Source: a virus (Duplodnaviria; Caudoviricetes). From it: DNA of 64,000 nucleotides. How positions within the stretch are numbered: the first letter of the stretch is position 1; every line of letters starts with the position of its first letter. Position numbers and translations under genes: made by a program. Shown here in pieces: positions 1-64,000 of the stretch. The notes under the pieces are model-generated. The model ran no database searches and was not told the origin of the DNA. It worked only from the letters and a program-made list of their open reading frames with translations. Location of the stretch: the IMG/VR virus record IMGVR_UViG_3300031993_000007; one strand, written 5' to 3'.

Positions 1-131
1 ATATACGAGAACACACGCTTTCGATCGACTTCAAACAATTTACAGAAGAAGCTCATGTTGTATCCGGCATTGTGCTTACTTTTTATACGGGCTATCTTGA
101 TAGTCTCAATTAATTCTGGTGTTGCGCTCAT
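1..131 (-). CDS. 5' part of a hypothetical protein, paralog of 26048-26494 (runs off the window)
   Basis: ATG at 131 gives MSATPELIETIKIARIKSKHNAGYNMSFFCKLFEVD, which aligns by eye with MTKDDVFQAIKVAYRKCKRNTVFNAKYFCEVFNLD; AAGGA upstream. Confidence 0.7.
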   Translation of the reverse strand, partial: MSATPELIETIKIARIKSKHNAGYNMSFFCKLFEVDRKRVFSY

Positions 132-212
132 TGTAACAATCCTTGTATAGTAATTAAAATATCACCCCCAATACTCGCTAAGTTATTCTTGTTTCATTTC
201 TCGATTGAGAAA

Positions 213-518
213 TCAAATGTGGTTGTAAGCTTGGATAAGTGCGTCAACCTTATTTCCGTGTCGATCGCCCTTTTCGTCAAAGGTATAGAGTTCAGCAATA
301 TCATCGCAGGATACTTCCACAAAAGGAAACACGATGAATTGAACACGCTTGGCAATATACCGAGCAGCCAACGCAGGATCTCTTCCAATTTCAGCTTGAG
401 CCTTCGCAGGCATAACCATCTTGGAGCGGAAACCAATAGGAACTCCGCATTCCTCTGTTCCGTCCTTGCGAACGATACACACCATCGGCATATCTAGCCC
501 AATTCGTCTTTCTTTCAT
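213..518 (-). CDS. hypothetical protein
   Basis: ORF with AAGGAG SD; 3' end may be degraded. Confidence 0.55.
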   Translation of the reverse strand: MKERRIGLDMPMVCIVRKDGTEECGVPIGFRSKMVMPAKAQAEIGRDPALAARYIAKRVQFIVFPFVEVSCDDIAELYTFDEKGDRHGNKVDALIQAYNHI

Positions 519-562
519 ATTATCATTCTCCTTTGCTAGTAATAATTTGGGTTGACAAAGCT

Positions 563-1009
563 TTATTTACTGAATTTTGCAAGTTCATATATCTCTCCTA
601 GCGTGCGTTTTCCTAAATTTACCTTTATCTTAGAGAGTCTTTCCTTTTCGTTTAAAGAGAGACAAGACATTACCTTAGCCAGAATAGTCATATCTGGATA
701 GTTAGTATTCAGCTTTTCCTTGGCTACAGACAGGCTTTCTTTAGCTGATTTAATCTTAGCTTCTAGCCACGATCTATCAGTCCTCTCTATACAATTTTCG
801 TCATTACAGAATCCTGATATTGACGCATACACGGTTCCAAGAGAGACAAAGATTTTGGAATAGTCATCTTCCATACAATCTGACCATTCCACTGAAAGAG
901 CTACATGCCCATTTAGGATTTTCCCGTATTCTATGATCTCATTACTATCTTGTTTGATGAGGTCAAGACCTTCCTGTTGGCATATCTTCTCAAATTCACT
1001 TATTTCCAT
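563..1009 (-). CDS. hypothetical protein
   Basis: 148-aa ORF with AAGGAG SD. Confidence 0.8.
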   Translation of the reverse strand: MEISEFEKICQQEGLDLIKQDSNEIIEYGKILNGHVALSVEWSDCMEDDYSKIFVSLGTVYASISGFCNDENCIERTDRSWLEAKIKSAKESLSVAKEKLNTNYPDMTILAKVMSCLSLNEKERLSKIKVNLGKRTLGEIYELAKFSK

Positions 1010-1120
1010 TTTTACTCCTTAAAGAAAAATTTGGGTTGGTGGATTCCATAGAGAATTCCAAAGCCAATTTAAGATTTCTCTATAAATTATGCTTTGGTAT
1101 TCTCTATATTTATTCCACAA

Positions 1121-1180
1121 TTTAATATATCACCAGGTCATAGAAATTTACAAAAAAGGTAAGGACGCTTGTCCTTACCT
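1121..1180 (-). promoter_or_regulatory. terminator hairpin (1157-1180) followed by early promoter TATATTA (1123-1129)
   Basis: AGGTAAGGAC/GTCCTTACCT stem plus T-run; degenerate copy of the 9602/19612 repeat. Confidence 0.7.
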
Positions 1181-1190
1181 GATATTAGAG

Positions 1191-1427
1191 CTAATCGCCT
1201 GTTTCCTTCTGGTTCGTGGCCCAAACGTAGAACGCCTTGAAGATGGTCATCATCATACAGACGAAGAATGCCATTCCGGCAAAGGCCGTTAGAAGTATAG
1301 AAGATAAGCTTCCGCCTTCAGTTAAGAAACTGAGCCAGATCTTAACGTGAAGGCAAAACAGCATTGCAAAGCTGCCGCTTATAAAGTGGAGGCCCAACAG
1401 TTTGATAACGTATTTTAGTTTGGTCAT
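1191..1427 (-). CDS. small membrane protein (2 TM)
   Basis: two hydrophobic stretches; ATGA overlap with upstream gene. Confidence 0.7.
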   Translation of the reverse strand: MTKLKYVIKLLGLHFISGSFAMLFCLHVKIWLSFLTEGGSLSSILLTAFAGMAFFVCMMMTIFKAFYVWATNQKETGD

Positions 1428-1660
1428 ATGTTTCTAGGTGCGGTTGGAGGGTTAACGATTATTCCATCTGGTTTATCCGTATAACTCCCTTGGGAGATAC
1501 GTTGTACATTGATCTTGCCATCAAATCGGATCTTGCGAGCATTGCTGTCACAGATCCAAAGGTTATTTGTTCCTGGCTCGATCTCAATACTTATCGATGG
1601 ATACTTGTTCAATATTAGACACGAAAGATGTTCTAAGAAGCTTTCTGCAACTGTAGCCAT
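1424..1660 (-). CDS. hypothetical protein
   Basis: GAGG SD; tightly packed in operon. Confidence 0.7.
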   Translation of the reverse strand: MATVAESFLEHLSCLILNKYPSISIEIEPGTNNLWICDSNARKIRFDGKINVQRISQGSYTDKPDGIIVNPPTAPRNI

Positions 1661-1661
1661 G

Positions 1662-1994
1662 CTATTTCCTCACATTGAATCTCACCATTACTGGATCAAT
1701 TAAGTGAAATTGCAGCTCTTTCAAAGCTTTTACAGCATCATTGAGATCAATATTTGATGTTATGGCTTTCGAGCTTCCGGGATACTGAAGGTGATAGCCA
1801 TTATCGTTCTTGTCATAAATCAGTCTGTTTACGGCCTTGCCATCGGCATCGCCTTGTACAAAGCAGACAGCGATACTTTCAATGGAGTCCTTAAGTGTCT
1901 TGAGATTATGCTTGACAATACTGCTATCTAGCTCTTTAAAGTGAATGCTTATGGTGTCTATGAATATTTCTGCGTTGAAGATATCTTTGTCCAT
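1662..1994 (-). CDS. hypothetical protein, paralog of 12825-13151
   Basis: SIESIAVCFVQGD..AVNRLIYD..DPVMVRFN vs TIESITVCFAQGD..GVNRLIWD..DPIGVEFN. Confidence 0.8.
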   Translation of the reverse strand: MDKDIFNAEIFIDTISIHFKELDSSIVKHNLKTLKDSIESIAVCFVQGDADGKAVNRLIYDKNDNGYHLQYPGSSKAITSNIDLNDAVKALKELQFHLIDPVMVRFNVRK

Positions 1995-1997
1995 AGT

Positions 1998-2288
1998 TTA
2001 ATTCTTCCAGTTAAGTTCAAAGTATACGAAGTCAGTGTTGAATTCAGGGGAGTGTACATTTTCGATATACCTCACATGGTAGAAAGAGTCAGTGAAGACT
2101 TTTACATAGCTATTGTACTTGCATTCCGAGATCATAAGATTGATGCTCTTCTTGCCTTCGGACAGAGCCTTGGCGACCCTAGCCTCAATATCCTTTATGA
2201 TGTTTTCTTCTCGAACGATCTTTTCCTGAGCCTCTTTCGAAAGCTTGGATTCTCGCTCAATTTCTCCGATGGATTTCATTCTCATCAC
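1998..2288 (-). CDS. hypothetical protein, 'MKSI...W-terminal' family, paralog of 21308-21586
   Basis: MKSIGEI..IIKDIEARVAKALS..FELNWK vs MKSIEQI..IIFNIESAIKEALS..YEISWK. Confidence 0.75.
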   Translation of the reverse strand: MMRMKSIGEIERESKLSKEAQEKIVREENIIKDIEARVAKALSEGKKSINLMISECKYNSYVKVFTDSFYHVRYIENVHSPEFNTDFVYFELNWKN

Positions 2289-2291
2289 AGT

Positions 2292-2465
2292 CTACCTCTT
2301 TGAATGTTTGTGTTTAAGTTTTCTTCGTTGCGCACGATTAAGACCTCCAGAATTGCTAGGGTCTTCAATCGCTGATTTCATCAGGCTTCTGGGAGGATGT
2401 TTGCATCTGACCCAAATTCCTAAGAATGGAAAATAGTACGGCTTTCGTTCTTCGGAATCGGTCAT
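2292..2465 (-). CDS. small basic protein (57 aa; not in ORF track)
   Basis: MTDSEERKPYYFPFLG...NRAQRRKLKHKHSKR; fills the gap, ATGA-coupled. Confidence 0.55.
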   Translation of the reverse strand: MTDSEERKPYYFPFLGIWVRCKHPPRSLMKSAIEDPSNSGGLNRAQRRKLKHKHSKR

Positions 2466-2626
2466 GAGATAATATCCTTTATTATTATGTAGTAGAACGC
2501 AAATCCGTACAGTACTGCCATGACAACAAGGCCGATGATATTAAATATGGCCACGGCCAGCTTGTCAGTAAACAACCTGTCCGCAGCCTTTTGGCGTTTG
2601 TACCAATGAACGATACTACGGATCAT
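2462..2626 (-). CDS. small membrane protein (54 aa; not in ORF track)
   Basis: MIRSIVHWYK...AVAIFNIIGLVVMAVLYGFAFYYIII; GGAG SD. Confidence 0.6.
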   Translation of the reverse strand: MIRSIVHWYKRQKAADRLFTDKLAVAIFNIIGLVVMAVLYGFAFYYIIIKDIIS

Positions 2627-2999
2627 GATCTACTCCATTTTCAAACAGGAATGCCTTTACAATCCGATCTCGATTGGAATCGTCGCACTCTTTAAATCCG
2701 GTATTGAAATGCTCGTAGTACGGAGACCACCAGTCATATGCTTCCGGATTGCGCTTGAGCCACGATTTTTTCCATTCAAAGCCGTTCTTCTTGTGCCAGA
2801 TCTTGATCTCAATTCCGCTATAGTCTTCCCACTCGTTCCAATATTCGTAGCTAAGCTTTCTGGTAAACCTGTTATAGTACCGGAACCAGATGCTAGGCTT
2901 AACATTTATCTTCACTTTCTTGTATAAGATGAGTTGCCATAGTATAAATGCAGCTACGACAATTACTACTGACAACAATGACGAAAGTAGAATACCCAT
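2616..2999 (-). CDS. membrane-anchored Trp-rich hypothetical protein
   Basis: N-terminal TM helix; coupled to upstream stop codon. Confidence 0.75.
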   Translation of the reverse strand: MGILLSSLLSVVIVVAAFILWQLILYKKVKINVKPSIWFRYYNRFTRKLSYEYWNEWEDYSGIEIKIWHKKNGFEWKKSWLKRNPEAYDWWSPYYEHFNTGFKECDDSNRDRIVKAFLFENGVDHDP

Positions 3000-3301
3000 T
3001 ATTGAACCTTCTTTTCGATGTAGTAACGAGTGTAAGTATCTTCCTCAATAGGATAAGCTCTATAGCGATCAGATAGAAGCTTGAGAATCAGAGATGGATT
3101 GACGGACAAATCGTACATCAAATCACGGATCTCACAACTTTCGTTCACAAATGGCATGATTGAGATAGCAATGCTGTTATGCGTCTTCATCCACTCGTCA
3201 ATCTTCTCTATGAGTAGCTTCTCCTCGGGGTTCGGTTCCGGCAAGATTTCAGTGAAGATCATCTCCGGAATCTTGAACAAAGACTTCAGGAATTTAAACA
3301 T
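2999..3301 (-). CDS. hypothetical protein (start revised to MFKFLK)
   Basis: ATG 3301 overlaps the end of the upstream gene; AAGGA SD. Confidence 0.7.
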   Translation of the reverse strand: MFKFLKSLFKIPEMIFTEILPEPNPEEKLLIEKIDEWMKTHNSIAISIMPFVNESCEIRDLMYDLSVNPSLILKLLSDRYRAYPIEEDTYTRYYIEKKVQ

Positions 3302-4250
3302 TGGAAGTTTCCTTTTTGGGAAGGTCGTTAAAGCCAATGATTGTGATGTCTTTCTTCTGTAGCGCTTTAGCACCGTAGGTAGTGAAATTGCCTTCACGAT
3401 CCCAACCATCTTCTTTATACTTGTAATCTTCAAGCATACTAATATTGTTTTTCTTGAAGGCGTTGCCAATGATCCTTTCGCCAACATCAAGAAGGCTTGC
3501 GAGCGTGCTGCAACCTCCGGTGGCAGTACTCAAGCGCTTATCAAGGCTGTTCATGAAGTTTTGAATCTGCTTCCGGTTCCAGCTGCCAGCCGGGAACAAA
3601 GCCATTCCTTGCATGGAATGCCATTCTGGCCCATTAGAGAAGCGCCATCCGGCATCTCCGCCACAAGTGAAGATGTACGAGATAAACTTTGGCTTCTTAG
3701 AAATGGACTGTTTGGCAGTCTGTTTCGTCGTAGCACCCTTGGGGATGAAACGGACAGAATCCTTAAAGGTAACTTCTTGCACATCGCCATCTCTTTCCTG
3801 ATGGTACAGAAACTCATAAACATTCTGCGTGCTGAAGGAAATAACGTAGAACGAAAGGTCAGCTGTAATCTCGCCTTCATATACACCATCTTCGTAGATG
3901 GTCAAGATATCCAAGTCTAGATACGGCTTCTTGTGCTCTTTTTGGTACTTTTCCAGCTTGTCTGTGTCAAGCCTTCCGTTGTGCCATTCATCATCTTCGT
4001 CGTGTTCAAAGATATCTCGATCCGGAACCTTCTCAAGAATATCCGTTCCGAACATATCTAAAACCAGATCCCTGAAGCACTTGTTATTTCCAGCGCTTCC
4101 AAGGAACAGAAAGCCATCCTTTGTCTTGTCAAAGGTAAAGTAATGAAAGCCGAACGGTGTTACAAAGCTCTTCAGAAATACCTTAGCTTCCTTGGCATTC
4201 TTAAAGTCTTTCATCCACTTAGCAATGGTTGCAAGATGTTTCTTGGACAT
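3294..4250 (-). CDS. hypothetical protein (318 aa)
   Basis: long ORF, AAGGAG SD. Confidence 0.85.
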   Translation of the reverse strand: MSKKHLATIAKWMKDFKNAKEAKVFLKSFVTPFGFHYFTFDKTKDGFLFLGSAGNNKCFRDLVLDMFGTDILEKVPDRDIFEHDEDDEWHNGRLDTDKLEKYQKEHKKPYLDLDILTIYEDGVYEGEITADLSFYVISFSTQNVYEFLYHQERDGDVQEVTFKDSVRFIPKGATTKQTAKQSISKKPKFISYIFTCGGDAGWRFSNGPEWHSMQGMALFPAGSWNRKQIQNFMNSLDKRLSTATGGCSTLASLLDVGERIIGNAFKKNNISMLEDYKYKEDGWDREGNFTTYGAKALQKKDITIIGFNDLPKKETSNV

Positions 4251-4399
4251 TATTTCTCCTTAGGTTGAGTTCTATCTTTCGCATGGAAGATAGTTTGGTT
4301 GTAGTGAAACTTGTAGTAGAGATCCATTCCGCACTTTGGACAAGTGCAATCAAAACTGTTAACCTGATGGTCACAATTTTCATTCAGACATTTTGGCAT
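4250..4399 (-). CDS. small zinc-ribbon protein (49 aa; not in ORF track)
   Basis: MPKCLNENC...CPKCG; GAGG SD; stop overlaps next ATG. Confidence 0.6.
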   Translation of the reverse strand: MPKCLNENCDHQVNSFDCTCPKCGMDLYYKFHYNQTIFHAKDRTQPKEK

Positions 4400-4433
4400 G
4401 ACAAAATCCTCGAGTTGATGATTGTCTATCTAA

Positions 4434-4476
4434 TAATATAAAAAATAAAAAAGATAAGGATATAGAGTCCTTATCT
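4434..4476 (-). promoter_or_regulatory. terminator (4452-4476) + early promoter TATATTA (4434-4440)
   Basis: AGATAAGGA/TCCTTATCT stem, same arms as 20824-20848. Confidence 0.75.
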
Positions 4477-4499
4477 CGTAGTATCATTCTTTCGTTGGT

Positions 4500-4682
4500 T
4501 TATTTTGTTCCTAGAATTTGTTCACGAACAAATCCTCTTGAATCCCAGAATTCAGATAGATACTTAATGGTATCCACTTCAGTAGCACAAGCCTTGAAAC
4601 CTGGGCCATCTGTTCTACGCCCTTTGTTCGATTCCATACCAGATCTGATTACATCCATCCACTTCTTAGAAATGTTATTCAT
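4500..4682 (-). CDS. hypothetical protein
   Basis: AGGAG SD before ATG 4682. Confidence 0.6.
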   Translation of the reverse strand: MNNISKKWMDVIRSGMESNKGRRTDGPGFKACATEVDTIKYLSEFWDSRGFVREQILGTK

Positions 4683-5088
4683 TCTTGCTCCTAAACTTCT
4701 CGGCAAGTTCCATATACTTATCATGCAATTTACAGTAAAACTTTATTTCTTTTTCCCAGCTTACGCCTTGAATTTCTTGCTGCAAACTATATCGACAGCA
4801 CCGCTCTTCGCACCACCGGGCTTTATCCAAGCACCGTTTGTACTTTTGGAGACGAATTGTCTTTACTGCATTATCAACACTTCTCTTTTGAGTCTTTTGC
4901 AACTCTGCAAGGAATTCTTTAGTTTCCTTGAGAAGCCTGGATTTTTCATGCAGTTTATATTCCTTCTCGGCAATCTCCTTGTCAGCTTCTGACTTGATGC
5001 AAACTTCAACCTCATCCGTTGAATTTTCATTAAATTCAAAAACCTTTACTACTTTCAGTTGTGCCATATCTAGTCTTCCCCAGTCCAT
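4675..5088 (-). CDS. hypothetical coiled-coil protein, related to 5832-6101
   Basis: KSEADKEIAEKE vs ANEVDKVIAEKD. Confidence 0.7.
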   Translation of the reverse strand: MDWGRLDMAQLKVVKVFEFNENSTDEVEVCIKSEADKEIAEKEYKLHEKSRLLKETKEFLAELQKTQKRSVDNAVKTIRLQKYKRCLDKARWCEERCCRYSLQQEIQGVSWEKEIKFYCKLHDKYMELAEKFRSKNE

Positions 5089-5270
5089 TGTCCCAAGCCA
5101 TCTCCAGAGACTTGGGCCAGTTTGTTGTTAATCTTTGCGGTAAATGAATCAATCATTTCTTGCTTTTCGTATACGGCATACCATCCACCCTGCGGAGCTT
5201 TCTCAAATCTCTTGAACTTGAACCCTTTGGCCTCGTTCTCAGAAATCCGCTTACGGAGTTCGGCGGTCAT
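5070..5270 (-). CDS. hypothetical protein
   Basis: ORF in packed minus-strand run. Confidence 0.55.
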   Translation of the reverse strand: MTAELRKRISENEAKGFKFKRFEKAPQGGWYAVYEKQEMIDSFTAKINNKLAQVSGDGLGQWTGED

Positions 5271-5341
5271 CTGCGGCCCATTTCGTTTCCTTACCTCCGG
5301 TTAGTCTCCTGTATAATGTCGCTCGGCTGATTCCCAGCTCC

Positions 5342-5629
5342 TCACAAGCCTTTGTCTTGTTGCCGCCAAACTTTTCCAAAAACGTTCGTTATGGTTTTCA
5401 GCTCAACATTGTCCAAGTTTGATTCGTTAGCACTGTTGGCCAGATCGTACATCTCTAGCGCTAATTTCGCTGTCCGATAGCCCACATTCCATTCTGGACA
5501 AGTGTTACACGGCTTCTGGTTGCACTTTTGATGAGCGTCTTTATGGACTTTATCGCACTTAAAGCACTTGCATTGTGTGCTAGCAGCCATAGATGCGTAA
5601 TGGTCTCGCTCTTCACTCGTCATCGCCAT
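5342..5629 (-). CDS. Cys-rich putative Zn-binding protein
   Basis: CKCFKC..C..C..C; AGGAG SD. Confidence 0.65.
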   Translation of the reverse strand: MAMTSEERDHYASMAASTQCKCFKCDKVHKDAHQKCNQKPCNTCPEWNVGYRTAKLALEMYDLANSANESNLDNVELKTITNVFGKVWRQQDKGL

Positions 5630-5632
5630 ATG

Positions 5633-5863
5633 CTACTCCTTCTTAACAATAGTTCCGCAATGCATGGCCCACCATACCTTGCCATCTGCGATACACACAA
5701 CGTTTGCGTGATTTGGCAACGGTGGTAAAATAGCAACCACATCGCACTCACGAAAGTAAGCTACTTCCCCCTGTTGCATACTCCATGTATACAGCTTTCT
5801 TGGAGGGCTAAAGATCTGCGGTTCTGTAATTTCACCTATCTTCACTTTCAGTTCTTGTATCAT
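5633..5863 (-). CDS. hypothetical protein
   Basis: GGAGG SD. Confidence 0.65.
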   Translation of the reverse strand: MIQELKVKIGEITEPQIFSPPRKLYTWSMQQGEVAYFRECDVVAILPPLPNHANVVCIADGKVWWAMHCGTIVKKE

Positions 5864-6101
5864 TACTTACCTCCTCGAACTTATCAATCATGTGACGGCA
5901 GCGAGCCATTCGTGCTTCATCACACTCGGCTTCAGCCGCTTCGAGTCTAGCAGACCACAAGTTGAAATTAAGCTTGCGGATCTCAGCGTCCTTCTCTGCG
6001 ATCACTTTGTCAACCTCGTTTGCGTGATATACACGATACCGATGAGTAGCTGGCGTGATGACAGTATCTTCATAGTAAAAGTGCGATGTCAGTTCGCTCA
6101 T
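5832..6101 (-). CDS. hypothetical protein, related to 4675-5088
   Basis: GAGG SD; shared E.DK.IAEK motif. Confidence 0.7.
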   Translation of the reverse strand: MSELTSHFYYEDTVITPATHRYRVYHANEVDKVIAEKDAEIRKLNFNLWSARLEAAEAECDEARMARCRHMIDKFEEVSNDTRTESEDR

Positions 6102-6161
6102 ATTTGTAATACCTCTTGAGATGGATATTTGTCATGCTACCACGATAAAATCATATAGCCT

Positions 6162-6557
6162 TTAGGCTTGATCTTTTGCGTCTTTAGCAAATCCGGCCTT
6201 TGATAGAGCGCTAAAGGCTTTGTCAATATGACAAAGCTTTCCGCTATACAAGACCTTTCCTAGATATCCATCTGGGTACAGCTTAATTGCTTTATCTTCT
6301 TCGCTGATTCTTAATATTACAGAATAAGTATTAAAATTGTTTTCATTGTCAGTAAATTCAGCGACATACGATTTGATAGCTTCAATTAGTTCAAGCGACT
6401 TTTCATCATTTGATTTGTCAGCTTGTAAGTTTTGCTTTTGACGGATACTTTGCATGAATGTTTTGATATCTGCATCTGCATTATCCATGTGCATTACTGT
6501 TTTAACTGTCTTGCTAACGATACCAAGAAGTTCTTTCTTTGTAACAATTTTGCCCAT
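6162..6557 (-). CDS. hypothetical protein
   Basis: GGAGG SD, 131 aa. Confidence 0.8.
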   Translation of the reverse strand: MGKIVTKKELLGIVSKTVKTVMHMDNADADIKTFMQSIRQKQNLQADKSNDEKSLELIEAIKSYVAEFTDNENNFNTYSVILRISEEDKAIKLYPDGYLGKVLYSGKLCHIDKAFSALSKAGFAKDAKDQA

Positions 6558-6566
6558 TGAGACCTC

Positions 6567-6860
6567 CTACTGTTCGATACATTCAAGGGCCACAGGGTAC
6601 GGGTAACCATCCATGTTTTGAGCACTTGAGTATCCTCCTTTATTGTGGTTTCTAAAACTGTAATCATTCACAATTTTGCACTTGGCCTTCTTAAGAGGAA
6701 CTTGCTTTTCGATGCAAGTCATCTTCAAAGTAGCTCCTCCCTTAGTTTCGTTGGCGATCTGTGCCTTTGCCGTATTGCATTGATGCAAAGTGGTGAAGTC
6801 AATAGTATCTACTCCACCATAGTAAGAATTTATTACGAGCACGAATATGACCTTAAACAT
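6567..6860 (-). CDS. hypothetical protein, possibly exported and disulfide-containing
   Basis: hydrophobic N-terminus, 4 Cys; AAGGAG SD. Confidence 0.65.
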   Translation of the reverse strand: MFKVIFVLVINSYYGGVDTIDFTTLHQCNTAKAQIANETKGGATLKMTCIEKQVPLKKAKCKIVNDYSFRNHNKGGYSSAQNMDGYPYPVALECIEQ

Positions 6861-6894
6861 AGTTATTTTATAACTCCTTCGTAGATTTTTGCTC

Positions 6895-7146
6895 CTAAAA
6901 GGTTATCAGACAGAAGACGCTAATTCCAAGAGAGGCAAGTAAGGCAATTACTACCAAAATTGCACCTAGAAACAGAAGTACGATGAAGAGCGCTGTAGCG
7001 TCATAGCGCCAAAAGCCATCATCGAACATTCTAGTTTCTAGGCCTATACATACTAAGAAGGTATGATAGCGTTCATACCAAGAATAGCACTGAAGGATCT
7101 CTCGGAATTTAACGTCATGATGGTCTTGTTTAACATCGTCCATCAT
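6895..7146 (-). CDS. membrane protein
   Basis: long C-terminal hydrophobic segment. Confidence 0.7.
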   Translation of the reverse strand: MMDDVKQDHHDVKFREILQCYSWYERYHTFLVCIGLETRMFDDGFWRYDATALFIVLLFLGAILVVIALLASLGISVFCLITF

Positions 7147-7158
7147 GACATCAGTCTC

Positions 7159-7875
7159 CTAGCCTAAGCCAATGCTGCTTAGCATATGGCCGTAATGATT
7201 AGCCATTGCGATATTTTCTGCTTCTCTTTTCGCCGTATACTTTTGGTATCTGGCTTCCTTGGCTCGCAAATCCCCTGAGATTTCGGTTGTAATCAGGTCT
7301 ATGTTGCCAAGGATTAAGATAGCAGTATCCAATGATCCAAGACCATTCGGATCATTGGTGTCAAAACATTGCATGGCAGGATCGCTATTTCCGAAAGAAG
7401 GAATACGGCTGCGTTTTACTGTAAGCTCGTCAGTATTTTCTTTAAGCCTGTATTCTGTCTTGTACGGATAAAGGTTACAAGCAACTTTTCCATAACTAAC
7501 GATCATACAAACTTCGTCAGAATGGATATGGATGTCAATCTGTAATTCTGTATACCTGTTATACCATTTTGTGGTTTCGTGGTATGATTTAAATTGCGTC
7601 CACAGACATCGAAGATAATGATTATTAGTATCTGGGTTTACTCTTTTTCGGACTTCCATATGCTGCTCTAATGTTCTACAAACTTCAGGCTCATAAGCAA
7701 TAAGATACTTTTGTTGCATTTTATCGCCGAACTTGAGGTTTTTCCAAGGAATTACGCTAGTACCAGCATTTGTGTATATGCTGCCCTTAAAGACTTCTTT
7801 GAAAGACAGAAGGTACTTTTTCATGCCAGCAATTACTCTTCCCTTGATAGCCTCCATTTCTTCCTGTGTATCCAT
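7159..7875 (-). CDS. hypothetical protein (238 aa)
   Basis: AAGGAG SD. Confidence 0.85.
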   Translation of the reverse strand: MDTQEEMEAIKGRVIAGMKKYLLSFKEVFKGSIYTNAGTSVIPWKNLKFGDKMQQKYLIAYEPEVCRTLEQHMEVRKRVNPDTNNHYLRCLWTQFKSYHETTKWYNRYTELQIDIHIHSDEVCMIVSYGKVACNLYPYKTEYRLKENTDELTVKRSRIPSFGNSDPAMQCFDTNDPNGLGSLDTAILILGNIDLITTEISGDLRAKEARYQKYTAKREAENIAMANHYGHMLSSIGLG

Positions 7876-7884
7876 TTGAGCTCC

Positions 7885-8319
7885 TTAGCAGGTGTAGATG
7901 TGATGGATCCAAGCCGTGCCAATGCACTTCTTGTCATCCATGCTATCACCGAACAGAGGACAGCCTTCTTCATTCTTCTTTACACAGAACATGATGCGAT
8001 CGAAGTCCATACCGCAGTTTCCTACGACACGATACTTCTTTCCGACTTCTGCGTCGAAGAAGGGGATTTCCTTGGGTTCCTGATATGGAGTCCAGTCTTC
8101 CGGGATTTCTGCTGCGTGCTGCCAGTAGAAGTCCCAATCGCCATCTTGAAGTGCAGCAGTTGTAATCCACGGCTTAGGGCCTATTTGCATACCAGTAACT
8201 AGTCTCTTTTCGGGTTGTTGATCGTCATCATCATTCCAAACGAGCATGTAATGGCCAGTAGCATGGATAGGAAATTTGAACTTTGTAGTTTCCTTAAGTT
8301 TATCTTTTGTATAGTTCAT
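7885..8319 (-). CDS. hypothetical protein
   Basis: ATGA-coupled ORF, 144 aa. Confidence 0.8.
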   Translation of the reverse strand: MNYTKDKLKETTKFKFPIHATGHYMLVWNDDDDQQPEKRLVTGMQIGPKPWITTAALQDGDWDFYWQHAAEIPEDWTPYQEPKEIPFFDAEVGKKYRVVGNCGMDFDRIMFCVKKNEEGCPLFGDSMDDKKCIGTAWIHHIYTC

Positions 8320-8540
8320 GCTTCTTTCTCCAACGGCATATAGGTATTTGAGGGAGGATTGGTATTTATCTTGTGCAAGTCATCCTCGATAGTTCTTTCA
8401 ACGCAGGACTCATCGCCGTCTACATCAATAGACAACTCGAAGTTATCATAATTCTTAGGATCGCCAAGGGCTCTAACTGCATTGGATGCAATCCTTGTCA
8501 GTTCTGCACGGGAAATTTTCTTAAATGTAAATCTCATCAT
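8316..8540 (-). CDS. hypothetical protein
   Basis: AAGGA SD. Confidence 0.7.
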   Translation of the reverse strand: MMRFTFKKISRAELTRIASNAVRALGDPKNYDNFELSIDVDGDESCVERTIEDDLHKINTNPPSNTYMPLEKEA

Positions 8541-8552
8541 TTTGATTTTCCT

Positions 8553-9167
8553 TTAATTTTCTTTCGTCGAGCTACTTATTGAACTCATAAGCTTTTCAAC
8601 AATATCAAACACCTTGGACTTGCCATCGCCGGATTTCACACTTGCAAATTTTCCTTCAATAGTCTTTGCGGCATTCTCGATATCTGCCAAGGCAAGCTTC
8701 TCGACTTCCTCGTCTCGGGATCCCATTTTGGAAAGATTCCCGATTGCAGCTCTGTAAAGCATACTGCTACCATCGGTAGTGACTCGAATAACCTTATAGT
8801 CATTCGTAACTACTACCATTCCCTTCCAGTACTGGTTAACTTCGCTGTTGAAAGATTCCATTTCCCACGGAAGGACAGAGCGGATTAATCCGGCCAGACA
8901 ATCAATCTCACAGATATCGTCGTGCTCAAGATCGCCCTCTTCACCTTCGTCATATCCAAGATTGGCAAGGATGCCATTCTTAATCGGAAAGTCCTTAGGA
9001 GCCTGTTCCAGTTCCATTTCGTGAGAAATGTCAGAAATGTAATCCGACCAGTCACGATTAGAAGCAATGCCGTCATAGTCGTGGTCGCCATACATCACAA
9101 GGCAAATCATATTGCCCGGATGCTTGGCAAAGACTGCGTCAATTCGTTCTTTAATTTGAATGTCCAT
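8553..9167 (-). CDS. hypothetical protein, probable distant paralog of 14887-15456
   Basis: IKERIDAVF / VKAKLEAIF and GMVVVTNDYKVIRV / GVIAVNSKFDIYKI; first gene after an early promoter. Confidence 0.8.
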   Translation of the reverse strand: MDIQIKERIDAVFAKHPGNMICLVMYGDHDYDGIASNRDWSDYISDISHEMELEQAPKDFPIKNGILANLGYDEGEEGDLEHDDICEIDCLAGLIRSVLPWEMESFNSEVNQYWKGMVVVTNDYKVIRVTTDGSSMLYRAAIGNLSKMGSRDEEVEKLALADIENAAKTIEGKFASVKSGDGKSKVFDIVEKLMSSISSSTKEN

Positions 9168-9182
9168 TAGTTATCTCCTTTG

Positions 9183-9245
9183 TAGGTTGAATTGTACATA
9201 CTATAATATACCGCAGAAAAAATAAAGGCCTAGTAAAGACCTTTA
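9183..9245 (-). promoter_or_regulatory. early promoter TATATTA (9204-9210) with conserved leader TGTACAATTCAACC
   Basis: 29-nt block nearly identical to 20784-20812. Confidence 0.75.
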
Positions 9246-9563
9246 TTTCTTCAAAATTTCCAGATATGCCCATTTACAAAATGCTACTTTGTCGTATAAG
9301 CATACATCGTTTATGTCTTCAGAGTAAAACATACCATCCGGTATTCTAAGCTCAGAAGCACGATCTCTTTCTTCAGATAACGGGAATCGTTTGCAATCAT
9401 CGTATTGACTCCAATCGGTATATTCTACGCACACATCCATATACTCTGATAGAGTCATGTTGCATTCACTAGAAGATATGCAAGTTTTTGTATCAGCAGA
9501 GATCGATGATGATTAGCTGCAAGCCATAAAAATGATGGAAATAAGAATGACTACGTACCTCAT
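9243..9563 (-). pseudogene. putative lipoprotein with in-frame TAA at codon 17
   Basis: GGAGG-ATG 9563 MRYVVILISIIFMACS*SSSISAD... continues in frame into ORF 9243-9458; TAA at 9513-9515. Confidence 0.65.
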
Positions 9564-9601
9564 AATATACCTCCATTGTTTAATTTTATGATTTACGCAT
9601 C

Positions 9602-9640
9602 ATTTAATATACCGCCGGATCATAGAAATCTACGAAAAAA
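9602..9640 (-). repeat. 39-bp promoter-containing repeat, copy 1
   Basis: ATTTAATATACCGCCGGATCATAGAAATCTACGAAAAAA, 1 mismatch to 19612-19650. Confidence 0.9.
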
Positions 9641-9641
9641 A

Positions 9642-9870
9642 AACGAGTTGTTACCCTCGTTTCGTGCCACTTCCGTCCTCCGTCATAATCCACAAACAGC
9701 TACGCATGCTGTTACACTGGATCATAGACTTCGAAACGCCTCTCGACGCTGGCTCCACGTTATCAAGCGAGTCCCCACCTCCCCTGGGAAGGTAGATCAA
9801 CCGTACAAGTACTATTGGGAATACTCTCGTGGATGCGGTGTTTCACTTTATTTTTCGCTTGTTTCATTAT
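9642..9870 (-). ncRNA. candidate structured ncRNA A
   Basis: GC-rich gap with four or more hairpins, ending in a terminator; no credible CDS. Confidence 0.45.
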
Positions 9871-9894
9871 TCAATATAATACAGTCTTTTAGAA

Positions 9895-10446
9895 TTATTC
9901 GGAGATTGTACCTTCTATGTAGCGAGCTTTGATGTAATCAACCGTAAAGTCAAAGAAGTTGCATGGTGACACGGCATATCTTAAGGTTCCTATAGTTTCT
10001 GCAATATGACTTTGCAGCGTTAGTAAAACAGTTATAGCATGAATAGGATCTATTCTTGCCATCGAGGCTATATCTTCAACCCATTTCTTCCAGACCGGAA
10101 TAGATTTATCGAACAAGCCTTCATCTTCTAAGACATTCTTGTCTATTCCGTCGCATCTGTCGATGCTGTAAGAAAGAGTTAAGGCGTGATACAATTCTTC
10201 CCAATGAAAGCAAGTCACAATATTATTCAAAGAATCATTTTCATCATAGCGATAATTTCCAAAGGTTTCCATCAATAGATAGCGTATCTTCTTTTTGCAG
10301 TCTTCTTTATTGGTAGCGATCCCATTAGAGTCCACAATAATATGCCAAGGAAACGCTCCGTATTCTTTTACGCACCGACACAGAGCTTTAAAGATCTTTT
10401 TCTCGAGCCTAAATTCAGCAGGAATATGGGAAAATATTTCTGTCAT
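9895..10446 (-). CDS. DP-module family protein
   Basis: MARIDPIHAITVLL near C-terminus; GAGG SD. Confidence 0.8.
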   Translation of the reverse strand: MTEIFSHIPAEFRLEKKIFKALCRCVKEYGAFPWHIIVDSNGIATNKEDCKKKIRYLLMETFGNYRYDENDSLNNIVTCFHWEELYHALTLSYSIDRCDGIDKNVLEDEGLFDKSIPVWKKWVEDIASMARIDPIHAITVLLTLQSHIAETIGTLRYAVSPCNFFDFTVDYIKARYIEGTISE

Positions 10447-10453
10447 TTCTACC

Positions 10454-10867
10454 TCATTGAATTAGCGAATTGATAACTTTGGCTACATTTTTATAGGTCT
10501 TATACCACTCGCAATGATGGCTTCCTCCAAGCCATGCACTACGGTATGAAGAAGATCCAAGGTATTCTACAATCATCGGCACGTATAGCGACGGATCAAT
10601 GGTCAGTATCTTGCAAACTTTCTTTACGAATTCGTGTTTGTTGATGAAATCTTTAACGGAGTCATCAGAACGTCTAAACCATGTTGTTGGAATTTCTTCT
10701 TCTGAGGATGCCCAAGGCTCTAGCCCAAGCTGTTTAAGAATGTATCTAGATTGAACCCGCTCTGTCGACAAAAAGTGAACTCCGGCAACGGCATAGATAA
10801 ATTCTCTCAAAGCAAAGAACACAGCTTTCTCCAAGGACATTTCGCCTTTTTCAAATTTTTTATTCAT
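10454..10867 (-). CDS. DP-module family protein
   Basis: ILTIDPSLYVPMIVEYL ... NSLIQ*. Confidence 0.8.
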   Translation of the reverse strand: MNKKFEKGEMSLEKAVFFALREFIYAVAGVHFLSTERVQSRYILKQLGLEPWASSEEEIPTTWFRRSDDSVKDFINKHEFVKKVCKILTIDPSLYVPMIVEYLGSSSYRSAWLGGSHHCEWYKTYKNVAKVINSLIQ

Positions 10868-10925
10868 TGTATTATTCCTTTACAGCAGCTAGAAAAAATA
10901 TTTCTATTATAAGTACCTCGCTGTT

Positions 10926-10968
10926 TAATATACAAGCAAAAATAAAAGGTATACCCGAAGGTAGACCT
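10926..10968 (-). promoter_or_regulatory. terminator (10947-10968, UUCG loop) + early promoter (10926-10932)
   Basis: AGGTCTACC-TTCG-GGTATACCT, T-run, then TTGTATATTA. Confidence 0.8.
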
Positions 10969-10969
10969 A

Positions 10970-11220
10970 ATTCATGGTATGAGGGAACACGGCTTCTAGC
11001 CCCTCATACCTACGCAATTCCACTATCCGGCGAACTCCTTGTAAGCCTTCCTCGCCGTAACTTTTCCACCTCCCAAAGGTGGCGTTTCTCCTGCGCACTA
11101 TGATCTTTGCTCTAAGATGTTGGGTTTGCATAGGATGGCTCTCCCGGCCATCTCTCCAAGGATTTCTAGAACGTCCTTGTTTCCTGTTGGACGTGCACAT
11201 CACAGCTATGCCACCCCTTT
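10970..11220 (-). ncRNA. candidate structured ncRNA B (~250 nt)
   Basis: six or more nested or serial hairpins, including a perfect 10-bp stem 10976-10985/11001-11010. Confidence 0.55.
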
Positions 11221-11228
11221 TAAATTAT

Positions 11229-11582
11229 TTATTTTTTCTGTGCTTCCTTGGCTTTGGCTATTTCTTCGAAATGATCAATGACATTTAAAAACGTCTGGAA
11301 TACCTTTAGGTCTTTAATGGTCTTGTCATTAGTAGGAAGCACAAACGGAATATCAACAAGCTTCGTATCTTCAGCCTTGCGGCATTCGATATGAATTACT
11401 TCCATACCCATGTCTTGCATATCATCATTTGCACAACGAACATTAATAACCGCCTTGCGAGCCGGGGAGTTATACTCGAATTTGAGGTTCTTCTCGGTTT
11501 CTTCCAGCAATTTGTACGTGTCTTTTTTATTCTTGGCAATCATATTGTTGATGCTGGTTTTTAACGGCACAAAGAATTTCAT
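11229..11582 (-). CDS. hypothetical protein
   Basis: AAGGAG SD. Confidence 0.8.
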   Translation of the reverse strand: MKFFVPLKTSINNMIAKNKKDTYKLLEETEKNLKFEYNSPARKAVINVRCANDDMQDMGMEVIHIECRKAEDTKLVDIPFVLPTNDKTIKDLKVFQTFLNVIDHFEEIAKAKEAQKK

Positions 11583-11632
11583 TCATTATCTCCTTGGTTT
11601 AGGTTGAATTTGTACAGGTAGGGTCTAAATTC

Positions 11633-11974
11633 TTAGCAGTTCTCAGGTGAAAGCTCGTAGATTGTTCCATCTTTTCTGGTCTCAATCCATTCTTCTCTTT
11701 CAGCTATGTATGAAGCCAGATCGTAGTTCGCAATATCTTCGGGAACCTTCGTCATGTCTATTGCAAGCGGATTCTTTAATGCCCTTATGATTTCAGAGCA
11801 ACCAACTTCGACTATATTCTCTTCGTTATAGAACGTAAGAGTTTTATTTGATTTATGTTTGCTACTGAATTCTTCGAATATTCTTAAAAGAATATTTCTG
11901 TTTCCTTCTGTGACAAATCCGCATAATGGAAATTTTATGCTCTCAACGTTGTAAATGATAAGAAATTTATCCAT
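11633..11974 (-). CDS. hypothetical protein (start revised to MDKFL)
   Basis: AAGGA SD downstream of the promoter at 12015. Confidence 0.75.
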   Translation of the reverse strand: MDKFLIIYNVESIKFPLCGFVTEGNRNILLRIFEEFSSKHKSNKTLTFYNEENIVEVGCSEIIRALKNPLAIDMTKVPEDIANYDLASYIAEREEWIETRKDGTIYELSPENC

Positions 11975-12014
11975 TTGTGTTTTCCTTTTGTTTGGGTTGA
12001 ATTTGTACACATTA

Positions 12015-12058
12015 TAATATACAAGCAAAAAGAAAAAGGTCTACCCGAAGGTAGACCT
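12015..12058 (-). promoter_or_regulatory. terminator (12037-12058) + early promoter (12015-12021)
   Basis: AGGTCTACCCGAAGGTAGACCT identical to 17620-17641. Confidence 0.8.
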
Positions 12059-12059
12059 T

Positions 12060-12196
12060 ATAGCCCTAGTGCTGACTGACAGCTTCACGACTGAACCATG
12101 TAGGTACATCTTTGACGTTTTGCTCGTTTGAAGTCGTGGACGATCGTTACTTCGCCGAATAAGAGGGCTGTTTATTTGTTATACGCATATCTGTAC
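12060..12196 (-). ncRNA. candidate late-promoter ncRNA C (~135 nt)
   Basis: between late motif 12196-12207 and terminator; stems AGCCCT/AGGGCT and CACGACT/AGTCGTG. Confidence 0.5.
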
Positions 12197-12207
12197 AATG
12201 TATTGTT
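12196..12207 (-). promoter_or_regulatory. putative late promoter AACAATACATTG
   Basis: matches the AAC[TA]-N4-ATTG motif seen before structural genes. Confidence 0.55.
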
Positions 12208-12246
12208 ATTCTTTCTCACATGAGTATTTTTCTTTACTTTTCATAG

Positions 12247-12807
12247 CTAGCCGTCCTTACATTCGGAATCTCTTCCTTTCTCCTTTTCTGGTTCATCGTG
12301 CACAACGGGCTTCAGCTGGAAGTATTTCTCCCAGTCAAACGCTTTGATAAGGTACTGAACGAATCTTTGGAATGTATCCCTTCGTTCTTCGTCCTTTCCT
12401 GACCAACCAACAATGCAACGGCTTACGATGAAGCTTAGCATGTGGAAACGGTCGTTTTGCGCTAGATCTTTCTCAGTAAAGTACCCTTCAATCTCTTCGG
12501 ATTTCTTGTTTCGGAATTTCAAGAAGGTTACTACGTCTTTGCTAAAGGACTTGATGTACCGCTTCAGTTGCCAATCATGGATAGTTTTCATATATCCATC
12601 TTTCTTCCTAGCTCTTAGCACGGTCTTGAAAGTAGAGACATCGATGGTGAGCTCTGCGGCAATTGAACCTTCAATAAAGCACTGAATCTCTTTCTCAAAG
12701 ACTCCGGTTATTGTACCCATTTGAGACGTTCTTTCTTTGGTCTTGTAGGTAACAATTTCGAATCCGGCCGCTTCACGGATTATCTTGCAAAACTGTTTTT
12801 CATTCAT
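12247..12807 (-). CDS. hypothetical protein, paralog of 16331-16906
   Basis: ERTSQMGTITGVFEK vs ERTSQVGAITGVYEK; LKFRNK in both. Confidence 0.85.
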   Translation of the reverse strand: MNEKQFCKIIREAAGFEIVTYKTKERTSQMGTITGVFEKEIQCFIEGSIAAELTIDVSTFKTVLRARKKDGYMKTIHDWQLKRYIKSFSKDVVTFLKFRNKKSEEIEGYFTEKDLAQNDRFHMLSFIVSRCIVGWSGKDEERRDTFQRFVQYLIKAFDWEKYFQLKPVVHDEPEKEKGRDSECKDG

Positions 12808-12824
12808 GGGTTTTCCTTAAGTTG

Positions 12825-13151
12825 TTATTTATTAAGGTTAAACTCTACTCCGATCGGATCCTGAACACTGAAAGAGAGCTTCTTCATAGAAGACGCAATA
12901 TCCTGCAAGGAATCAACGTCATTGTAGGATTCGCCTACGTCAGCGTACTGGTGGATAACCGTTCCCTTACCATTTTCGGAATCCCAAATCAAACGGTTTA
13001 CGCCGCTGTATTTTTCAGGATCGCCTTGAGCAAAGCATACAGTAATGCTCTCAATAGTCCGGCACAGCGAAAATAAGGCTGCACTTATGCCATGGTTTTT
13101 CAGTTCAGGGAAGTTGTCTGACAAAACATTGATAAACTGTTCTGGGCACAT
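12825..13151 (-). CDS. hypothetical protein, paralog of 1662-1994
   Basis: see 1662-1994; GGAGG SD. Confidence 0.8.
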   Translation of the reverse strand: MCPEQFINVLSDNFPELKNHGISAALFSLCRTIESITVCFAQGDPEKYSGVNRLIWDSENGKGTVIHQYADVGESYNDVDSLQDIASSMKKLSFSVQDPIGVEFNLNK

Positions 13152-13634
13152 TTATTTTTCCTCCTTGGATTTTTTGAAGATTTGGCAGATATAAGCCATG
13201 ATTCGGCTGATTCTGCCTTCTTTGGGCTTTTGACTTGCTTGTTGCTCGTTGTCCATTTGATCCATAACTCTTTTAAGCCAAGCGATGTGGACGTCAGCTA
13301 CATGCTTTTCATTCCGACGACACAAAGGCATCTTTTTATAGCTTTCAAGGTCATTGATAAGAACCGGAATTCTTGTCTTTGGATCTGCAAGAACAGCTTT
13401 TGCAATTTCTGTTTTTAGATCAAGTCTTTCGCATTGAAAATCCCAGAAGTCGTCATCAGAATTAAAGGTGTTTTCCATCACTTCTTCACGATTCGGAATC
13501 CACTTCTGGTCTCTATTTTTAAAGAAGATCTCTGTTTCAACTTGTCCACGAACTGCAATCCCACAACGGATAGCATCCCAAACAGTATTTATAAACCATC
13601 TGGCGATATTCCCAGATTTGTAATATACTTTCAT
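13152..13634 (-). CDS. probable DP-module family protein
   Basis: AVLADPKTRIPVLINDL. Confidence 0.75.
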   Translation of the reverse strand: MKVYYKSGNIARWFINTVWDAIRCGIAVRGQVETEIFFKNRDQKWIPNREEVMENTFNSDDDFWDFQCERLDLKTEIAKAVLADPKTRIPVLINDLESYKKMPLCRRNEKHVADVHIAWLKRVMDQMDNEQQASQKPKEGRISRIMAYICQIFKKSKEEK

Positions 13635-14347
13635 TATTTTTCTCCTAATTTGAACTCTTTTACAAGCTCAGGACTAAATAATTCAGGGAATTCAGCATAC
13701 AATGCTTTTGCATTTACCGTGTAACATGCCAACAGATGATCGATCTCTTCAGCGGTTTTAAGATTAAAGAGATCATCCGGATGGATTCTCAGTGCATCTG
13801 CAACATTATCATCAGTGGTTATAAAGAAATTGTGAGCGTAAGCCTCTACACGAATCTTGTATCCTCGGCCTTGAAGCTCCTTAATAGCGATGTAGATATT
13901 AACAGTCTCTAGCAAGCTTCTGTAGTAATCTTCTGGCTTAAAACAACTGTTCTGATAGAATTTCTTATCGACAACTCCGGTGCAACAGTCTATGAAGACA
14001 CGCGCTCCGTAGTAGCCTTTCTTTCCGGCGTTGGTTATTTTTTCTAAGAATTTTTCGATAAATTCTCTAGGTCTTTTAGCTGCCTTCTGTATTGCCATAA
14101 GATTTTTAGCGTGTTCCGCTGCTTCAAGAACTTCCTGAGAAGTTACCTTAACATCAGCGGCTTTAATAACGCTCTCGTAATCAAGGGATGTCCGAATTTT
14201 CACGAGATAATCTATAAGGCTATCAATTTCCCCAGCCTCAATAGAGAGACGGGTTTTTATCGGAGAGCAAGTTGGACTTGGGCTATCTACAGGGGTGGCG
14301 CTAGCGCTACTTTTGGATCCAAATAGTTTAGATAAGCATTTAAACAT
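13634..14347 (-). CDS. hypothetical protein (start revised to MFKCLSK)
   Basis: ATG overlapping the upstream stop region. Confidence 0.75.
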   Translation of the reverse strand: MFKCLSKLFGSKSSASATPVDSPSPTCSPIKTRLSIEAGEIDSLIDYLVKIRTSLDYESVIKAADVKVTSQEVLEAAEHAKNLMAIQKAAKRPREFIEKFLEKITNAGKKGYYGARVFIDCCTGVVDKKFYQNSCFKPEDYYRSLLETVNIYIAIKELQGRGYKIRVEAYAHNFFITTDDNVADALRIHPDDLFNLKTAEEIDHLLACYTVNAKALYAEFPELFSPELVKEFKLGEK

Positions 14348-14894
14348 CTTCTTCATTCCTTTTGGTTTTATCAGTGACCTTAATGTCCACTGTCCAATTC
14401 GGGGCGACGTAGCTTGCAATCTTTTTCAGGAAGGTTTCTAGACTTTCGTAGTCTTCAAAACACCTGCACACAATCCGATAAAGCACAAGCATTTTGTTTT
14501 CTTTAGGAAGAATAGCAGCATACGGCTTCGGGCTGTGGATGTCATCAAATATATCCCAGATCTTGTTGCGTCCACGGATCCATTCAATTTCGTGTCTCAT
14601 GCACTTTCGTACACATCTCTTCAAGAAAAGGGGATTTATAATGCGAAGATCATCAGTAATCTTTTTCTTGGCGTGCACAATTGTAGTACCCCGATCAACA
14701 TCTACGATGATATTGGCGATAACATAGCCCTGCCATTCATATGTGACCTTCTTAAGGTCAGTAGATCCGTGCATGTATCCGCCGCAGCAGTATTTCTCCT
14801 CGTGGATTTTAAATTCTCCAATTTGAAAGCCATACATGGCTTTTTCTACGTCATTGATAAAATTGATGATAGTATACATAGGTCTCTTATACAT
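14340..14894 (-). CDS. hypothetical protein, distant paralog of 12247/16331
   Basis: ANIIVDVDRGTTIVHAKKK vs AELTIDVSTFKTVLRARKK. Confidence 0.75.
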   Translation of the reverse strand: MYKRPMYTIINFINDVEKAMYGFQIGEFKIHEEKYCCGGYMHGSTDLKKVTYEWQGYVIANIIVDVDRGTTIVHAKKKITDDLRIINPLFLKRCVRKCMRHEIEWIRGRNKIWDIFDDIHSPKPYAAILPKENKMLVLYRIVCRCFEDYESLETFLKKIASYVAPNWTVDIKVTDKTKRNEEDV

Positions 14895-15456
14895 CTTGCT
14901 GGGTGATTTGAGAAAAGTTGTGTTTAAGCTTGGCAAATACATCAGGATCGCTGAATAGAGCTACCTTCCTGCGTACAGGTTCAAAGTATTTATTATTGAA
15001 TATCAACAGCTTTTTGATAACAGGCGTATCCATTTGCAGATTAAACTTATAGAAAGCCGATCTGATGAAGTAGAGCTGATCTTCGGCATAACGCTTAAAG
15101 ATAATCTTATAGATATCAAACTTGGAATTCACAGCTATAACGCCGTATTCATTTTCTTTGAGTTCGTCAAGTTCCCAAAAACTTGTAGAGTTAGCGAAAT
15201 AGCAGTTTTCGTAGGTGTCAATCTCTTCAAGAACAGAGGAAAGCTGTTCAAAGTCTTCCGGAATAAAAATCTTAAGTTTGTCGTTATCAGCGATTATCCT
15301 CCTGAAGGTGTCTAGTCCTATATTGGCAGAATGGATATAGTAATGCTTTTCTTGAAGCTCTCCTCTAGCCAAGAATAACGGAACATAGATTTCACTCAGG
15401 CTTGAAACACTCCGAAAGATTGCTTCGAGCTTAGCCTTAACAGCATTTTCGATCAT
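14887..15456 (-). CDS. hypothetical protein (start revised to MIENAV)
   Basis: AAGGAG SD downstream of the promoter at 15488. Confidence 0.8.
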   Translation of the reverse strand: MIENAVKAKLEAIFRSVSSLSEIYVPLFLARGELQEKHYYIHSANIGLDTFRRIIADNDKLKIFIPEDFEQLSSVLEEIDTYENCYFANSTSFWELDELKENEYGVIAVNSKFDIYKIIFKRYAEDQLYFIRSAFYKFNLQMDTPVIKKLLIFNNKYFEPVRRKVALFSDPDVFAKLKHNFSQITQQDV

Positions 15457-15487
15457 TTGTATCTCCTTAGGTTGGTTGTACATTCTA

Positions 15488-15530
15488 TAATATACAAACC
15501 AAAAAAAGAAAGACATCCGAAGATGTCTTT
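15488..15530 (-). promoter_or_regulatory. terminator (15509-15530, UUCG) + early promoter (15488-15494)
   Basis: AAAGACATC/GATGTCTTT stem. Confidence 0.8.
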
Positions 15531-15531
15531 A

Positions 15532-15732
15532 TTAATATTTGAAGGCTTTTATTTTACCGCACTTCGTGCATTTGTAGATAGGGGCTTCTGTTGACATCTT
15601 GTTTTGTAGCTTGTAGTCATGGTCACACCACAAACTCGAAATCTTGGTAAGAATCCAGATGACAAGCAGGATACCCAATATAACGCACAGAATAATTATT
15701 AGCATTGTTGTTCCGTCGATAGTTATTATCAT
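15532..15732 (-). CDS. small TM protein with CxH...CxxC Zn motif
   Basis: hydrophobic helix then WCDH...CTKCG. Confidence 0.7.
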   Translation of the reverse strand: MIITIDGTTMLIIILCVILGILLVIWILTKISSLWCDHDYKLQNKMSTEAPIYKCTKCGKIKAFKY

Positions 15733-15772
15733 TGTTACTCCTTTGTTAATTTGAAGAGTTACCTAGAATAAC

Positions 15773-16329
15773 TTATGAGGGTTTTTTCTTCACTTTCCGT
15801 GCAACGAACGGTTTAAACGCTTCCGGCAGTATGTTTTGGTCATTAAGAAATTTGAATATTCCGAAAAATTCCTTCAAGACATTTTTCTTGATTTCATTTG
15901 GGTTTACTGGAATCAACGAATCTAGTTCTCCGGGATCAAGCAATTCAGATATTTCTCTATAAATTAGGATATCATTACAAAGGTCTTTACTTCCCCATAG
16001 ATCCATATTAAGATCAAACAGAGTTAATTTCCTATAAACTGAACCGTCGTTATACCGCTTATATCCATGATCTTTTATCACGTAATAATACTGCTTACAA
16101 TTTTCGTCGGCTGATGTTCCGTCTTCAGTTTTAAACCATTTGCCTTCATAGGTCTTGGTATCTTCTGGAAGACTAGAAGACTTTTCAAGCTGCTTAAGCT
16201 TAGCCTTTAGATCGCTTACTTCGGCGGTTTTTCTGCAAGAGATTTCTGCGCATCTGCCAATACTTTCTTGGTTTCGGCGATCCGCTTAGAGATTTCATCT
16301 TTCGGAATCGACTCTTTCTTCTTAGCCAT
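15773..16329 (-). pseudogene. frameshifted paralog of 19684-20235
   Basis: ATG 16329 MAKKKES...; one A missing in the A5 run 16228-16232; restoring it gives a continuous ORF with GKWF..YYYVIKDHGY matching GKWY..YVFVKEDLGY. Confidence 0.75.
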
Positions 16330-16330
16330 A

Positions 16331-16906
16331 TTATTCACCTTCAATTGCGCTTACTGAGCCATCACTCATTTGAAATTTGGGCTCAGGCTCATCATAAACT
16401 ATATCAGACAACTTGAGCTTCGTTTCCCATCCAAAGAATTCGATAATACGATTAACGAAATCCTTGAAGTTATTCATTCGTTTGTCATCATCCATTGAAT
16501 AAGTAACGATGCTGCGACCGATGAAGAAATTGAGCAGATGATAGCGCCTTTCTTTGCTAAGATCATTGTCGTCAATAAAGTCGTCAATAAGTTTTGCCGT
16601 TTTGTTGCGGAATTTTAGATAGTCCACAGTCTTCTTGGCACAGGCCTTTACGCAGCCCTTGAGCTTCCGTTCAGGAATTACCACAAAATGGCCATCGCTC
16701 TTCTTAGCTTCCAATATGGTTTCGAAGTTGCAAATCTTTATAGTAAGTCTGGCAACAAGCTTTTCTTCCATAAAGCAACTGATAACCTTTTCATAGACAC
16801 CAGTAATCGCTCCAACCTGTGATGTACGTTCAGAAGTCCGGTATTCAAGAATATCAAAATTCTGAACAGCATCCTTTGTAATTTTGAAGAATTGACATTC
16901 GGTCAT
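16331..16906 (-). CDS. hypothetical protein, paralog of 12247-12807
   Basis: see 12247-12807; GAGG SD. Confidence 0.85.
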   Translation of the reverse strand: MTECQFFKITKDAVQNFDILEYRTSERTSQVGAITGVYEKVISCFMEEKLVARLTIKICNFETILEAKKSDGHFVVIPERKLKGCVKACAKKTVDYLKFRNKTAKLIDDFIDDNDLSKERRYHLLNFFIGRSIVTYSMDDDKRMNNFKDFVNRIIEFFGWETKLKLSDIVYDEPEPKFQMSDGSVSAIEGE

Positions 16907-16927
16907 ATTTACCTCTTTCTTGGGTCG

Positions 16928-17548
16928 TTAAATTACCTGTTTGATAGCCTTTTGGGATATATCCTTTACTGCTTTTTCGTATTCTTCTTTGGTGATCTCT
17001 ATTATAGAGTCAGGCACTTCTTCAGTCAGAGAGTACGAAGTTCTGGTGTGCTTAGGTCTAAGGATGAATACCGGGTTCTTGTCATAGTCTTTGTAAATGA
17101 AGACCAAAGTTCCGATGATGTTAAATAACGGATCTCCTTGATTGAAATTGATCTTAGCTTCACTTACATGGATATAAAATCCGCTATGACCTTCTTTTGT
17201 TAATTCGTCGGTAGGATATTCATACAGATACTTATCTTTGAAGAATTCATCAAAGGCTTTATTGACAGCTTGTATGTCGTTCAGCAATTCTTGAGTAGAT
17301 CTGTCATCTTGAATCAAAACTTTCGTCTTGAATTCTTTTAAAGATTTCAAGAGGGCACTTCCAGTTGCTTCGAGCTGAATAACATGGCACTCTGGATCTC
17401 TGCCATTAGACATCATATTGGTAATGTCTGACGCATATTTGGTAATATTTACCTTAAGATTGTTAATATTATTCCGGTTATTCAGAATCTTGCGGATCTT
17501 TTCTTTAAGATCTCCAGGAAAGATAAGATTGGATTTTTGTTCAGGCAT
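16928..17548 (-). CDS. hypothetical protein
   Basis: GGAG SD after early promoter 17587. Confidence 0.8.
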   Translation of the reverse strand: MPEQKSNLIFPGDLKEKIRKILNNRNNINNLKVNITKYASDITNMMSNGRDPECHVIQLEATGSALLKSLKEFKTKVLIQDDRSTQELLNDIQAVNKAFDEFFKDKYLYEYPTDELTKEGHSGFYIHVSEAKINFNQGDPLFNIIGTLVFIYKDYDKNPVFILRPKHTRTSYSLTEEVPDSIIEITKEEYEKAVKDISQKAIKQVI

Positions 17549-17586
17549 GTTTCAATTCTCCATTGAGTTGATGGTTATACAAAAAA

Positions 17587-17641
17587 TAATATAGGCACGT
17601 TTGAATGTATAAAAAATAAAGGTCTACCCGAAGGTAGACCT
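17587..17641 (-). promoter_or_regulatory. terminator (17620-17641) + early promoter (17587-17593)
   Basis: hairpin identical to 12037-12058. Confidence 0.8.
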
Positions 17642-17646
17642 GTTTA

Positions 17647-17937
17647 TTACTCCTGAATGAACTTCTTGAGTACGTTCTTAGCATCAATGATAATCTTATC
17701 AACAGCCTTGGCAGACTTGAACTTCTTTTCAAGACCATTGCAAATATGGATCATCAATGCCTTATGATTTGCTTCAAGATTTTCTAGCGAAGACTCTAAG
17801 AGATTTGAGAACAAGGCGTAGGCTTCACCTTGCCAAAAAGCTTCTTCGCTTGATACCGTGGTGTCTTTAGCTAAGGCAGAACTTAAGATGTTTTGGATAT
17901 CATAAACAATGCCTTTCTTTTTATCTTATTCGAGCAT
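17647..17937 (-). pseudogene. 97-codon gene (incl. stop) with in-frame TAA at codon 4
   Basis: AAGGAG-ATG 17937 MLE*DKKKGIVYDIQ...KNVLKKFIQE*; otherwise open. Confidence 0.65.
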
Positions 17938-17976
17938 ATAGTCTCCTTATATCTAGCACAGATTTGCTTTCTGTTA

Positions 17977-18408
17977 TTACGGTTTGTTGGCTAAATTTGG
18001 AGCCTTCCGATCCTGCTGGCCACACGGAACTCCGTAGAGCCGTTGGGCAGCTTCATTGACAATGGTTTTGATCTTTTTCCAATTATCCATGCGTTCGTGG
18101 CTCTGACCAAACCAGTGTATAAAGTGATGTTCATGCAGGACTTTACTGTCGTTCGGTACCAAGCTGAAGAACAACTTTGCGGCCTCATCGATGTCGAAGA
18201 ATTCCTTTAACTCGGGAATCGTAAAGTACCTTCTTCTTTCCTCAGCAATCTGCCGGAGTCGGCGCTCGCTAAACTGTGACTCGTGATTTACATGCCAGCC
18301 ACCGCCAAAGCCACATCCAGCCAAGAAGAACAGACTATGACAGCAATCATCGTTGTTCTTTAAGGCCTCAATGGTTTTCTGGTATTTTTCAGTCTCTTGG
18401 ATAGGCAT
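17977..18408 (-). CDS. hypothetical protein
   Basis: AGGAG SD. Confidence 0.8.
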   Translation of the reverse strand: MPIQETEKYQKTIEALKNNDDCCHSLFFLAGCGFGGGWHVNHESQFSERRLRQIAEERRRYFTIPELKEFFDIDEAAKLFFSLVPNDSKVLHEHHFIHWFGQSHERMDNWKKIKTIVNEAAQRLYGVPCGQQDRKAPNLANKP

Positions 18409-18416
18409 AGATTCTC

Positions 18417-19139
18417 CTAGAGAGATGCATCATAGCCAGATTCGTTAGTCTTGACTTTCTTGTTGATATACAAACCGCCGTAGAAGTGATCTCTGTCGGA
18501 ATTGTAATCATTCGATCTCGGATGTTCGTCATACGCTAAATATTTGCCGTCTTTGGCTTCTTTACCCTCTCTACAAGCCTTTCTGAGATCTTGAGAAGTC
18601 ACGATATTGTGGTTAGAAAGATTGATAACCTTGAAGCCAATATATACCCCATCTTTCATAGCCGGAGCAATGGTTGCATCTTCAAGAGCCATGTCCTTAT
18701 AAGAGCCACCCCCATTGCAAATGGTGTAATTTGCAAAGAATCCGGTCACTCCATGTTCCTTCATGTATTCGATGTCTGCCTTAAGAGCAGCCATGACGTC
18801 TTCAGAAACTGGGGTAAGGGCTAATGCAAGATTAAAGTGCACGATTTTGTAACCACCATGCTTCTCATCTTTTTCGGTAGAGTACAGATGACGCTCCCAG
18901 AGGAAGGTTCCGCCAAAGTAATGCTTGTCGAATTTTCCGTTGCAAGCATAGTACATGTCATTATTTTCCAGATCTTTGAAGCCTTCTGCCTTTCTCAATC
19001 TTTCGACAAAGATATCAACGCTGGAATTGTCGATGCGATGGATCGTAACAAAGGGGTTTTTGATTCCGTACTTTTTGACCTCCATAAAGTTGCGGATTTC
19101 GAGTTCTTGGCCAATGCCAAAGTTAGATTCTATTTGCAT
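18417..19139 (-). CDS. hypothetical protein (start revised to MQIES)
   Basis: AGGAG SD downstream of the promoter at 19178. Confidence 0.8.
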   Translation of the reverse strand: MQIESNFGIGQELEIRNFMEVKKYGIKNPFVTIHRIDNSSVDIFVERLRKAEGFKDLENNDMYYACNGKFDKHYFGGTFLWERHLYSTEKDEKHGGYKIVHFNLALALTPVSEDVMAALKADIEYMKEHGVTGFFANYTICNGGGSYKDMALEDATIAPAMKDGVYIGFKVINLSNHNIVTSQDLRKACREGKEAKDGKYLAYDEHPRSNDYNSDRDHFYGGLYINKKVKTNESGYDASL

Positions 19140-19177
19140 ATAGATTATTCTCCTATAGGGTTGAATTGTGCGTAATT

Positions 19178-19226
19178 TAATATACAAGTAAAAGAAAGGC
19201 ACAAAAAATAAAGCCCCGAAGGGCTT
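19178..19226 (-). promoter_or_regulatory. terminator (19211-19226, UUCG) + early promoter (19178-19184)
   Basis: AAGCCC/GGGCTT stem, T-run, TTGTATATTA. Confidence 0.7.
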
Positions 19227-19230
19227 AGTA

Positions 19231-19587
19231 TTAGGGTCTTGAACTTGCGACCTTCTTTCCACTTTTATCTCCTTTGGATTTGGTGGGTTTCAGAAGTCCT
19301 TCGCAGAATTTGTGGATAGGATCTTTCTTGAGAGCCGCTTTTGCCGTATATCCCATGCCCGCATGAACCAATTCTCTGATTTGATCCATCAGTTCACTGC
19401 TTATGAGCACTGGGGCTGGATCCCAAGGAATAAATCCAATGGCCATTCTGGCATTCCACAAGTCTTCAAGACTTTCAATGTCACGCCAATCTACTACAGA
19501 TTCTGTCACTTCCTTGGGTTTAAGGTTATGACAGAACAACTTTTTCGACGGGTGTGACTTCACAAGTTTATTGTAGGTTTTAAGCAT
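19231..19587 (-). CDS. hypothetical protein
   Basis: GGAGG SD after promoter 19615. Confidence 0.75.
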   Translation of the reverse strand: MLKTYNKLVKSHPSKKLFCHNLKPKEVTESVVDWRDIESLEDLWNARMAIGFIPWDPAPVLISSELMDQIRELVHAGMGYTAKAALKKDPIHKFCEGLLKPTKSKGDKSGKKVASSRP

Positions 19588-19611
19588 TTTTGCCTCCAGT
19601 TAATGTTCAGT

Positions 19612-19675
19612 ATTTAATATACCGCCGGATCACAGAAATCTACGAAAAAAGAAAGGCCTACCTTCAGGTAGACCT
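19612..19675 (-). repeat. 39-bp promoter repeat copy 2 (19612-19650) + terminator (19654-19675)
   Basis: 1 mismatch to 9602-9640; hairpin is a variant of the AGGTCTACC family. Confidence 0.9.
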
Positions 19676-19683
19676 AGGTTCTG

Positions 19684-20235
19684 TCATTTTGTCTTTTCCG
19701 TGGAAGGAAGAGGAAGATTTAACCCAAAGTCTTTCAACTTTTTGGAATAGTTCTTATACTGTTTTAGAACTTCTCTTTCGATCTCTTCATTGCTAACGGG
19801 CTTCAAATGGTTCGGATCACTGAAGTAACTGTAGCCTTTATCAACTTGGAAAGAGAATGTAGTATTTCTGTTATCTCCGTATACTGTCCTTTCTATGGAC
19901 AGAATATTGATAAGAAGCTTTCTGCGGACACTAACCCAACCTTTTACTGTTATATACCCTAAATCTTCTTTTACGAAGACATACTTTTTAGACATTCGAT
20001 TAGAATCAGCAGTATTCAAATACCATTTACCAGCAAGACTGGTAAAACCTTTTTTACGCTTTTCGTTGGATTTCTTCAATCTGGTTTCCAAAACCTTTAT
20101 AGAGGTCTTAAGGTTATTAATGGCAGTCTTCTTCTTTCCGACGGAAGCCTCAAGCTGCAATAGCTCTTTCTTCCGTTTATTTATAAGGGCGATTATACTT
20201 GTTACAGTTTCTTCTTTAGAAGTTGTGTTTGTCAT
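19684..20235 (-). CDS. coiled-coil hypothetical protein, paralog of 15773-16329
   Basis: AAGGAG SD; shared GKW and LxPVxxxEI motifs. Confidence 0.8.
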   Translation of the reverse strand: MTNTTSKEETVTSIIALINKRKKELLQLEASVGKKKTAINNLKTSIKVLETRLKKSNEKRKKGFTSLAGKWYLNTADSNRMSKKYVFVKEDLGYITVKGWVSVRRKLLINILSIERTVYGDNRNTTFSFQVDKGYSYFSDPNHLKPVSNEEIEREVLKQYKNYSKKLKDFGLNLPLPSTEKTK

Positions 20236-20245
20236 AATTACTCCT

Positions 20246-20774
20246 TTAGTGCTCAGCAGCTACTAGAGCTACTTTGTGCTTAAGATTCTTAGCCCATTTG
20301 ATAATCTGACTAAACTTTCTTTCTGTAAACTCCGAAGAGATTTCATCAGCTGGAGAATCTCCCAATGCTTTATTGACATCTGCATACAGCAACTTTGAAG
20401 ACGCCTTTGTGTTGACGAATGACTTCCAGAATTTGTATCCGAATCTACCGGAATCTTCTTCCAGCAGCCAGTCGATAAAATCTTCTATCAGAGCAGATGC
20501 GCTTTCGTAGTACATGACTTCACAGTCTTCATTGTCATATCCCTTATGGCTAATGAAGTACAAGAATTCCGGCGGTAGAACCTCGTTACCCCTAACGCTA
20601 GAAAGGGCGCTTAGCGTTCCAAGCTCGCCTTCCTTTTTCCAGGTTTCGATCAGTAGATCTCCCCATCCTTTAAGCATATCCTTGAGCTTTACCTCGCTTT
20701 CTATTGCACGAAGCTCTTTCATTAGAGGATGCTTTTCAAGATCCAATCTTTCAAGAAATGATTTTTTCTGCCAT
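20246..20774 (-). pseudogene. gene with +1 frameshift in an A6 run near its start
   Basis: AAGGAG-ATG 20774; removing one A from 20762-20767 gives MAEKSFLERLDLEKH, in frame with ORF 20246-20746. Confidence 0.7.
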
Positions 20775-20804
20775 AGGTCTCCTTAAGTTTAATTGTACAT
20801 ACTA

Positions 20805-20848
20805 TAATATACAAATCAAAAAAAGATAAGGATGCAAAGTCCTTATCT
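20805..20848 (-). promoter_or_regulatory. terminator (20824-20848) + early promoter (20805-20811)
   Basis: same stem arms as 4452-4476. Confidence 0.8.
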
Positions 20849-20858
20849 ATTGCGTCTG

Positions 20859-21317
20859 TTACCAAGATATCTTTAGTTCAATCTCTTTGACTTGGAGTCT
20901 AGATACGCTCTCTACAACCGTGTCAATAGATTTAGCTTCCACTTTAAAACCAAGTGCTTCTAGCTTACTGTGGAAACCCATAGAGATCTTGGAGTAGTTT
21001 GTTTCTATATCATTCGAAAGCTTTGTACGAAATTTTGTATTCACCCAGTAGGGAGAATCTGTATACGCATCTGTTACATGAACAGTAACCTCTGTGTCTG
21101 GGGAGTCAACCTTATTCAATATTCTTTGTTGGATATAGGCCATCATATTTTCGAATATGTGCTTTTCAATTCCAAAGATATCTGCAAAGTGTTTCTCTTC
21201 TTCTTTGTTCTTGAGAGTTTCAGCTTGAATCTTGCGGATGAAATCCGCATTAAAGATTGGTTTATCTTCTTGTTCCGGCATTTTGGCCTCTTGATTTTGG
21301 GTTATTCTTACTTCCAA
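20859..21317 (-). CDS. hypothetical protein, W-terminal family
   Basis: LEALGFKV...LKISW*; start may be 21281. Confidence 0.75.
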   Translation of the reverse strand: MEVRITQNQEAKMPEQEDKPIFNADFIRKIQAETLKNKEEEKHFADIFGIEKHIFENMMAYIQQRILNKVDSPDTEVTVHVTDAYTDSPYWVNTKFRTKLSNDIETNYSKISMGFHSKLEALGFKVEAKSIDTVVESVSRLQVKEIELKISW

Positions 21318-21586
21318 GAAATCTCATATAATGAGCACATCTTGCCAGAAGCGGAATTAAAGATTTCTTCTTTGAATCGGGATTCATAACCAGCTTTGTG
21401 GAGCTCATCCAAGACACGAGAAGTTCCCTTAGGTATGATGACTTTGATCATATTAGGGTAAAGCCTATCAGAAGATAAGGCTTCCTTTATTGCAGATTCT
21501 ATATTGAAGATAATAGTATCGCAATTAGGCGTAGCACCGTCCTTTTCTCTTGCTACTTCAAATCTGATTTGTTCAATAGATTTCAT
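21308..21586 (-). CDS. hypothetical protein, paralog of 1998-2288
   Basis: see 1998-2288. Confidence 0.75.
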   Translation of the reverse strand: MKSIEQIRFEVAREKDGATPNCDTIIFNIESAIKEALSSDRLYPNMIKVIIPKGTSRVLDELHKAGYESRFKEEIFNSASGKMCSLYEISWK

Positions 21587-21633
21587 TGTGATATTTCTTT
21601 GGGTTTGAGTTTAACTGAAGGGATTTACATCGC

Positions 21634-21837
21634 CTATCCTCTATTACAGAACTTGGCCATAAGAAACTCAGTTGTATTATGGCAGCTGCAAACTTCGTTG
21701 ACGCTTACAACTCCGATCCTCTTGTAGATCCGCCAGAAGATGCGCTTGTATACTTCGAAATATCTGTAGATCCTTCTATCGATTGCATTACTAGGCTCCA
21801 CCAGATAAAACGCCTTTTTCTCTGGAAAGATTCTCAT
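21634..21837 (-). CDS. hypothetical protein
   Basis: AAGGAG SD, ATGA-coupled. Confidence 0.65.
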   Translation of the reverse strand: MRIFPEKKAFYLVEPSNAIDRRIYRYFEVYKRIFWRIYKRIGVVSVNEVCSCHNTTEFLMAKFCNRG

Positions 21838-22511
21838 GGTTTCTCCTTTGAATTAGATTCTGTTTTTACAAAGTTCTCGTCGACAAACTGCTGCTGTCTA
21901 TCGTTCATGACTTTAAGTAGCTCTTGCAGTTCTTCAACAGAGGAAATTTTATATCTTGCATATGCGTCTTTGGTAAAGTCTTCTGCTGAGAATTCTTTTC
22001 TCAAATCTTGTTCGCCGGGATCTCCATAGATCGCTCTAAGAGTAAAGAGAGTTTCATCATATGTTTCCAAACTAAGACTGGTATTCCTGAATGTTTTATT
22101 TTCTTCTCTAGGAATATGGATCACAATATGACTTCCAGTCAAGCCTACATATGTTCGCGTGAAGAAGATTCCTCTAACTTTGAAGAAATCTGTCTCGTCA
22201 GCCTTTTCGCTACCGATCCTTTCACGTTTTCCATCTTTACCTGCGTCAAACAAGAAATATTCTTTTTCTTCAGTTCGTTTGAGCATTTTTCCAATAAATT
22301 CTTCTTCAAGCTTTTTAAGAGTACCTTCTTTTTCAAAGTCAATGAATTCAATACCCTTTAAAAGCTTATCCTTTTTATCTTGAAGATCGGCAATTTCATC
22401 TTTCTTTTCTGTGATTTTGTCATTGATCTCCTTGATTTGATCTCTGATCGATTCGTCCTTAAATGTATCTCCATTGATGGAGGTTGTTTTCTCAATAGCC
22501 ATTAGCGCCAC
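21834..22511 (-). CDS. coiled-coil hypothetical protein
   Basis: 225-aa ORF. Confidence 0.8.
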   Translation of the reverse strand: MALMAIEKTTSINGDTFKDESIRDQIKEINDKITEKKDEIADLQDKKDKLLKGIEFIDFEKEGTLKKLEEEFIGKMLKRTEEKEYFLFDAGKDGKRERIGSEKADETDFFKVRGIFFTRTYVGLTGSHIVIHIPREENKTFRNTSLSLETYDETLFTLRAIYGDPGEQDLRKEFSAEDFTKDAYARYKISSVEELQELLKVMNDRQQQFVDENFVKTESNSKEKP

Positions 22512-22867
22512 CTAACAGTGAGATGTCCATTATTACCGAAAGATCCGGAAGTGCTAAGGCCACTTTCTTTAAGGGAGATTCTATTGTCAAGTATACACAA
22601 CTCGCTCATGGACAGCTTGGCAATAGAAGAGGTGGGATCCATTTCGTCATACAGCTCCAGTAGTCCGGGCTTGACTTCACGGATTTTAAAGGTTATTCCG
22701 CTGGAGAAACAATTATTAGGATTTTCTACGAATTTCTCAATGGCTTTCTTTATGTTTTCGAAGGCAGTTTCTACAACCTCTGGATTAACAGTTTGCTTTT
22801 GTTCCTGTTGAATGCGACGCATTTTGCTAGCAAAGCTTTCTTGAAGGGCGGGGTTATTTAGATCCAT
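22502..22867 (-). CDS. hypothetical protein, W-terminal family
   Basis: FASKMRRIQ (cf. NADFIRKIQ of 20859) ... LTVRWR*. Confidence 0.75.
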   Translation of the reverse strand: MDLNNPALQESFASKMRRIQQEQKQTVNPEVVETAFENIKKAIEKFVENPNNCFSSGITFKIREVKPGLLELYDEMDPTSSIAKLSMSELCILDNRISLKESGLSTSGSFGNNGHLTVRWR

Positions 22868-23152
22868 TTAATTCTCCTTTGTCCAATATGGGTTAGCTAC
22901 TGATCTGTTGCCATGTTTATCTATAGGAAGCTCTGATTCTCCCCATTCGACGGTTATATCATCCAAGCCTCTGCCTTTCCAGCCGAAGCTTGCGATGATC
23001 ATAGCGTCATCGTAGCTTTCGCTCTCGTAGAAGGTTACTCGACGATTTTCAGCTGGAATTACTCCAGAAACCTTATACAATTCGGTCTTTCCGAAGATTC
23101 CAGCAAGGATAAACATGAAAGCTATGAATGCAAATAAAATGAGTAATGGCAT
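22868..23152 (-). CDS. membrane-anchored protein (start revised to MPLLIL)
   Basis: AGGAG SD, N-terminal TM. Confidence 0.7.
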   Translation of the reverse strand: MPLLILFAFIAFMFILAGIFGKTELYKVSGVIPAENRRVTFYESESYDDAMIIASFGWKGRGLDDITVEWGESELPIDKHGNRSVANPYWTKEN

Positions 23153-23160
23153 AGTATCTC

Positions 23161-23343
23161 CTAGATTATGAACATATGAAACAAGTCTATAGCATTCAGG
23201 ATGTAGAAAAGGATACAGACTACTCCGATTAGAGTTTCTTCTTTCCGTCCTTTTCCATTCCACCAGATGATGATAGCCGGGATGCCTGCTATTAAGTAGA
23301 CAAACTGCGTTATGATCAGAAGGATTCTACTGACTTCTTCCAT
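23161..23343 (-). CDS. small membrane protein (2 TM)
   Basis: two hydrophobic segments; coupled start. Confidence 0.7.
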   Translation of the reverse strand: MEEVSRILLIITQFVYLIAGIPAIIIWWNGKGRKEETLIGVVCILFYILNAIDLFHMFII

Positions 23344-23558
23344 TATTTTGTCTCCTGACGGTTGGGTTGTTCTATTTTCTCAAGGAATTCCAAGAGTTTG
23401 ACCTGACACTCGCCACATGTATGAGCGTCCATCAAAGTCTGTGCAACCACAGTTTTAGCTTCTTTGGGATCCTTGTTAGAACCCGGAAAGGGCATAGGAA
23501 AGGCTATGCGATTAGTGTAGCAAGCGTCCTTTCCGCATTTAATACATTTTTCTGTCAT
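23343..23558 (-). CDS. small Zn-finger protein
   Basis: CIKC...CGEC; GAGG SD. Confidence 0.7.
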   Translation of the reverse strand: MTEKCIKCGKDACYTNRIAFPMPFPGSNKDPKEAKTVVAQTLMDAHTCGECQVKLLEFLEKIEQPNRQETK

Positions 23559-23588
23559 TGTCTACCTCGTTATGTTGAACACAAAAAT

Positions 23589-23630
23589 TAATATACATAC
23601 AAAAAATAAAGACGAACCCGAAGGTTCGTC
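23589..23630 (-). promoter_or_regulatory. terminator (23611-23630, UUCG) + early promoter (23589-23595)
   Basis: GACGAACC/GGTTCGTC stem. Confidence 0.8.
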
Positions 23631-23632
23631 AT

Positions 23633-23866
23633 CTACTTAATAATCTTTACTTCATAGCTTCCAATGGGCAAGTCCAAGATTTGTCCAGAGTAAAACCATA
23701 CTCGCAGGACAGATTTGTCTGCTATCCACTGGTAGTTTCGTGCATCTTCTAGGACGTATATGGCCGGAGCTTTCCAGTCCGGTTGTTTCACTTCAATTCT
23801 AATTGGCTTGGATCCTGCGAAGGCCAACCCAACCATTAGTAATGCAATCCACAAAATCTTCTTCAT
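23633..23866 (-). CDS. small exported protein (Sec signal peptide)
   Basis: MKKILWIALLMVGLAFA; GGAG SD. Confidence 0.75.
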   Translation of the reverse strand: MKKILWIALLMVGLAFAGSKPIRIEVKQPDWKAPAIYVLEDARNYQWIADKSVLRVWFYSGQILDLPIGSYEVKIIK

Positions 23867-23911
23867 ATTCTTCTCCAGGTTGAACATTTAAGAGTTTTCC
23901 CCTGATAGATT

Positions 23912-24241
23912 TCACTGAATTAGCTCCTTATACCAGTTTTCAAACGTTGTAAAAGCTTCTGTACACCATGCGGTTGAGGCGTGCTTTTTCCAATCTGTAA
24001 GCAAAACAGGAATAGTTGCAAGCGGATCAATTTTCATCTCATCTAGCATCTTTGTTATGATGGGGCTAGCTTTCATTATGAAATCAAAACTCTTCGTCTC
24101 TTGGTCGTTTGCAAATCTTATAATAACACTAGCCTCTTCATCAGATAGCTTAAAGGCTTTTTGGATTTCATCATATAGCCCAAAAATCTGAATGTGAAGT
24201 ACGTACCAAAGGCGATCTCTCGTTATGCCTTCATCCATCAC
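23912..24241 (-). CDS. DP-module family, array member 13
   Basis: EMKIDPLATIPVLL ... KELIQ*. Confidence 0.8.
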   Translation of the reverse strand: MMDEGITRDRLWYVLHIQIFGLYDEIQKAFKLSDEEASVIIRFANDQETKSFDFIMKASPIITKMLDEMKIDPLATIPVLLTDWKKHASTAWCTEAFTTFENWYKELIQ

Positions 24242-24645
24242 GATATCAACCTCCTGAATAGCTCACCAGAATCCCAGAAGTCTGCACAAGTAGTGTGGTT
24301 ATTAAAGAAATCACGGATATAACGACTGTGCATGACTTCTAGAATCTCCGGCACAAAACACAGTGGGTCGGATAAGATGATCTCAGCAATTCGATTAGAT
24401 AACGGTGTGCTGTAGAATTTAGCACATGCGATTGGATCGATTCTCCAAAACTGATTGCCATTCTTTAGTTGCTCGTAAGCCCTAGAATACTTGATTAGAG
24501 ATTTGAATTCTTCATATTCCTCATCAGTCATTTTAAAGACTTCACGCTTAGTCTCAAGAAGACTCTTCATACTATTGAATGGTTTCAAGTACGCATTCAC
24601 TATCCAGAAAGCTTCTTTAATTTTTTCAGCAGTTATTTCATTCAA
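24238..24645 (-). CDS. DP-module family, array member 12
   Basis: IILSDPLCFVPEILEVM ... RRLIS*. Confidence 0.8.
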   Translation of the reverse strand: MNEITAEKIKEAFWIVNAYLKPFNSMKSLLETKREVFKMTDEEYEEFKSLIKYSRAYEQLKNGNQFWRIDPIACAKFYSTPLSNRIAEIILSDPLCFVPEILEVMHSRYIRDFFNNHTTCADFWDSGELFRRLIS

Positions 24646-24647
24646 GA

Positions 24648-25016
24648 TTATCCCTCGAATAATTTGCGAATAGCGTTTTTAGAGTTGGTGATGAGTGTGA
24701 TGTCTCTGGAAGACTCGTAAGCAAGGCTCTCGTTCGGCACGGCTTTGTCCACCTGTGCGATACAAGTTAGCGGATCGGTTTGGATCCATTTGAGGATGAG
24801 GTTCCCAATCTCGCATTTGCAAAACTTGCGTCTAAGAGTCTTGTTACGAGAAGCATTGTCTAGGCATTCCCCTAAAGCGTGCCTTAGTCTCTGTACTTGA
24901 ATTGGTTTCAAAGGAATATTCTCTACCAGCGTACTAAAGCTATTATAGTAGGTCGCCATTACAGCGATATACCAAAAAGCCAGCTTAAGCCTATGGGCAT
25001 CCTCATCTTCTTTCAC
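24648..25016 (-). CDS. DP-module family, array member 11
   Basis: WIQTDPLTCIAQV ... RKLFEG*. Confidence 0.8.
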   Translation of the reverse strand: MKEDEDAHRLKLAFWYIAVMATYYNSFSTLVENIPLKPIQVQRLRHALGECLDNASRNKTLRRKFCKCEIGNLILKWIQTDPLTCIAQVDKAVPNESLAYESSRDITLITNSKNAIRKLFEG

Positions 25017-25603
25017 TGGATCATCCGCCTAGCTACTTGATAAATATAGTCATAGCCGTCGCCCTTGTCATACCCAAGGATAGCTGACAGCGCATCAACA
25101 CCTTGAGTAAATTCCAAAGGACAGCTTGTATAAAAGTTCCAAAGCCCCTTCTCAGTAGTGGGGAATCCAAACTTCACAAAGATATCATGAATCTTTGTAG
25201 CATTTTCTGCAATTGCAAATTCTGTATTTACGGAAGGACTTATATGTCGCAGATACTTTTTGTTGTAACGCAGCTTAGACATCAGTGCTAAATCTTTGGC
25301 AGATAGCTCCTTAATCTGAGCTAGAGTGATCCGCTCTAGATACAATAAGGCTTCGATGCCTTCTGATTCTAAAGCAGTCGTGCGAAGATCAAGCGCCAAT
25401 TTAGAATTTACATTTTCTCCTTTAGCTGCCGATCGCACAAACTTGGTGACAAAGATGAATCCATCAACCAAAGCCAAAGCCAGTATAGCCACCACAACGG
25501 TTAAGACGATTTGACTAGTTTCTTTGGCAACACTACTAGCTAACGCAAGGCTTATAAGAAAGCATACGATGTAGCTAATAAGATGAATGGTTTCCTTGCT
25601 CAT
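25013..25603 (-). CDS. DP-module family, array member 10, with 2 N-terminal TM helices
   Basis: FYTSCPLEFTQGV ... RRMIQ*. Confidence 0.75.
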   Translation of the reverse strand: MSKETIHLISYIVCFLISLALASSVAKETSQIVLTVVVAILALALVDGFIFVTKFVRSAAKGENVNSKLALDLRTTALESEGIEALLYLERITLAQIKELSAKDLALMSKLRYNKKYLRHISPSVNTEFAIAENATKIHDIFVKFGFPTTEKGLWNFYTSCPLEFTQGVDALSAILGYDKGDGYDYIYQVARRMIQ

Positions 25604-25616
25604 ATTGCGATTTCTC

Positions 25617-26054
25617 CTATTGTATTAGGTTTTGAAGGTTGATACAATCTTTCTCCAAGGTGGGAGAGGTTGTATAGTTCTCGTTGATAATAATCTTTAT
25701 TGCATCAGCTAGGAAAGAAACATAGCGGTAAGGATTAATCAAGACCTCATCAACCAGCTCGTTGAATACCTTTCCCTTGAAGAATTTAACCTTAGCATCG
25801 CTCTTTCCAACTCCGACGTACGCAAGTTTAAGATTCTGGTACTCACTAGATTTCTTTTCAAATCCTAAATACTTCGTCAGCTTGTCGTATATGTCAGCAT
25901 CGATTGAGCACCAGATAGCAGACCAGACAGCAATTTTGATATTGGTAGTCCGGGCGGGTTCGGTGTTAACCCTTCCAAGATAGGTCAGGTACCGCCTAGA
26001 CCAATTGTTGTCTTTTGTAAATTTATTCATTACGTTAGAAAATCCTCTTAGCAT
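25617..26054 (-). CDS. DP-module family, array member 9
   Basis: EVLINPYRYVSFL ... QNLIQ*. Confidence 0.8.
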   Translation of the reverse strand: MLRGFSNVMNKFTKDNNWSRRYLTYLGRVNTEPARTTNIKIAVWSAIWCSIDADIYDKLTKYLGFEKKSSEYQNLKLAYVGVGKSDAKVKFFKGKVFNELVDEVLINPYRYVSFLADAIKIIINENYTTSPTLEKDCINLQNLIQ

Positions 26055-26494
26055 AATAGACCTTTAATAGTTTTAGCAGCAGCTTCGACCTCGGCATTCC
26101 ATTTGGCAATATCTTCCGGACTAGCGTTAAAACTATTCCAGAGGATGTCATCCAAAGTCTTTGGCTCCTCTAGAATTTTTAGCAGCTTCGGAGCATAGAT
26201 AATTGGATCGACCATTGTCTGTTTAGTCCACTCTGTGACCATCTGAAATTCCATAGAAACTTTTGTGTCAATGTTTTCTAAGAGGATCTTTTCAGATTGT
26301 TCTACAGCCTTGATGAAATCCTTGTAAAGTGGATCGCTGGGGCTAACCATTTGTTCTCTTGGGTCATACTGAAGAAAACTTATAACTAAATCCAGATTAA
26401 AGACTTCACAGAAGTACTTAGCATTGAAAACTGTATTCCTCTTGCACTTTCTGTAAGCTACTTTTATGGCCTGAAAGACATCATCTTTTGTCAT
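26048..26494 (-). CDS. DP-module family, array member 8
   Basis: QTMVDPIIYAPKLL ... KGLLC*. Confidence 0.8.
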   Translation of the reverse strand: MTKDDVFQAIKVAYRKCKRNTVFNAKYFCEVFNLDLVISFLQYDPREQMVSPSDPLYKDFIKAVEQSEKILLENIDTKVSMEFQMVTEWTKQTMVDPIIYAPKLLKILEEPKTLDDILWNSFNASPEDIAKWNAEVEAAAKTIKGLLC

Positions 26495-26907
26495 TGTAAC
26501 AAACTCCTTAAAGTGGATTTAATCATCATAATTTCAGGTGAATTCTCTTTCATAACTCCAAGTGGATTAGTCAAAGTGGCATCGTAAATATCAGCAATCC
26601 TTTCTAGTCTCTTGGCATAGGCTAGTGGGTCTACTTTGATGTTATCGACACCTCTTATAAAATTCTCGTTCTGGAACAAGCGCTTCTTGAATCTGGCATT
26701 ATTCAGAGGTTTCCTAGTAATCGGGTCAAACCGCTCTATGCTCTTGCGCAACAGCCGCTTGGTATCTCGATCAGTGATCTTTAATACTTCGTTGCAAAGC
26801 ATTCCAAGTAGTCCTTCGTCTTCTGTATAATTGATGCGGCTGTCCAATTTACTAGCATACTCCATTACCTTAAATACGGCTTCTTCTATAGTCATAAAGT
26901 AATTCAT
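26491..26907 (-). CDS. DP-module family, array member 7
   Basis: NIKVDPLAYAKRL ... RSLLQ*. Confidence 0.8.
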   Translation of the reverse strand: MNYFMTIEEAVFKVMEYASKLDSRINYTEDEGLLGMLCNEVLKITDRDTKRLLRKSIERFDPITRKPLNNARFKKRLFQNENFIRGVDNIKVDPLAYAKRLERIADIYDATLTNPLGVMKENSPEIMMIKSTLRSLLQ

Positions 26908-27500
26908 TGAATTAATTTCTCCAAGATATTAATATACTTCTTTTCATACTTTCGAGCTTCCTCTTGGTCATAGTCATGATAGGTGATTCCTTTGTCTGCA
27001 AGCTCGCCAGTGTCTAAGAAGTTGACTTTATCCCAAGGAATAATGTTTCCGTTCCTATCTTCATAGCCGCAGTTATTGCCAGCTTCATGAAAAGAGTACA
27101 TCTCAGATCTAATTAGCTCTACCAGCGGAGGAACAAACTTCATAGGATCAACTAGAACTTCTCTAGCTGCCTTAAGAAGCCAGTCGCACATGCTGTGCTC
27201 TAGTTCGTCATCATCAATGACGGAATGGCATTCATCATACAGATCAAAGGTCAAAGGATCTAGCAGATCTTTATAGCGATCCAGCATTGTTGATAGCCGC
27301 TCAATCGAAAATGTGTTGAATGGCCCTTTATTCGGATTATCGACATTAGCACAAAAGTCAAAGAATATCTTGTGATTTGTCTTCGTCTTATCGCGATGAT
27401 ACATTCCTTCTGCAAAATCGTAGTAATGCTCATAGAAACATAAGACAATGGCTTCTACGATTTCCATCTCCTGTTCGGTCATTTGGTCTTTGTTATACAT
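26904..27500 (-). CDS. DP-module family, array member 6
   Basis: EVLVDPMKFVPPLVELI ... EKLIQ*. Confidence 0.8.
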   Translation of the reverse strand: MYNKDQMTEQEMEIVEAIVLCFYEHYYDFAEGMYHRDKTKTNHKIFFDFCANVDNPNKGPFNTFSIERLSTMLDRYKDLLDPLTFDLYDECHSVIDDDELEHSMCDWLLKAAREVLVDPMKFVPPLVELIRSEMYSFHEAGNNCGYEDRNGNIIPWDKVNFLDTGELADKGITYHDYDQEEARKYEKKYINILEKLIQ

Positions 27501-28006
27501 TGATCTCCCTCAACTAAGTTTCTAAGAGTACCAATACAAATTTTAACAAAATTCTTGCTGTCTTCCTGAAGGTCCATGCGAATTTGTTGATTCTGATTGC
27601 CGGAGCCTTCCAAGCTGTCTTTAACAAAATCACCATTCGAGATAACTTCTTCCATCTTGAAAATGTAATGAATAGGATCCAAGATTATCTCTTCTGTACA
27701 GATTTTTATAGCAAGGATTTGTCGGTAGTCCGTTTTCCAGCACTTGATAACTGTAGGTATCTCTTGAGGACTTATAGAGCTAACCCAATCAAGTACATGG
27801 CTAAATTCTCGGCTGTCATTACAGAAACATTCCGCGCAATGCTTACTGGCGCTCTGGAAGAGCCAGTCACGATCATGAGTATTTCTGCACGAATACACAT
27901 ACAGAACAAAGCATACCGCTACAGCTTCTTCCGTGTGAGAGAAGTGCGTTATTCCTCCTGTTGCATCTCGTACCCATAAACCTGTATTTTCTTCTTCAAT
28001 TTCCAT
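27479..28006 (-). CDS. DP-module family, array member 5
   Basis: EIILDPIHYIFKM ... RNLVEG. Confidence 0.8.
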   Translation of the reverse strand: MEIEEENTGLWVRDATGGITHFSHTEEAVAVCFVLYVYSCRNTHDRDWLFQSASKHCAECFCNDSREFSHVLDWVSSISPQEIPTVIKCWKTDYRQILAIKICTEEIILDPIHYIFKMEEVISNGDFVKDSLEGSGNQNQQIRMDLQEDSKNFVKICIGTLRNLVEGDQCITKTK

Positions 28007-28007
28007 A

Positions 28008-28448
28008 TTACTCCAGTAGGGTTTTAAAGTGGTCTCGGTGAATTTTAAGCGTAGCTTTTTGGATACGCCCTCCGATAAATCCGTTTATAGCTTTATCAAA
28101 AGCTGCTGTAACTTTCGGGCATACTTCTATGGCATTTACAATGATGGAAATCATTACGTCAGTCACAATTCGGACTTCTTGATCATTTATCCAGTAGGCG
28201 ATGGCTTCTCTGGTGGAATATCCTCTGATTTTACATTGCCATAGGATTTCTATGAAATAACCAAAAGAGCGATTATCCTTGCAGATAGATTCCTTGCAAA
28301 GAATTTCTGATAAATCTTTACAAAGATCTTTGTATTGATCAGGAGACAGCGGCGTGGAATCTTTGTCTAAAGCACAGATATCCGTCAGATGGATTAGATC
28401 CTCAAGATACTCAAGGTGCTTATCCTGAAATTGGTTTAAGTAGGCCAT
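28008..28448 (-). CDS. DP-module family, array member 4 (degenerate motif)
   Basis: AIEVCPKVTAAF ... KTLLE*. Confidence 0.7.
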   Translation of the reverse strand: MAYLNQFQDKHLEYLEDLIHLTDICALDKDSTPLSPDQYKDLCKDLSEILCKESICKDNRSFGYFIEILWQCKIRGYSTREAIAYWINDQEVRIVTDVMISIIVNAIEVCPKVTAAFDKAINGFIGGRIQKATLKIHRDHFKTLLE

Positions 28449-28449
28449 A

Positions 28450-28902
28450 CTATCCTTGGATTAAAGATTGAAGATTCTTGATGTACCCTTCGATTTCTAT
28501 CATTTCCTTACTGGCATAGAAATGAGAGTCTTCAAGGCTAGAAGTAATATTAAACATGTTTTCGCATACTTTGAAACGCTCATTAAAGACTTCAACCATC
28601 TTTGGAACTATGGTAGCCGGATTAAGAACAATCTCATTGACCAATTCTGTCACAGAATTCTCGTGTAAGTAATTCTTGAAGGATTTGCCAATCTCAGAAT
28701 CGATCTGAATATCTCCAAATATTACGCAACAAATCAACGAATGATTAACATCACTGAACAGATATCCAAATTCTTCTTTGTATTTCGGATCCTCAGCTCC
28801 AGAAGATCCGAGCTTATTACTAACGATGCAGTGACATCTCCAAAAGATCTTATAGATTTTTAGATAATCGACTCCATCAAGTTTGACTGGAGGTCTAAAC
28901 AT
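28450..28902 (-). CDS. DP-module family, array member 3
   Basis: EIVLNPATIVPKMVEVF ... QSLIQG*. Confidence 0.8.
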   Translation of the reverse strand: MFRPPVKLDGVDYLKIYKIFWRCHCIVSNKLGSSGAEDPKYKEEFGYLFSDVNHSLICCVIFGDIQIDSEIGKSFKNYLHENSVTELVNEIVLNPATIVPKMVEVFNERFKVCENMFNITSSLEDSHFYASKEMIEIEGYIKNLQSLIQG

Positions 28903-29246
28903 AACTTCCCTTCATTCAAAAAGTGTTTACGAATTTCGTCTATGATTTGTACGCCACTTCCCTCTTCCATCCACATATTGCAATGAATGCTAAACGGTTC
29001 TAGATCCTTAAAGACTTTTCTCAATGGCATAAGATACTTGTCCGGATCCAGACTTATGGCACGCTCTAGCTTCGATTCAATATCTGAAAGTAGGTAGAGG
29101 CTTTCGTCCTGCCACTTTATCCATATAGCTAGTCTGGTATTGTCAATGCTGAATTCTTCTTTCATAAAATCCAAGCAATGATCACCAATAGCTTCTGTCA
29201 TGTACAAGCACTTCGAAAGCATTTTAGCAAAGATGTATTTCTGCAT
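28860..29246 (-). CDS. DP-module family, array member 2
   Basis: AISLDPDKYLMPL. Confidence 0.8.
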   Translation of the reverse strand: MQKYIFAKMLSKCLYMTEAIGDHCLDFMKEEFSIDNTRLAIWIKWQDESLYLLSDIESKLERAISLDPDKYLMPLRKVFKDLEPFSIHCNMWMEEGSGVQIIDEIRKHFLNEGKLCLDLQSNLMESII

Positions 29247-29252
29247 AGTTTC

Positions 29253-29729
29253 TCACTGAAGAAGATGAAGACTCTCTAGAAATTCTTCCTCTGCGACTAC
29301 AAGCGGAGGATTTAAAGCGATTTTCTTGTATCGCTCTAGGAATGGAAGATAGAACCTTATCGGATCTAGTTTCATTAAATCATAGATTGCCTGAGCATTT
29401 TCAATGACTTCTTTCTTGATGCTTGGATAAATCGTGAAATTAGTAACAGCAACATCCCAGTTACTCTTCAAGACAACTATCTGCCAAGGATCTATCCCAG
29501 ATTCTTCTTTAATACTGCTCAGAAGAGTGTCATAAGTATGAATGCGAAGAGTGCGGCAGTACTTTTCTACGATGTTAATTAGCTGCGATGCCGTATCTAT
29601 ATCAAGAATTTTCTTTTGTCTTGATTCTTCGCTTGACTTTGTAGTTTCTTCCGTACTTGACAAGGTAGATTCCTCCACTTTTGAGAATTGCACTAACAGG
29701 AATGACTTTGCGATCTCCGGTATAGCCAC
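29253..29729 (-). CDS. DP-module family, array member 1 (may be the 3' part of a frameshifted gene starting at 29997)
   Basis: LMKLDPIRFYLPFL ... LHLLQ*. Confidence 0.75.
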   Translation of the reverse strand: MAIPEIAKSFLLVQFSKVEESTLSSTEETTKSSEESRQKKILDIDTASQLINIVEKYCRTLRIHTYDTLLSSIKEESGIDPWQIVVLKSNWDVAVTNFTIYPSIKKEVIENAQAIYDLMKLDPIRFYLPFLERYKKIALNPPLVVAEEEFLESLHLLQ

Positions 29730-29997
29730 TATAGACTAAGGATATCCCGGTGTCCTCGTTAGTAGATTCAAGGATATCTCTGATAGCTCTGGCATAGTAA
29801 AACTTTTCAACCGGAGTATCATTGAAGTCAATGTTGAACAGGAGCTGGTTTGAATCTCGATCGAACTCAACTCCGTAAGGGACACTTCCATTAATGGGAA
29901 GCACATTAGGAAATAACTCTAGCCTAACCGTTCCAATCACATTCTCTTTGAAGCGGCTGAAAGATTTAAGTAATCCTTTGGATTTTGATGTGTACAT
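29602..29997 (-). CDS. hypothetical protein (start revised to MYTSK)
   Basis: GAGG SD downstream of promoter 30022; 128-nt overlap with next ORF. Confidence 0.65.
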   Translation of the reverse strand: MYTSKSKGLLKSFSRFKENVIGTVRLELFPNVLPINGSVPYGVEFDRDSNQLLFNIDFNDTPVEKFYYARAIRDILESTNEDTGISLVYSGYTGDRKVIPVSAILKSGGIYLVKYGRNYKVKRRIKTKENS

Positions 29998-30021
29998 TTT
30001 TACCTCTTGATGTTCAAGATA

Positions 30022-30061
30022 TAATATACTATAAAAAATAAAAGCGCACCCTAAGGTGCGC
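30022..30061 (-). promoter_or_regulatory. NAD operon terminator (30044-30061) + early promoter (30022-30028) heading the DP array
   Basis: GCGCACC/GGTGCGC stem, T-run, TATATTA. Confidence 0.8.
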
Positions 30062-30067
30062 CTTGTT

Positions 30068-30853
30068 TTATTCTTCAACCATTTCCAAGTTGGGGTTAAA
30101 CGCCGGGATGTTGAGCATCCTACGTTTGAATTCGTTAGTCTTCATACGAGCAATGATAGCTTGCTTCACACCTTCAGTAATGTTCTTACCGTCGTTGCGA
30201 ATGAAGTCATCAATGTCTGCGTACTTCAGACCCATCTTGGCTTCGTCAGATTGTCCAGAGAGTCCGTCAGCTGGAGTCTTGAGAACAAGATCTTCAGGAA
30301 GACCCAGTTCGAGACCTAGCTTGCGGACTTCAGTCTTGGTGAGGTTTCCAAGCGGAGCAAAGGATCCCATGTCTGCCCAGAGGGTAAAATAACCCATCAT
30401 CAGTTCAGACAAGTTTGCAGTGCAGACCACCACAGATTCTGGAATGTAAGCCTGAGCAATGCCGAATTCGACAGCTTGGCGAACACGAGGAACCATGTTG
30501 ATCTTTGCTTGCATATTCAGATCACCGCCCTTAGCTGGGCCAGCGAGACGGATCGTAGCTTCGGTAGCCATGCAGGCTAGAGCGAGGTTAGCTTCAATGG
30601 TATGAATGACACCAGCGGCCTTTGCAGCGCGCTTAGCATCTTCAAAGTCTGCCTGAATACCATTAGGCATGAATATGCCAAAAACGTGATCCGGGCCGAT
30701 AGATTCGGTCAAGAGCCTTGCGATGACAGTAGAGTCAGTTCCGCCGGAAATACCCAGCACAACATTCTTTGCATGGCACGAAGCCACAGTGTCAACTGTC
30801 CAGCTTTTCATAGCCTGAACGGTATTGCGGTAGTCTTTGATTGCTTTCATCAT
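30068..30853 (-). CDS. nadE: NH3-dependent NAD+ synthetase
   Basis: VLGISGGTDS PP-loop, N..PRVR, TANLSE..GYFTLWAD, P..LTKTEV, TPADGL..Q.DE..MG; no glutaminase domain. Confidence 0.95.
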   Translation of the reverse strand: MMKAIKDYRNTVQAMKSWTVDTVASCHAKNVVLGISGGTDSTVIARLLTESIGPDHVFGIFMPNGIQADFEDAKRAAKAAGVIHTIEANLALACMATEATIRLAGPAKGGDLNMQAKINMVPRVRQAVEFGIAQAYIPESVVVCTANLSELMMGYFTLWADMGSFAPLGNLTKTEVRKLGLELGLPEDLVLKTPADGLSGQSDEAKMGLKYADIDDFIRNDGKNITEGVKQAIIARMKTNEFKRRMLNIPAFNPNLEMVEE

Positions 30854-31419
30854 TAGACAATTACCTCGATCATGATGGCCTTAGCAATAGCAATAGCGTG
30901 CTGATGGTTTTCCGGAGTCGTACCAGCCGAATAGCGAGAATCCCAAACGATCTTCTTATCCGGGAACAGGGTACGAAGGATAACAAGGTTAGAAATCACA
31001 CAAATGTCGGATACAAAGCCGACAACCGTAATGCTTTCTGCCTGAGAGATGATCCTGTCAAATTGACGATCGCACCAATCAAAAGTACCGAAAGATTCCT
31101 TGGTGATATCCTTGTAGTACTTTTCCTTGAGGCTTTCCTTAATTTCAGGAACGATTCCCCATCCACAGTTGTCTTCGTCGCGATATGCCTTGTCGTCATC
31201 GCCGATGCAATGCTTCAGGCCATCCGAAGACTTGAGTTTCTGGCCTTCAAGAGTATAGTCATACAACTTGTCTTCATGGGTGTCGTGAGTTACGACAACC
31301 GGCCCTTCCCAGTCACGAATAAGCTTAGCCAGAGAAGGAATAACCTTCTGGGCTGCTTCGTTCTTTAGAGCTCCGGTAACGAAGTCAATTTGCGGGTCGA
31401 TTACTGCTAAAGTATTCAT
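30853..31419 (-). CDS. pncA: nicotinamidase (isochorismatase/cysteine hydrolase fold)
   Basis: VIDPQIDF..GAL, THDTH, HC, K.SFG, VGFVSDICV catalytic Cys; operon context. Confidence 0.88.
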   Translation of the reverse strand: MNTLAVIDPQIDFVTGALKNEAAQKVIPSLAKLIRDWEGPVVVTHDTHEDKLYDYTLEGQKLKSSDGLKHCIGDDDKAYRDEDNCGWGIVPEIKESLKEKYYKDITKESFGTFDWCDRQFDRIISQAESITVVGFVSDICVISNLVILRTLFPDKKIVWDSRYSAGTTPENHQHAIAIAKAIMIEVIV

Positions 31420-31667
31420 TTTTTCTCCTTGGGTGGAATTGTTAGGATAGATTCAACTTTTCTGGTTTCTTTAACGATCTGGACTTCCTTCTTAGGATGC
31501 CTTTTCTGGATATAATCAGCATGTTCCTTAGCACGCTCTTGTGTATCCATTGGATCGCTGTAGAACATTGTTCCGTCTATATCTACGTATGTACGGAAGT
31601 ATGTTTCTGTAAAATTTACTCTGCCACCGGGATGGTCGCAGATGACACTAGTTGGCTTGCCTGTCAT
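31416..31667 (-). CDS. hypothetical protein within NAD operon
   Basis: overlaps both neighbours; AAGGA SD. Confidence 0.7.
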   Translation of the reverse strand: MTGKPTSVICDHPGGRVNFTETYFRTYVDIDGTMFYSDPMDTQERAKEHADYIQKRHPKKEVQIVKETRKVESILTIPPKEKK

Positions 31668-32778
31668 GAGCAGCTTTCCTTTTCAAATGCTCTGCTATGA
31701 TGTCCTTGTGGTGAAATGCCATCTTAGGCAAGTCCCAAATCGGCCACAGCTTTGCTTCAGCAGCATCATCGTCACCTCCGATCTTATCTTCTTGATCACG
31801 AGGAATTCTGACAGAGAATGCCACATCCACAACACGAAGCCTTGGATCAAACACATGAGCATAGGTTTTAAGCTGTACAAAGTCTTCAGGAGGAAGATCC
31901 ACATGAGTTTCTTCCTTGAGTTCTCTAGCAGCCGTATAGTTGATGTCTTTATCCGTAAGATCAAAGAATCCACCCGGCAAGGCCCAATAGTTCTTGAACG
32001 GATAGTTCTTACGACGAATCAATAGCACTTCTTCACTGGAAGTATAAGCTACGATATCTGCCGTAACAGAAGGTTCAGCCCATCCGTGCTTTTCCTTGTC
32101 AATCTTGTACTGAGCAAGGAATGCTTCAAGATTTTCTTCATACTTGGGGCCATTTTGATAGTACAGCTCGTGTATCCAGATATGCCGATAGATGTCTTCA
32201 AAAGTTAGGCTGCTGATTCCATTGGCCATCTTTTCTGCTAAGGTTGGATCACGTTCTAGATAACTTCTGATCGCAGAACTAGAGACATCCTTAGCCTCGG
32301 TTTCAACCAGCTTGTACTTAGCCTTTTCCCAATAAGCATAAGTGAGCCTATCTCGGATAATTCCAAGAGTATTCTTTGTAGTTCTTGTAAAGACCAAGAA
32401 GCTAACCAGATCACGGATTTCCTCGGAACGTTCCCAGAGACCTCTAGCCAACTGTTCAGCCTGATCCAATCCAATACAAAGAGTGGTATCTTCCGGAGTA
32501 GGCTTGATAGACATGTGGGTAAGCTCCCAAGCCATGAGCTCATCTTGCCATTCAACACTAATGCTGTCTCTTGGAATAGGCAGCTTTGTATTGGCTAGCA
32601 AGATTTCAGTCATGGTTCGGCGCTCTTCAGGTTCGGCTTTGTAGTGCTTCTCTGTGTTGTTAGTCACAAAGATTGTGAGCTTGTCAACCTTCGGATCCAT
32701 GATCGAAGCGATCGTTCGGATTATCTCCGAATGTGCAACGGTAGGAGGATCGAAGGCTCCTCCAAAGATGTAGTGCAT
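31648..32778 (-). CDS. nadD: NadD-type nicotinate-mononucleotide adenylyltransferase fused to a Nudix (ADP-ribose pyrophosphatase-like) domain
   Basis: FGGAFDPPTVAH, IGLDQ..L..W, VSSSAIR; C-terminal PSVTAD..VLLIRR..WALPGGF..AARELKEET..DPR..GDDA..AF.H. Confidence 0.88.
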   Translation of the reverse strand: MHYIFGGAFDPPTVAHSEIIRTIASIMDPKVDKLTIFVTNNTEKHYKAEPEERRTMTEILLANTKLPIPRDSISVEWQDELMAWELTHMSIKPTPEDTTLCIGLDQAEQLARGLWERSEEIRDLVSFLVFTRTTKNTLGIIRDRLTYAYWEKAKYKLVETEAKDVSSSAIRSYLERDPTLAEKMANGISSLTFEDIYRHIWIHELYYQNGPKYEENLEAFLAQYKIDKEKHGWAEPSVTADIVAYTSSEEVLLIRRKNYPFKNYWALPGGFFDLTDKDINYTAARELKEETHVDLPPEDFVQLKTYAHVFDPRLRVVDVAFSVRIPRDQEDKIGGDDDAAEAKLWPIWDLPKMAFHHKDIIAEHLKRKAAHDRQAN

Positions 32779-34059
32779 TTACGGTCTCCAGTGTTTCTTT
32801 GGGAAATTGGTTTCGTAGAAACGCTTAATAAAGTCTGCGATAGCTGCTTGGTCACCCTTGAGGCTCATGATTTCATCAAGCGACGTGTAATTGAATGCGT
32901 GAATGATTTCCTTGATACGGTCTTCGTCATGGCAGTTTGTTTTCCCCGGACAGTCAGACATTTTAACAGCCTTGATGCCATTGACTTCTTGCATCTTCAT
33001 GACCATATTCAGCGGATTGCCGCCGACGTTATTAGTCAAGAAGGTTCCTTGGCCAATGCTGATGAGAATGCGGTTCCAGAAGTAATTGACGATATCAACT
33101 ACCTTGTCATCATTCAAAGAGTCGCTGAAGCAAGCAACCTTTGTCATCGGATCAATCTGGTTGTACTTCAAAGCAGCAATGAATAGATCACCCCAAAGGA
33201 ATGGATCGTTACTGTCATGACGAGCGCCGGACGCAAGCTTCATGTAGCGCTTAGTGAATGCCTTAAGGAAGGCAAGGAAACCATAGGTATCGCTTAAAAA
33301 GATACCAAGGTCGCCATCGAATTCCTTTGCCCAAGTTTCAAATGCCGCTTCTTGCGAATCTTCGGTGCGGATTCCCTTCAGACCTTGGAACAACATCTTC
33401 CACGAGTGGGCAAATGTTCCAATCGGCTTCACGCCAAATTTCATGGCCAAGTAGACGTTCGAAGTGCCTACAAAAGCTAAGCACTTTTCGATCAGACGGC
33501 GGACGACGTATTCATGCCAATCATAAGATGCACGACGGCGAGTACCGAAGTCTGCAAGCTGGAACTTCTTGCCTTCATTCCAGAGCTTGTTGTACTTGTC
33601 AATAGCGGCATCAAGATTTTTCTTACCAAGTTCGTAGTCAACACCTTCTTGGTCTGCCATCCAGAGTTCCTGAACAATAGGCATCACAAGGGTTTCATAC
33701 CAGTGGATACGTTCTTCAGGGCCTTCAGCAGTGATATGCAGTTGGTCATCGTAAGATTCAACATTGATATACTTGCGCTTCAGACGGAAGTCTTCAAGGT
33801 ATTCAATGAAATCGTAAGTCAAGTACGGGATGCTGTCAAGGAACTGCAATTCATCAGTGCCATGCTTCAGTTCGCACAGATGATCAATTTGGTAATTGAC
33901 TTCATCCTTCAGGTATCCAGTCTTGACACCTTTAGAGCGGATAGTCAGTTCCCATTTTGTATGGGCGTTCTTGATATTGTGGAAGATCGCCTGACCCATA
34001 GTGTACTTATAGAAGTCAGTATCGGTCAGATGATTGATAATGAATTTATGGTGGGCCAT
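32779..34059 (-). CDS. pncB: nicotinate phosphoribosyltransferase
   Basis: DTDFYKYTM, DFGTRRR, GTSNV, GTFAHSW (phospho-His), SDTYG, RHDS.DP, FSDSL, VKMSD.PGK. Confidence 0.95.
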   Translation of the reverse strand: MAHHKFIINHLTDTDFYKYTMGQAIFHNIKNAHTKWELTIRSKGVKTGYLKDEVNYQIDHLCELKHGTDELQFLDSIPYLTYDFIEYLEDFRLKRKYINVESYDDQLHITAEGPEERIHWYETLVMPIVQELWMADQEGVDYELGKKNLDAAIDKYNKLWNEGKKFQLADFGTRRRASYDWHEYVVRRLIEKCLAFVGTSNVYLAMKFGVKPIGTFAHSWKMLFQGLKGIRTEDSQEAAFETWAKEFDGDLGIFLSDTYGFLAFLKAFTKRYMKLASGARHDSNDPFLWGDLFIAALKYNQIDPMTKVACFSDSLNDDKVVDIVNYFWNRILISIGQGTFLTNNVGGNPLNMVMKMQEVNGIKAVKMSDCPGKTNCHDEDRIKEIIHAFNYTSLDEIMSLKGDQAAIADFIKRFYETNFPKKHWRP

Positions 34060-34091
34060 CTTTTACCTCATTTTAGATAGTGGCTGTAGAT

Positions 34092-34134
34092 TAATATAAA
34101 AATAATCGGATATGGTACAATACCATATCCGATT
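34092..34134 (-). promoter_or_regulatory. terminator (34104-34134) + early promoter (34092-34098) of the NAD operon
   Basis: AATCGGATATGGTA/TACCATATCCGATT stem then TTTTTATATTA. Confidence 0.8.
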
Positions 34135-34262
34135 TAAAAGCAAATCAATATGGCCTTACCGTAAAGGCAAAGCCAGAGACCAAACAGGGGCTTTACCTGC
34201 GAGGTAAAGCGATTGAAGAAACAAGAAGAATAGTCTTTTTCATGTTGAACCCTTATGTTAAC
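34135..34262 (-). ncRNA. candidate late small RNA D, or 16-aa peptide MKKTILLVSSIALPRR (34193-34243)
   Basis: own late motif and terminator; hairpins GCTTTACCT/AGGTAAAGC and GCCTT/AAGGC. Confidence 0.4.
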
Positions 34263-34298
34263 AATAATAAGTTACAAAAAAGAGAGCGAGCGCTCTCT
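34262..34298 (-). promoter_or_regulatory. terminator (34281-34298) + putative late promoter AACTTATTATTG (34262-34273)
   Basis: motif match; AGAGAGCG/CGCTCTCT stem. Confidence 0.6.
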
Positions 34299-34302
34299 AG
34301 AA

Positions 34303-35730
34303 TTAGGATCCGATAATCTCCTTGGAGATATCGGAAACGCACTTCAGTGTATCATGTTCTAATGTATCTTCGGCGAAGTCTTCTCCAGTATTTTCAGTGT
34401 AGTTTGTAGGGTCAACCATAATATCATTCACAAGACTGTTAGCTACAAAGGTAAAAGCATCATTTTCGCATTCTACATCTTCAGTGAACTTCTCAAGCAA
34501 TTCTCTAGTCTTGTCAATACATTCCAAGAACGGAACCAAGGCTTTCTTGAGCTCGATAAGGTCTGTAATGCAGTCCATAGAGATTCTGGTTCTAGTAGTC
34601 TTCATCATTTCTGTTCTATCGGTAAACCCGACTTCGACATACAATTCTTGATTTCCACCATAGCCAGGACTACCGAACTTAGCATAGCCTTTACCACCTT
34701 CAGGCATCCTATAATGAAAGTCGAAATTCTTATCTGTCTTTTCCATACAGAAATTCTTAACACAGTCCATTATTGCCGGAAGGCAAGTGTTAGAGCCATC
34801 AACAATACGCTTAGTTAGCTTGCTCTTATCATCCTTAGGATAATCTGGAATCTGAGCTTGCATATATCCCTTGAGCAGAATCTTTAAGACAGTCTGTCTT
34901 GCGAAATTAGGATTGGCCTCGTATTCCTCCCTGCTGAACAAGATATAGCCGTTATTCAAATACTTGAATACTTTGAACTCGCTTCGATGGAAAATCAGAG
35001 CATACATCCAAGACAGCATGTTATAACTTGTAACTTTAAATGGAGGAATGAAATAAGCAAAACCATCATTCTTCTTGAGTTCTTCGCGGATCTTTTCAGC
35101 ATCCATAATCTTCGGGGAGACAACCGCTCGAATCTTAGCTTTAAAAGTTAGATGAACTCCAACACTTCCGAAGTTCGGATATCCCGATACAGTGCTAGGA
35201 ATAAGCCCAGAGTGATTCTCTCTGACAAGCTCGTATGCTGTAACTTTGGTTGCGACCTTATCTCCGAATAAGGGAATATTAAAGGAGAACGGAAACCTAA
35301 AAACATTCTTGAAGAGTTCACCTAAGTTATTGACAAGTAAAGTAAGCAAAGAATCAGGATGACTGGGCAAGTAAAAATCTGGAAGGAAAATGTCCAGATT
35401 AATATCAAGACCATCAGTAAAGACCTTCATAGCTTCAGGAGGATAATTCAAACCGTCATTCTCGACGGGGGCATTACCGAGAAAGACATTCTTGAAAAAT
35501 CCGTCTAAATAGAAGAAACTGTTTTGCTTTTCATCTAGAAGTGCAATCATTCCATTCTTAAAATCTTCGACGATATTAGAGGATGGAACAAACTTATTCA
35601 GGTCTTCAGCCGTTTCAATTTTTGTGTTTTCAAAGAAATTGATTACCTCTTGTTTGACAGAAGCATACTTAGTAGGAGTAAGAGTTTTGTCAGCAAGATT
35701 AACAATGGTGGTATACAATGCAGGGATCAT
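34303..35730 (-). CDS. large hypothetical protein with C-terminal DP module (start revised to MIPALY)
   Basis: TATATTA at 35764-35770 and AAGGA SD before ATG 35730; DIMVDPTNY ... KEIIGS*. Confidence 0.8.
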   Translation of the reverse strand: MIPALYTTIVNLADKTLTPTKYASVKQEVINFFENTKIETAEDLNKFVPSSNIVEDFKNGMIALLDEKQNSFFYLDGFFKNVFLGNAPVENDGLNYPPEAMKVFTDGLDINLDIFLPDFYLPSHPDSLLTLLVNNLGELFKNVFRFPFSFNIPLFGDKVATKVTAYELVRENHSGLIPSTVSGYPNFGSVGVHLTFKAKIRAVVSPKIMDAEKIREELKKNDGFAYFIPPFKVTSYNMLSWMYALIFHRSEFKVFKYLNNGYILFSREEYEANPNFARQTVLKILLKGYMQAQIPDYPKDDKSKLTKRIVDGSNTCLPAIMDCVKNFCMEKTDKNFDFHYRMPEGGKGYAKFGSPGYGGNQELYVEVGFTDRTEMMKTTRTRISMDCITDLIELKKALVPFLECIDKTRELLEKFTEDVECENDAFTFVANSLVNDIMVDPTNYTENTGEDFAEDTLEHDTLKCVSDISKEIIGS

Positions 35731-35797
35731 AGAAATTCCTTTTAGATTGTGATCATCAAAAAATAATATAGGACAGACTTTCATCTGTCCTATAAAT

Positions 35798-37024
35798 TTA
35801 CTCAATCTTTTTCAAGAAGTCATCGAGGTTCAAACTCTTAGACTTGATCTTGGATTCGTGGAAGTTCTTCAAGCTGGCATTGAGCAAGCCAGATCCGATT
35901 TTCATTAGCATAAAGCCAATTCGAGGAGTGTCCGACGGTATCATCCGGTAGTACATCTCTCCGATACACTTGTTGCAAATATGCTTTCCGGTGCAGAACA
36001 TCGGGCTACGAATCTTTACCACCTTTCCAGCTAGAGCTTTGATGTTTTCTTCGGTAAGGAGATATTCCTTTCCAGCAAACTCAGCATAGCGAAGATGGTA
36101 TTTGTCCTTTGCGTCTGGGCCGATCTTTACCATCAGTCCGTATTTAGTCTTGCAATCTGTGCCATGTTTGTCAAGACGCAGATGTTGGAAGGCCATGTTG
36201 AACTTCTTCACCACGTAGCCGCCCATAGCGGTATCGATACCACGAGAACAAGCCGATCCAATACCATTGTCTGCGTAGATAGCAATTTCAGACTTCTTGA
36301 TACCTTCCTGAAGAGAAGAATCGGCAAATCTAAATTTAGTGTTGTCCTTACTTTCATTCACCAAGCCACGCATGGCCGAGGTAACGCCGACCACATCTTT
36401 AGCAGATCCGCTAGCCATGTAGTCATAAGCAGGCTTGTCTTTGATTTCATCGACAAACTTGGACTTCACTTCGTCATCGATCTTATTAAGAACGGCAACA
36501 TCAACATTCTTTACGGCTTCGGCATTCTCCTGAAGCAGTCTCTTCTTCAAGGCATTCACAGAGGGAATTTCCTTGTAGATATCGTTGCTAAGGCCAGGAG
36601 ATACAAAGCTGGTAATTCCATAAGTAAACCACGTTTCACGATCAATAAAGTCTGTGTAGTCCAGCGAAGAAATCTTTTCTTCAAGCAGGGCAGACGACAG
36701 AACGCTATTGATCTTGCCGATAGTTTTCTTCGTCCAAGGCTCATTGATAAATGAGAAGAGCGAAGTATACTTAGCATTTCCAAGAAGAAACAGATTTGCT
36801 ACGTAACGACCGGCAGTGGTGAGGATGCTTCCAGTTACCTTCGGAATTACAGAAGCCGTTTCGTCTGAAGACCTAAGAGTAAATTCACCGTTGAACGGAA
36901 TCTTTTGCTTTCCTTCGACAAAGGCGAAATTGGCAAGGAGCCATTCCTTAGTGACTTCAGAGTGCTTCAAAGCTAGCAAAGTCCTGATGTTGTCTTCTGT
37001 GAGTTGAGGTCTTTGATTAGCCAT
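35798..37024 (-). CDS. multisubunit phage RNA polymerase beta' C-terminal subunit (probably virion RNAP)
   Basis: TTAGR, bridge helix RGIDTAMGGYVVKK, Zn site DC.T...RSPMFC....IC.KC.G, trigger-loop-like LNASLKNFH; lies in a late structural operon. Confidence 0.9.
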   Translation of the reverse strand: MANQRPQLTEDNIRTLLALKHSEVTKEWLLANFAFVEGKQKIPFNGEFTLRSSDETASVIPKVTGSILTTAGRYVANLFLLGNAKYTSLFSFINEPWTKKTIGKINSVLSSALLEEKISSLDYTDFIDRETWFTYGITSFVSPGLSNDIYKEIPSVNALKKRLLQENAEAVKNVDVAVLNKIDDEVKSKFVDEIKDKPAYDYMASGSAKDVVGVTSAMRGLVNESKDNTKFRFADSSLQEGIKKSEIAIYADNGIGSACSRGIDTAMGGYVVKKFNMAFQHLRLDKHGTDCKTKYGLMVKIGPDAKDKYHLRYAEFAGKEYLLTEENIKALAGKVVKIRSPMFCTGKHICNKCIGEMYYRMIPSDTPRIGFMLMKIGSGLLNASLKNFHESKIKSKSLNLDDFLKKIE

Positions 37025-37033
37025 AACCTCTCC

Positions 37034-37642
37034 TTAGAGATAGAGACGATATTCAAAGATCACAGAAGTGTCGGCATAGAACGGAATACCGGGGAACCTG
37101 AACTGCGTAACACGATTTGCATTTGCGCTATCATCAAGCAGAGTAACAAAGTTAACCTCGTGGCATTCTCCGGCACTAATTCCAAGGGAATTACCTTCGC
37201 CATTTCCGACAACCTGAAGCTTAAATCGAATGAAAGCTCCACCGTCACGGGTGTAGATAATCTTCTTGCCTTTCATGTCATCAGCAATGTCGGCAGGCTG
37301 GTAGCTATCGTTGCTGCTGAAGAAGTCTACATCAAACGCATTACTCAGCATCGATGTCACCGTATCTTCATATTCAACCGGATAGGTGTTGTTGCCAACC
37401 GTGCCTACCTTGAACTTGGCAATCTTAGCGCTACCGCTGATAATGCCGCTAACGGCTGTCTGGATGTCGCTGTCTTCGTTATTAAAGAAATTATCGCCAA
37501 TGGTGGTATTGCCGATCAAACGATTGAGCACATAGACCTTTTCTACAGCCGTAACAACGTTGTGCAAATTCTGAAACAAAACCTTTCCGGTCTTTGCATC
37601 ATAAGCGCTAACCACGCCTTTTAGAAGGAAATTGTCTTTCAT
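37034..37642 (-). CDS. putative baseplate/tail structural protein
   Basis: HNVVT..., FKVGT, ...EYRLYL*; same architecture as the neighbouring gene. Confidence 0.6.
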   Translation of the reverse strand: MKDNFLLKGVVSAYDAKTGKVLFQNLHNVVTAVEKVYVLNRLIGNTTIGDNFFNNEDSDIQTAVSGIISGSAKIAKFKVGTVGNNTYPVEYEDTVTSMLSNAFDVDFFSSNDSYQPADIADDMKGKKIIYTRDGGAFIRFKLQVVGNGEGNSLGISAGECHEVNFVTLLDDSANANRVTQFRFPGIPFYADTSVIFEYRLYL

Positions 37643-37649
37643 GATTTAC

Positions 37650-38567
37650 CTATGCGAACACGTAATATTCAAGATCAAGATCTTTAGTAAGATTACCAAA
37701 GAAGTTTTCTGTGGGAAATGTAATATGCGAGAACTGAATTGGAAGGGTGTAATAAATCCCATCCTCAGATCTTGCAAATTTCTTGGGGCCGTATTGAATT
37801 TCTGATTCAGGATTTTCTATACAAGCCATGTACAAGCTAAGCTCGTTTACTTTAGAGTCACGAGCAATCCTAGCCTTATCAGCCTCTGTGGCTATTTCAG
37901 GGAATACACGAGTCAAGTCTTCTGCACTAATAGTCAGCCTAAATCTGGCCACGGCAGTTTCAAAGCTGTGAATACCGATTCTAGACGAATTCTGGTCAAT
38001 TGTGCTAGAAGAAGTGGAATGGATTTCTTTGATACCCATGTCAACACTTTCTAGGATCTTGAAATAGACATAATTGTCAGGATCCGGCCTAGAAATGAAT
38101 TCTGTCTCGGGGCCTAAGACAGGAGTCCTATCCAAAGTGTATTTATTCCCTTGAGAGCCGCCGTCGCCTATAGGTAGCTCGGCATTTGGCGGCAAGGCTA
38201 CATAGTTACTGAGATTGTAACTAGAACTATAACCACTTTCTAATCTTTTCCTGAGCGGAACTATATGAAAGAGATTCATATCTTTCATAGAAGACGCAGC
38301 CGGGATCACAACGTTCTGTTCAGTCAAGGCTCCGCCATTTCCAAAGGCATAGCAGGATATCCAGCTTTTATTATGGAATTTCCAATCAGAGTTTAAGCCA
38401 TAAAACCAGCTTTCATCCGGCTTGTATTCTATCTCTGATTTTCTGGCCATAGCTGCAAGCAAAGCCTTTCTTCCGAGAGTAGTTATCTTATTTGGACGAT
38501 CCCAGAGCAGCTTTCCGCCACTGTAGGCTCTTACTCGCCCATGCAAGTCTAGCATACCAAGATTCAT
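37650..38567 (-). CDS. putative baseplate/tail structural protein (tail-collar-like N-terminal fold)
   Basis: NKITTLGR..., AFGNGG, NELSLY, FSHITFP, LDLEYYV; late promoter upstream. Confidence 0.65.
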   Translation of the reverse strand: MNLGMLDLHGRVRAYSGGKLLWDRPNKITTLGRKALLAAMARKSEIEYKPDESWFYGLNSDWKFHNKSWISCYAFGNGGALTEQNVVIPAASSMKDMNLFHIVPLRKRLESGYSSSYNLSNYVALPPNAELPIGDGGSQGNKYTLDRTPVLGPETEFISRPDPDNYVYFKILESVDMGIKEIHSTSSSTIDQNSSRIGIHSFETAVARFRLTISAEDLTRVFPEIATEADKARIARDSKVNELSLYMACIENPESEIQYGPKKFARSEDGIYYTLPIQFSHITFPTENFFGNLTKDLDLEYYVFA

Positions 38568-38584
38568 AGATTACCTTTCAAATT

Positions 38585-38630
38585 CAATGAGAAGTTGCAG
38601 TTTTGTAAATCTCATAACAACTAATCATTG
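38585..38630. promoter_or_regulatory. divergent late promoters AACTTCTCATTG (-, 38585-38596) and AACTAATCATTG (+, 38619-38630)
   Basis: same 12-nt motif facing each flanking gene. Confidence 0.7.
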
Positions 38631-38669
38631 CACCCTCTATTCATCTAATTCTATCGATAGGAATTAACT

Positions 38670-38939
38670 ATGACTAACGTTCAAATTAAATTCCAGCTCA
38701 ATGGTCGTGGATCGGCTATGAGTGCTGATTGCGCTTTGGTGGAAGCCCAGACTAACTTCCTTGTCTTCAAGGTTGACGGTATGACTGCTAACAGCGTTCC
38801 GTACGGCTGTATCGAAACTCTCAAGATCAACGATGTCGAAGTCAAGGATCTCTCTCAGGCTGGCATCGCCGCTGTCCTTCTGGACGAAAGCGATGAAGGT
38901 TCTGGCAGTACCTCTGGTAGCACTTCTGGCGAAGGCTAA
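38670..38939 (+). CDS. small acidic late protein with G/S-rich tail (possible virion protein)
   Basis: AGGA SD, late motif upstream, terminator downstream. Confidence 0.75.
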   Translation: MTNVQIKFQLNGRGSAMSADCALVEAQTNFLVFKVDGMTANSVPYGCIETLKINDVEVKDLSQAGIAAVLLDESDEGSGSTSGSTSGEG

Positions 38940-38953
38940 TTTTGCCAAAGAAT

Positions 38954-38990
38954 TAATTTCCCTTACCTCTCAGGGTAAGGGAAATTATTT
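38954..38990. terminator. bidirectional terminator
   Basis: AATTTCCCTTACC/GGTAAGGGAAATT between convergent genes. Confidence 0.8.
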
Positions 38991-41746
38991 TACGCATGGA
39001 GAATGTACGCAAAGATTTCTTCTTTAGGAGCAAAGCTCTCCCATTTCCAAATAGCCGGACGGGTTTCTAGCTCTTCGTCAGTATCGAATTCCCACATGCC
39101 AAAGGAGTTACTGATTATGCCATAACGATCTGGTCTGTAAATGATCTGTACATACATTTCCATTCCGACCATTATGTCATGCACTGGCAGATAGTCCTCG
39201 CTGGTTCCATCCAATACAACAGGAAGGTCGATAGGATTCATCTGGCTGCTTTCGGGCTGAACCTCTGACAGATAGCCCGACGAGCCTTCTGGATTGTACG
39301 GAGCGGTTTCTCTGTCGGCAGACAATCCATAGAAGGAATCGCTAAGGATCATATGCTGTGGAAGTTTACTAAGATGATCGAATAATCCTATAAAGCCTTC
39401 GCCGCTTCCATCTGCTTTCAGTTTAGTACCGGACACCTGAAGCTGAACAGTATAGCTAATGAATTTCTCAACAAGCATACTTGCAAATTCAGCAAGGTAG
39501 CCCTTTGCGTATGTATCAAAGGATACTGCGCCGGGTTCTAGGCCTCCGTCTTCCAAGAAGGCCAGGATTTCGTTAGCTAGATATGAGAATACGCTTCTAG
39601 CTCGGCCTGTACCTTCGGCAATAGACTCTTCGATTATGCGGAACAGAGTAGGAGCACGACCCTTAAGGACATCTGCCACTGATTCGGCTCCGAAGTAGAT
39701 CGAAGACGGAAGGGTATTAGACTTTAAGAATACGTCTTCATAAATCCCACGAAGAATCTTGTACTCTACGAATTCGGTAAATCCGGCTTCACGGCTATAA
39801 GTATCATACGACTGGTCATCCCAGACTACCTTGCCATGCAACGGATATGGAACTTCGTTTCTAAGTCTATCCTCAAATACCTTTTCGGTTACAGTCTTAG
39901 AAGAGTTTTCCGGAGCTTCAAGCTGGAAGCCCGATGCGATGGCATCACCTACGAATACACTCTGATTATTCTCGGTCTCGACAAGCTTTCCAGAGATAGC
40001 ATCTTGCTGTTCAGAGACAAAGAAGAATAGCTTTTTAAGCTCACGATTGATCCTTATGATAGAGGTCATCATCGCAGACAGCGATTCTGGGCCTGATACA
40101 GTATTAAGAAGCTCTAGAGTATCAGAGATTTCTTTCCAAAGAGTACGTCCATCGGCAGACGTCAGCTTAGAGAAGTATACAGCTTTATAGTTTTCCGGAA
40201 TCTTGAGAGCATCAATACTCGTAATAAATGACAAGACATGCCAAGCGGTATTGTGCTCTCCACCAATAATATTAAAGATTGACGGCTGTGTCTTCCAGTT
40301 CGGGGACATATCCTCGGTCGTCATATCGCTAATGGCTGTTTCCAAATAGTACAATGCCATTAAGGCATAGACCAGAGGAGTGGAGCCTAAGTGCAATTCC
40401 GGAAAAGACGGGATGCTAACAGCCGACGGGCTTATATAGTGCAACAGCGAGAACAAGAGAATCGCACCGTCATTCTGCTCTTCCATGTTGATATCATTAG
40501 AGATACCAATGTACTTAGACGGAAGAACAACCATGCCGTCGCCGAATTCTGCTCTTATCTTTTCAATAACTTCAGATTCAGGGCAGTTTTTCCAATACGG
40601 ATCTGCTCCAGTCACGTCAGCAAAGCTTTGCTTATTGATTTCCGGGTGAGCTACAATGTATTCCAAAGGATTAGCAACATCGAATGGAATTTCTACAAAG
40701 AATAGCTCCTTGTTTCCGGTACCATAATCTCCGTCTTCGCTAGGATTGGATCCAAGGCACATCAGATTCGGATCGCCGTAGACCATGTACAGCTTATAAG
40801 CGTCAACCAGCTCTCGACCAAAGATGTCCTGAATAACAATTTTCAGAGTTTGGGAAGTACTCTTGGTGCGGACTAGCTCACGAATATTCTTAATCACACG
40901 AAGCTGATAAGGCTCTGGCAGGTCATCCAGAAAGTTGATACCGAAGCTATAAAGAGCGTTACGGATGTCGTACTGGTCATAAAGGGCAATGTTGTAAATC
41001 TTTTCTAGCTCAGAATCCAGATAAGAATAGATCGTCATGACAACGATCATCCAGTTCACAAAGGTCGTATAGTTTGGATCCCAGCGCATGGCACGGTTTT
41101 CCATAGCGGCTGTGAACAGGTTTCTATTCTCATTGTACAGCTTTATGAATTTGGTCTTGTCCAAGTACTTGAATGAGATCTTCTTTAGCTGTCTCTTGTC
41201 ATCACCGTCTAGGATGTAGTTTCCATTCGAATCAGTCTCGTATTCGGTATCAGAATAATAGAAGTCCTCCGGATCATAGTAAAGAATGCCGTGGTCAGGA
41301 GTTTGCCTAGCGATATTTGGAAGAACACCGTAGTTGCAGAACAGCAAACGATAATAAGAATTTGCTTCAAAGACGTTACCTATGAAGGGAGCATCTACCA
41401 ATTCTGCATTTTGCATTGGAGTAGCCCTGCGAACCTCTTCAAGGCGTCTCATGTTACTGCCAATATACAGCGAATTCTGAAGATAGATCTGTTGGAAGAA
41501 TTCTACACCATTCGGAATGATATTGTAATCTTGAAGCTGAGGGTTAGGAAACCCTTTCTTGCCAATGCTATCTATATACGGAAGAGTGCCTTCGCAAGCG
41601 CTAATAAAATAAGATCCCCAAAGGATACTCGTAGTAGACTCATGGGCATCAGCCTGGTCTGTATCTTTAAAAACGAAGGTCTTGGCGAATCGTAAAATTT
41701 CTTTTATGGTTGCCGCCGCTCGTTCGTCAATTATAGAATAATCCAT
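38990..41746 (-). CDS. large virion structural protein, probable baseplate wedge (start revised to MDYSII)
   Basis: ~918 aa; late motif at 41768-41779; ..SFG.....LP..YQ...IKNI..L...KST...L..V...IFG segment resembles baseplate wedge proteins. Confidence 0.6.
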   Translation of the reverse strand: MDYSIIDERAAATIKEILRFAKTFVFKDTDQADAHESTTSILWGSYFISACEGTLPYIDSIGKKGFPNPQLQDYNIIPNGVEFFQQIYLQNSLYIGSNMRRLEEVRRATPMQNAELVDAPFIGNVFEANSYYRLLFCNYGVLPNIARQTPDHGILYYDPEDFYYSDTEYETDSNGNYILDGDDKRQLKKISFKYLDKTKFIKLYNENRNLFTAAMENRAMRWDPNYTTFVNWMIVVMTIYSYLDSELEKIYNIALYDQYDIRNALYSFGINFLDDLPEPYQLRVIKNIRELVRTKSTSQTLKIVIQDIFGRELVDAYKLYMVYGDPNLMCLGSNPSEDGDYGTGNKELFFVEIPFDVANPLEYIVAHPEINKQSFADVTGADPYWKNCPESEVIEKIRAEFGDGMVVLPSKYIGISNDINMEEQNDGAILLFSLLHYISPSAVSIPSFPELHLGSTPLVYALMALYYLETAISDMTTEDMSPNWKTQPSIFNIIGGEHNTAWHVLSFITSIDALKIPENYKAVYFSKLTSADGRTLWKEISDTLELLNTVSGPESLSAMMTSIIRINRELKKLFFFVSEQQDAISGKLVETENNQSVFVGDAIASGFQLEAPENSSKTVTEKVFEDRLRNEVPYPLHGKVVWDDQSYDTYSREAGFTEFVEYKILRGIYEDVFLKSNTLPSSIYFGAESVADVLKGRAPTLFRIIEESIAEGTGRARSVFSYLANEILAFLEDGGLEPGAVSFDTYAKGYLAEFASMLVEKFISYTVQLQVSGTKLKADGSGEGFIGLFDHLSKLPQHMILSDSFYGLSADRETAPYNPEGSSGYLSEVQPESSQMNPIDLPVVLDGTSEDYLPVHDIMVGMEMYVQIIYRPDRYGIISNSFGMWEFDTDEELETRPAIWKWESFAPKEEIFAYILHA

Positions 41747-41767
41747 ATAGTTCCTTGGAAATTTGTT

Positions 41768-41793
41768 CAATAGAAAGTTGGAGGTATATTAAA
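41768..41793. promoter_or_regulatory. back-to-back late promoter (-, AACTTTCTATTG 41768-41779) and early promoter (+, TATATTA 41785-41791)
   Basis: motif matches in a ~70-nt divergent intergenic region. Confidence 0.75.
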
Positions 41794-41815
41794 TTAGGCA
41801 TTTAAAGGAGACTTT

Positions 41816-42190
41816 ATGAAAATAGAAATCAGCGAATACGATAATGGCCTTAAGGCTATTGTTATTGACGGCATCACTGTTACTGAAGAACTTGGAACAT
41901 TCTTTAACCTAGCTCCGGGCTATGACAAATCTGTTCCGGCTGGATGGGCGATTTTGGATCCGGAAGTAAGCCAACTGTCTTTCAAGGATGACGAAGTATT
42001 CTTTACAGGAATCTCTCTGAAGCATATCATGTCTAATCCCAATAGCAGAGCTGTATTGCTAGTTAGCTGCGGCCCCAGAGACCGTGATACCAATACGAAC
42101 ATAGCCAGAGTTGTTAAGGTCATCACCGATAAGAAAGGCAAGCTAGAATTCAATCCGGAAACTGGAGAGCTTTCTGATGCTAAATATTAA
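41816..42190 (+). CDS. hypothetical protein
   Basis: AAGGAG SD. Confidence 0.8.
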   Translation: MKIEISEYDNGLKAIVIDGITVTEELGTFFNLAPGYDKSVPAGWAILDPEVSQLSFKDDEVFFTGISLKHIMSNPNSRAVLLVSCGPRDRDTNTNIARVVKVITDKKGKLEFNPETGELSDAKY

Positions 42191-42848
42191 AAAGGAAATG
42201 GGCGTTCTTATCGAAGCTTGTGGTAATGATAACATTCTAGAGAATTGCCCATTCCAAAGAGAATCCAAAGAAGCGATGATAGACAAAGAGATGGATATCA
42301 TCCGAAGCAATCCATACGCTGCTGGACGATGGCTAGAAGCGTGCCGTGAGTCTCCGGAAGCTACAAAGATTCTCAAGAAGTATCTCAAGGCCGCTGGAGT
42401 TACCGAACATGGCATCTGGATTATAAAGAACTACAACGATCATAGCAAGACTTTGTCTAGTGCAGTATTTGCTTTCTCGGATCTGCTGATAAACACCTTT
42501 AAGACCTATCGAGCTCTCGGAGTTGATCAGAAAGAGTTAACTGACGACGAAAGGTTCGATGCTCTTGACGACTTTAACGTATTCGCACCAGATGCAGAAA
42601 CTTGTGATCGAATTCTGAAGAATCTTAGCGAATATATCAAGGATATGGTTGAGGATTATCTAGATGGAAGCGATAAAAGCATCAGCGACACTGGAGATCT
42701 TGGAGTTCTGGCATTAGCCATCGATGTGGCCAATGATCCTTTAGAATGGCTGAATATCGCAGCTCTATATGATTCTAATAAATTCGGAGAGAACACTGCC
42801 CCGATTTTGGAACTCAACGAAGTCATTGGAGGATTTCTAAATGGCTAG
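42177..42848 (+). CDS. DP-module family protein
   Basis: DVANDPLEWLNI ... GGFLNG*. Confidence 0.8.
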   Translation: MLNIKKEMGVLIEACGNDNILENCPFQRESKEAMIDKEMDIIRSNPYAAGRWLEACRESPEATKILKKYLKAAGVTEHGIWIIKNYNDHSKTLSSAVFAFSDLLINTFKTYRALGVDQKELTDDERFDALDDFNVFAPDAETCDRILKNLSEYIKDMVEDYLDGSDKSISDTGDLGVLALAIDVANDPLEWLNIAALYDSNKFGENTAPILELNEVIGGFLNG

Positions 42849-43509
42849 ACTGAAAAAGACTTGGATAGAAAAGAATGCGGAATATCTCAAGAATAACATT
42901 ATCAAATGCTTCTTAAGGATTCCGGAAGTCCTTTCCAAAGAATCTTTGAATAATTTTCTGGACACTCAATTTGGACTGATGTGCAAAGATCTGTTTTCAG
43001 CTTTAAGGTTCTTATCACCGTTTATGGTAGATTATCGTGATGATAACGACAATTACGAATTTAAGCTTAGTAACTTTGAAGAAAAGCTCTTAAAACGATT
43101 TCTGATCGAACAGCACCATCTGACTAAAGCAGAATCTAAAATAGCTGTAGATAGATCTTCGGGTATGGTCAATATTCGTATTACCATTGTTGATATCATC
43201 GGAGCTCTTCTCTGGGAAGAAGATCTGAAAGATTTTAGGAATAGCTTTAAGATTTTGCTTCCTAAAGAAATAGCTGTGCCATTCTTCAAGGCAGCTCCAA
43301 AGAGCGAGTATCTGGATTTCTACCTAGAAGAAGCTACTCTAGCTTCGTATATACTAGTAAAGGAATTTCCTCTTAATCCGATCGAGTGGCTATCATTCTT
43401 TGAATCTGCTAAGAGCACAATTCTTAGATCTATAAGTATGGATGAAAGCTCTTTTAATGATCTTACCAACTTGATCAAATCCTGTTTTACAACCAAGGAG
43501 AAAAAGTAA
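42841..43509 (+). CDS. DP-module family protein
   Basis: EFPLNPIEWLSFF, 44 aa from the C-terminus. Confidence 0.8.
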   Translation: MARLKKTWIEKNAEYLKNNIIKCFLRIPEVLSKESLNNFLDTQFGLMCKDLFSALRFLSPFMVDYRDDNDNYEFKLSNFEEKLLKRFLIEQHHLTKAESKIAVDRSSGMVNIRITIVDIIGALLWEEDLKDFRNSFKILLPKEIAVPFFKAAPKSEYLDFYLEEATLASYILVKEFPLNPIEWLSFFESAKSTILRSISMDESSFNDLTNLIKSCFTTKEKK

Positions 43510-44072
43510 TGAGCGAAGAATTAACAAACATTAATGACATTATTAGTGAACTGGAGAAGTCCGGCACTAAGGTCATTGGAGTTGGCCCAGGCCAAGGATT
43601 GACCATTGGTCTCTTTGGAAGTGAGGCCGAAGAAAGAAGCAGAGCTGATGTTCTTGCAGAACTGAAGCCAAAGGCAGTTAAAGAACTTGCAGAGGCCTTT
43701 AAGGAAATGCTTAACCTTTGGCCTAACACTGTCTTCGAGAATATGGACATCCCGATGGAAATTGTGTTCCAGAATGACTGGGCGCTTGGAGCTATTGGCT
43801 GTCCTAGGCTTCCTGAAGATCGTCGCAAAGACGAAGCTGCTTACACAGCATTCTACAAAGCACTGGCAGAGACCTTTGCGATCTGCCCGACCAACATGGA
43901 AACTGACGAAATGGAAAAGGCTACAGAGTTGCTGATCGACAATATGTTTGATTTGGATCCTACTATTGGTATCAACCTTGGTACTTCTATCGGATTCATC
44001 AATCGTGATAAGCATCCTAGTAAACCGTTCTGTCCGTCACTTATAGAATATGCTAGACGCTATCTGGGGTAA
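43509..44072 (+). CDS. DP-module family protein
   Basis: NMFDLDPTIGINL ... RRYLG*. Confidence 0.75.
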   Translation: MSEELTNINDIISELEKSGTKVIGVGPGQGLTIGLFGSEAEERSRADVLAELKPKAVKELAEAFKEMLNLWPNTVFENMDIPMEIVFQNDWALGAIGCPRLPEDRRKDEAAYTAFYKALAETFAICPTNMETDEMEKATELLIDNMFDLDPTIGINLGTSIGFINRDKHPSKPFCPSLIEYARRYLG

Positions 44073-44074
44073 CT

Positions 44075-44260
44075 ATGATGAACAGTACTATAGCGGCGCT
44101 TGAAGCCGCCTTTCCACTTGAAAAGATCTTGTATTGCAGAGGATGCGGATTACGTCTTAACGATCTTGGTCTAAAAAAGATACCATCTAATTGTCCGGTT
44201 TGCGGAATCTTAACGGAGAATAACCCAAATGATGACAGCACTGCACAAAGCGATGGATAA
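44075..44260 (+). CDS. small zinc-ribbon protein
   Basis: CRGC...CPVC. Confidence 0.65.
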   Translation: MMNSTIAALEAAFPLEKILYCRGCGLRLNDLGLKKIPSNCPVCGILTENNPNDDSTAQSDG

Positions 44261-44744
44261 GATCATAGATTCTGAAGGCACCACGATTGGAGATTTCTGG
44301 GGATTGCTTACCTTCCTTGAGATTGAGCCGCCCTTGAAACTTCTCAATCAAAAGGGAGAGTACTCAGATCGGTTCAGAAAGGATTTGGAAGACCATTATC
44401 CTATTCAGTTGGATGTGGCCGTCAGATCCAGACTTAGGTGCTATCCCTTGGAAGAGCTTTCGGAATTTATCCGACATCTTCAGATGATTGTAAAGGATGC
44501 AGAACAGATTAAGGATACTTTGGAAAGGGTATATGGAATCCGAGAAGATAATTTCGACACGTACGGATTTGCCTCGGTGATGAAGCCTGTTATCCATCAA
44601 AAATTGGATGACATTCTTGCAGATCCTATAGCCTTCTCTAATAAATTCAGTGAAAAAGATGCACTTTCTCTTGAAAGTTTTAAATTCGGGAAGAGCGTTT
44701 TAAAAGCCATCATAGAAACTAAAAAAGAATTGATCAATGGATAA
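44229..44744 (+). CDS. DP-module family protein
   Basis: DILADPIAFSNKF ... KELING*. Confidence 0.8.
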   Translation: MMTALHKAMDKIIDSEGTTIGDFWGLLTFLEIEPPLKLLNQKGEYSDRFRKDLEDHYPIQLDVAVRSRLRCYPLEELSEFIRHLQMIVKDAEQIKDTLERVYGIREDNFDTYGFASVMKPVIHQKLDDILADPIAFSNKFSEKDALSLESFKFGKSVLKAIIETKKELING

Positions 44745-44748
44745 TAAA

Positions 44749-44771
44749 AAGACAAGCTCACGCTTGTCTTC
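44749..44771. terminator. bidirectional terminator
   Basis: AAGACAAGC/GCTTGTCTT with A- and T-runs, convergent genes. Confidence 0.8.
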
Positions 44772-44782
44772 TTTTTTTCGGA

Positions 44783-45274
44783 TCATAGACTTTTTCTAAA
44801 AAGTCTTTTTTCAGCTTCGATATCTTCTTCAGTCTTGTGGCCATAAATAGATAAGAAAACCTTGTCAAAGCTTTCTTTATTGATCTTCACGGATATAAAG
44901 CCCTGATACACCATTACTAAGCCATAGCCTAGAATTAATACGTTCTCAAGGTACTCAGCCAAGGCGATATCAATGTATCCAATTTTGGCGCACATATACA
45001 TGGTTAGAGCGTTGGCAAGAATTACAAACTTCATGGTCGCATACCCTAGATGGGTACTGAATCCAAATATCGTGTCAGTCCTTTGACTTCTGTTATACAG
45101 AGCTAATACGTACCAAAAGATTGGAATCATCATATACGCCGACGGAGGAGCCTCAAAAAACTTGGCTATCGATCCGCCGACAATTCCAAGGAATGCTCTT
45201 GACGAACTCTTGATGCGATTAGTTCCGTCTGTAAACACTTGCCAAAACATTGTTTCGTAGTTACTCACCTTCAA
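44783..45274 (-). CDS. multi-pass membrane protein
   Basis: 3-4 hydrophobic segments; AAGGAG SD. Confidence 0.75.
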   Translation of the reverse strand: MKVSNYETMFWQVFTDGTNRIKSSSRAFLGIVGGSIAKFFEAPPSAYMMIPIFWYVLALYNRSQRTDTIFGFSTHLGYATMKFVILANALTMYMCAKIGYIDIALAEYLENVLILGYGLVMVYQGFISVKINKESFDKVFLSIYGHKTEEDIEAEKRLFRKSL

Positions 45275-46445
45275 TCAACTCCTTGCAAATCCAAAAGATT
45301 AATGAATCTTGTCTAAACCACCTGGGAGGTCTGAATTCCATTGTATTGAAGTACTTAATAGGATTAGAGGACAACTCGTCTGCTAATAGCTTTCCAACTA
45401 AAGTAACCGTAGAAGTTCTCTTTCCAATAAGCTTTTCGTCCTTGAAAGACTGGAATTGTTCAGACAATTTATTAGCTAAATTAGACAATTCAGAAAGGTC
45501 ATTGGCGAGTTGCTTAAACCTTTCTGGAGAGTCATTTTGAGCATATCTCCGGGCTTCGATGTTGAAGCTGAACATTCCTCCTCCAATGCTTTTAAGCTTG
45601 TAGAGAAATTGCTCGAACAGCGGATTCGCATTCGCAAGGAGTTCTGCATCAGTGCTGTATCCAGATGGAGCATACCTACACAACCTTGTGGTCATGTCGG
45701 CAAGCTCATTTATGTCTCTAAAATTTGGCTTGTAGATCAGCGTCCCATACCAGTCTATGGTAGAGGGAGCATTACTTCTTTCGTGATACTGGTATATACC
45801 ATCACGAACTTTTCCTTTCTTCTCGCCTTCTTTAAACCATTTAGGGAACTTCTCCTTAATACGATTTGAAATTCGAATGTTCATGAAGTCAACTCCCATA
45901 GAATATAGGATTGCTTCATTAGAACTCGTATAACCGCATTTGGGAATAGGTGTGCCCTTAGATTCATAAAGCTCTATAAATCTGTCTGCCCAAGTCACGA
46001 ATGAAAGGCACGCATAATCCTTAGAATTGTTCCATCCGCCAGCTTCCCTAGTGGAATTAGACCAGAGTCTATAAGATGCGATCGGAACAACCCCTGTATA
46101 ATTCTTGAATTTTGTTTTACCTTCAATAGTAAACGGATTGTATTTTCCTCTTGTAGGCTGATGTTGGTCTTTATACCTTCTGAAGAACTCGTGGAACAGA
46201 AGATGATTTGGAATACAGCCTCTTGCAATATATACAGCATCCGCAATAGCCTTCAGATCGTCTTCAGACTTTCCAACGAGAATATCGTAAAGAAGCATCT
46301 CTTTGTATTCTTCAAGATTTATAGGATGTCTGTTTTCAAATCTTTGTTCGTAGAAAATAGATTGCTTAGTTTCTATCCTTGTTTCGTTGTAAAGAATCGT
46401 CGCAGCCTTCCTTAAGATAGGTCTGCGCAGATGTTTTTCTTTCAT
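45261..46445 (-). CDS. 394-aa protein with C-terminal DP module
   Basis: ELSSNPIKYFNTM ... KELIEGE*. Confidence 0.8.
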   Translation of the reverse strand: MKEKHLRRPILRKAATILYNETRIETKQSIFYEQRFENRHPINLEEYKEMLLYDILVGKSEDDLKAIADAVYIARGCIPNHLLFHEFFRRYKDQHQPTRGKYNPFTIEGKTKFKNYTGVVPIASYRLWSNSTREAGGWNNSKDYACLSFVTWADRFIELYESKGTPIPKCGYTSSNEAILYSMGVDFMNIRISNRIKEKFPKWFKEGEKKGKVRDGIYQYHERSNAPSTIDWYGTLIYKPNFRDINELADMTTRLCRYAPSGYSTDAELLANANPLFEQFLYKLKSIGGGMFSFNIEARRYAQNDSPERFKQLANDLSELSNLANKLSEQFQSFKDEKLIGKRTSTVTLVGKLLADELSSNPIKYFNTMEFRPPRWFRQDSLIFWICKELIEGE

Positions 46446-46446
46446 A

Positions 46447-47982
46447 TTATTCCTCAGGGTTGATAAATGCGCTAGCTATATCGTGTATAGAACGATAGAA
46501 GATGAAGTCTTGTTCTTCTATGTCGTTCATTTGTCCGGCAGTAGGTTTGGCATTATTCAGCCATTCCAAAGCGTTATTGTACATAGTGATCGGATCCAAC
46601 TTGATTTCGTTGAAGAGTACCTTAAAGAATTCCATTATATTCTTTCCGATATCATTGGTCTCTCTGTACATATTTTCAAGAGCACTGTATACCTCTTCCT
46701 TAGACTGAACTTTGTCAAGAAGGGCTTTGCAAGACGCTATCCATTCTTGGGCTTCTGCTCCAAAGACTTGGAATCTTTGGAACGTAGGCCTTCTGGTTTG
46801 GTTCTCCATAGCCTTTTCAATTAAAGACGAAGCATTTATTATCGCAGACATAGCCATTAAAAATACTGGATAAGCCGGAAGCAACCTAGATGAGGCCCAC
46901 GCCAAGAATTCTTTGTTGCTGCGGAAGCTCCCAATCATTTCTGAAGCGCAGAGATAGACAGTATGGTCTATGTTGTAAGCTAAATCAGCTTTCAACTCCC
47001 AGCATCCGTTAACTACAGAAGGACTGGAATTTTCAAACACTACAGAGAGCTTTCGAACCGCAGAAAGATTATCACCTTCTTCAAGTCTGTGTAGTACAAG
47101 TTTCTTAGGCCAGCACAAAGCCGCAAGTACCGCATCAATGACATCGCCTTTGGAGCTCATGTCATAGTAGTCGAATAAGACATTGCTGCCATCCTTTTTG
47201 GCATCCTTGTCAATATTGTCAATTACTGAAGTGATAGTATCGCCGAAGTTTTCTCCATAAATACGAAGATAACGTCCAGCTATATTGTCAGATCTTCGAT
47301 TAACGAACAGATGAATAGGATTTACTAGCGATGACAAATTCTGAACATCTTGCATCAAACAAACGGTGCTGTACGCCCATTCATGCTCGTACGCCATCTG
47401 CCTTCCCATAATAACATAGATATCTTCAAGTTTCCTTGCACCTTCGCTATATGCTTCCTGAAGCAAAGCATTCATTCCTTGTTCAATCGTTTTGTGGAGC
47501 AATGGAAGTTCTTCGTTATAGACTTCCAGAAAAGCTTCACGGAACTTTTCCGGAGTTCCGGCCGATTTAAGCTTATTCCAATGCTTGCTATTGTTTCTGA
47601 TTTCGGCAGATCCAATGAACATGCAAGTTTCAATCCAGGTTTGTCTATAAAGTCTAGCAGATACGCTGTCTTCGCCCAACAACAGACGACGATATAGGCC
47701 GTCACGACGGATCATACCGTTGTTATACTCGTAATACTCCGTTCCCTTAGGGCGCCACTTAAATTGCGGATGGCCAGCCATTGCCTGAACAGCGGCGTCT
47801 GCATGAATAGCGGCATTCTGTTTATTGCATTCATTTTTCAAAGTTTCTCGAAGCTGATCAATTTCTTCTCGATTCCAGATATGGTTAGAAAAATCTATCT
47901 CTCCTTTCTCGATAAGATCAAGCAGAATTTCTGTATTACTCGGCTTTTTGACCTTTAAGTCTTGTATTCTTGGTGTGCTCAT
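46447..47982 (-). CDS. ~511-aa protein with C-terminal DP module (start revised to MSTPRI)
   Basis: GGAG SD after promoter 48010-48016; EIKLDPITMYNNAL. Confidence 0.8.
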   Translation of the reverse strand: MSTPRIQDLKVKKPSNTEILLDLIEKGEIDFSNHIWNREEIDQLRETLKNECNKQNAAIHADAAVQAMAGHPQFKWRPKGTEYYEYNNGMIRRDGLYRRLLLGEDSVSARLYRQTWIETCMFIGSAEIRNNSKHWNKLKSAGTPEKFREAFLEVYNEELPLLHKTIEQGMNALLQEAYSEGARKLEDIYVIMGRQMAYEHEWAYSTVCLMQDVQNLSSLVNPIHLFVNRRSDNIAGRYLRIYGENFGDTITSVIDNIDKDAKKDGSNVLFDYYDMSSKGDVIDAVLAALCWPKKLVLHRLEEGDNLSAVRKLSVVFENSSPSVVNGCWELKADLAYNIDHTVYLCASEMIGSFRSNKEFLAWASSRLLPAYPVFLMAMSAIINASSLIEKAMENQTRRPTFQRFQVFGAEAQEWIASCKALLDKVQSKEEVYSALENMYRETNDIGKNIMEFFKVLFNEIKLDPITMYNNALEWLNNAKPTAGQMNDIEEQDFIFYRSIHDIASAFINPEE

Positions 47983-48009
47983 AATTTCTCCATTAAGGTT
48001 GTCAGGATA

Positions 48010-48050
48010 TAATATAGAACCGTTATCCATCTCTGGATAACGGTTCTATA
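48010..48050 (-). promoter_or_regulatory. portal terminator overlapping an early promoter (48010-48016)
   Basis: TATAGAACCGTTATCCA/TGGATAACGGTTCTATA stem. Confidence 0.75.
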
Positions 48051-48054
48051 TAGG

Positions 48055-50409
48055 TTAGCCCCACGGGTTGTTGGAGCCGCCACTTTCTTCTCCACCTTCG
48101 CTATTTGCGGGTTGAGCATTAGCAGCTTCCTTAATGATTTCCTCTCTGGCCTTCATGAGATCAGCTTCCTTGCTATCTTCACGAATAGACTTGAGTAGTT
48201 CTTCAACTTCTTCCCAATCAATACCACTTGTGTATTTCTTGATAAGAGCTTTGCGGAATTCTGGACGACATGCTTCATCAGCCTCAGAGGGTTGTTCTCC
48301 CATGACGGTTTGGATGATAAAGTCAGCCAAGGCTGTGGCTCGAGTAGAAGATTCTTCCATCTGCTTGCCATCAAGGGTAGTCGGAGGCGGATAACGGACT
48401 TCGAATTCTGTGGTTCCAGAAGTCTTTTCATTTTCTTTCAGCTGCCTGAACAGAGTGGTGAATCCACGGTTGGTGATTTTCTGATACATGTTGATGGTCT
48501 TCAGAACGTTACCATTCTGCTGAACAAGCTGCGTAGCGAATTCCACTTCGCTCATACCTGTATCAAGCCAAGAAGACGGGAAGCCAGTTCCAGCCACAAT
48601 AGACTTCAGCATGTGATCAAGGAAGTCATTATTGATTTCTGCCGGACGTCCTGCATAGGTATCGAACTCGACAGCTTTCTTGCCATCCACGGTAGGAATG
48701 TACATGGCGTTAGAAGCCGTAACACGGTTGATAATTGCAGTGATGTCAGAGAAGTCATCAATGGTGATTTCTCGGCTTCGCATATCAGCAATAAAGCTCT
48801 GGACAGCGCCTTCGGAGTCTTCATCAAGGCCAGTCTCCACGTAGAAGACCTGTTTGTCTTTGCCCATGATGATCTGCTGCATAAGAGCGCTAAGCATACT
48901 CAGAGAATAGAGCTTTGCGAAGTACAGCACCGGATCCAAGACGGATTCACCATAGGTTCGGGTTCCACGCTTAAAGTGAATCACCCGAGACGCCGGAATG
49001 AAGATCACAGACGTGCGTTCAATAGCCTTGTTGGCCTTGAGGATCGTATAGATGAAATCACGGAACTGCGAGTTCTTTGCAATCCACTTTTTGTTAATCT
49101 TCTTACCAAGACGCTTAACAAAGATGTCAGTGAGCACCTGAGCCTTCTGGTCAATACCTGTAGCTCCCTTGCGGTTCAAGTGAGATACAAAGCTGTACAT
49201 GCTTCGATTGGTATTGAAGGTCAGATCACAAGCTGCACACGCATTCGGATCATAGGAAAGACTGTCATGGGTATCGCTACTAAACATCACGTCTAGGTAA
49301 TAATACCCAATGCAGGTTCCGCCCACTTCAACTTTGATGGTCTTTGTGGGTTCAAGATGACGAATGATGGATCCAGTCAGGTTATATCTGGATACTTTAC
49401 CTGCGGCCTCAGAAGCAATTTCGTATTTCTTTCCTTTAGAAGAGTTTTCTATTTCTTGGAGAGAGTCTGTCTCGGCCATTTCCTTAAGGATTTCAACTTC
49501 ATCTTGGCCAAGAAGTTTATAAAGATTTTCGCTGTATTCAACATTCAAGAATTTATCGACTTCAGTCTCCCACTTTTCCGGAGTCATATCAGAGAATACT
49601 GGTTTAGCAATAGGCTTACGGTCTTTACCAATTCTAGCTACGTACTTGTCATAGTCGTTATTGATGAATTCCTTAACCATAGAGTTAAGCGTAGAGGCTT
49701 CTTCTTGGGCGATGCTCATTCCAGAAGCACTTAGATCACGATTGTCCTGAACGCTTTCTTGTCCATAGACCGAGCCATTCAAGATGTCGTTCACTTCGCT
49801 TTCGAAGTTCAAGCACACGGCAAACCCATCACCGTACTTAACAAGGTCGCCAACTAGCTTGAGAGACAATTCTTCAGAAACTTTGTACTTTTCATCAAGC
49901 TCTTTAAGCAAGGTCTGTTGACTTTCAATTTCCACTTCATCATCTATGTTGGAATTGTTGATGATGAATTCAAAGTCGGTATTCTTGAAGTCGTTAGGAC
50001 TGATGATCATGTCTCGATAGAGCTGAACGATCCTTCCAAGTTGAGGAATCATCGCACAGACTGCATCAATACTGCGATACCTAGAGAAACGGTTAGTGTC
50101 TTCATTAAAGATTAAGCTGGTGCGGCCACTTTCAACTTCATCAATAAATCCATTAGCATTCTTGTATTTGCTAGAACTGTTGGAAGTATTTCGGCTGGTA
50201 AACACGTTCTCGTTGATAAACTGAACGATATCAGGGCGTTTACCAGTTACCGCATAAGAATTTATCTTCTTAAGACTCGCTTTAGCTGCACTAGCTAAAG
50301 CATTCAGATTAGCACTGTCCTTGGCAGTGTCCAATCCGTAAAACCCTTTTTCGATCTTAGTATTTAGTTTACTAACATCTTTCTTGTAAGCATTATTGTT
50401 AGAGGCCAT
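48055..50409 (-). CDS. portal protein (phiKZ-type, 784 aa)
   Basis: RYRSID..C..IPQL...V....D.IISP, LVKYGDGF, IPASRVIHFK, YGESVLDP, K.VFYVE.G, GTGFP; late promoter upstream. Confidence 0.8.
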   Translation of the reverse strand: MASNNNAYKKDVSKLNTKIEKGFYGLDTAKDSANLNALASAAKASLKKINSYAVTGKRPDIVQFINENVFTSRNTSNSSSKYKNANGFIDEVESGRTSLIFNEDTNRFSRYRSIDAVCAMIPQLGRIVQLYRDMIISPNDFKNTDFEFIINNSNIDDEVEIESQQTLLKELDEKYKVSEELSLKLVGDLVKYGDGFAVCLNFESEVNDILNGSVYGQESVQDNRDLSASGMSIAQEEASTLNSMVKEFINNDYDKYVARIGKDRKPIAKPVFSDMTPEKWETEVDKFLNVEYSENLYKLLGQDEVEILKEMAETDSLQEIENSSKGKKYEIASEAAGKVSRYNLTGSIIRHLEPTKTIKVEVGGTCIGYYYLDVMFSSDTHDSLSYDPNACAACDLTFNTNRSMYSFVSHLNRKGATGIDQKAQVLTDIFVKRLGKKINKKWIAKNSQFRDFIYTILKANKAIERTSVIFIPASRVIHFKRGTRTYGESVLDPVLYFAKLYSLSMLSALMQQIIMGKDKQVFYVETGLDEDSEGAVQSFIADMRSREITIDDFSDITAIINRVTASNAMYIPTVDGKKAVEFDTYAGRPAEINNDFLDHMLKSIVAGTGFPSSWLDTGMSEVEFATQLVQQNGNVLKTINMYQKITNRGFTTLFRQLKENEKTSGTTEFEVRYPPPTTLDGKQMEESSTRATALADFIIQTVMGEQPSEADEACRPEFRKALIKKYTSGIDWEEVEELLKSIREDSKEADLMKAREEIIKEAANAQPANSEGGEESGGSNNPWG

Positions 50410-50430
50410 GATTTACCTATAAATTCATTA

Positions 50431-50497
50431 CAATATGAAGTTGAACCTAGCTAAAGAATCAAAAAATAAAAGTCTGCACCGGGGTGGTACAGACTTA
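50431..50497 (-). promoter_or_regulatory. terminator (~50470-50497) + late promoter AACTTCATATTG (50431-50442)
   Basis: motif 22 nt upstream of the portal ATG. Confidence 0.7.
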
Positions 50498-50507
50498 AGA
50501 CTATTTC

Positions 50508-51647
50508 TTAACTTCCACAATCGGATCCGGAGCAATCTTGGTCAGGACAGCCGACTCCGTCTTGGTTTCCATCAGGAATATTGGGTGCTTCTTTCCCAGC
50601 GCATTGAATGTCTTCTGCGCTAGATCCAGATACTTCTCCCTCTCCGGTTGTTGGCAAGTGTGTGAGGATAAGATTTCGCACTTGCTCAACCCCCGAGCCG
50701 GATCCCCTTTGTAAATCGAATAAGACCAAGTCAACGTTTTCCCTCCCGATGTTGATGGTGATTTCTTCGGATTGTTCAGACGCCTTTGCGCTTCCGGTAT
50801 AACTACCATCTTTCTGGCAGGTGATAGTCAACCATTTTGTAGTCATTTCGGATTTGATCTTTTCGTACTCGACAGTTCCAAACTTCGAAGACTTGAAGGT
50901 TTCAAACTTCTCGTCAGAAGTAGGATTAGAACTCGGAAAGCGTTCAAAGGTATTACTGTCTTCAGGAAGAACAACAATTTCGTCGATGGTCGTTCTGAAT
51001 CCAAGATCGGCGCTATTATCGTTAAGAGCTTCTTCTGCACTGCTTCGGGCAATCGCTACGAGGAGCATTTTGCCAGACAGAGTTGTACGATACCAACGAG
51101 TATACACCTTACCCACTTCAATGTCCTTAAAGGTATTGACAACGGTCGGATAGATGGTTCCGCCAATAGTAGGTTCATAGATCAGAGTAGTGGTTTCTGG
51201 GTCAGCAAGATTTCCAATCTTTGTAGAGCTTACTTCAGTTGTAAGAACCTTCTGAAGGGTTACATTGCCAGACTTAGCAGCTCTGTAAGATTTGATATGG
51301 TCGTAGCCGTTTCCGTTGTTGTGCATTTCCACATACAAGAACGGAACACCATTTTCGTTTTCGTTCACTGTGATGATTTCATCCGGAAGAACCTTACCAT
51401 TCTTGAAATTTTGAAGCAAGATAGTATTTCGCTTGGAAAGAGCCTTGCAGATGGGGCCATCAGGCTTTCCAAACTTGTACGATCCCCATTTCACGGAGTC
51501 TTCTTCAGTAACGAGAAAGTCTCCATGAAGGATCTTGGTGCCACGGATTACGGTGAGGAAGTCGTCTTCGCCGCTAGGGAGTTTTAATTTTTTGGTGAGT
51601 ACGGACATAAGTCTCCTAGATGTCAATGAGGATATTTTTGAATTCAA
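50508..51647 (-). CDS. hypothetical protein (~365-379 aa)
   Basis: long ORF; AGGAG SD favours the start at MSVLTK. Confidence 0.8.
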   Translation of the reverse strand: MNSKISSLTSRRLMSVLTKKLKLPSGEDDFLTVIRGTKILHGDFLVTEEDSVKWGSYKFGKPDGPICKALSKRNTILLQNFKNGKVLPDEIITVNENENGVPFLYVEMHNNGNGYDHIKSYRAAKSGNVTLQKVLTTEVSSTKIGNLADPETTTLIYEPTIGGTIYPTVVNTFKDIEVGKVYTRWYRTTLSGKMLLVAIARSSAEEALNDNSADLGFRTTIDEIVVLPEDSNTFERFPSSNPTSDEKFETFKSSKFGTVEYEKIKSEMTTKWLTITCQKDGSYTGSAKASEQSEEITINIGRENVDLVLFDLQRGSGSGVEQVRNLILTHLPTTGEGEVSGSSAEDIQCAGKEAPNIPDGNQDGVGCPDQDCSGSDCGS

Positions 51648-52278
51648 CTAAAGTCACAAATTTCTCTGTAATGAACAAGCCAAACGGCGTTCCAAAATTG
51701 TCATCCTTGGGCTGAACTGCAAAGAGCGTTTCTCCAATCAAGAATGGCTTTGGAATGTTTCGCTTATTAAGATACAGAACCGAAGATGGCTCTTTGGATA
51801 GCGCTTGCGTTCCAGGCACACCGATGGATCCGTCTTTAAGGTTAAGCTGAAGCTGTTCTGGATTAGCCGGAAGAGTGAAATCTAGCCATCCAAGAGAATC
51901 AACAATTTCTTTTACAGGATTGTATTCCTTTGTGACCTTGAAAGTTCTGATTGTAACACTGTCTTCAGACTTCAGCAGCTTGACGTGAAATCCTTCTTCG
52001 CACGGAGTAATTGCTCCGATGTTCTTTGGTTCCTTCAAGGCCTTCAGATCTTGCAAGTCAATATTGAAGTTCGGAATATCCGCAAACCAATCATTCTCAG
52101 ACTGCTGCTGGACATACATCGTCACCACCCCTCTGGTCTGACTGTAAAGCAATTGTAACGTTTTGCCCTCTACAGTAATCCGTTCAGGAGGTTCCGGAAA
52201 GGACGAAATCACCTTGTACAAATCTGCACAAGCCTTCTTCATCCTTGTTTCAATGGGTTCAATTTTCTTGGTTGCCAA
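51616..52278 (-). CDS. hypothetical protein
   Basis: GAGG SD + TTG; TATATTA at 52305-52311. Confidence 0.8.
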   Translation of the reverse strand: MATKKIEPIETRMKKACADLYKVISSFPEPPERITVEGKTLQLLYSQTRGVVTMYVQQQSENDWFADIPNFNIDLQDLKALKEPKNIGAITPCEEGFHVKLLKSEDSVTIRTFKVTKEYNPVKEIVDSLGWLDFTLPANPEQLQLNLKDGSIGVPGTQALSKEPSSVLYLNKRNIPKPFLIGETLFAVQPKDDNFGTPFGLFITEKFVTLVEFKNILIDI

Positions 52279-52303
52279 TTTCTACCTCGGGTTAAAGCAA
52301 AGA

Positions 52304-53119
52304 TTAATATACTTTCGTCTTATACTGAAGACAGACTTTGGAAGTGAAGCCGCTGTTCTTGTCAATGCTGATGAGATATACTCTGTAATACTCGATGTTA
52401 TGGATGAAATCTTTGTAATAGATTATATCACCATCAGCATTGCGGGCTATCTCTTCATCCCTAACAAGTCTCTTGGTTTCAGCAGAGCTCTCGATGTATC
52501 CTTTAACCCTGAGCGTTCTACCTTTACTGTCATTCTCGTAGTATATAGAACAAAGATCGTAGTTGTCTTTGTATGTCTCTACTTCTTTCACCAAGAATCC
52601 AGATTCGTCATAGGTAAACTTGTGTGTTACTTCATTTCCAAAGACTCTGGCTTCTATCTTCTGATTCTTTTCGTTATAAGTATTTTCCTCGCAGATTATA
52701 GGAGCTCCAGCCTTGTCATAATTAGGCTTGAAGCATCGAGTCATGTTTCCGTGGGCATCGTACTCATAAAGAATTTCAATTCCTTCAGAATCTTTAGTCC
52801 TTATAAGCTTTCCGAACAGAGGATTTCCTCGTTCGTTATTGTAAGACTTTGAAAGAGTAAAGCCATTCTTGTGACGTTCGGCGGCTACATTCCCGTAGTT
52901 GTCGAAGACATAATGGACCTCAGAGGTTTTTCCGTCAATTTCAGTCTTTTCAAAGACTTTCTTGCCTAGATTATCAAATATTTCTTCGCTGTAGAAGACG
53001 AAATCAGCGTAATACCCAAGCTTTCCCCTGATAGAAATCATGAAGAGAAAGGTAATGGTTACTACGATAGATATCAGTCCTCCAATGCAGAGTAAAATTT
53101 GTAAAGGGCTTTCTGGCAT
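52304..53119 (-). CDS. membrane-anchored YD/RHS-like repeat protein
   Basis: N-terminal TM; repeats YVFDNYGN, YNNERGN, YEYDAHGN, YNEKNQ, FTYDESG, YENDSKGR, RNADGD. Confidence 0.7.
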   Translation of the reverse strand: MPESPLQILLCIGGLISIVVTITFLFMISIRGKLGYYADFVFYSEEIFDNLGKKVFEKTEIDGKTSEVHYVFDNYGNVAAERHKNGFTLSKSYNNERGNPLFGKLIRTKDSEGIEILYEYDAHGNMTRCFKPNYDKAGAPIICEENTYNEKNQKIEARVFGNEVTHKFTYDESGFLVKEVETYKDNYDLCSIYYENDSKGRTLRVKGYIESSAETKRLVRDEEIARNADGDIIYYKDFIHNIEYYRVYLISIDKNSGFTSKVCLQYKTKVY

Positions 53120-53134
53120 AGTGAATTATTCTCC

Positions 53135-53662
53135 TTAAAGGGTTGAGGTTTGTAATGAACTGTTTACGAATTCTAAGAATCCCTTAGCTGTCACTGGACT
53201 GAAATTCGATCTAGGAACTCCTCTCAAATCCAACCGAAGCTTATTAACGGAAGGATCAGACAGAATCAAATTTAAATTGCCGATTACCCGTAAGGGGTCT
53301 GTAGAGGACTTATCAACAAGATTTAATACAAGATTCTGAAGGATATTTTTAGATTTAAGAATATAACGAACTCCATCATCAAATAACAATTTACAAGGAT
53401 ATCTTTCTACAAATTTTTCTATATCATTGATTGCAGGATTATTAAAGATTTTGAAATCAAGTAATTCTTCAAAATCGTGTATCAAGTTATAACAAAAGAC
53501 TGGAGGACAATTAATCAATGAAGATAAAGACTTATCTTCTTCAGGTACTATTACTCTATAATAGTATTTACTCAAAGTCTGATAAAGGCTTATGAATAGT
53601 GTAGCTATGAATTCATAAGCAGTTATGATTTTCATCCATTCCAAAGTACTAAATTTTTCCAT
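53135..53662 (-). CDS. DP-module family protein
   Basis: KSSTDPLRVIGNL. Confidence 0.75.
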   Translation of the reverse strand: MEKFSTLEWMKIITAYEFIATLFISLYQTLSKYYYRVIVPEEDKSLSSLINCPPVFCYNLIHDFEELLDFKIFNNPAINDIEKFVERYPCKLLFDDGVRYILKSKNILQNLVLNLVDKSSTDPLRVIGNLNLILSDPSVNKLRLDLRGVPRSNFSPVTAKGFLEFVNSSLQTSTL

Positions 53663-54237
53663 TATGACTCCATTGATTTGGTTATATCCTCTTCTAACAA
53701 TGCTGTGTATGTCTTAGATGATGGGCTATATTTCCAAGTATCATCGTCGTCTTTGATAGATCTAAGATGGGTCAGAAAGGATAGAGGATCGATCATAATT
53801 CTTTCTTCAACATCCAGGATCCATTTCTGCCAAACCATTATGAACCCGGAGTACTGCCTAAAAATCTTCTTAGACTCTTCTTCTAGTGAAGAATCATCAG
53901 CATTGATAGCACAATTGCAAAGCTTCTTGAATTCAGGCCAAGTTGTCTTCTCAGAAAACCCAACAAAGGCTTTTGCTATCTTTCCAGATACGGTGAATCC
54001 GACCAGATTTTCTGCACGGCTTATCCAGTTTTTTGTGGATTCTTCCATTTTGATATAAGTAAAGGTAGCATACATCGACTTAATCTGAAAGATATCTCTG
54101 CAAATACTTCTGATCAACAAAAAGATTTGAGTCCTTCTTGTCTCTCTAATTTCTTCAGGCTTCATATGGGTATAAATCACCTCGCTCACAGCTCGTATAT
54201 AATCAGCACGACTCCGTTCACTCAGATTTTTTAGCAT
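53662..54237 (-). CDS. DP-module family protein (start revised to MLKNLS)
   Basis: GGAG SD; RIMIDPLSFLTHL. Confidence 0.8.
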   Translation of the reverse strand: MLKNLSERSRADYIRAVSEVIYTHMKPEEIRETRRTQIFLLIRSICRDIFQIKSMYATFTYIKMEESTKNWISRAENLVGFTVSGKIAKAFVGFSEKTTWPEFKKLCNCAINADDSSLEEESKKIFRQYSGFIMVWQKWILDVEERIMIDPLSFLTHLRSIKDDDDTWKYSPSSKTYTALLEEDITKSMES

Positions 54238-54844
54238 CTTTGGCTCCATTGATGGCATTCCTGGCAAGATCCATGAAGAACTTAATTCCATAGCTTCGGT
54301 CATCAGCTTTGACAAGAATATTGTCCAGCGCTTCAAGATCTGTAAGCATCTTGAAAGGATCGACCTTAAGATTAAAAGCGAAATTTTCTGCCCAAGCTTT
54401 CCATATCGGAAGAGCATCACTAAAGAAATTGTTGTCTATCATAATTTTCGCTTTCTCGTAACTTCCGGCATCATTGCACAGTATAGCGGCTAGCTTCAAA
54501 GTTCCAAAGTAATACCTTACAGACAAACGTGTCTTTTCATTTTTCCAGTCTTCCTTAGTGACATTACACACAATGTATGCAAGCTGTTCTGTAATAGCTT
54601 GGCGTTCCTTCAGCCTTTTGTACACGTCGCTACCATTCTTAACTCTAGGAGTAGGAGGTTCCCACGTAATATCCCAAGACGATTGGCCATACTTTCTTGC
54701 TAAAATCATCAAAGTGTAAAGAAACCTTTGTTCTCTCAACTGAGTATCTAAGGGAAACAATTCATGAACAATTGCGTTTTCAGGCAGTTCTGCGATTCTC
54801 TTCTTAGGTATGCCTAGTTCTTCCGGATTGTTTTCGTTAAACAT
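54218..54844 (-). CDS. DP-module family protein
   Basis: NLKVDPFKMLTDL; first gene after early promoter 54870-54876. Confidence 0.8.
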   Translation of the reverse strand: MFNENNPEELGIPKKRIAELPENAIVHELFPLDTQLREQRFLYTLMILARKYGQSSWDITWEPPTPRVKNGSDVYKRLKERQAITEQLAYIVCNVTKEDWKNEKTRLSVRYYFGTLKLAAILCNDAGSYEKAKIMIDNNFFSDALPIWKAWAENFAFNLKVDPFKMLTDLEALDNILVKADDRSYGIKFFMDLARNAINGAKDAKKSE

Positions 54845-54922
54845 AATTCTCCTTGGTTGTTGCCCTATTTAATATACAATAAAAAAGAAGCCGCCTCTTT
54901 CGAGACGACTCCTTGCTTGATG

Positions 54923-55816
54923 TCAGGAGTTGACAGTTTCTTCAGGCTGCTTAGGCGAGCCGACCACAACGTAGGTTCCGTAGTTATCCGTAATTTCCTT
55001 GGCCTTGAAACGTTCTTCCGTGTCAAAGTATGCAGAATCCGGAATCTGGAAGTATCCGTTAGTCTCTTCTTCGCTTCGGTCAGTTTCATTGTATTGACAA
55101 CCGTTCGGAAGATTAGATTCATTCTTGATAAAGCGCAAAGCTCCGTCGCTGTTGTCGAACACCATTTCTACCTTCAGGGAATTCAAGGTATCTCTGAACT
55201 TCTTGACGGCTTCAGTGATGATAGCCTTCTCGTCATTGCTGAGACAAATGTAGTCGCTCCAAGGACGATTGTCTTCGTCAACTACAGCTGCGCAGCCATA
55301 GAATTTCCCTTCATAAGTGCTGGCATACACGTTCCGAACAACGTCAGTTACAAATTCTTCGCTTTCGGCGTTAAAGGTATACCAAAGATTCTGGACGACA
55401 TCGTCGTTCAGAGAAATAACTCCGCCTTCAACAGAGCAGTACGTTTGACCATACAGCTTTCCAGTATTTGTATTACGGTAGACCATACAGCGCGACGCAT
55501 AGCCCTTTGGATCATGGAGAATCTTTTGCCGGATGTGAATGCTGCGGGACATGATCGGAACCTGCGTCATAACATTTCCGTCTTTCACAAAGAATTTTTC
55601 CTTGATCTGAGCAGAGAAAGCATCGCTTCCGTTTATAATAACATTTCCGTCATAGACAATCTGCTGAATGATTTCATCATCTACAAAGGAAACCTCTTCC
55701 TTGAGTTTGGACAGATCGACCTTGTGGAAGGTGTTATTGTCACGTTTGATGTACAAAGGGTCTCTGCGGACGAGCATGGGAATGGTAATTTTGTTATTAG
55801 GGATAGCTTCAGGCAT
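54923..55816 (-). CDS. hypothetical protein (297 aa)
   Basis: AAGGA SD. Confidence 0.85.
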   Translation of the reverse strand: MPEAIPNNKITIPMLVRRDPLYIKRDNNTFHKVDLSKLKEEVSFVDDEIIQQIVYDGNVIINGSDAFSAQIKEKFFVKDGNVMTQVPIMSRSIHIRQKILHDPKGYASRCMVYRNTNTGKLYGQTYCSVEGGVISLNDDVVQNLWYTFNAESEEFVTDVVRNVYASTYEGKFYGCAAVVDEDNRPWSDYICLSNDEKAIITEAVKKFRDTLNSLKVEMVFDNSDGALRFIKNESNLPNGCQYNETDRSEEETNGYFQIPDSAYFDTEERFKAKEITDNYGTYVVVGSPKQPEETVNS

Positions 55817-55831
55817 AATTTTCCTTTTTGG

Positions 55832-56131
55832 TTAGGGGTTGATATCTTTCCAAGGCTTGAGTCTCCACTCTAGGAGCTTAGAGGCCGAGACGCTTCTGTG
55901 CAGAATATAGAACAAGCGGATCGCTAAAGACAGACAAAGGATTACAGCCGCTATTTGAGTGATCCATTTTAGAGAGTCCTCTATTCTGTCAGTTACGAAT
56001 GCGGCTATTGTAGCTACAAAGTCTATTGCAAATACAAGTGCAGGGCTTTTGTTGAAGCCCTGCTCTGCTACTTTGATTAAGTCCTTGTTGCTGTAACCTT
56101 TGAATTTCTTTTCAAGTTTACAGGTTTCCAT
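55832..56131 (-). CDS. membrane protein (start revised to METCK)
   Basis: AAGGAG SD; 2 TM. Confidence 0.7.
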   Translation of the reverse strand: METCKLEKKFKGYSNKDLIKVAEQGFNKSPALVFAIDFVATIAAFVTDRIEDSLKWITQIAAVILCLSLAIRLFYILHRSVSASKLLEWRLKPWKDINP

Positions 56132-56795
56132 TTGTTGATGGCTCCTTTGGACTTGATCCAGAGTATAAGAATTTGATCCACGCCGTAAAGGCCGGAATTT
56201 CTCCGTCGTCCAATTCGTTGTCATTGAAATCGGCGATTTTGATTTGCTTCTTTAGCTCATCAAGGAGATTTTCCGCTTCCATCGGATCGTGTTTCTGAAG
56301 AGCTTCTTTGCAGATATTTACAAGATTCTCGTAGTCAATTTCTTCTATTAATGTAGATTGGAAGCCGTTAAGACTTGCATTATAGGCTTCGACTGGAGTG
56401 ATCTTTATCTGCTCGTCAAACAGATTCTTTCCGAAGAACGGAGTAATTATTTGGTCATTGAAAATTTTTCCTTCCTTAAATTCTCCTTCTGGATCTATGA
56501 CTATATCCACTGTAGGTTTATTTAGAGGCGAATCTTTAGGGATTTCTTCTTCGTACCCATAGACCTCGTCACAGCAGTCTTCTTTAGCACCAGCTTTTAC
56601 TGCTACAAAGATCATTTCAAGAAGTTCCTTAGCTGCATTGCTAAGGATTTCCTCTTTAGAATTTAGACTACCTGACCTTGGATCTGAGCCATCTCCACCC
56701 ATCTCAACCTTGTTTCCTTTCAAATGGTAATTACCATAGGTCAGAAGTTCAAAGATGGTGTGGCCCGGATTAGTAACATATACCTTCTCTTTCAT
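56118..56795 (-). CDS. acidic hypothetical protein
   Basis: GAGG SD after promoter 56820. Confidence 0.8.
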   Translation of the reverse strand: MKEKVYVTNPGHTIFELLTYGNYHLKGNKVEMGGDGSDPRSGSLNSKEEILSNAAKELLEMIFVAVKAGAKEDCCDEVYGYEEEIPKDSPLNKPTVDIVIDPEGEFKEGKIFNDQIITPFFGKNLFDEQIKITPVEAYNASLNGFQSTLIEEIDYENLVNICKEALQKHDPMEAENLLDELKKQIKIADFNDNELDDGEIPAFTAWIKFLYSGSSPKEPSTNGNL

Positions 56796-56819
56796 TTTTA
56801 CCTCTGTTGAGTCTTATAG

Positions 56820-56849
56820 TAATATAAGCCGGAAGCCGAAGCTTCCGGT
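56820..56849 (-). promoter_or_regulatory. terminator (UUCG) + early promoter TATATTAC
   Basis: CCGGAAGC/GCTTCCGG stem; exact phiKZ early consensus. Confidence 0.8.
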
Positions 56850-57085
56850 TAGATAAATATCTCAACATCGTCTCTGTACTTATCCCTAATGTCTTTAGGT
56901 AGATCCATATTTTCCTCAATCCAAGGCCCTGGAACATAGGAATCCTGATCCTCAAACTTGACCGTTCCTTCTGCCAAGGCTTTTTTGATTGGTTCAGAAT
57001 TTCCTTCCAGAATCTTTCTAATTTCAGATTCTGGAAGATCTACTTCGCATCCTAGACGAAATCGAAGTTTCATTAATACCTCCAA
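56849..57085 (-). CDS. hypothetical protein
   Basis: GGAGG SD favours the start at MKLRF. Confidence 0.7.
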   Translation of the reverse strand: MEVLMKLRFRLGCEVDLPESEIRKILEGNSEPIKKALAEGTVKFEDQDSYVPGPWIEENMDLPKDIRDKYRDDVEIFI

Positions 57086-57114
57086 AGTTAGTGATAAAAT
57101 TGATCTTCATCAGA

Positions 57115-57423
57115 CTATCCTCCCTTGAACAAGCGTTCTACATCCTTGCAACATTCGGGATAGTCCCGATGGCCGAGTTTCTTCATTTCATCGGCTAAAT
57201 CCCTCATAGCCAGTAAGAATTCTTTGCCGTATTTCTTTCGGCACTTGACGAAGATAAGTCTGTATCCATTGATTTGGCTCTTGAACTCCCTTCCAAACTT
57301 TACAGGAATTCCGTGATGCGCAAAGATAGGTTCAGACAGATAATCATCAATGTCTATGATCGCAAAGTGGTAGAAAATGAATGCCCCTTTGTTGATCCTG
57401 AAATAGTTACGCTGTCTTTTCAT
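57115..57423 (-). CDS. hypothetical basic protein (start revised to MKRQR)
   Basis: GGAGG SD. Confidence 0.75.
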   Translation of the reverse strand: MKRQRNYFRINKGAFIFYHFAIIDIDDYLSEPIFAHHGIPVKFGREFKSQINGYRLIFVKCRKKYGKEFLLAMRDLADEMKKLGHRDYPECCKDVERLFKGG

Positions 57424-57877
57424 GTGATTCCTCCGGGTCAATTTTGATCTTGATACTGCCGTCAGAGATCCCAACAAGGATTCTTCCGACAGGCCCATGA
57501 GAATGTTTCTTCATATTGAACCAAGGATATTCTGTTTTATCTGCAATCTCTATAAATTCTATAGGATTACAAATTATGTCGTTATAAAGCTTTCTGATAA
57601 TTGTATCGGAATAGCATGTATTTAAGTTTTCACGAATGGCAATCAGCGGCATTGCTTCGAGATACTTAAAGATATAATCTTGGGTACTGTAGTCCTCCGG
57701 ATGTTTATCCATTGTGCTAATCCACTTCAAAGCGTCTCTAACAAGCCCACTTGCAAAATCCCAAAGTTTTTCGGATGGAGTTAGCTGCTTCATACTCCAA
57801 TTGGTATATTTAGCCTTGAAGATATTTGGGTATGTATCTTTGAATCTTTGCTTTTGTTTATTAAGTCTTTTAGGCAT
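57407..57877 (-). CDS. DP-module family protein (start revised to MPKRL)
   Basis: GAGG SD, promoter 57900-57906; DIICNPIEFIEI. Confidence 0.75.
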   Translation of the reverse strand: MPKRLNKQKQRFKDTYPNIFKAKYTNWSMKQLTPSEKLWDFASGLVRDALKWISTMDKHPEDYSTQDYIFKYLEAMPLIAIRENLNTCYSDTIIRKLYNDIICNPIEFIEIADKTEYPWFNMKKHSHGPVGRILVGISDGSIKIKIDPEESHEKTA

Positions 57878-57937
57878 TTGTTCCTCACAGTTCTCATTAT
57901 AATATACAATAAAAAAAGGTGCTGGGCGCACCTGAAA

Positions 57938-58303
57938 TTATTTGATAGAACCCTCGTAAGGCTTCTTGTCTTGAAGTATAATTTTGCTTACGGCAGATGA
58001 CCAGCGTACGAGAATATTATCGAAGGTTTTGTCATTTCCTGCCGAAGGAATCTTATATCCTTTCTTCATTATTGCTGTGGTATACGCTCCGCCGTCTACG
58101 ATCTTAAGGAATGCGCTAGTCAGCTCGTGCCGGATGACAATAATCGCTGTTCTGCAACCATTGTATCCATTCGGATCAACTGCTACAGCCATTTCTAGTT
58201 CGTGGATGTAGTCTTCAAGTGTTCCATCAATGGTTTTCTTGCTTACTTCTCTAAAGATCTCAACTGGCTGTCGAACTCTTAAAGCATTTGTTTCTTCGCT
58301 CAT
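57938..58303 (-). CDS. hypothetical protein (start revised to MSEET)
   Basis: AGGAG SD, promoter 58334-58340, terminator ~58351-58372. Confidence 0.75.
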   Translation of the reverse strand: MSEETNALRVRQPVEIFREVSKKTIDGTLEDYIHELEMAVAVDPNGYNGCRTAIIVIRHELTSAFLKIVDGGAYTTAIMKKGYKIPSAGNDKTFDNILVRWSSAVSKIILQDKKPYEGSIK

Positions 58304-58376
58304 ATATCTCCTGGGTTTATGGTTGCCAGGAGATAATATAGAAATCAAAAAAGATAAGCCCTAAGGCTTATCCTTG

Positions 58377-59393
58377 TTAGTCGTCATCATCGTCAACGAA
58401 GTTTTCCCAACGAGCTTGCTCTTTTGCATCACGGGCTTTCTTCGCTGTTTTTTCTTTTTCTTTTCTTTGGCGCTCTCTGAATTCTCCCATTGTCGGAATT
58501 TGACTCAAGACGTTCTCAATAGCTTCAAGAATTTCCTTGTCAGATTTCTTGATGAGGGAATGGTTGTTACCTTTACGGCAATTGAGATATCGCTTGATGA
58601 ATGCTCGGTGACTGGTCATTTCCATGTCAAAGAGGATGTCATGAGCTTCCTGAGCAAATTTACCAGCTCGGGTATACGTTCCATTAGTATCGAAATCTTC
58701 GAAGTTGCGATCATCGTCACAGAGCTCGTAGCATTTGTTCTCAATGCAGAAATCATAGAATGAATTGTAACCCCAGTCTTGTTCGGGGTGCTTCTCAAGC
58801 CAATCTATGTAATCCTTCGGTGATACCTTTTCTTCATTTGTTCCATAGATATTTTCGAACTGTGCACACAAGCAGGAGGTTATGATTTCATTCTTCCACA
58901 AAGGAATATTGTTGTCTTCTTCGCTGATAAGTTCTCGGACAATTCTGTGCAAATAGTAGTATTTGTCATGGAAGTATTCCCATGACGGTCGTTTCTTATG
59001 GATCTTTTTAAAGAGAGCTTCCTTCTTCTTCAGGCACTCGAATACTGGCCTAAAGATTTCATCGTCAAGCTCTCTTGAAAAGTCTAAGATATTGTGAACA
59101 CCTAGTCTTGCAACACCAGAAGAGCGCATGTCACTATCTGGCCTAAGAATATACAAGCCACTTTCGGGAATGAACGGCTGTTCCTTCCCATTGCTGTCTT
59201 CGTTTCTCTTTATCCAACGGAATGTCGGAATGACTTTCCAGTTATACGAACCGGCGCATTGATAAATGCGACCAGTCTGGTCATCATCCATCATAGCGAT
59301 AGTCGTGTTGCCATCTTTAATTCCAATCGCAAATTGGAGCGGAACTGAGAATGTATCCACACGCTTCTCAGGAGGTTTATTTTCTTTCCACAT
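58377..59393 (-). CDS. hypothetical protein (338 aa)
   Basis: long ORF; may be fused to the upstream ORF. Confidence 0.8.
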   Translation of the reverse strand: MWKENKPPEKRVDTFSVPLQFAIGIKDGNTTIAMMDDDQTGRIYQCAGSYNWKVIPTFRWIKRNEDSNGKEQPFIPESGLYILRPDSDMRSSGVARLGVHNILDFSRELDDEIFRPVFECLKKKEALFKKIHKKRPSWEYFHDKYYYLHRIVRELISEEDNNIPLWKNEIITSCLCAQFENIYGTNEEKVSPKDYIDWLEKHPEQDWGYNSFYDFCIENKCYELCDDDRNFEDFDTNGTYTRAGKFAQEAHDILFDMEMTSHRAFIKRYLNCRKGNNHSLIKKSDKEILEAIENVLSQIPTMGEFRERQRKEKEKTAKKARDAKEQARWENFVDDDDD

Positions 59394-59806
59394 GTTTCAT
59401 ATCCGAAATCGCTGTAGTCGTATTCGTACGTTGCAGGCAGACGGAGTTGCATTGTAAAGACATCGAAGAATACAGGATACTTATTATAGAAATCATGAAT
59501 GATCTTAAAGATCGATTCAGTCTTTGTGTAGGTTCCGAATCTAAGCTCCTTCATCATCTGAAGCGGATTGTTTCGCAGAATTTCAAAGGCACTTTTGGCA
59601 TCAAGATCGATGACTTGCCTAGAGAAGACACGAGAATAGCTGTCGCCCCAACCACGATTCTTGTTGTTGCGTTTACAATACTTGTCAGCTTCTTCCTTGT
59701 TGCTCTCATGGCCAAAGCCTTCTTCTTCGTAGCCTCTGTCATATTCCATTTTCTCTATGACAAACCATTCGGTCTTGGCATACTTTGTAAGCAGGTTTTC
59801 GCTCAT
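59291..59806 (-). CDS. hypothetical protein
   Basis: AAGGAG SD; 103-nt overlap with next ORF. Confidence 0.7.
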   Translation of the reverse strand: MSENLLTKYAKTEWFVIEKMEYDRGYEEEGFGHESNKEEADKYCKRNNKNRGWGDSYSRVFSRQVIDLDAKSAFEILRNNPLQMMKELRFGTYTKTESIFKIIHDFYNKYPVFFDVFTMQLRLPATYEYDYSDFGYETCGKKINLLRSVWIHSQFRSNLRLELKMATRLSL

Positions 59807-59850
59807 TGTTGGTTCTCCTTAGGTTGTTTCTTGGTTTGTGAATTGAAAAA

Positions 59851-59872
59851 GGACAAGGCCGAAGCCTTGTCC
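59851..59872 (-). terminator. intrinsic terminator (UUCG)
   Basis: GGACAAGGC/GCCTTGTCC + T-run. Confidence 0.8.
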
Positions 59873-59877
59873 ATTGT

Positions 59878-60063
59878 TTAACCTTTGTTAGCTATTGCAT
59901 TGATCGGATTAGCCGAAGAAAGTAACTCCATGACTTTATAATGGCACTTCTCACAGAGTTGAAATTGAAAGAAGGTTCGGCTTCCAGGTTCGGAAGAGAT
60001 TTGCATAGTAGAAAAATCGTCATCACAACCTATCTCTTTGCCGCATCCACTGCAAATAATCAT
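59878..60063 (-). CDS. small Zn-finger protein
   Basis: CSGC...CEKC; GGAGG SD. Confidence 0.7.
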   Translation of the reverse strand: MIICSGCGKEIGCDDDFSTMQISSEPGSRTFFQFQLCEKCHYKVMELLSSANPINAIANKG

Positions 60064-60099
60064 TATTTCCTCCCTAGCTTAAGAAAGCTACATTGTAAT

Positions 60100-62861
60100 T
60101 CATTTCCACGCCTTGAATAGACCGATAAATTCTTCGTGGCTAGGAAGTCCAAAATATTCTCGACCGATCTCAATGTCATTACGGCTCACGATGTAGTCTG
60201 CCAGACGGGCAGAGAAGTTGATGTCGTTGACATTACTCGCCAGATAAATCTTTCCTCGAAGAGTCGTAACAAACATGTTCCAAGACTTCTTCAGGTTCGG
60301 ATACAGAGAACTCAAGTCAGAATCTATCACAAAATCGAACACAAATCGGCTGAATTTGTTGAGAATCTTGAGTCCTACGTTCTGCATGAGATTAGGATCA
60401 CTTACAACATTGTGTTACGAGCAGTCGCTACTTGCTCTCTAATACTTTCGTACTAGTTCAGACTATATTTTACGCTTTAAGCGTTTGTGTCTTTCGAGCT
60501 CGCTTGAGCCCTACTCCCTTGCGGGATAGTCGTTGAACGTTCAAGTTAAGTTTCAGATAAAATTCCAAATTCTTTCTCGGCTTTTTCTCTGTAAGCAATA
60601 GCCATTTCTTTAGCTTTGTCGCCCCATACAGAAATGGAGAAAGTCTTTGTGTACACAATGCCTTGATTGTCTACCCATTGTGTAGCCCATCTTGGAGATC
60701 TTCCATTAGAACCTTTAGAATAAGAGACTCCTGTTCGTCCGATTTTATTCTTCCGTTTACTAATGTTTAGATTGTTCTCTCGATAAGTAACAATTCGCAA
60801 ATTTTCTCTGCGATTATCGAAAGTATCTCTATTAATATGGTCTACCACAAAACCCTTAGGAGGATTTAGTAGAAATCTGTGCAATTTGCAAGTCTTATTT
60901 TCAAACTTGCACGCTACGTAGGGTGTAGGCCCTTTGGCAGTTGTGTCTTTTATGTACCATTGTCGCTGCTGAATCAATTCTTTATCTTTTTTAGATATCA
61001 GAAAAGATCCTTCATGCTTTGTACCTGTGATAAGTACTTTTGTGGTATTTTCGTCAATATCTATGTAAGTATTCATACAAAACATAGTTTGACGAATCTG
61101 ATCTTTAACAAGCTTCGCTGCTGATTGTCCAATCTTAAGAATTGTTACCATTTTATGGTATCTTAAGCTCTAAGGAGTTTCCAGCAATTAACACAATTTA
61201 ACGTGCGCATGTAAAATTTACGCACCACGGAACTTCTTCTTTTTGGTCGCCTTCGTAACCATACTCTGTTCTTCAGGATTTTCCTCTTCCTCTTCTTCGT
61301 CGTCGTCATCTGGAGAGGATTCTTCTACCTGATCAAGGAGGCTAGTGGTCTGATCCATAAGCTTTTTATATTCATCAAGCTCTGGCTCTTGGTTCATCGG
61401 CACACCGTGCTGACGTTCATAGGCTTCAGCGATCTCTGCAAGAACCTTGACATGGTTGTTGGTCATCACCAGATGTTCGTAGTCCAACCAGAAGTACTCC
61501 AAGAAGTTGCGGAGCATGGTGGTCTTGGTGAGACACTTTTCGGCTCTAGTGCGAGACAGCTTACCCAGCATGATCATAGTATCGCTGATGTTAGCCTTGC
61601 CATCTGCCCAGAACATACCCATCGTATCGATTGCAGAGTACTTCACGAATAACTTGTAATCCTTGTATGGAAATTCGTGCATTTCATAGTCATCATGCTT
61701 CACCTTGGTGATACCGATTTCGGTACGGAGCACATAGTCAAGGTTAGTCTCTTCAGGCTTCTTAATACTTTCACGAGCCTTAAAGTAAGAGAACTGCAAA
61801 TCCAGAACGGCATAGTCCGTTGCAAAGTTGTACTTGTCATTACGCTTAGCCACATCCTTGGCACTATAGTCGTTGACATAATAACTGTTGCGATACTCTA
61901 TTGGGATATTGTCCGTAGCGATGATGTCCTGCATACGGGTGAAACCAACCTTCTGTTCTAGTCTGTTCATCAAGAAGGTATGGTCGAAGCCTTGGTTGAA
62001 GGCGAGCAGATAATCCGGATGGAAGACTTCGTTCATATCACGGTAGTGCTCAGTGATAAGATCTTCTTCTCTGGAATAGAACTTGATAACCACATTGATA
62101 TGCGGCATTGGCTTATCCTTGAAGATAGACTTTTGAGTCTCATTCACATAATCTTCAAGTTCCTTGCGGTTCTCTTCAAGGTGAGCCTTAAATTCTTGAA
62201 TTAGAGGATTTGGAGCCACACACTCATTCGGATCCGAGTCATCCAACAACCTGATAACTTCCGTGTTGGTACGGCTATCAAAGAATGAGATTGCATTGAC
62301 TGGAGTACAAGCCTCTTCGCCGGGAACGAATCTACCGACAGCATAGTTGTCGGTTTCGATATCGAAGTAGCACTTGTTGAGCTTGGTTAGGTGATCTTCA
62401 TTGGTTTCGTCAGCTCCGTGCTCACGAATGAATCGCCCGATATAATGGTCTACCAAGTCGGCATCAATCCCATGAACATGGTTTAACAGCATCAAGTTGT
62501 TTGGTCGGACTCTTTCACGACGGCAAGCATTAAGATACTGACGGTTCTTTGCAGCATTTACCGGATCAAATTCTTCTTGTAAGTCAATAATGGCATCATA
62601 AGCCTCATCATAGCCGCACTCAACTTCTTCGGTATCCTCTTCAGGAATCACCAGCAATTCTTGGCCCTTGTATTTTTCGATGGCATCGAGCTTGGTAGTC
62701 CTAAAGCGGATCGTAGGATGTTGGTCTATATCAATACGCTTTTCACCGTCTTCGTAATAGATTGTGGCGATCGCTTGATCGTTAAACTGATCAGGATTTT
62801 TCAATCTCTTGACGGTAATCAGTTTGTATTTGTGGTCAGTGGGTGTTTCAGCCATATTCAT
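60100..62861 (-). CDS. family-B DNA polymerase, N-terminal subunit (3'-5' exonuclease + motif A); exons 61220-62861 and 60100-60407, 649 aa spliced
   Basis: ExoI FDIETD, ExoII AFNQGFD, ExoIII YSAID; splicing restores KFRGA-F-VSDP and DSDLSSLYP. Confidence 0.9.
60408..61219 (-). mobile_element. group I intron (812 nt) in the DNA polymerase gene
   Basis: P1 GTGCGT/GCGCAC with U.G at the 5' splice site; P AATTGCTGGAAA, Q AATCAGCAG, R GTTCAACGACTA, S AAATATAGTC; terminal G at 60408; P10 TTACA/TGTAA. Confidence 0.92.
60546..61085 (-). CDS. intron-encoded HNH homing endonuclease with AP2-like DNA-binding domain
   Basis: LHRFLL..VVDHINRDTFDNRRENLR.VT..EN; TGV....RW.......KTFS...G..A...A...R; start 61085 or 61076. 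Confidence 0.9.
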   Translation of the reverse strand: MFCMNTYIDIDENTTKVLITGTKHEGSFLISKKDKELIQQRQWYIKDTTAKGPTPYVACKFENKTCKLHRFLLNPPKGFVVDHINRDTFDNRRENLRIVTYRENNLNISKRKNKIGRTGVSYSKGSNGRSPRWATQWVDNQGIVYTKTFSISVWGDKAKEMAIAYREKAEKEFGILSET

Positions 62862-63058
62862 TCCTTATTAAACCAATCTGAAAATTTCTTATTGCGAATC
62901 AGTAAAAGAGCTATCAGGGAGCAGAACAAATGTCCAAAGACGATCCCGTCCTCATTTCCAAAGAGAGTCGCAAAAGCGAATACTATAATGATCCATACGC
63001 AGATTATGCACATGAATTTAAAATCTTTCTTGTCATTGTGTTTCATAGACAACCTCAA
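62858..63058 (-). CDS. small membrane protein (2 TM)
   Basis: hydrophobic segments; stop overlaps the polymerase ATG. Confidence 0.65.
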   Translation of the reverse strand: MRLSMKHNDKKDFKFMCIICVWIIIVFAFATLFGNEDGIVFGHLFCSLIALLLIRNKKFSDWFNKE

Positions 63059-63091
63059 TTAAGAGTCCGTCCATACTGAAGATACCAGTAT

Positions 63092-63418
63092 CTAGGCATT
63101 CAATAGGCCTTTTAGCATTTCGCCAGCTTCGGTTTCACTGAGAGCTGATACTGTTTCAGGCAGATCGCTAATCAGCAAATCTCGAATAAGTGTTGTCCAC
63201 GTTTCTACTCCCTCAACAGCTACCATAGGAATATCCTTATAAAGTTTGGGCTTTTTAGCTTTAGTCAGTATAGCTCTATGCAAAATTGGAAAGAGAGGCG
63301 AGTTTTTTCCATCTATGAAAATAGAGTTTGTTGTCATAAAGACCACCCACTCGATGGTATTTGGGGCAACAACACACTTCGCTACGACCTCTAAATTTGC
63401 TAAATCTTTCATAATCAC
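63092..63418 (-). CDS. hypothetical protein
   Basis: GAGGTG SD after promoter 63440. Confidence 0.75.
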   Translation of the reverse strand: MIMKDLANLEVVAKCVVAPNTIEWVVFMTTNSIFIDGKNSPLFPILHRAILTKAKKPKLYKDIPMVAVEGVETWTTLIRDLLISDLPETVSALSETEAGEMLKGLLNA

Positions 63419-63439
63419 CTCTAAAGATTTTACAAAAAA

Positions 63440-63470
63440 TAATATAATGCTTAGCCGAAGCTAAGCATTA
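63440..63470 (-). promoter_or_regulatory. terminator (UUCG) overlapping an early promoter (63440-63446)
   Basis: TAATGCTTAGC/GCTAAGCATTA. Confidence 0.8.
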
Positions 63471-63476
63471 TACGGA

Positions 63477-64000
63477 TTACAGGGCGAGCCAAGTAGCAAC
63501 CTTTTCACCCATAGTTTCGAAGTATTTATCCCAGATTTCAACAACGTCCGACTTGCGCTTTACGTCATCCATCTTGATCTCACGCTTCGACTTAGGACTG
63601 AGAGTCATGACATCGTGGTAAGCAGAAGCGATGAAGTTTGCGCCTAGGCCGCTGTGAGCAACCCAGTTGTCAAGAATCTCATCAGCCACGCCAATAAGAC
63701 TCTTCTGGCCAGTGTACTCAGCATTGGAACGAGTCATACCAGTATCAAAAGCCAGAATACGGAATTGCTCTGGACGGAGGCCGCACTTCTTAGTAACACC
63801 AGCTCCAAGAGCGATCACCGGATTGTTCATCCAAAGTCCGCCGTCGGCATACCAGAGTTTATCCTTCTCGGGGCTGTCGAAGTACTTCGGGGCAGAACAG
63901 CTCGTCAAGATGGCAAACCACTGATCAACTTCCTTATCCCAAGAGTCAAAAATCTTGTCTTGGTTTTCACGGTTGCGGATGACAGAAGGAATAAAAATAG
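63477..64000 (-). CDS. patatin-like phospholipase, C-terminal part (5' end outside the window)
   Basis: frame open to the window edge; TSCSAP.YF, ADGGLWMNNP (DGG motif), ILAFDTG. Confidence 0.85.
   Translation of the reverse strand, partial: IFIPSVIRNRENQDKIFDSWDKEVDQWFAILTSCSAPKYFDSPEKDKLWYADGGLWMNNPVIALGAGVTKKCGLRPEQFRILAFDTGMTRSNAEYTGQKSLIGVADEILDNWVAHSGLGANFIASAYHDVMTLSPKSKREIKMDDVKRKSDVVEIWDKYFETMGEKVATWLAL

What the first reader, a model, noticed from the sequence alone, without database searches (positions are those of the whole stretch)
23912..29729. Tandem array of 13 highly divergent genes sharing a C-terminal [DN]P helix module
Seen: 13 consecutive coupled ORFs (109-198 aa) behind one early promoter (30022). 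Their N-termini do not align by eye, but each has hydrophobic-x-x-[D/N/C]-P-hydrophobic-x-hydrophobic: MKIDPLATIP, ILSDPLCFVP, IQTDPLTCI, YTSCPLEF, VLINPYRYV, MVDPIIYAP, IKVDPLAYA, VLVDPMKFVP, IILDPIHYI, IEVCPKVT, IVLNPATIVP, ISLDPDKYL, MKLDPIRFY. A terminal amphipathic helix follows. Inference: an old, diversified paralog expansion with constant docking module plus variable effector/recognition region, logically like poxvirus ankyrin/F-box or other adaptor libraries. Possible roles are anti-defence or host-takeover adaptors, or cargo tagged for a phage compartment. I know no described family for it.
Basis: partly seen in the sequence, partly recalled or inferred. Interest (0 to 1): 0.85.

Follow-up and report, generated by a model that had tools for sequence, protein, structure and literature searches.

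The report
Early paralog array, jumbo phage
An uncultured 259-kb phage has one early operon of 13 small genes, at least 11 of which are very old, strongly diverged copies of one helical protein domain with no known relative. It is probably a library of host-binding proteins, but its function has not been tested.

Summary
The array is real. Window 23912-29729 (minus strand) holds 13 tightly coupled ORFs. They sit in one operon that starts at an AR9-like early promoter (TATATTAT, 30028-30021) and ends at a terminator (23630-23611).

Leave-one-out profiles recover 11 of the 13 as one family (E 4e-17 to 3e-3).

The N-termini do align. Conserved hydrophobic positions run from an N-terminal helix to the last residue. 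AlphaFold2 gives one compact all-alpha domain (pLDDT 92, pTM 0.86), with the D-P as a cap between two helices. So these small proteins are one domain, not a tag attached to unrelated bodies.

No Pfam, PHROG, NCBIfam, PADLOC, PDB, BFVD or ESM-Atlas relative was found. A profile search of 1.84 billion proteins gave only 19 representatives, all from this phage or a few related metagenomic contigs.

The genome has at least 19 members. One relative has 26 within 14 kb. Orthologs across phages are closer than paralogs, so the expansion is ancient. The array diverges much faster than its flanks (21-37% against 53-92% identity), with gene gain and loss and dN/dS of 0.2-0.3.

Best reading, untested: a set of early host-takeover or anti-defence binders. 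Other readers of this scan noted the same family in this genome.

The parts
30041..30064 (-). Hairpin terminator of the upstream NAD+ salvage operon
   Evidence: 10-bp stem with 6 GC pairs, followed by a T-run
30021..30028 (-). Early-type promoter core TATATTAT, followed by N4-TG
   Evidence: TATATTAT-N3-5-TG occurs 17 times on the coding strand of the genome against 2 on the other. Most copies lie behind a hairpin and ahead of an SD and ATG. It resembles the AR9 early consensus AAATATATATTAT-(6N)-G (PMC5312081).
29602..29996 (-). First ORF of the operon, 131 aa, not a family member
   Evidence: No HMM or hhalign signal and no Pfam hit. A positional ortholog in L005 is 29% identical.
29253..29663 (-).
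   Evidence: Leave-one-out E 3.4e-3. A GGAGG lies 8 nt before the TTG. Public gene call P0013.
28860..29246 (-). Member m12 (128 aa)
   Evidence: Leave-one-out E 7.9e-4. Ortholog L005:12031-12441 is 35% identical, E 1.5e-21.
28450..28902 (-). Member m11 (150 aa)
   Evidence: Leave-one-out E 3.1e-9. Orthologs: P0005 at 82% and L005 at 36% identity.
28008..28448 (-). m10 (146 aa): doubtful member, with N-A in place of D-P
   Evidence: Leave-one-out E 15. hhalign scores no better than the reversed sequence. No ortholog found. In the family alignment AF2 gives pLDDT 76 and pTM 0.63, with a similar helix order; this is not an independent test.
27479..28006 (-). Member m09 (175 aa)
   Evidence: Leave-one-out E 1.1e-10
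26904..27500 (-). Member m08 (198 aa, net charge -20, long insert after the DP helices)
   Evidence: Leave-one-out E 1.1e-15. Orthologs at 69-73% identity in L006 and L007. Charge.
26491..26907 (-). Member m07 (138 aa)
   Evidence: Leave-one-out E 1.6e-14
26048..26494 (-). Member m06 (148 aa)
   Evidence: Leave-one-out E 9.1e-10
25617..26054 (-). Member m05 (145 aa; 137 aa by the public gene call). No counterpart in relative L006.
   Evidence: Leave-one-out E 1.3e-10. Absence from L006.
25013..25603 (-). m04 (196 aa): hydrophobic N-terminus that looks like a membrane anchor. Not a demonstrable member.
   Evidence: Leave-one-out E 130. hhalign probability 0.1. GRAVY +0.30. No ortholog found.
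24648..25016 (-). Member m03 (122 aa)
   Evidence: Leave-one-out E 6.1e-14
24238..24645 (-). Member m02 (135 aa), the member that was modelled
   Evidence: Leave-one-out E 4e-17. AF2 pLDDT 92, pTM 0.86.
23912..24241 (-). Member m01 (108-109 aa)
   Evidence: Leave-one-out E 5.1e-10
23633..23887 (-). Last ORF of the operon, 84 aa, with a signal-peptide-like N-terminus. Not a family member.
   Evidence: ORF. It is 78% identical to L007:14123-14356, far more conserved than the array.
23611..23630 (-). Hairpin terminator that closes the operon
   Evidence: 8-bp stem followed by a T-run
10454..10867 (-). Family member outside the array (137 aa)
   Evidence: Scores E 9.4e-16 against an HMM built only from other phage contigs
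13152..13634 (-). Divergent family member (160 aa)
   Evidence: Foreign-only HMM E 1.1e-3. Joined the family at iteration 1 of the relaxed search.
44229..44744 (+). Divergent family member on the opposite strand (171 aa)
   Evidence: Joined at iteration 3 of the relaxed search, while the best reversed-sequence E stayed at or above 0.029
1..131 (-). 3' end of a family member. It and two further members lie just beyond the window (genome 244870-246028 = L001:1871-3029).
   Evidence: Foreign-only HMM E 1.7e-14, 8.8e-14 and 7e-14

Best explanation
The array belongs to a lineage-restricted, anciently expanded multigene family. Each gene encodes a soluble single-domain all-alpha protein of about 110-200 aa with no recognisable relative.

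Shown:
- The genes are co-transcribed from an AR9/phiKZ-type early promoter motif.
- They are translationally coupled.
- They are kept under purifying selection.
- What the members share is a scaffold: hydrophobic core positions along the whole chain, a D-P cap between two helices, a second Pro, and a final helix that ends exactly at L-x-x-L-[IL]-Q.
- What differs is loops, inserts and charge.

Inferred:
- The family is a library of binders built on one scaffold and made at the start of infection.
- Each paralog holds or blocks a different host protein, for host takeover or against host defence systems.
- The D-P and the terminal helix hold the fold together rather than serving as a tag.
- Fast divergence and gene gain and loss reflect conflict with variable host targets.
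For: Family and fold:
- Leave-one-out HMMs recover 11 of 13 members.
- An HMM built only from other phage contigs puts family members in the top 13 places among 1159 genome ORFs.
- Conserved columns span residues 9-135 of the model. All are hydrophobic except D93, P94, P99, K85 and the terminal Q.
- AF2 gives pLDDT 92 and pTM 0.86 for one compact domain.

No enzyme signature:
- There is no conserved polar residue beyond the D-P and the terminal Q.
- pI ranges from 4.6 to 9.3.

Real genes under constraint:
- dN/dS is 0.19-0.31 against close relatives.

Early expression (by motif only):
- TATATTAT-N4-TG sits behind a terminator, matching the AR9 early consensus.
- The phage RNA polymerase beta subunit is nearest to those of AR9, PBS1 and phiR1-37.

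Conflict-like evolution:
- Positional orthologs in L005 are 21-37% identical, while flanking genes are 53-92% identical.
- L006 lacks two of the genes. L005 has about 10 genes in place of 13. L007 has 26 members in one 14-kb run.

Context:
- The operon directly follows an NAD synthase / nicotinamidase-like / NMNAT-NUDIX / NAPRTase operon.
- NAD+ rebuilding is a documented phage counter-defence (bioRxiv 10.1101/2024.02.11.579819; PMC13464706).
Against: - No target, no expression data and no phenotype exist, and the phage is uncultured.
- Each paralog has been kept as a separate ortholog across phages, and dN/dS is well below 1. That pattern fits stable, distinct jobs as well as an arms race.
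- The exact C-terminal end L-[IL]-Q is conserved with varied codons. A copy of the DP motif lies near the C-terminus of larger proteins. Both hint at a shared partner, which a pure 'variable surface' model does not need.
- That the conserved residues are buried is inferred from their helical spacing. It was not measured on coordinates.
Confidence: 0.45

Rival explanations
1. Adaptor library. The helix-[DN]P-helix plus terminal helix is a constant docking surface for one hub, which could be a phage or host machine such as a polymerase, a protease or an assembly site. The rest of each protein brings a different cargo or target to that hub.
For: - Among non-family proteins of at least 150 aa, 12 of the 15 best DP-core hits lie within 65 aa of the C-terminus, against about 30% expected. 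Real scores reach 10.9 bits, against at most 2.5 for reversed and 0.5 for shuffled sequences.
- hhalign places ten such proteins on the same profile columns, about 75-101, with P 0.002-0.03.
- In the 500-aa protein next to the RNA polymerase beta gene, the [DE]-P turn and the ending K-E-I-[IL] are kept in an ortholog that is only 24% identical.
- The family's exact C-terminal end is conserved through varied codons.
Against: - In the small proteins the motif sits inside one compact domain, and the N-terminal helix is conserved as well.
- Almost all conserved residues are hydrophobic, as expected for a protein core.
- With an HMM of the whole C-terminal module, enrichment at C-termini is modest: 7 of 191 at 5 bits or more, against 1 each for N-terminal, middle and reversed pieces. 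One of the seven is the NAPRTase.
- Every single match to a large protein is weak.
Confidence: 0.2
2. Phage-internal regulators. The paralogs are small factors that bind the phage's own multisubunit RNA polymerases or its DNA, and they set the timing or selectivity of transcription or replication.
For: - The phage encodes AR9/phiKZ-type polymerase subunits and has no recognisable sigma-type factor in the part examined.
- In relative L005, family members flank the gene next to the polymerase beta subunit.
- Orthologs are kept one by one across phages, as expected for housekeeping regulators.
Against: - No HTH or other nucleic-acid-binding family matches.
- The charge is not uniformly basic; pI runs from 4.6 to 9.3.
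- Copy number differs between close relatives, which is unusual for core regulators.
Confidence: 0.1
3. Superinfection exclusion or phage-against-phage competition. The early proteins block entry or development of rival phages in the same rumen host.
For: - They are early genes that evolve fast and vary in copy number.
- The operon also carries a membrane-anchored ORF and a secreted-type ORF.
Against: - 11 of the 13 are soluble, with no signal or membrane segment.
- There is no similarity to known exclusion proteins.
Confidence: 0.1
4. Cargo marked for the capsid or for a phage compartment. This would resemble T4 internal proteins, which share a targeting peptide, or proteins imported into a phage nucleus.
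For: It is a hypervariable cluster of small proteins that share a short conserved motif, as in the T4 internal-protein locus (own knowledge).
Against: - The promoter is of the early type, whereas virion proteins are normally late.
- Conservation covers the whole domain rather than a leader peptide.
- Neither phiKZ chimallin nor Pfam PF25677 finds a match in the complete genome. A very divergent shell protein could still be missed.
Confidence: 0.05

Closest known systems
Multigene families of large eukaryotic DNA viruses (poxvirus ankyrin/PRANC proteins, ASFV MGF360/505). From own knowledge.
   Same: Tandem arrays of old, strongly diverged paralogs in a large virus genome, with copy number that varies between relatives. 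They are thought to act on host factors.
   Different: This is a bacterial virus. No ankyrin, F-box or PRANC domain is present. The unit is one small helical domain with no known relative.
T4-type internal proteins (IPI-III) in their hyperplastic locus, which share a capsid-targeting leader. From own knowledge.
   Same: A cluster of small, very divergent phage proteins that share a short conserved motif. The locus varies between related phages, and at least one member is anti-restriction.
   Different: In T4 the shared part is a cleaved N-terminal leader, and the genes are late and packaged into virions. Here homology spans the whole domain and the promoter is of the early type.
Early host-takeover gene clusters of large phages (SPO1 takeover module, phiKZ and AR9 early genes). 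AR9 early promoters: PMC5312081.
   Same: Runs of small genes of unknown family behind strong early promoters read by an injected polymerase. The promoter core TATATTAT is shared with AR9.
   Different: Those clusters consist mostly of unrelated genes. Here at least 11 of 13 are paralogs of one domain, and the genome holds at least 19.
Anti-defence loci (anti-CRISPR and other small inhibitor genes; NAD+ reconstitution pathways, bioRxiv 10.1101/2024.02.11.579819)
   Same: Small, non-enzymatic, fast-evolving early proteins clustered next to a counter-defence operon.
   Different: No sequence or fold match to any known inhibitor. Known inhibitor loci rarely hold many paralogs of one fold. No activity has been shown here.

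Membership tests
The DP-helix family itself (as defined here) | Recovered by a profile built without the tested protein | tested here: met
   11 of 13 array ORFs at E 4e-17 to 3.4e-3. The ORFs at 25013-25603 and 28008-28448 fail, with E 130 and 15.
The DP-helix family itself (as defined here) | Shared N-terminal helix, [DN]-P turn with a second Pro five residues on, and a chain that ends at L-x-x-L-[IL]-Q | tested here: met
   In the 58-sequence alignment the columns are D 86%, P 97%, second P 57%, L 84%, I 57% and terminal Q 60%.
Any Pfam, PHROG, NCBIfam or PADLOC family | Significant profile match | tested here: not met
   No significant match. No family is hit by more than 2 of the 58 members, even at E up to 1.
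Poxvirus-type ankyrin/PRANC (F-box-like) adaptors | Ankyrin repeats plus a C-terminal PRANC or F-box domain | tested here: not met
   No such Pfam match in any of the 58 members. The model is one non-repeat helical domain.
T4-type internal proteins | The shared element is a short N-terminal capsid-targeting leader on otherwise unrelated proteins | tested here: not met
   The first 5-8 residues are not conserved. Conservation runs through the whole chain.
T4-type internal proteins | Late expression and presence in virions | not testable with these tools
   Only a promoter motif of the early type is seen. No RNA run was listed.
Cargo of a chimallin phage nucleus | The genome encodes a chimallin shell protein | tested here: inconclusive
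   Neither phiKZ gp54 nor PF25677 matches in the complete genome. The Pfam model is specific to Phikzvirus, so a distant shell protein could be missed.
AR9/phiKZ-type early transcription unit | AT-rich consensus containing TATATTAT, with a G start a few bases downstream | tested here: met
   TATATTAT-N4-TG at 30028-30015. There are 17 copies on the coding strand against 2 on the other. AR9 consensus from PMC5312081. Use by a virion polymerase is inferred.
Known protein folds (PDB, BFVD, ESM Atlas) | Structural match above background | tested here: inconclusive

The most novel reading that the evidence does not exclude
The helix-[DN]P-helix plus exact C-terminal helix is a docking module shared by dozens of early proteins of this phage clade. 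These include the small paralogs and the 400-540-aa proteins, among them the one encoded next to the RNA polymerase beta gene. The module plugs all of them into one hub. That would be a phage-encoded adaptor system comparable in logic to F-box/PRANC families, and the first of its kind in a bacterial virus.
Probability: 0.12. Interest if true: 0.85.

Novelty: new variant of a known kind. Interest (0 to 1): 0.55.

Why it matters
Phage genomes rarely hold large families of paralogs. This one has at least 19 copies per genome, and one relative has 26 within 14 kb. The copies are ancient, individually retained and placed behind early promoters. That pattern is familiar from the host-range and immune-evasion families of poxviruses, ASFV and giant viruses, but is hardly documented in phages.

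The domain gives a confident model with no structural relative, so it is a candidate new fold and a compact natural scaffold that tolerates extreme sequence change. If the members are inhibitors of host defences, the family would supply many new counter-defence proteins at once.

The limits are plain. The phage is uncultured, its host is unknown, and no function has been shown.

Tried and rejected
- **Nucleotide search.** Megablast of the array against 50,697 phage records found no match.
- **Related loci in viral contigs.** The search with one member found no relative.
- **PDB by sequence profile.** The best hit is centrin/caltractin at E 0.16, which is not significant.
- **ESM Atlas by features.** No usable hit.
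- **Homodimer test of the modelled member.** Complex prediction gave 'no answer' with score 0.00. This counts neither for nor against self-association.
- **Word-indexed homolog searches with two alignments.** They added only a few metagenomic fragments.
- **tblastn of the 500-aa and 527-aa proteins against phage records.** No match.
- **Rejected: the C-terminal L-[IL]-Q is only a by-product of the next gene's ribosome site and start codon.** The Shine-Dalgarno of the next gene does sit at residues -5 and -4, and some stops overlap the next start. However, L, I and Q are encoded by varied codons, and Q is also kept where the next gene starts 7-25 nt away.
- **Rejected: the ORFs are non-coding noise.** dN/dS is 0.19-0.31, orthologs exist, and the model has pLDDT 92.

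Full report
**Setting**

The window is the reverse strand of positions 181001-245000 of a complete virus record of 259,448 bp with direct terminal repeats. Earlier notes of this scan call it a rumen jumbo phage. I did not verify the habitat. The related contigs I found come from JGI and ENA metagenomes and Logan assemblies of sequencing runs.

The phage encodes a split multisubunit RNA polymerase. Its beta-subunit piece at 35798-37024 matches phrog_2962. By tblastn it is closest, at 31-35% identity, to Yersinia phage phiR1-37 and Bacillus phages AR9 and PBS1.

**The operon**

On the minus strand the order is as follows.

| Coordinates | Feature |
|---|---|
| 30064-30041 | hairpin terminator |
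| 30028-30021 | T-run, then TATATTAT, followed by N4-TG |
| 29996-29602 | Shine-Dalgarno site, then a 131-aa ORF that is not a family member |
| 29729-23912 | the 13 ORFs of the finding |
| 23887-23633 | an 84-aa ORF with a signal-peptide-like start |
| 23630-23611 | hairpin terminator |

Junctions between the 13 ORFs run from a 43-nt overlap to a 25-nt gap. Several stops overlap the next start as ATGA or GTGA.

The promoter motif TATATTAT-N3-5-TG occurs 17 times on the coding strand of the genome and twice on the other strand. Most copies lie right after a hairpin and 20-40 nt before an SD and ATG. AR9 early promoters, which are read by the injected virion polymerase, have the consensus AAATATATATTAT-(6N)-G (PMC5312081). 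Early transcription of the array is therefore a reasonable inference, but it was not observed. No RNA run was listed for the stretch.

**Is the family real?**

Yes, for 11 of the 13 ORFs.

- A plain alignment shows a near-invariant Pro and a C-terminal Leu.
- An HMM of the 13 also finds four more ORFs elsewhere in the genome.
- A profile search of 1.84 billion representative proteins returned only 19 hits at E up to 1e-3. These are the phage's own proteins plus a handful from metagenomes.
- Those hits led to related contigs:
  - L005, a 33-kb IMG/VR contig;
  - L006;
  - L004;
  - L003;
  - L007, part of a 254-kb genome;
  - L008.
- Iterating over all ORFs of these loci and the genome gave 70 family ORFs, then 80 with a looser cut-off. 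The best hit in reversed sequences never went below E 0.029.
- An HMM built from the 38 foreign ORFs alone places family members in the top 13 of 1159 genome ORFs.
- Leave-one-out against the 79 other members gives E 4e-17 to 3.4e-3 for 11 array ORFs.
- It gives E 130 for 25013-25603 and E 15 for 28008-28448. These two also do no better than their reversed sequences in hhalign and have no ortholog in the sampled relatives.

- ORF 25013-25603 has a hydrophobic N-terminus (GRAVY +0.30).
- In ORF 28008-28448 the family alignment puts N-A at the D-P position, and its C-P falls on the family's second conserved Pro. When folded inside the family alignment it reaches pLDDT 76 and pTM 0.63 with a similar order of helices. 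That is compatible with membership but is not independent of the alignment.

**Architecture**

In the 58-sequence alignment, conserved columns run from residue 9 to residue 135 of the modelled member (24238-24645).

- An N-terminal helix carries the pattern h-x-x-A-h-W.
- Two hydrophobic positions precede the third helix.
- Next comes the stretch h-x-x-x-h-x-x-D-P-h-x-[YF]-h-P.
- A final helix ends the chain at L-x-x-L-[IL]-Q.
- Apart from D, the two P, one K and the terminal Q, every conserved column is hydrophobic.

AlphaFold2 on this alignment gives a single compact domain with pLDDT 92 and pTM 0.86. It has eight helices and, in this member, a beta-hairpin insert. The D-P lies between helices 81-92 and 94-105.

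The small proteins are therefore full-length homologs of one domain. The D-P reads as a helix cap inside it. That the conserved residues form the core is inferred from their spacing along the helices, because I had no access to the coordinates.

Charge varies widely, with pI from 4.6 to 9.3 and net charge from -20 to +6. No polar residue that could serve catalysis is conserved.

**Relatives in databases**

| Resource | Result |
|---|---|
| Pfam, PHROGs, NCBIfam, PADLOC | no significant or recurrent match |
| PDB by sequence profile | nothing significant |
| Foldseek against PDB | best E 0.5 |
| Foldseek against BFVD | best E 0.25 |
| ESM Atlas | best TM 0.41 |

This shows that no relative is recognisable. 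It does not prove that the fold is new.

**Evolution**

*Relative L005.* The array sits at the same place, directly after the NAD synthase gene.

| Gene pair (window vs L005) | Identity |
|---|---|
| RNA polymerase beta subunit | 92% |
| NAPRTase | 80% |
| NAD synthase | 66% |
| other flanking genes | 46-58% |
| positional orthologs within the array | 21-37% |

L005 has about ten genes where this phage has 13.

*Relative L006.* In this closer relative, orthologs are 58-83% identical, and the fifth and fourth members from the array's end have no counterpart.

*Relative L007.* Members that in this genome lie in three separate clusters form part of one run of about 35 small genes in 14 kb, and 26 of them are detectable members.

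*Age of the expansion.* For nearly every member the best match is an ortholog in another phage (35-83% identity), not a paralog in the same genome; paralogs mostly score E above 0.001 by BLAST. The expansion is therefore old, and each copy has been kept separately.

*Selection.* dN/dS against close relatives is 0.19-0.31. That indicates purifying selection on real proteins. Flanking genes gave lower values of 0.03-0.12, but those come from a more distant pair with saturated dS, so the two sets are not strictly comparable.

**The C-terminal tail**

The last residues carry the ribosome site of the next gene. GGAG-type words fall at residues -5 and -4, and some stops overlap the next start codon. 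Even so, L, I/L and Q are written with varied codons, and Q is also kept where the next gene starts 7, 14 or 25 nt downstream. The tail is therefore conserved at the protein level. Two earlier notes of this scan say the same, and I confirm them.

**A module on larger proteins?**

An HMM of the 32 residues around the D-P finds more in real ORFs than in controls. Five non-family ORFs score at least 6 bits, against none in reversed or shuffled sets. Among proteins of at least 150 aa, 12 of the 15 best hits lie within 65 aa of the C-terminus. About 30% would be expected, and 33% is seen in both controls. hhalign puts ten such proteins on the same profile columns at P 0.002-0.03.

In the 500-aa protein encoded next to the polymerase beta gene, the [DE]-P turn and the chain ending K-E-I-[IL] are kept in an ortholog that is 24% identical. 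Some of the 143-208-aa hits also show the N-terminal helix pattern and are probably distant full-length members.

With an HMM of the whole C-terminal module the excess is smaller: 7 of 191 C-termini at 5 bits or more, against 1 each for three controls. One of the seven is the NAPRTase. I rate this as suggestive.

**Function**

Nothing was measured. The facts are:

- the promoter is of the early type;
- the proteins are small, soluble and non-enzymatic;
- they share one scaffold under variable surfaces;
- they diverge fast, with gene gain and loss, yet each paralog is retained;
- they sit next to an NAD+ salvage operon of four enzymes:
  - NAD synthase;
  - isochorismatase-type nicotinamidase;
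  - NMNAT-NUDIX;
  - NAPRTase.

NAD+ rebuilding is a documented phage counter-defence.

The reading that fits most of this is a library of early binders of host proteins, for takeover or against defence systems (confidence 0.45). The rivals are:

- a common-hub adaptor system (0.2);
- phage-internal regulators (0.1);
- exclusion of rival phages (0.1);
- capsid or compartment cargo (0.05).

No chimallin gene was found. A homodimer prediction gave no verdict.

**Verdict**

- It is a new, lineage-restricted protein family in a known kind of arrangement, namely a viral multigene array behind an early promoter.
- Interest is moderate. The scale and age of the family and the orphan fold are unusual for a phage, but the function is unknown and the phage is uncultured.

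Noticed in passing
window 30068-34059 (-): The operon just upstream encodes four enzymes: NAD synthase, an isochorismatase-family (nicotinamidase-like) protein, a cytidylyltransferase-NUDIX fusion and NAPRTase. Together these form a deamidating NAD+ salvage route, which differs from the published NARP1, NARP2 and NARP3 sets.
   Followed up: partly
whole genome; in the window e.g. 30028, 20811, 17593, 15494, 12021, 9210, 35770, 48016, 58340, 63446: The promoter-like word TATATTAT-N3-5-TG occurs 17 times on the coding strand and twice on the other. Most copies lie directly behind a GC hairpin with a T-run and 20-40 nt before an SD and ATG. The accessory region is therefore built from terminator-promoter cassettes.
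   Followed up: partly
window 26936 (-), inside the 3' end of 26904-27500: A near-copy of the promoter word (TATATTAA followed by TATCTTG) lies about 30 nt before the start of the next member. The peptide it encodes is conserved in L006 and L007. It could be an internal promoter or chance.
   Followed up: no
window 34303-35805 (-) and L005:4982-6355: A 500-aa protein with no family match overlaps the end of the RNA polymerase beta gene. Its C-terminus carries the [DE]-P turn and a K-E-I-[IL] end, and both are kept in an ortholog that is 24% identical. In L005 this gene is flanked by two small family members that are absent here.
   Followed up: partly
L007:294-13975 (ENA ERZ27303936 k141_6569, 254-kb contig): About 35 consecutive small genes on one strand in 14 kb, of which 26 are detectable family members. 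The run joins orthologs of three clusters that lie apart in this genome.
   Followed up: partly
window 23633-23887 (-): The 84-aa signal-peptide-like ORF that closes the operon is 78% identical to its L007 counterpart. That is far more conserved than the array ahead of it.
   Followed up: no
window 29602-29663 (-): The 131-aa first ORF of the operon overlaps the likely TTG start of the first family member by 62 nt. That is an unusually long overlap for this otherwise tightly packed operon.
   Followed up: no
window 25013-25603 (-): A membrane-anchored ORF without the family signature sits in the middle of the array. It ends in R-R-M-I-Q like the family, and neither it nor its neighbour has a counterpart in the close relative L006. 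It may be a very divergent tethered member or an insertion.
   Followed up: partly

Follow-up and report, generated by a model that had tools for sequence, protein, structure and literature searches.

A small-gene array of this uncultured phage and most of the 14 dispersed proteins noted for an Asp-Pro or Asn-Pro dipeptide ([DN]P) near their C-termini are best read as one lineage-specific, fast-diverging early family with a shared C-terminal domain, which expanded through duplication and at least one fusion (we put the probability of this reading at about 0.6). We analyzed a stretch of 64,000 nt (the window) together with the complete 259-kb record. The shared unit would be a single all-alpha domain, roughly 90-130 residues long, with which the protein always closes. 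Its core would comprise two amphipathic helices joined by the [DN]P junction, then a variable-length loop and a terminal helix mostly ending phi-phi-Q or phi-phi-x-G. At the junction (phi-[DN]-P-x-x-[YFW]; another Pro often follows five residues on), the D/N would cap and the P begin the next helix. Most members would be single-domain proteins of 110-225 aa with N-terminal halves diverged past recognition. The domain would also end some proteins of ~400-540 aa: one firm case (46447; genes are named here by their lower coordinate), with no more than three weaker candidates, namely 45261, 34303 and a protein of 541 aa outside the window.

Sixteen small genes make up the firm family: the 13 of the array, 10454, and a pair immediately beyond the start of the window. 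Those with sequence in the window are:

Positions 23912-29729, minus strand: array of 13 small tandem genes, 109-198 aa, the family core; self-consistent HMM, E 1e-17 to 1e-37.
Positions 10454-10867, minus strand: firm dispersed member, 137 aa, ending LIQ; array-only HMM, E 1.5e-4.
Positions 1-131, minus strand: 5' end of another firm member, a 114-aa gene with its module just beyond the window; array-only HMM.

Beyond the window start, the array-only HMM matched genome coordinates 244870-245214 (E 4.3e-5), 245211-245570 (3.3e-6) and 245567-246028 (0.0029; 1.3e-4 with a 26-sequence HMM). Two further family-like genes come after the 114-aa gene at the window start.

The array members align full-length, and the alignment gives the layout amphipathic helix, [DN]P, second helix, variable loop, terminal helix. 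On either flank of the DP, the periodicity of hydrophobic residues is highest at 80-110 degrees, and it is from this periodicity alone that we infer a helical fold. By eye, the array gene at 25013-25603 encodes two additional hydrophobic N-terminal segments. Conservation is loose apart from a few positions (mean column identity 16-17%). The extreme C-terminus is kept: 11 of the 13 array proteins end in the tripeptide phi-phi-[QESC], two of them with an extra Gly after it, and a phi-phi-Q end is found in 9/16 firm members vs 4/263 other genes. A strict tail (phi-phi-[QE], or phi-phi-x-G near the stop) is present in 14/16 firm members and 13/263 others, including 42177 and 44229; 9895, 45261 and 46447 match a relaxed form only, and 57407, 53662, 13152 and 53135 match neither. 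The codons at DP and LIQ vary among family genes, indicating that conservation acts at the protein level.

The original prediction described a [DN]P module at a fixed distance from the C-terminus of unrelated proteins. The distances themselves were accurate. All 11 values listed from the D/N to the last residue (36, 37, 44, 38, 40, 34, 49, 54, 42, 47 and 53) were exact on recount, [DN]P was at the claimed place in 14 of 14 dispersed proteins, and the lengths of 34303 (475 aa), 45261 (394 aa) and 46447 (511 aa) were as given. The distance is not fixed, ranging from 37 to 81 residues, a twofold spread, in the ten firm members that match the strict pattern. Its apparent constancy would arise because the last helices of the domain close the chain.

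Bare [DN]P is barely enriched in the C-terminal region (55 vs 39), so the dipeptide, even with its distance, is weak evidence by itself. For a strict motif, [LIVMFCA][DN]P..[FYWM], there were 50 occurrences in 296 called proteins, from the gene calls of a crude custom caller, compared to 15.8 ± 3.9 in 200 shuffles, and 16 compared to 1.9 ± 1.4 (200 shuffles) at 30-62 residues from the C-terminus. With the 16 firm genes left out, nine strict matches lay 33-58 residues from the C-terminus vs 3.2 expected from the density elsewhere in the same proteins (p = 0.01), and a looser pattern gave 19 vs 8.4 in the same interval (p = 0.002). Seven of these nine strict matches fall inside 34303-57931.

We compared dispersed candidates to the family with several profiles, each with its own controls. 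The family HMM was made from 26 clean sequences and used to search 279 genes plus 558 decoys (first decoy at E = 0.17). A core HMM of 33 columns was iterated (decoy maximum 3.3 bits; 3.4 at iteration 3). For hhalign, the controls were 173 internal segments (highest score 16.4). Motif-matched controls were 55 natural internal segments carrying the motif. The candidates had been chosen by eye for the same motif to which the profiles give weight, a bias that the motif-matched controls lessen, not abolish.

Of the 14 dispersed proteins said to carry the module, 11 exceeded all controls by one test or more (10454, 46447, 53135, 53662, 57407, 13152, 9895, 54218, 44229, 45261 and 34303), and 42177, 42841 and 43509 were above controls in none. 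The refutation test put forward with the original prediction did not refute it: the array-only HMM ranked 10 of 13 testable candidates 16th or better among 283 non-array genes, with E < 0.01 only for 10454 and 53662 among the dispersed candidates. With the clean family HMM, seven genes came ahead of the first decoy. The core HMM placed 11 non-family genes genome-wide above the decoy ceiling, nine in the first pass and two on iteration, and all nine first-pass matches stop 11-74 residues short of the C-terminus, also in proteins of 394, 527 and 541 aa. Scored against 10 array members, 18 candidate segments exceeded 60 random C-termini (MWU 5e-10) and the 55 motif-matched segments (MWU 1.2e-8). 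BLASTP among the dispersed proteins joined a single pair, 53662 and 9895 (E 0.03). The candidates assessed individually were:

Positions 46447-47982, minus strand: 511-aa protein, family domain in the last ~130 residues; family HMM E 2.8e-4.
Positions 53135-53662, minus strand: 175-aa protein; family HMM E 0.0029, aa 2-140 on profile positions 14-115.
Positions 57407-57877, minus strand: 156-aa protein, helix-NP-helix core with a different tail; core HMM 8.2 bits.
Positions 44229-44744, plus strand: 171-aa protein, terminal helix ending ELING; hhalign 22.8 over 47 columns.
Positions 45261-46445, minus strand: 394-aa protein, NP ... ELIEGE; hhalign 20.1 over 44 columns, template positions 94-150.
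Positions 34303-35730, minus strand: 475-aa protein, VDP ... EIIGS; hhalign 17.0 vs control maximum 16.4.
Positions 13152-13634, minus strand: 160-aa protein, DP 77 residues from the end; core HMM 3.4 vs 3.3.
Positions 42177-44072, plus strand: three genes (42177-42848, 42841-43509, 43509-44072) with [DN]P at the claimed distance; motif only.

Among larger proteins, 46447 is the firm case and the one in which the domain is best supported. Residues 396-498 (ORF numbering) align with positions 23-116 of the 141 in the family HMM, and the other scores were also above controls (core HMM, 7.3 bits vs decoy maximum 3.3; hhalign, 22.5 vs control maximum 16.4). On iteration, 46447 joined the firm family. 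The N-terminal ~390 residues gave no match to anything. Because 53135 matches the profile along nearly its entire length, it reads as a full-length diverged paralog; one of the 55 motif-matched controls matched or beat it, and it failed with the core HMM (1.2 bits). For 57407, hhalign gave 24.2 and the family HMM E 0.034.

Assignments of 45261, 34303, 13152 and 44229 are marginal, just above controls. The 44229 match spans the DP region to the terminal helix (template positions 90-149), with 0/55 motif-matched controls as high and a core HMM score above the ceiling only at iteration 3 (3.7 vs 3.4). The end of 45261 is probably a C-terminal module, with moderate support (core HMM 3.6 vs decoy maximum 3.3; 4/55 motif-matched controls as high), and that of 34303 is a possible, marginal one (0/55 as high; core HMM 2.8 bits, under the decoys). 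We searched for relatives of these two proteins and found none. In 13152, the motif DPKTRIPVLINDL is similar to DPLATIPVLLTDW of 23912, the family HMM E value (0.14) is barely before the first decoy, and 0/55 motif-matched controls were as high. Neither the core HMM, hhalign nor the family HMM placed 42177, 42841 or 43509 above controls, and 11/55, 7/55 and 9/55 motif-matched controls, respectively, were as high. These three genes are in one operon with 44229. By the same three methods, neither the proteins of the NAD operon nor the virion protein of 926 aa scored above controls.

Three of the dispersed proteins form a subfamily of their own, subfamily B (W-x-x-W ... I-D-P):

Positions 53662-54237, minus strand: 191-aa protein; core HMM 13.9 bits.
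Positions 54218-54844, minus strand: 208-aa protein; leave-one-out E 6.1e-9, aa 112-183.
Positions 9895-10446, minus strand: 183-aa protein; leave-one-out E 1.4e-6.

They are mutually paralogous over 40-75 residues or more and have an N-terminal P-E-E motif in common. Further support for 53662 came from the family HMM (E 0.0047), hhalign (26.7) and leave-one-out (E 6.3e-5), and 9895 rose above the core-HMM decoy ceiling only once the model was iterated (8.6 bits, iteration 2). The leave-one-out profile for 54218 was built from 9895, 53662 and two orthologs; the sole tie of 54218 to the array family is by way of 9895 and 53662, and it failed with the core HMM (-0.9 bits) and hhalign (13.3). Links between the subfamilies are weak: the profile of these three proteins matched the array profile with an hhalign E value of 0.0065 and a probability of 5.8%.

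Within ortholog pairs, the core and the tail are the more conserved parts. In 12 pairs, identity was 0.63-0.70 at -20 to +9 around the DP and 0.45-0.56 in most other 10-residue bins. The last 10 residues were above the overall identity of the pair in 9/12, and the tails were more conserved than the loop that precedes them. The 10454 ortholog P0021 has kept IDP and SLIQ, and the 9895 ortholog P0034 (56% identity) has no differences across EDEGLFDKSIPVWKKWVEDI, directly upstream of the DP. When 1.84 billion representatives were searched with a profile, 21 matched, 20 of which are 99-196-aa proteins of the phage itself or its close kin. A like C-terminal tripeptide is present in 10/10 relatives, two with one extra Gly. 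There was no match to the family in Pfam, PHROGs or PDB sequences, and a scan of the whole of Pfam-A with 20 window or genome proteins and 31 family members gave 0 families at cut-off. Orthologs of the C-termini of the large proteins were searched for and none was found. The family looks lineage-specific, with relatives only in close kin of the phage. A virion protein is shared with phiR1-37, AR9 and PBS1 (~24-25% identity), and within the same profile search AR9 has no reported equivalent of the family.

We found the module in units headed by an early-type promoter core, TATATTA:

Positions 30022-30028, minus strand: TATATTA heading the array unit (sequence context).
Positions 10926-10932, 35764-35770, 48010-48016, 54870-54876 and 57900-57906, minus strand: TATATTA heading other module units.
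Positions 41785-41791, plus strand: TATATTA heading a module unit.

There were 26 TATATTA sites in the window vs 11.1 ± 4.0 expected. The extended form TATATTA-N5-[TA]G occurred at 42 sites, 37 of them near gene starts, vs 5 in a reversed-sequence control. Units under this form hold 28/33 module genes vs 113/246 others (Fisher 1.5e-5). The predicted confinement to early-promoter units was borne out with one outlier, the 541-aa protein, which lies outside the window. The AR9 early consensus is AAATATATATTAT-(6N)-G (PMC5312081); a promoter of AR9 type would have an AT-rich core ...TATATTAT with a G at fixed spacing, upstream of early genes. The phage promoters resemble AR9/phiKZ-type early units, which a virion RNA polymerase reads (PMC5312081), in the core TATATTA(T/A) with a G a few bases on, and in often lying after a terminator hairpin and before the SD and ATG; as we count it, the G stands one base nearer to the core than in AR9. 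From these promoters, the module units would be expressed early, presumably by a virion RNA polymerase, and the family would have grown by tandem duplication within them.

The module was originally proposed to be a portable docking or sorting tag: 40-60 C-terminal residues that were moved onto unrelated proteins and are read by a single receptor, protease, chaperone or scaffold, with the free C-terminus (phi-phi-Q or phi-phi-x-G) belonging to the signal. We consider this unlikely. The module is C-terminal every time, also in proteins of 394-541 aa, the N-terminal parts are unrelated by BLASTP, and every unit but one is of early type; the preference for phi-phi-Q, the like ends of all ten relatives and the conserved ortholog tails also suit a tag. 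Part of the prediction held: a conserved C-terminal unit occurs well beyond the array and ends 46447, with its unrelated N-terminal part, and probably also, on weaker grounds, 45261, 34303 and the 541-aa protein; the picture of otherwise unrelated proteins applies only to those of ~400-540 aa. The preference for a tag over whole-gene paralogy did not survive: measurable similarity covers ~100 residues (46447) or the entire protein (53135), rather than a 40-50-residue tag, and 9895, 53662 and 54218 are paralogs. The tandem clustering is as expected from duplication, the DP-to-end distances are spread, and the low column identity is unlike a linear recognition motif. Sorting to a compartment would recall the chimallivirus nucleus, whose cargo selection (Imp1 and related factors) likewise concerns a jumbo phage with its own RNA polymerases and the idea that proteins are sorted selectively. 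In contrast to those phages, no chimallin gene was detected here: the chimallin profile (phrog_4795) gave nothing at E <= 1 in the complete 259-kb record, with the phiKZ gp54 control found at 1.8e-232, and phiKZ gp54 as a single query had no match in the phage. Import into a phage nucleus is unlikely for this reason. Among C-terminal degrons and modifiers, the ssrA tag has LAA as its end and Pup has GGQ or GGE; the resemblance lies in a conserved extreme C-terminus, often a hydrophobic pair and then a last Gln/Glu. Nothing links the phage tail to a protease. A Pup-like modifier was rejected, as the tails (L-I-Q and the like) have no GG before the Q/E and the Pup ligase family PF03136 was absent from the phage (controls matched in 2/14 genomes).

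Somewhat less probable again is coincidence outside the small-gene family, in which unrelated helical proteins share a generic N-cap and were picked up by searching C-terminal regions for the motif. A helix N-capping box with a hydrophobic staple reads phi-[S/T/D/N]-P-x-x-phi, and the phage motif has the same phi, D/N, P and aromatic residue at +3, with helical periodicity on both flanks. It looks like an N-cap between two amphipathic helices, and its conservation fits a generic, structural role, not necessarily recognition. Because this is a common helix start, convergence is possible for the weakest cases. The near-absent enrichment of bare [DN]P, the excess of the strict motif (2-3 times the shuffle expectation) proteome-wide, beyond C-termini too, the three proteins that failed every test, the several marginal ones, and the weak profile-profile link all agree with coincidence. 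An N-capping box alone leaves the preceding helix, the second Pro, phi-phi-Q, the tandem clusters and the profile matches without account, however. The 11 genes above the core-HMM decoy ceiling, the seven ahead of the first family-HMM decoy and the collective advantage over motif-matched natural controls argue against chance, as do the clustering of matches in adjacent genes and early units and the leave-one-out link of 54218 to 9895 and 53662.

For the shared-domain family, our favoured guess has the conserved C-terminal part as the folded core or as an interaction surface that members share, and the variable N-terminal parts as engaging different host targets in takeover. Poxvirus ankyrin-repeat proteins form a multigene family with a C-terminal PRANC/F-box-like domain and variable N-terminal parts. 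As in the phage, there are many diverged copies per genome, often in tandem, the C-terminus is conserved and the N-terminus variable, and the presumed role is host takeover. The two differ in that there is no sequence relation (no Pfam F-box or PRANC model matched at cut-off in the Pfam-A scan), the phage is a bacterial virus, its variable parts are not repeats, and a Skp1-like partner is not known for its family. A docking role for the C-terminal domain is possible. It is a long shot, more speculative than either alternative above, that the domain is a common docking module plugging two dozen N-terminal target-binding parts into one partner, which may be a host protease or chaperone or a phage ubiquitin-like conjugation machinery. 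If this were true, the phage would encode a library of substrate adaptors comparable to the F-box/PRANC proteins, and the partner would recognise, among other features, the strictly kept free C-terminus (phi-phi-Q, or a Gly in or close to the last position).

We translated the 14 dispersed open reading frames reported to carry a [DN]P motif (hereafter DP) near the C-terminus, using the starts implied by the promoter, SD and ATG. Genes are named by their lower coordinate in the window, and coordinates on the full virus record are given as "genome". The three large proteins had the lengths originally given (475, 394 and 511 aa), all 11 distances from the D or N to the last residue (36, 37, 44, 38, 40, 34, 49, 54, 42, 47 and 53) were reproduced, and the plus-strand unit 42177-44744 (genes 42177, 42841, 43509 and 44229) confirmed that the motif is found on both strands. 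The claim that the distance is fixed did not hold. The firm family has 16 members: the 13 tandem small genes of the array (23912..29729, minus strand), 10454, and two genes beyond the window start. Across the 10 of these that match the strict pattern [LIVMFCA][DN]P..[FYWM], the same D/N-to-end distance spans 37-81.

The motif occurs beyond chance when its occurrences are taken collectively. The strict pattern was found 50 times in the 296 called proteins, compared to 15.8 ± 3.9 in shuffles, and 16 times at 30-62 residues from the C-terminus, compared to 1.9 ± 1.4. Because shuffling gives a poor null model when the motif is a generic helix cap, we also compared the interval 33-58 residues from the C-terminus with the rest of the same proteins, leaving out the 16 firm members. 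There were nine strict matches vs 3.2 expected (p = 0.01) and 19 loose matches vs 8.4 expected (p = 0.002), and the bare [DN]P was found only 55 times vs 39 expected. Seven of the nine strict C-terminal matches outside the firm family lie within window 34303-57931.

The motif was defined by aligning the 13 array proteins with three other small paralogs and with ten relatives found in public collections. Upstream of DP is a 14-residue stretch with hydrophobic positions at helix-like spacing. The motif proper is a hydrophobic residue, D or N, and then P (92% of alignment rows). Next are two variable residues and one that is aromatic or hydrophobic; another P stands five positions past the first (68%), and a second amphipathic stretch follows. 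The mean column hydrophobicity has a periodicity peak at 80-110 degrees on the N-terminal side of DP and at 100-110 degrees on its C-terminal side, in agreement with DP being flanked by two putative amphipathic helices. The pattern phi-[STDN]-P-x-x-phi (phi, hydrophobic residue) is a helix N-cap with a hydrophobic staple, and DP is most simply read as the junction between two predicted helices. C-terminal to the second of these are a loop of very variable length and a predicted last helix. The strict tail pattern was fitted by 14 of the 16 firm members, and nine of the 16 end in phi-phi-Q, compared to four of the 263 other genes. Paralogs encode L, I, Q, D and P with different codons, and therefore conservation acts at the protein level. 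A DNA-level signal (RBS or spacer) behind the LIQ tail was rejected because the codons vary and because the tail is kept in members that have no coupled downstream gene. One array member, 25013-25603 (minus strand), has by eye a long hydrophobic N-terminal stretch before the family domain, resembling two membrane-spanning segments, and could represent a membrane-anchored form of the family.

We searched the called genes with an HMM built from the array alone, as proposed with the original prediction; 54218 was absent from its gene set. Outside the array, 10454 (1.5e-4), 53662 (0.0078) and three genes beyond the window start had E-values below 0.01; two of the three are the firm members, and the other scored 0.0029. 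Gene 46447 followed at 0.011, then 9895, 45261, 13152, 57407, 34303 and 44229 at 0.06-0.21, and 53135 at 0.99. Genes 42841 (0.099) and 42177 (2.0) aligned off the DP site, and 43509 was not listed in the results. A cleaned family HMM (26 sequences) was run against 279 genes and 558 reversed or shuffled decoys, the first of which appeared at E 0.17. Before it came 46447 (2.8e-4; aa 396-498 aligned to positions 23-116 of the 141-position profile), genome 245567-246028 (1.3e-4), 53135 (0.0029; aa 2-140), 53662 (0.0047), genome 13552-13917 (0.018), 57407 (0.034) and 13152 (0.14).

A shorter HMM of 33 core columns, for which the best of the 558 decoys set a ceiling of 3.3 bits, placed nine non-family genes above the decoys in the first pass: 53662 (13.9 bits), genome 245567 (13.2), genome 13552 (9.3), 57407 (8.2), 46447 (7.3), genome 13910 (6.8), 45261 (3.6), genome 31316-32941 (3.5) and 13152 (3.4). 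All nine matches end 11-74 residues from the C-terminus. Iteration added 9895 (8.6) and 44229 (3.7). Not above the decoys were 34303 (2.8), 53135 (1.2), 54218 (-0.9) and 42177. The core HMM matches outside the window included three proteins that have their motif 11-18 residues from the end and no Pfam or PHROG match:

Genome 13121-14446: the 121- and 178-aa proteins, core HMM score above the decoys
Genome 31316-32941: the 541-aa protein, core HMM score above the decoys

Past the window start, two larger proteins encoded side by side have phi-phi-Q ends: FMQ in genome 251500-252489 (329 aa) and LLQ in 250556-251494 (312 aa). The former has H-P-A-R-V-P-I-L where 23912 and 13152 have D-P-x-x-x-I-P-V-L. 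These two may be further diverged family members; by hhalign the pair scored only 14.0, under the controls described next.

We used hhalign to compare the last 120 residues of 255 genes with the family profile; 173 internal segments served as the natural controls (maximum score, 16.4). Scores over the controls were obtained for genome 245567 (26.9), 53662 (26.7), 57407 (24.2), 44229 (22.8), 46447 (22.5), genome 13910 (22.0), genome 13552 (21.1), 45261 (20.1) and 34303 (17.0). Two non-candidate C-termini also exceeded them: genome 101117-102853, at 19.1, aligned only to the tail part of the profile, and the other, at 16.6, aligned upstream of the DP region. When 95-residue segments were compared with ten array members by Smith-Waterman z-score, the 18 candidates were above 60 random C-termini (Mann-Whitney U, 5e-10) and above 55 internal loose-motif segments (1.2e-8). 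None of these 55 controls scored as high as 34303, 44229, 53662, 13152, 10454, genome 245567 or genome 13552; as many as 11 did for 42177, nine each for 43509, 46447 and 54218, and seven for 42841. Leave-one-out profiles, which included two orthologs, tied 9895 (E 1.4e-6), 53662 (6.3e-5) and 54218 (6.1e-9) together as a subfamily (B), all three of which have P-E-E in the N-terminal part and an invariant W-x-x-W ... D-P. In all, 11 of the 14 dispersed proteins were supported by at least one controlled test (four of them only marginally) and three by none. The observation is real but had been overcounted.

A profile search of 1.84 billion representatives recovered 21 proteins at E ≤ 0.001. Twenty of these are 99-196 aa long, ten being the phage's own proteins and ten from close kin; the remaining match (P0020) is a single 2053-aa protein with six matching stretches. 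Over 12 ortholog pairs, one of them N-terminally truncated, which lowers the value of its N-terminal part, identity was 0.63-0.70 in the 30 residues around DP vs 0.45-0.56 in most other bins, and the last ten residues exceeded the pair's overall identity in 9 of the 12 pairs. The core and the tail are therefore more strongly constrained. The one relative of 46447 (74% identity, on a 1.7-kb contig) stops at query residue 409, before the module. Among viral contigs with genomic context there was no locus for 46447, its 784-aa neighbor or the ortholog P0021, and an alignment of 46447 with the protein P0023 found no related locus in metagenome contigs. When 34303, 45261 and the 541-aa protein were aligned and used as a query, just two of these three inputs came back.

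The association with early-type promoters was upheld. TATATTA occurs 26 times in the window, compared to 11.1 ± 4.0 expected, with 25 sites on the minus strand and one (41785) on the plus strand. Most of the 59 sites genome-wide follow a hairpin and T-run and lie 20-60 bases before an SD and ATG. An extended form, TATATTA-N5-[TA]G, has 42 sites (37 near a gene start) vs five in a reversed-sequence control. The early consensus used by the AR9 virion RNA polymerase is given as AAATATATATTAT-(6N)-G (PMC5312081), which the extended form closely resembles. Of the 33 module-bearing genes, 28 are under the extended form, compared to 113 of the 246 other genes (Fisher, 1.5e-5). The five outside such units are the four genes of the plus-strand unit, whose first gene is preceded by the plain heptamer at a distance of 31 bases, and the 541-aa protein, the sole module candidate without a TATATTA-headed unit. 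By analogy with AR9, we infer that the module-bearing units would be expressed early.

At many sites across the window, such as 10926, 12015, 15488, 20805 and 23589, the promoter comes right after a GC-rich hairpin and T-run with near-identical flanks, and these sites between units look like reused terminator-promoter cassettes. Two minus-strand heptamers are inside coding sequence, at 26930-26936 (last codons of 26904-27500) and 13621-13627 (codons 3-5 of 13152-13634). Neither is likely to be a promoter, because the TG context normally seen downstream or the hairpin upstream is missing. A 271-aa protein (52304-53119, minus strand) is directly behind one TATATTA site and has another (52305-52311) at the other end of its gene. 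It matches the RHS-repeat PF05593 (E 1.2e-7; 32.4 bits vs a cut-off of 22), which is unusual for a small early phage protein.

The original prediction interpreted the module as a portable tag appended to unrelated larger proteins. Three observations argue against this: the 37-81 range of distances, the length of the similarity, and the side-by-side position of members. Similarity can be measured over ~100 residues of 46447, over all of 53135 and of the array proteins, and over 40-75 residues or more inside subfamily B. Adjacent members are found in the array, in 9895/10454, 53135/53662/54218 and 45261/46447, in the three genes beyond the window start, and in genome 13552/13910. Together, these features are the signature of a gene family duplicating in place and diverging fast. 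The prediction was half right, in that there is a conserved C-terminal unit confined to early-type transcription units, but this unit is the domain of a diverging family. What survives of the tag idea is the invariably terminal position of the domain, and that it ends at least one protein, 46447, whose N-terminal part of ~390 residues has no match. The large proteins could also have been fused tandem copies of the domain, a possibility we dropped since no significant second match was seen. A nuclear import signal was rejected because no nuclear shell protein (chimallin) was detected in the phage by a search with a positive control, and a Pup-like modifier because the tails lack GG and the phage has no Pup ligase. 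The domain is most likely a common structural core or an interaction surface with variable N-terminal specificity. That it is a true docking module for one shared partner seems improbable, though worth keeping in view.

No family in the databases searched accounts for the domain: there was no consistent match in Pfam or PHROGs, nothing consistent and nothing below E 0.0049 among PDB sequence profiles, and neither a model nor a usable match for the two of the proteins present in the ESM Atlas. The virus record is 259,448 bp long, has direct terminal repeats and is estimated to be complete; the window corresponds to its bases 181001-245000, read on the minus strand. For a 926-aa protein (38990-41770), the PHROG match is to virion structural proteins (E 3.9e-38), and by tblastn it matched only phiR1-37, AR9, PBS1 and Staphylococcus jumbo phages (20 records), at ~24-26% identity over 25-35% of its length. 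On the basis of these matches, the phage is distantly related to the AR9/phiR1-37 group. None of 50,697 deposited phage records proved closely related by megablast, and Logan/ENA contains a related 254,314-bp contig. Duplication is common in the early region, where BLASTP gave other paralog pairs: 16331-16906 and 12247-12807 (43% identity, E 4e-50), 12825-13151 and 1662-1994 (38%, E 4e-16), and 56118-56795 and genome 99443-100447 (29%, E 9e-5).

Annotation of jumbo-phage early genes is mostly absent. Here, about one-tenth of the called genes (roughly 27-29 of 279) belong to one superfamily, seen solely in this phage lineage. The conserved C-terminal domain offers a bait for finding out whether one partner is common to all members, and the variable N-terminal parts are open to screening for host targets. 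Should the domain be a docking module, the family would parallel, in a phage, the adaptor families of large eukaryotic viruses. Should it be a structural core only, the family would be large but otherwise an ordinary orphan, of use in the annotation of related phages.
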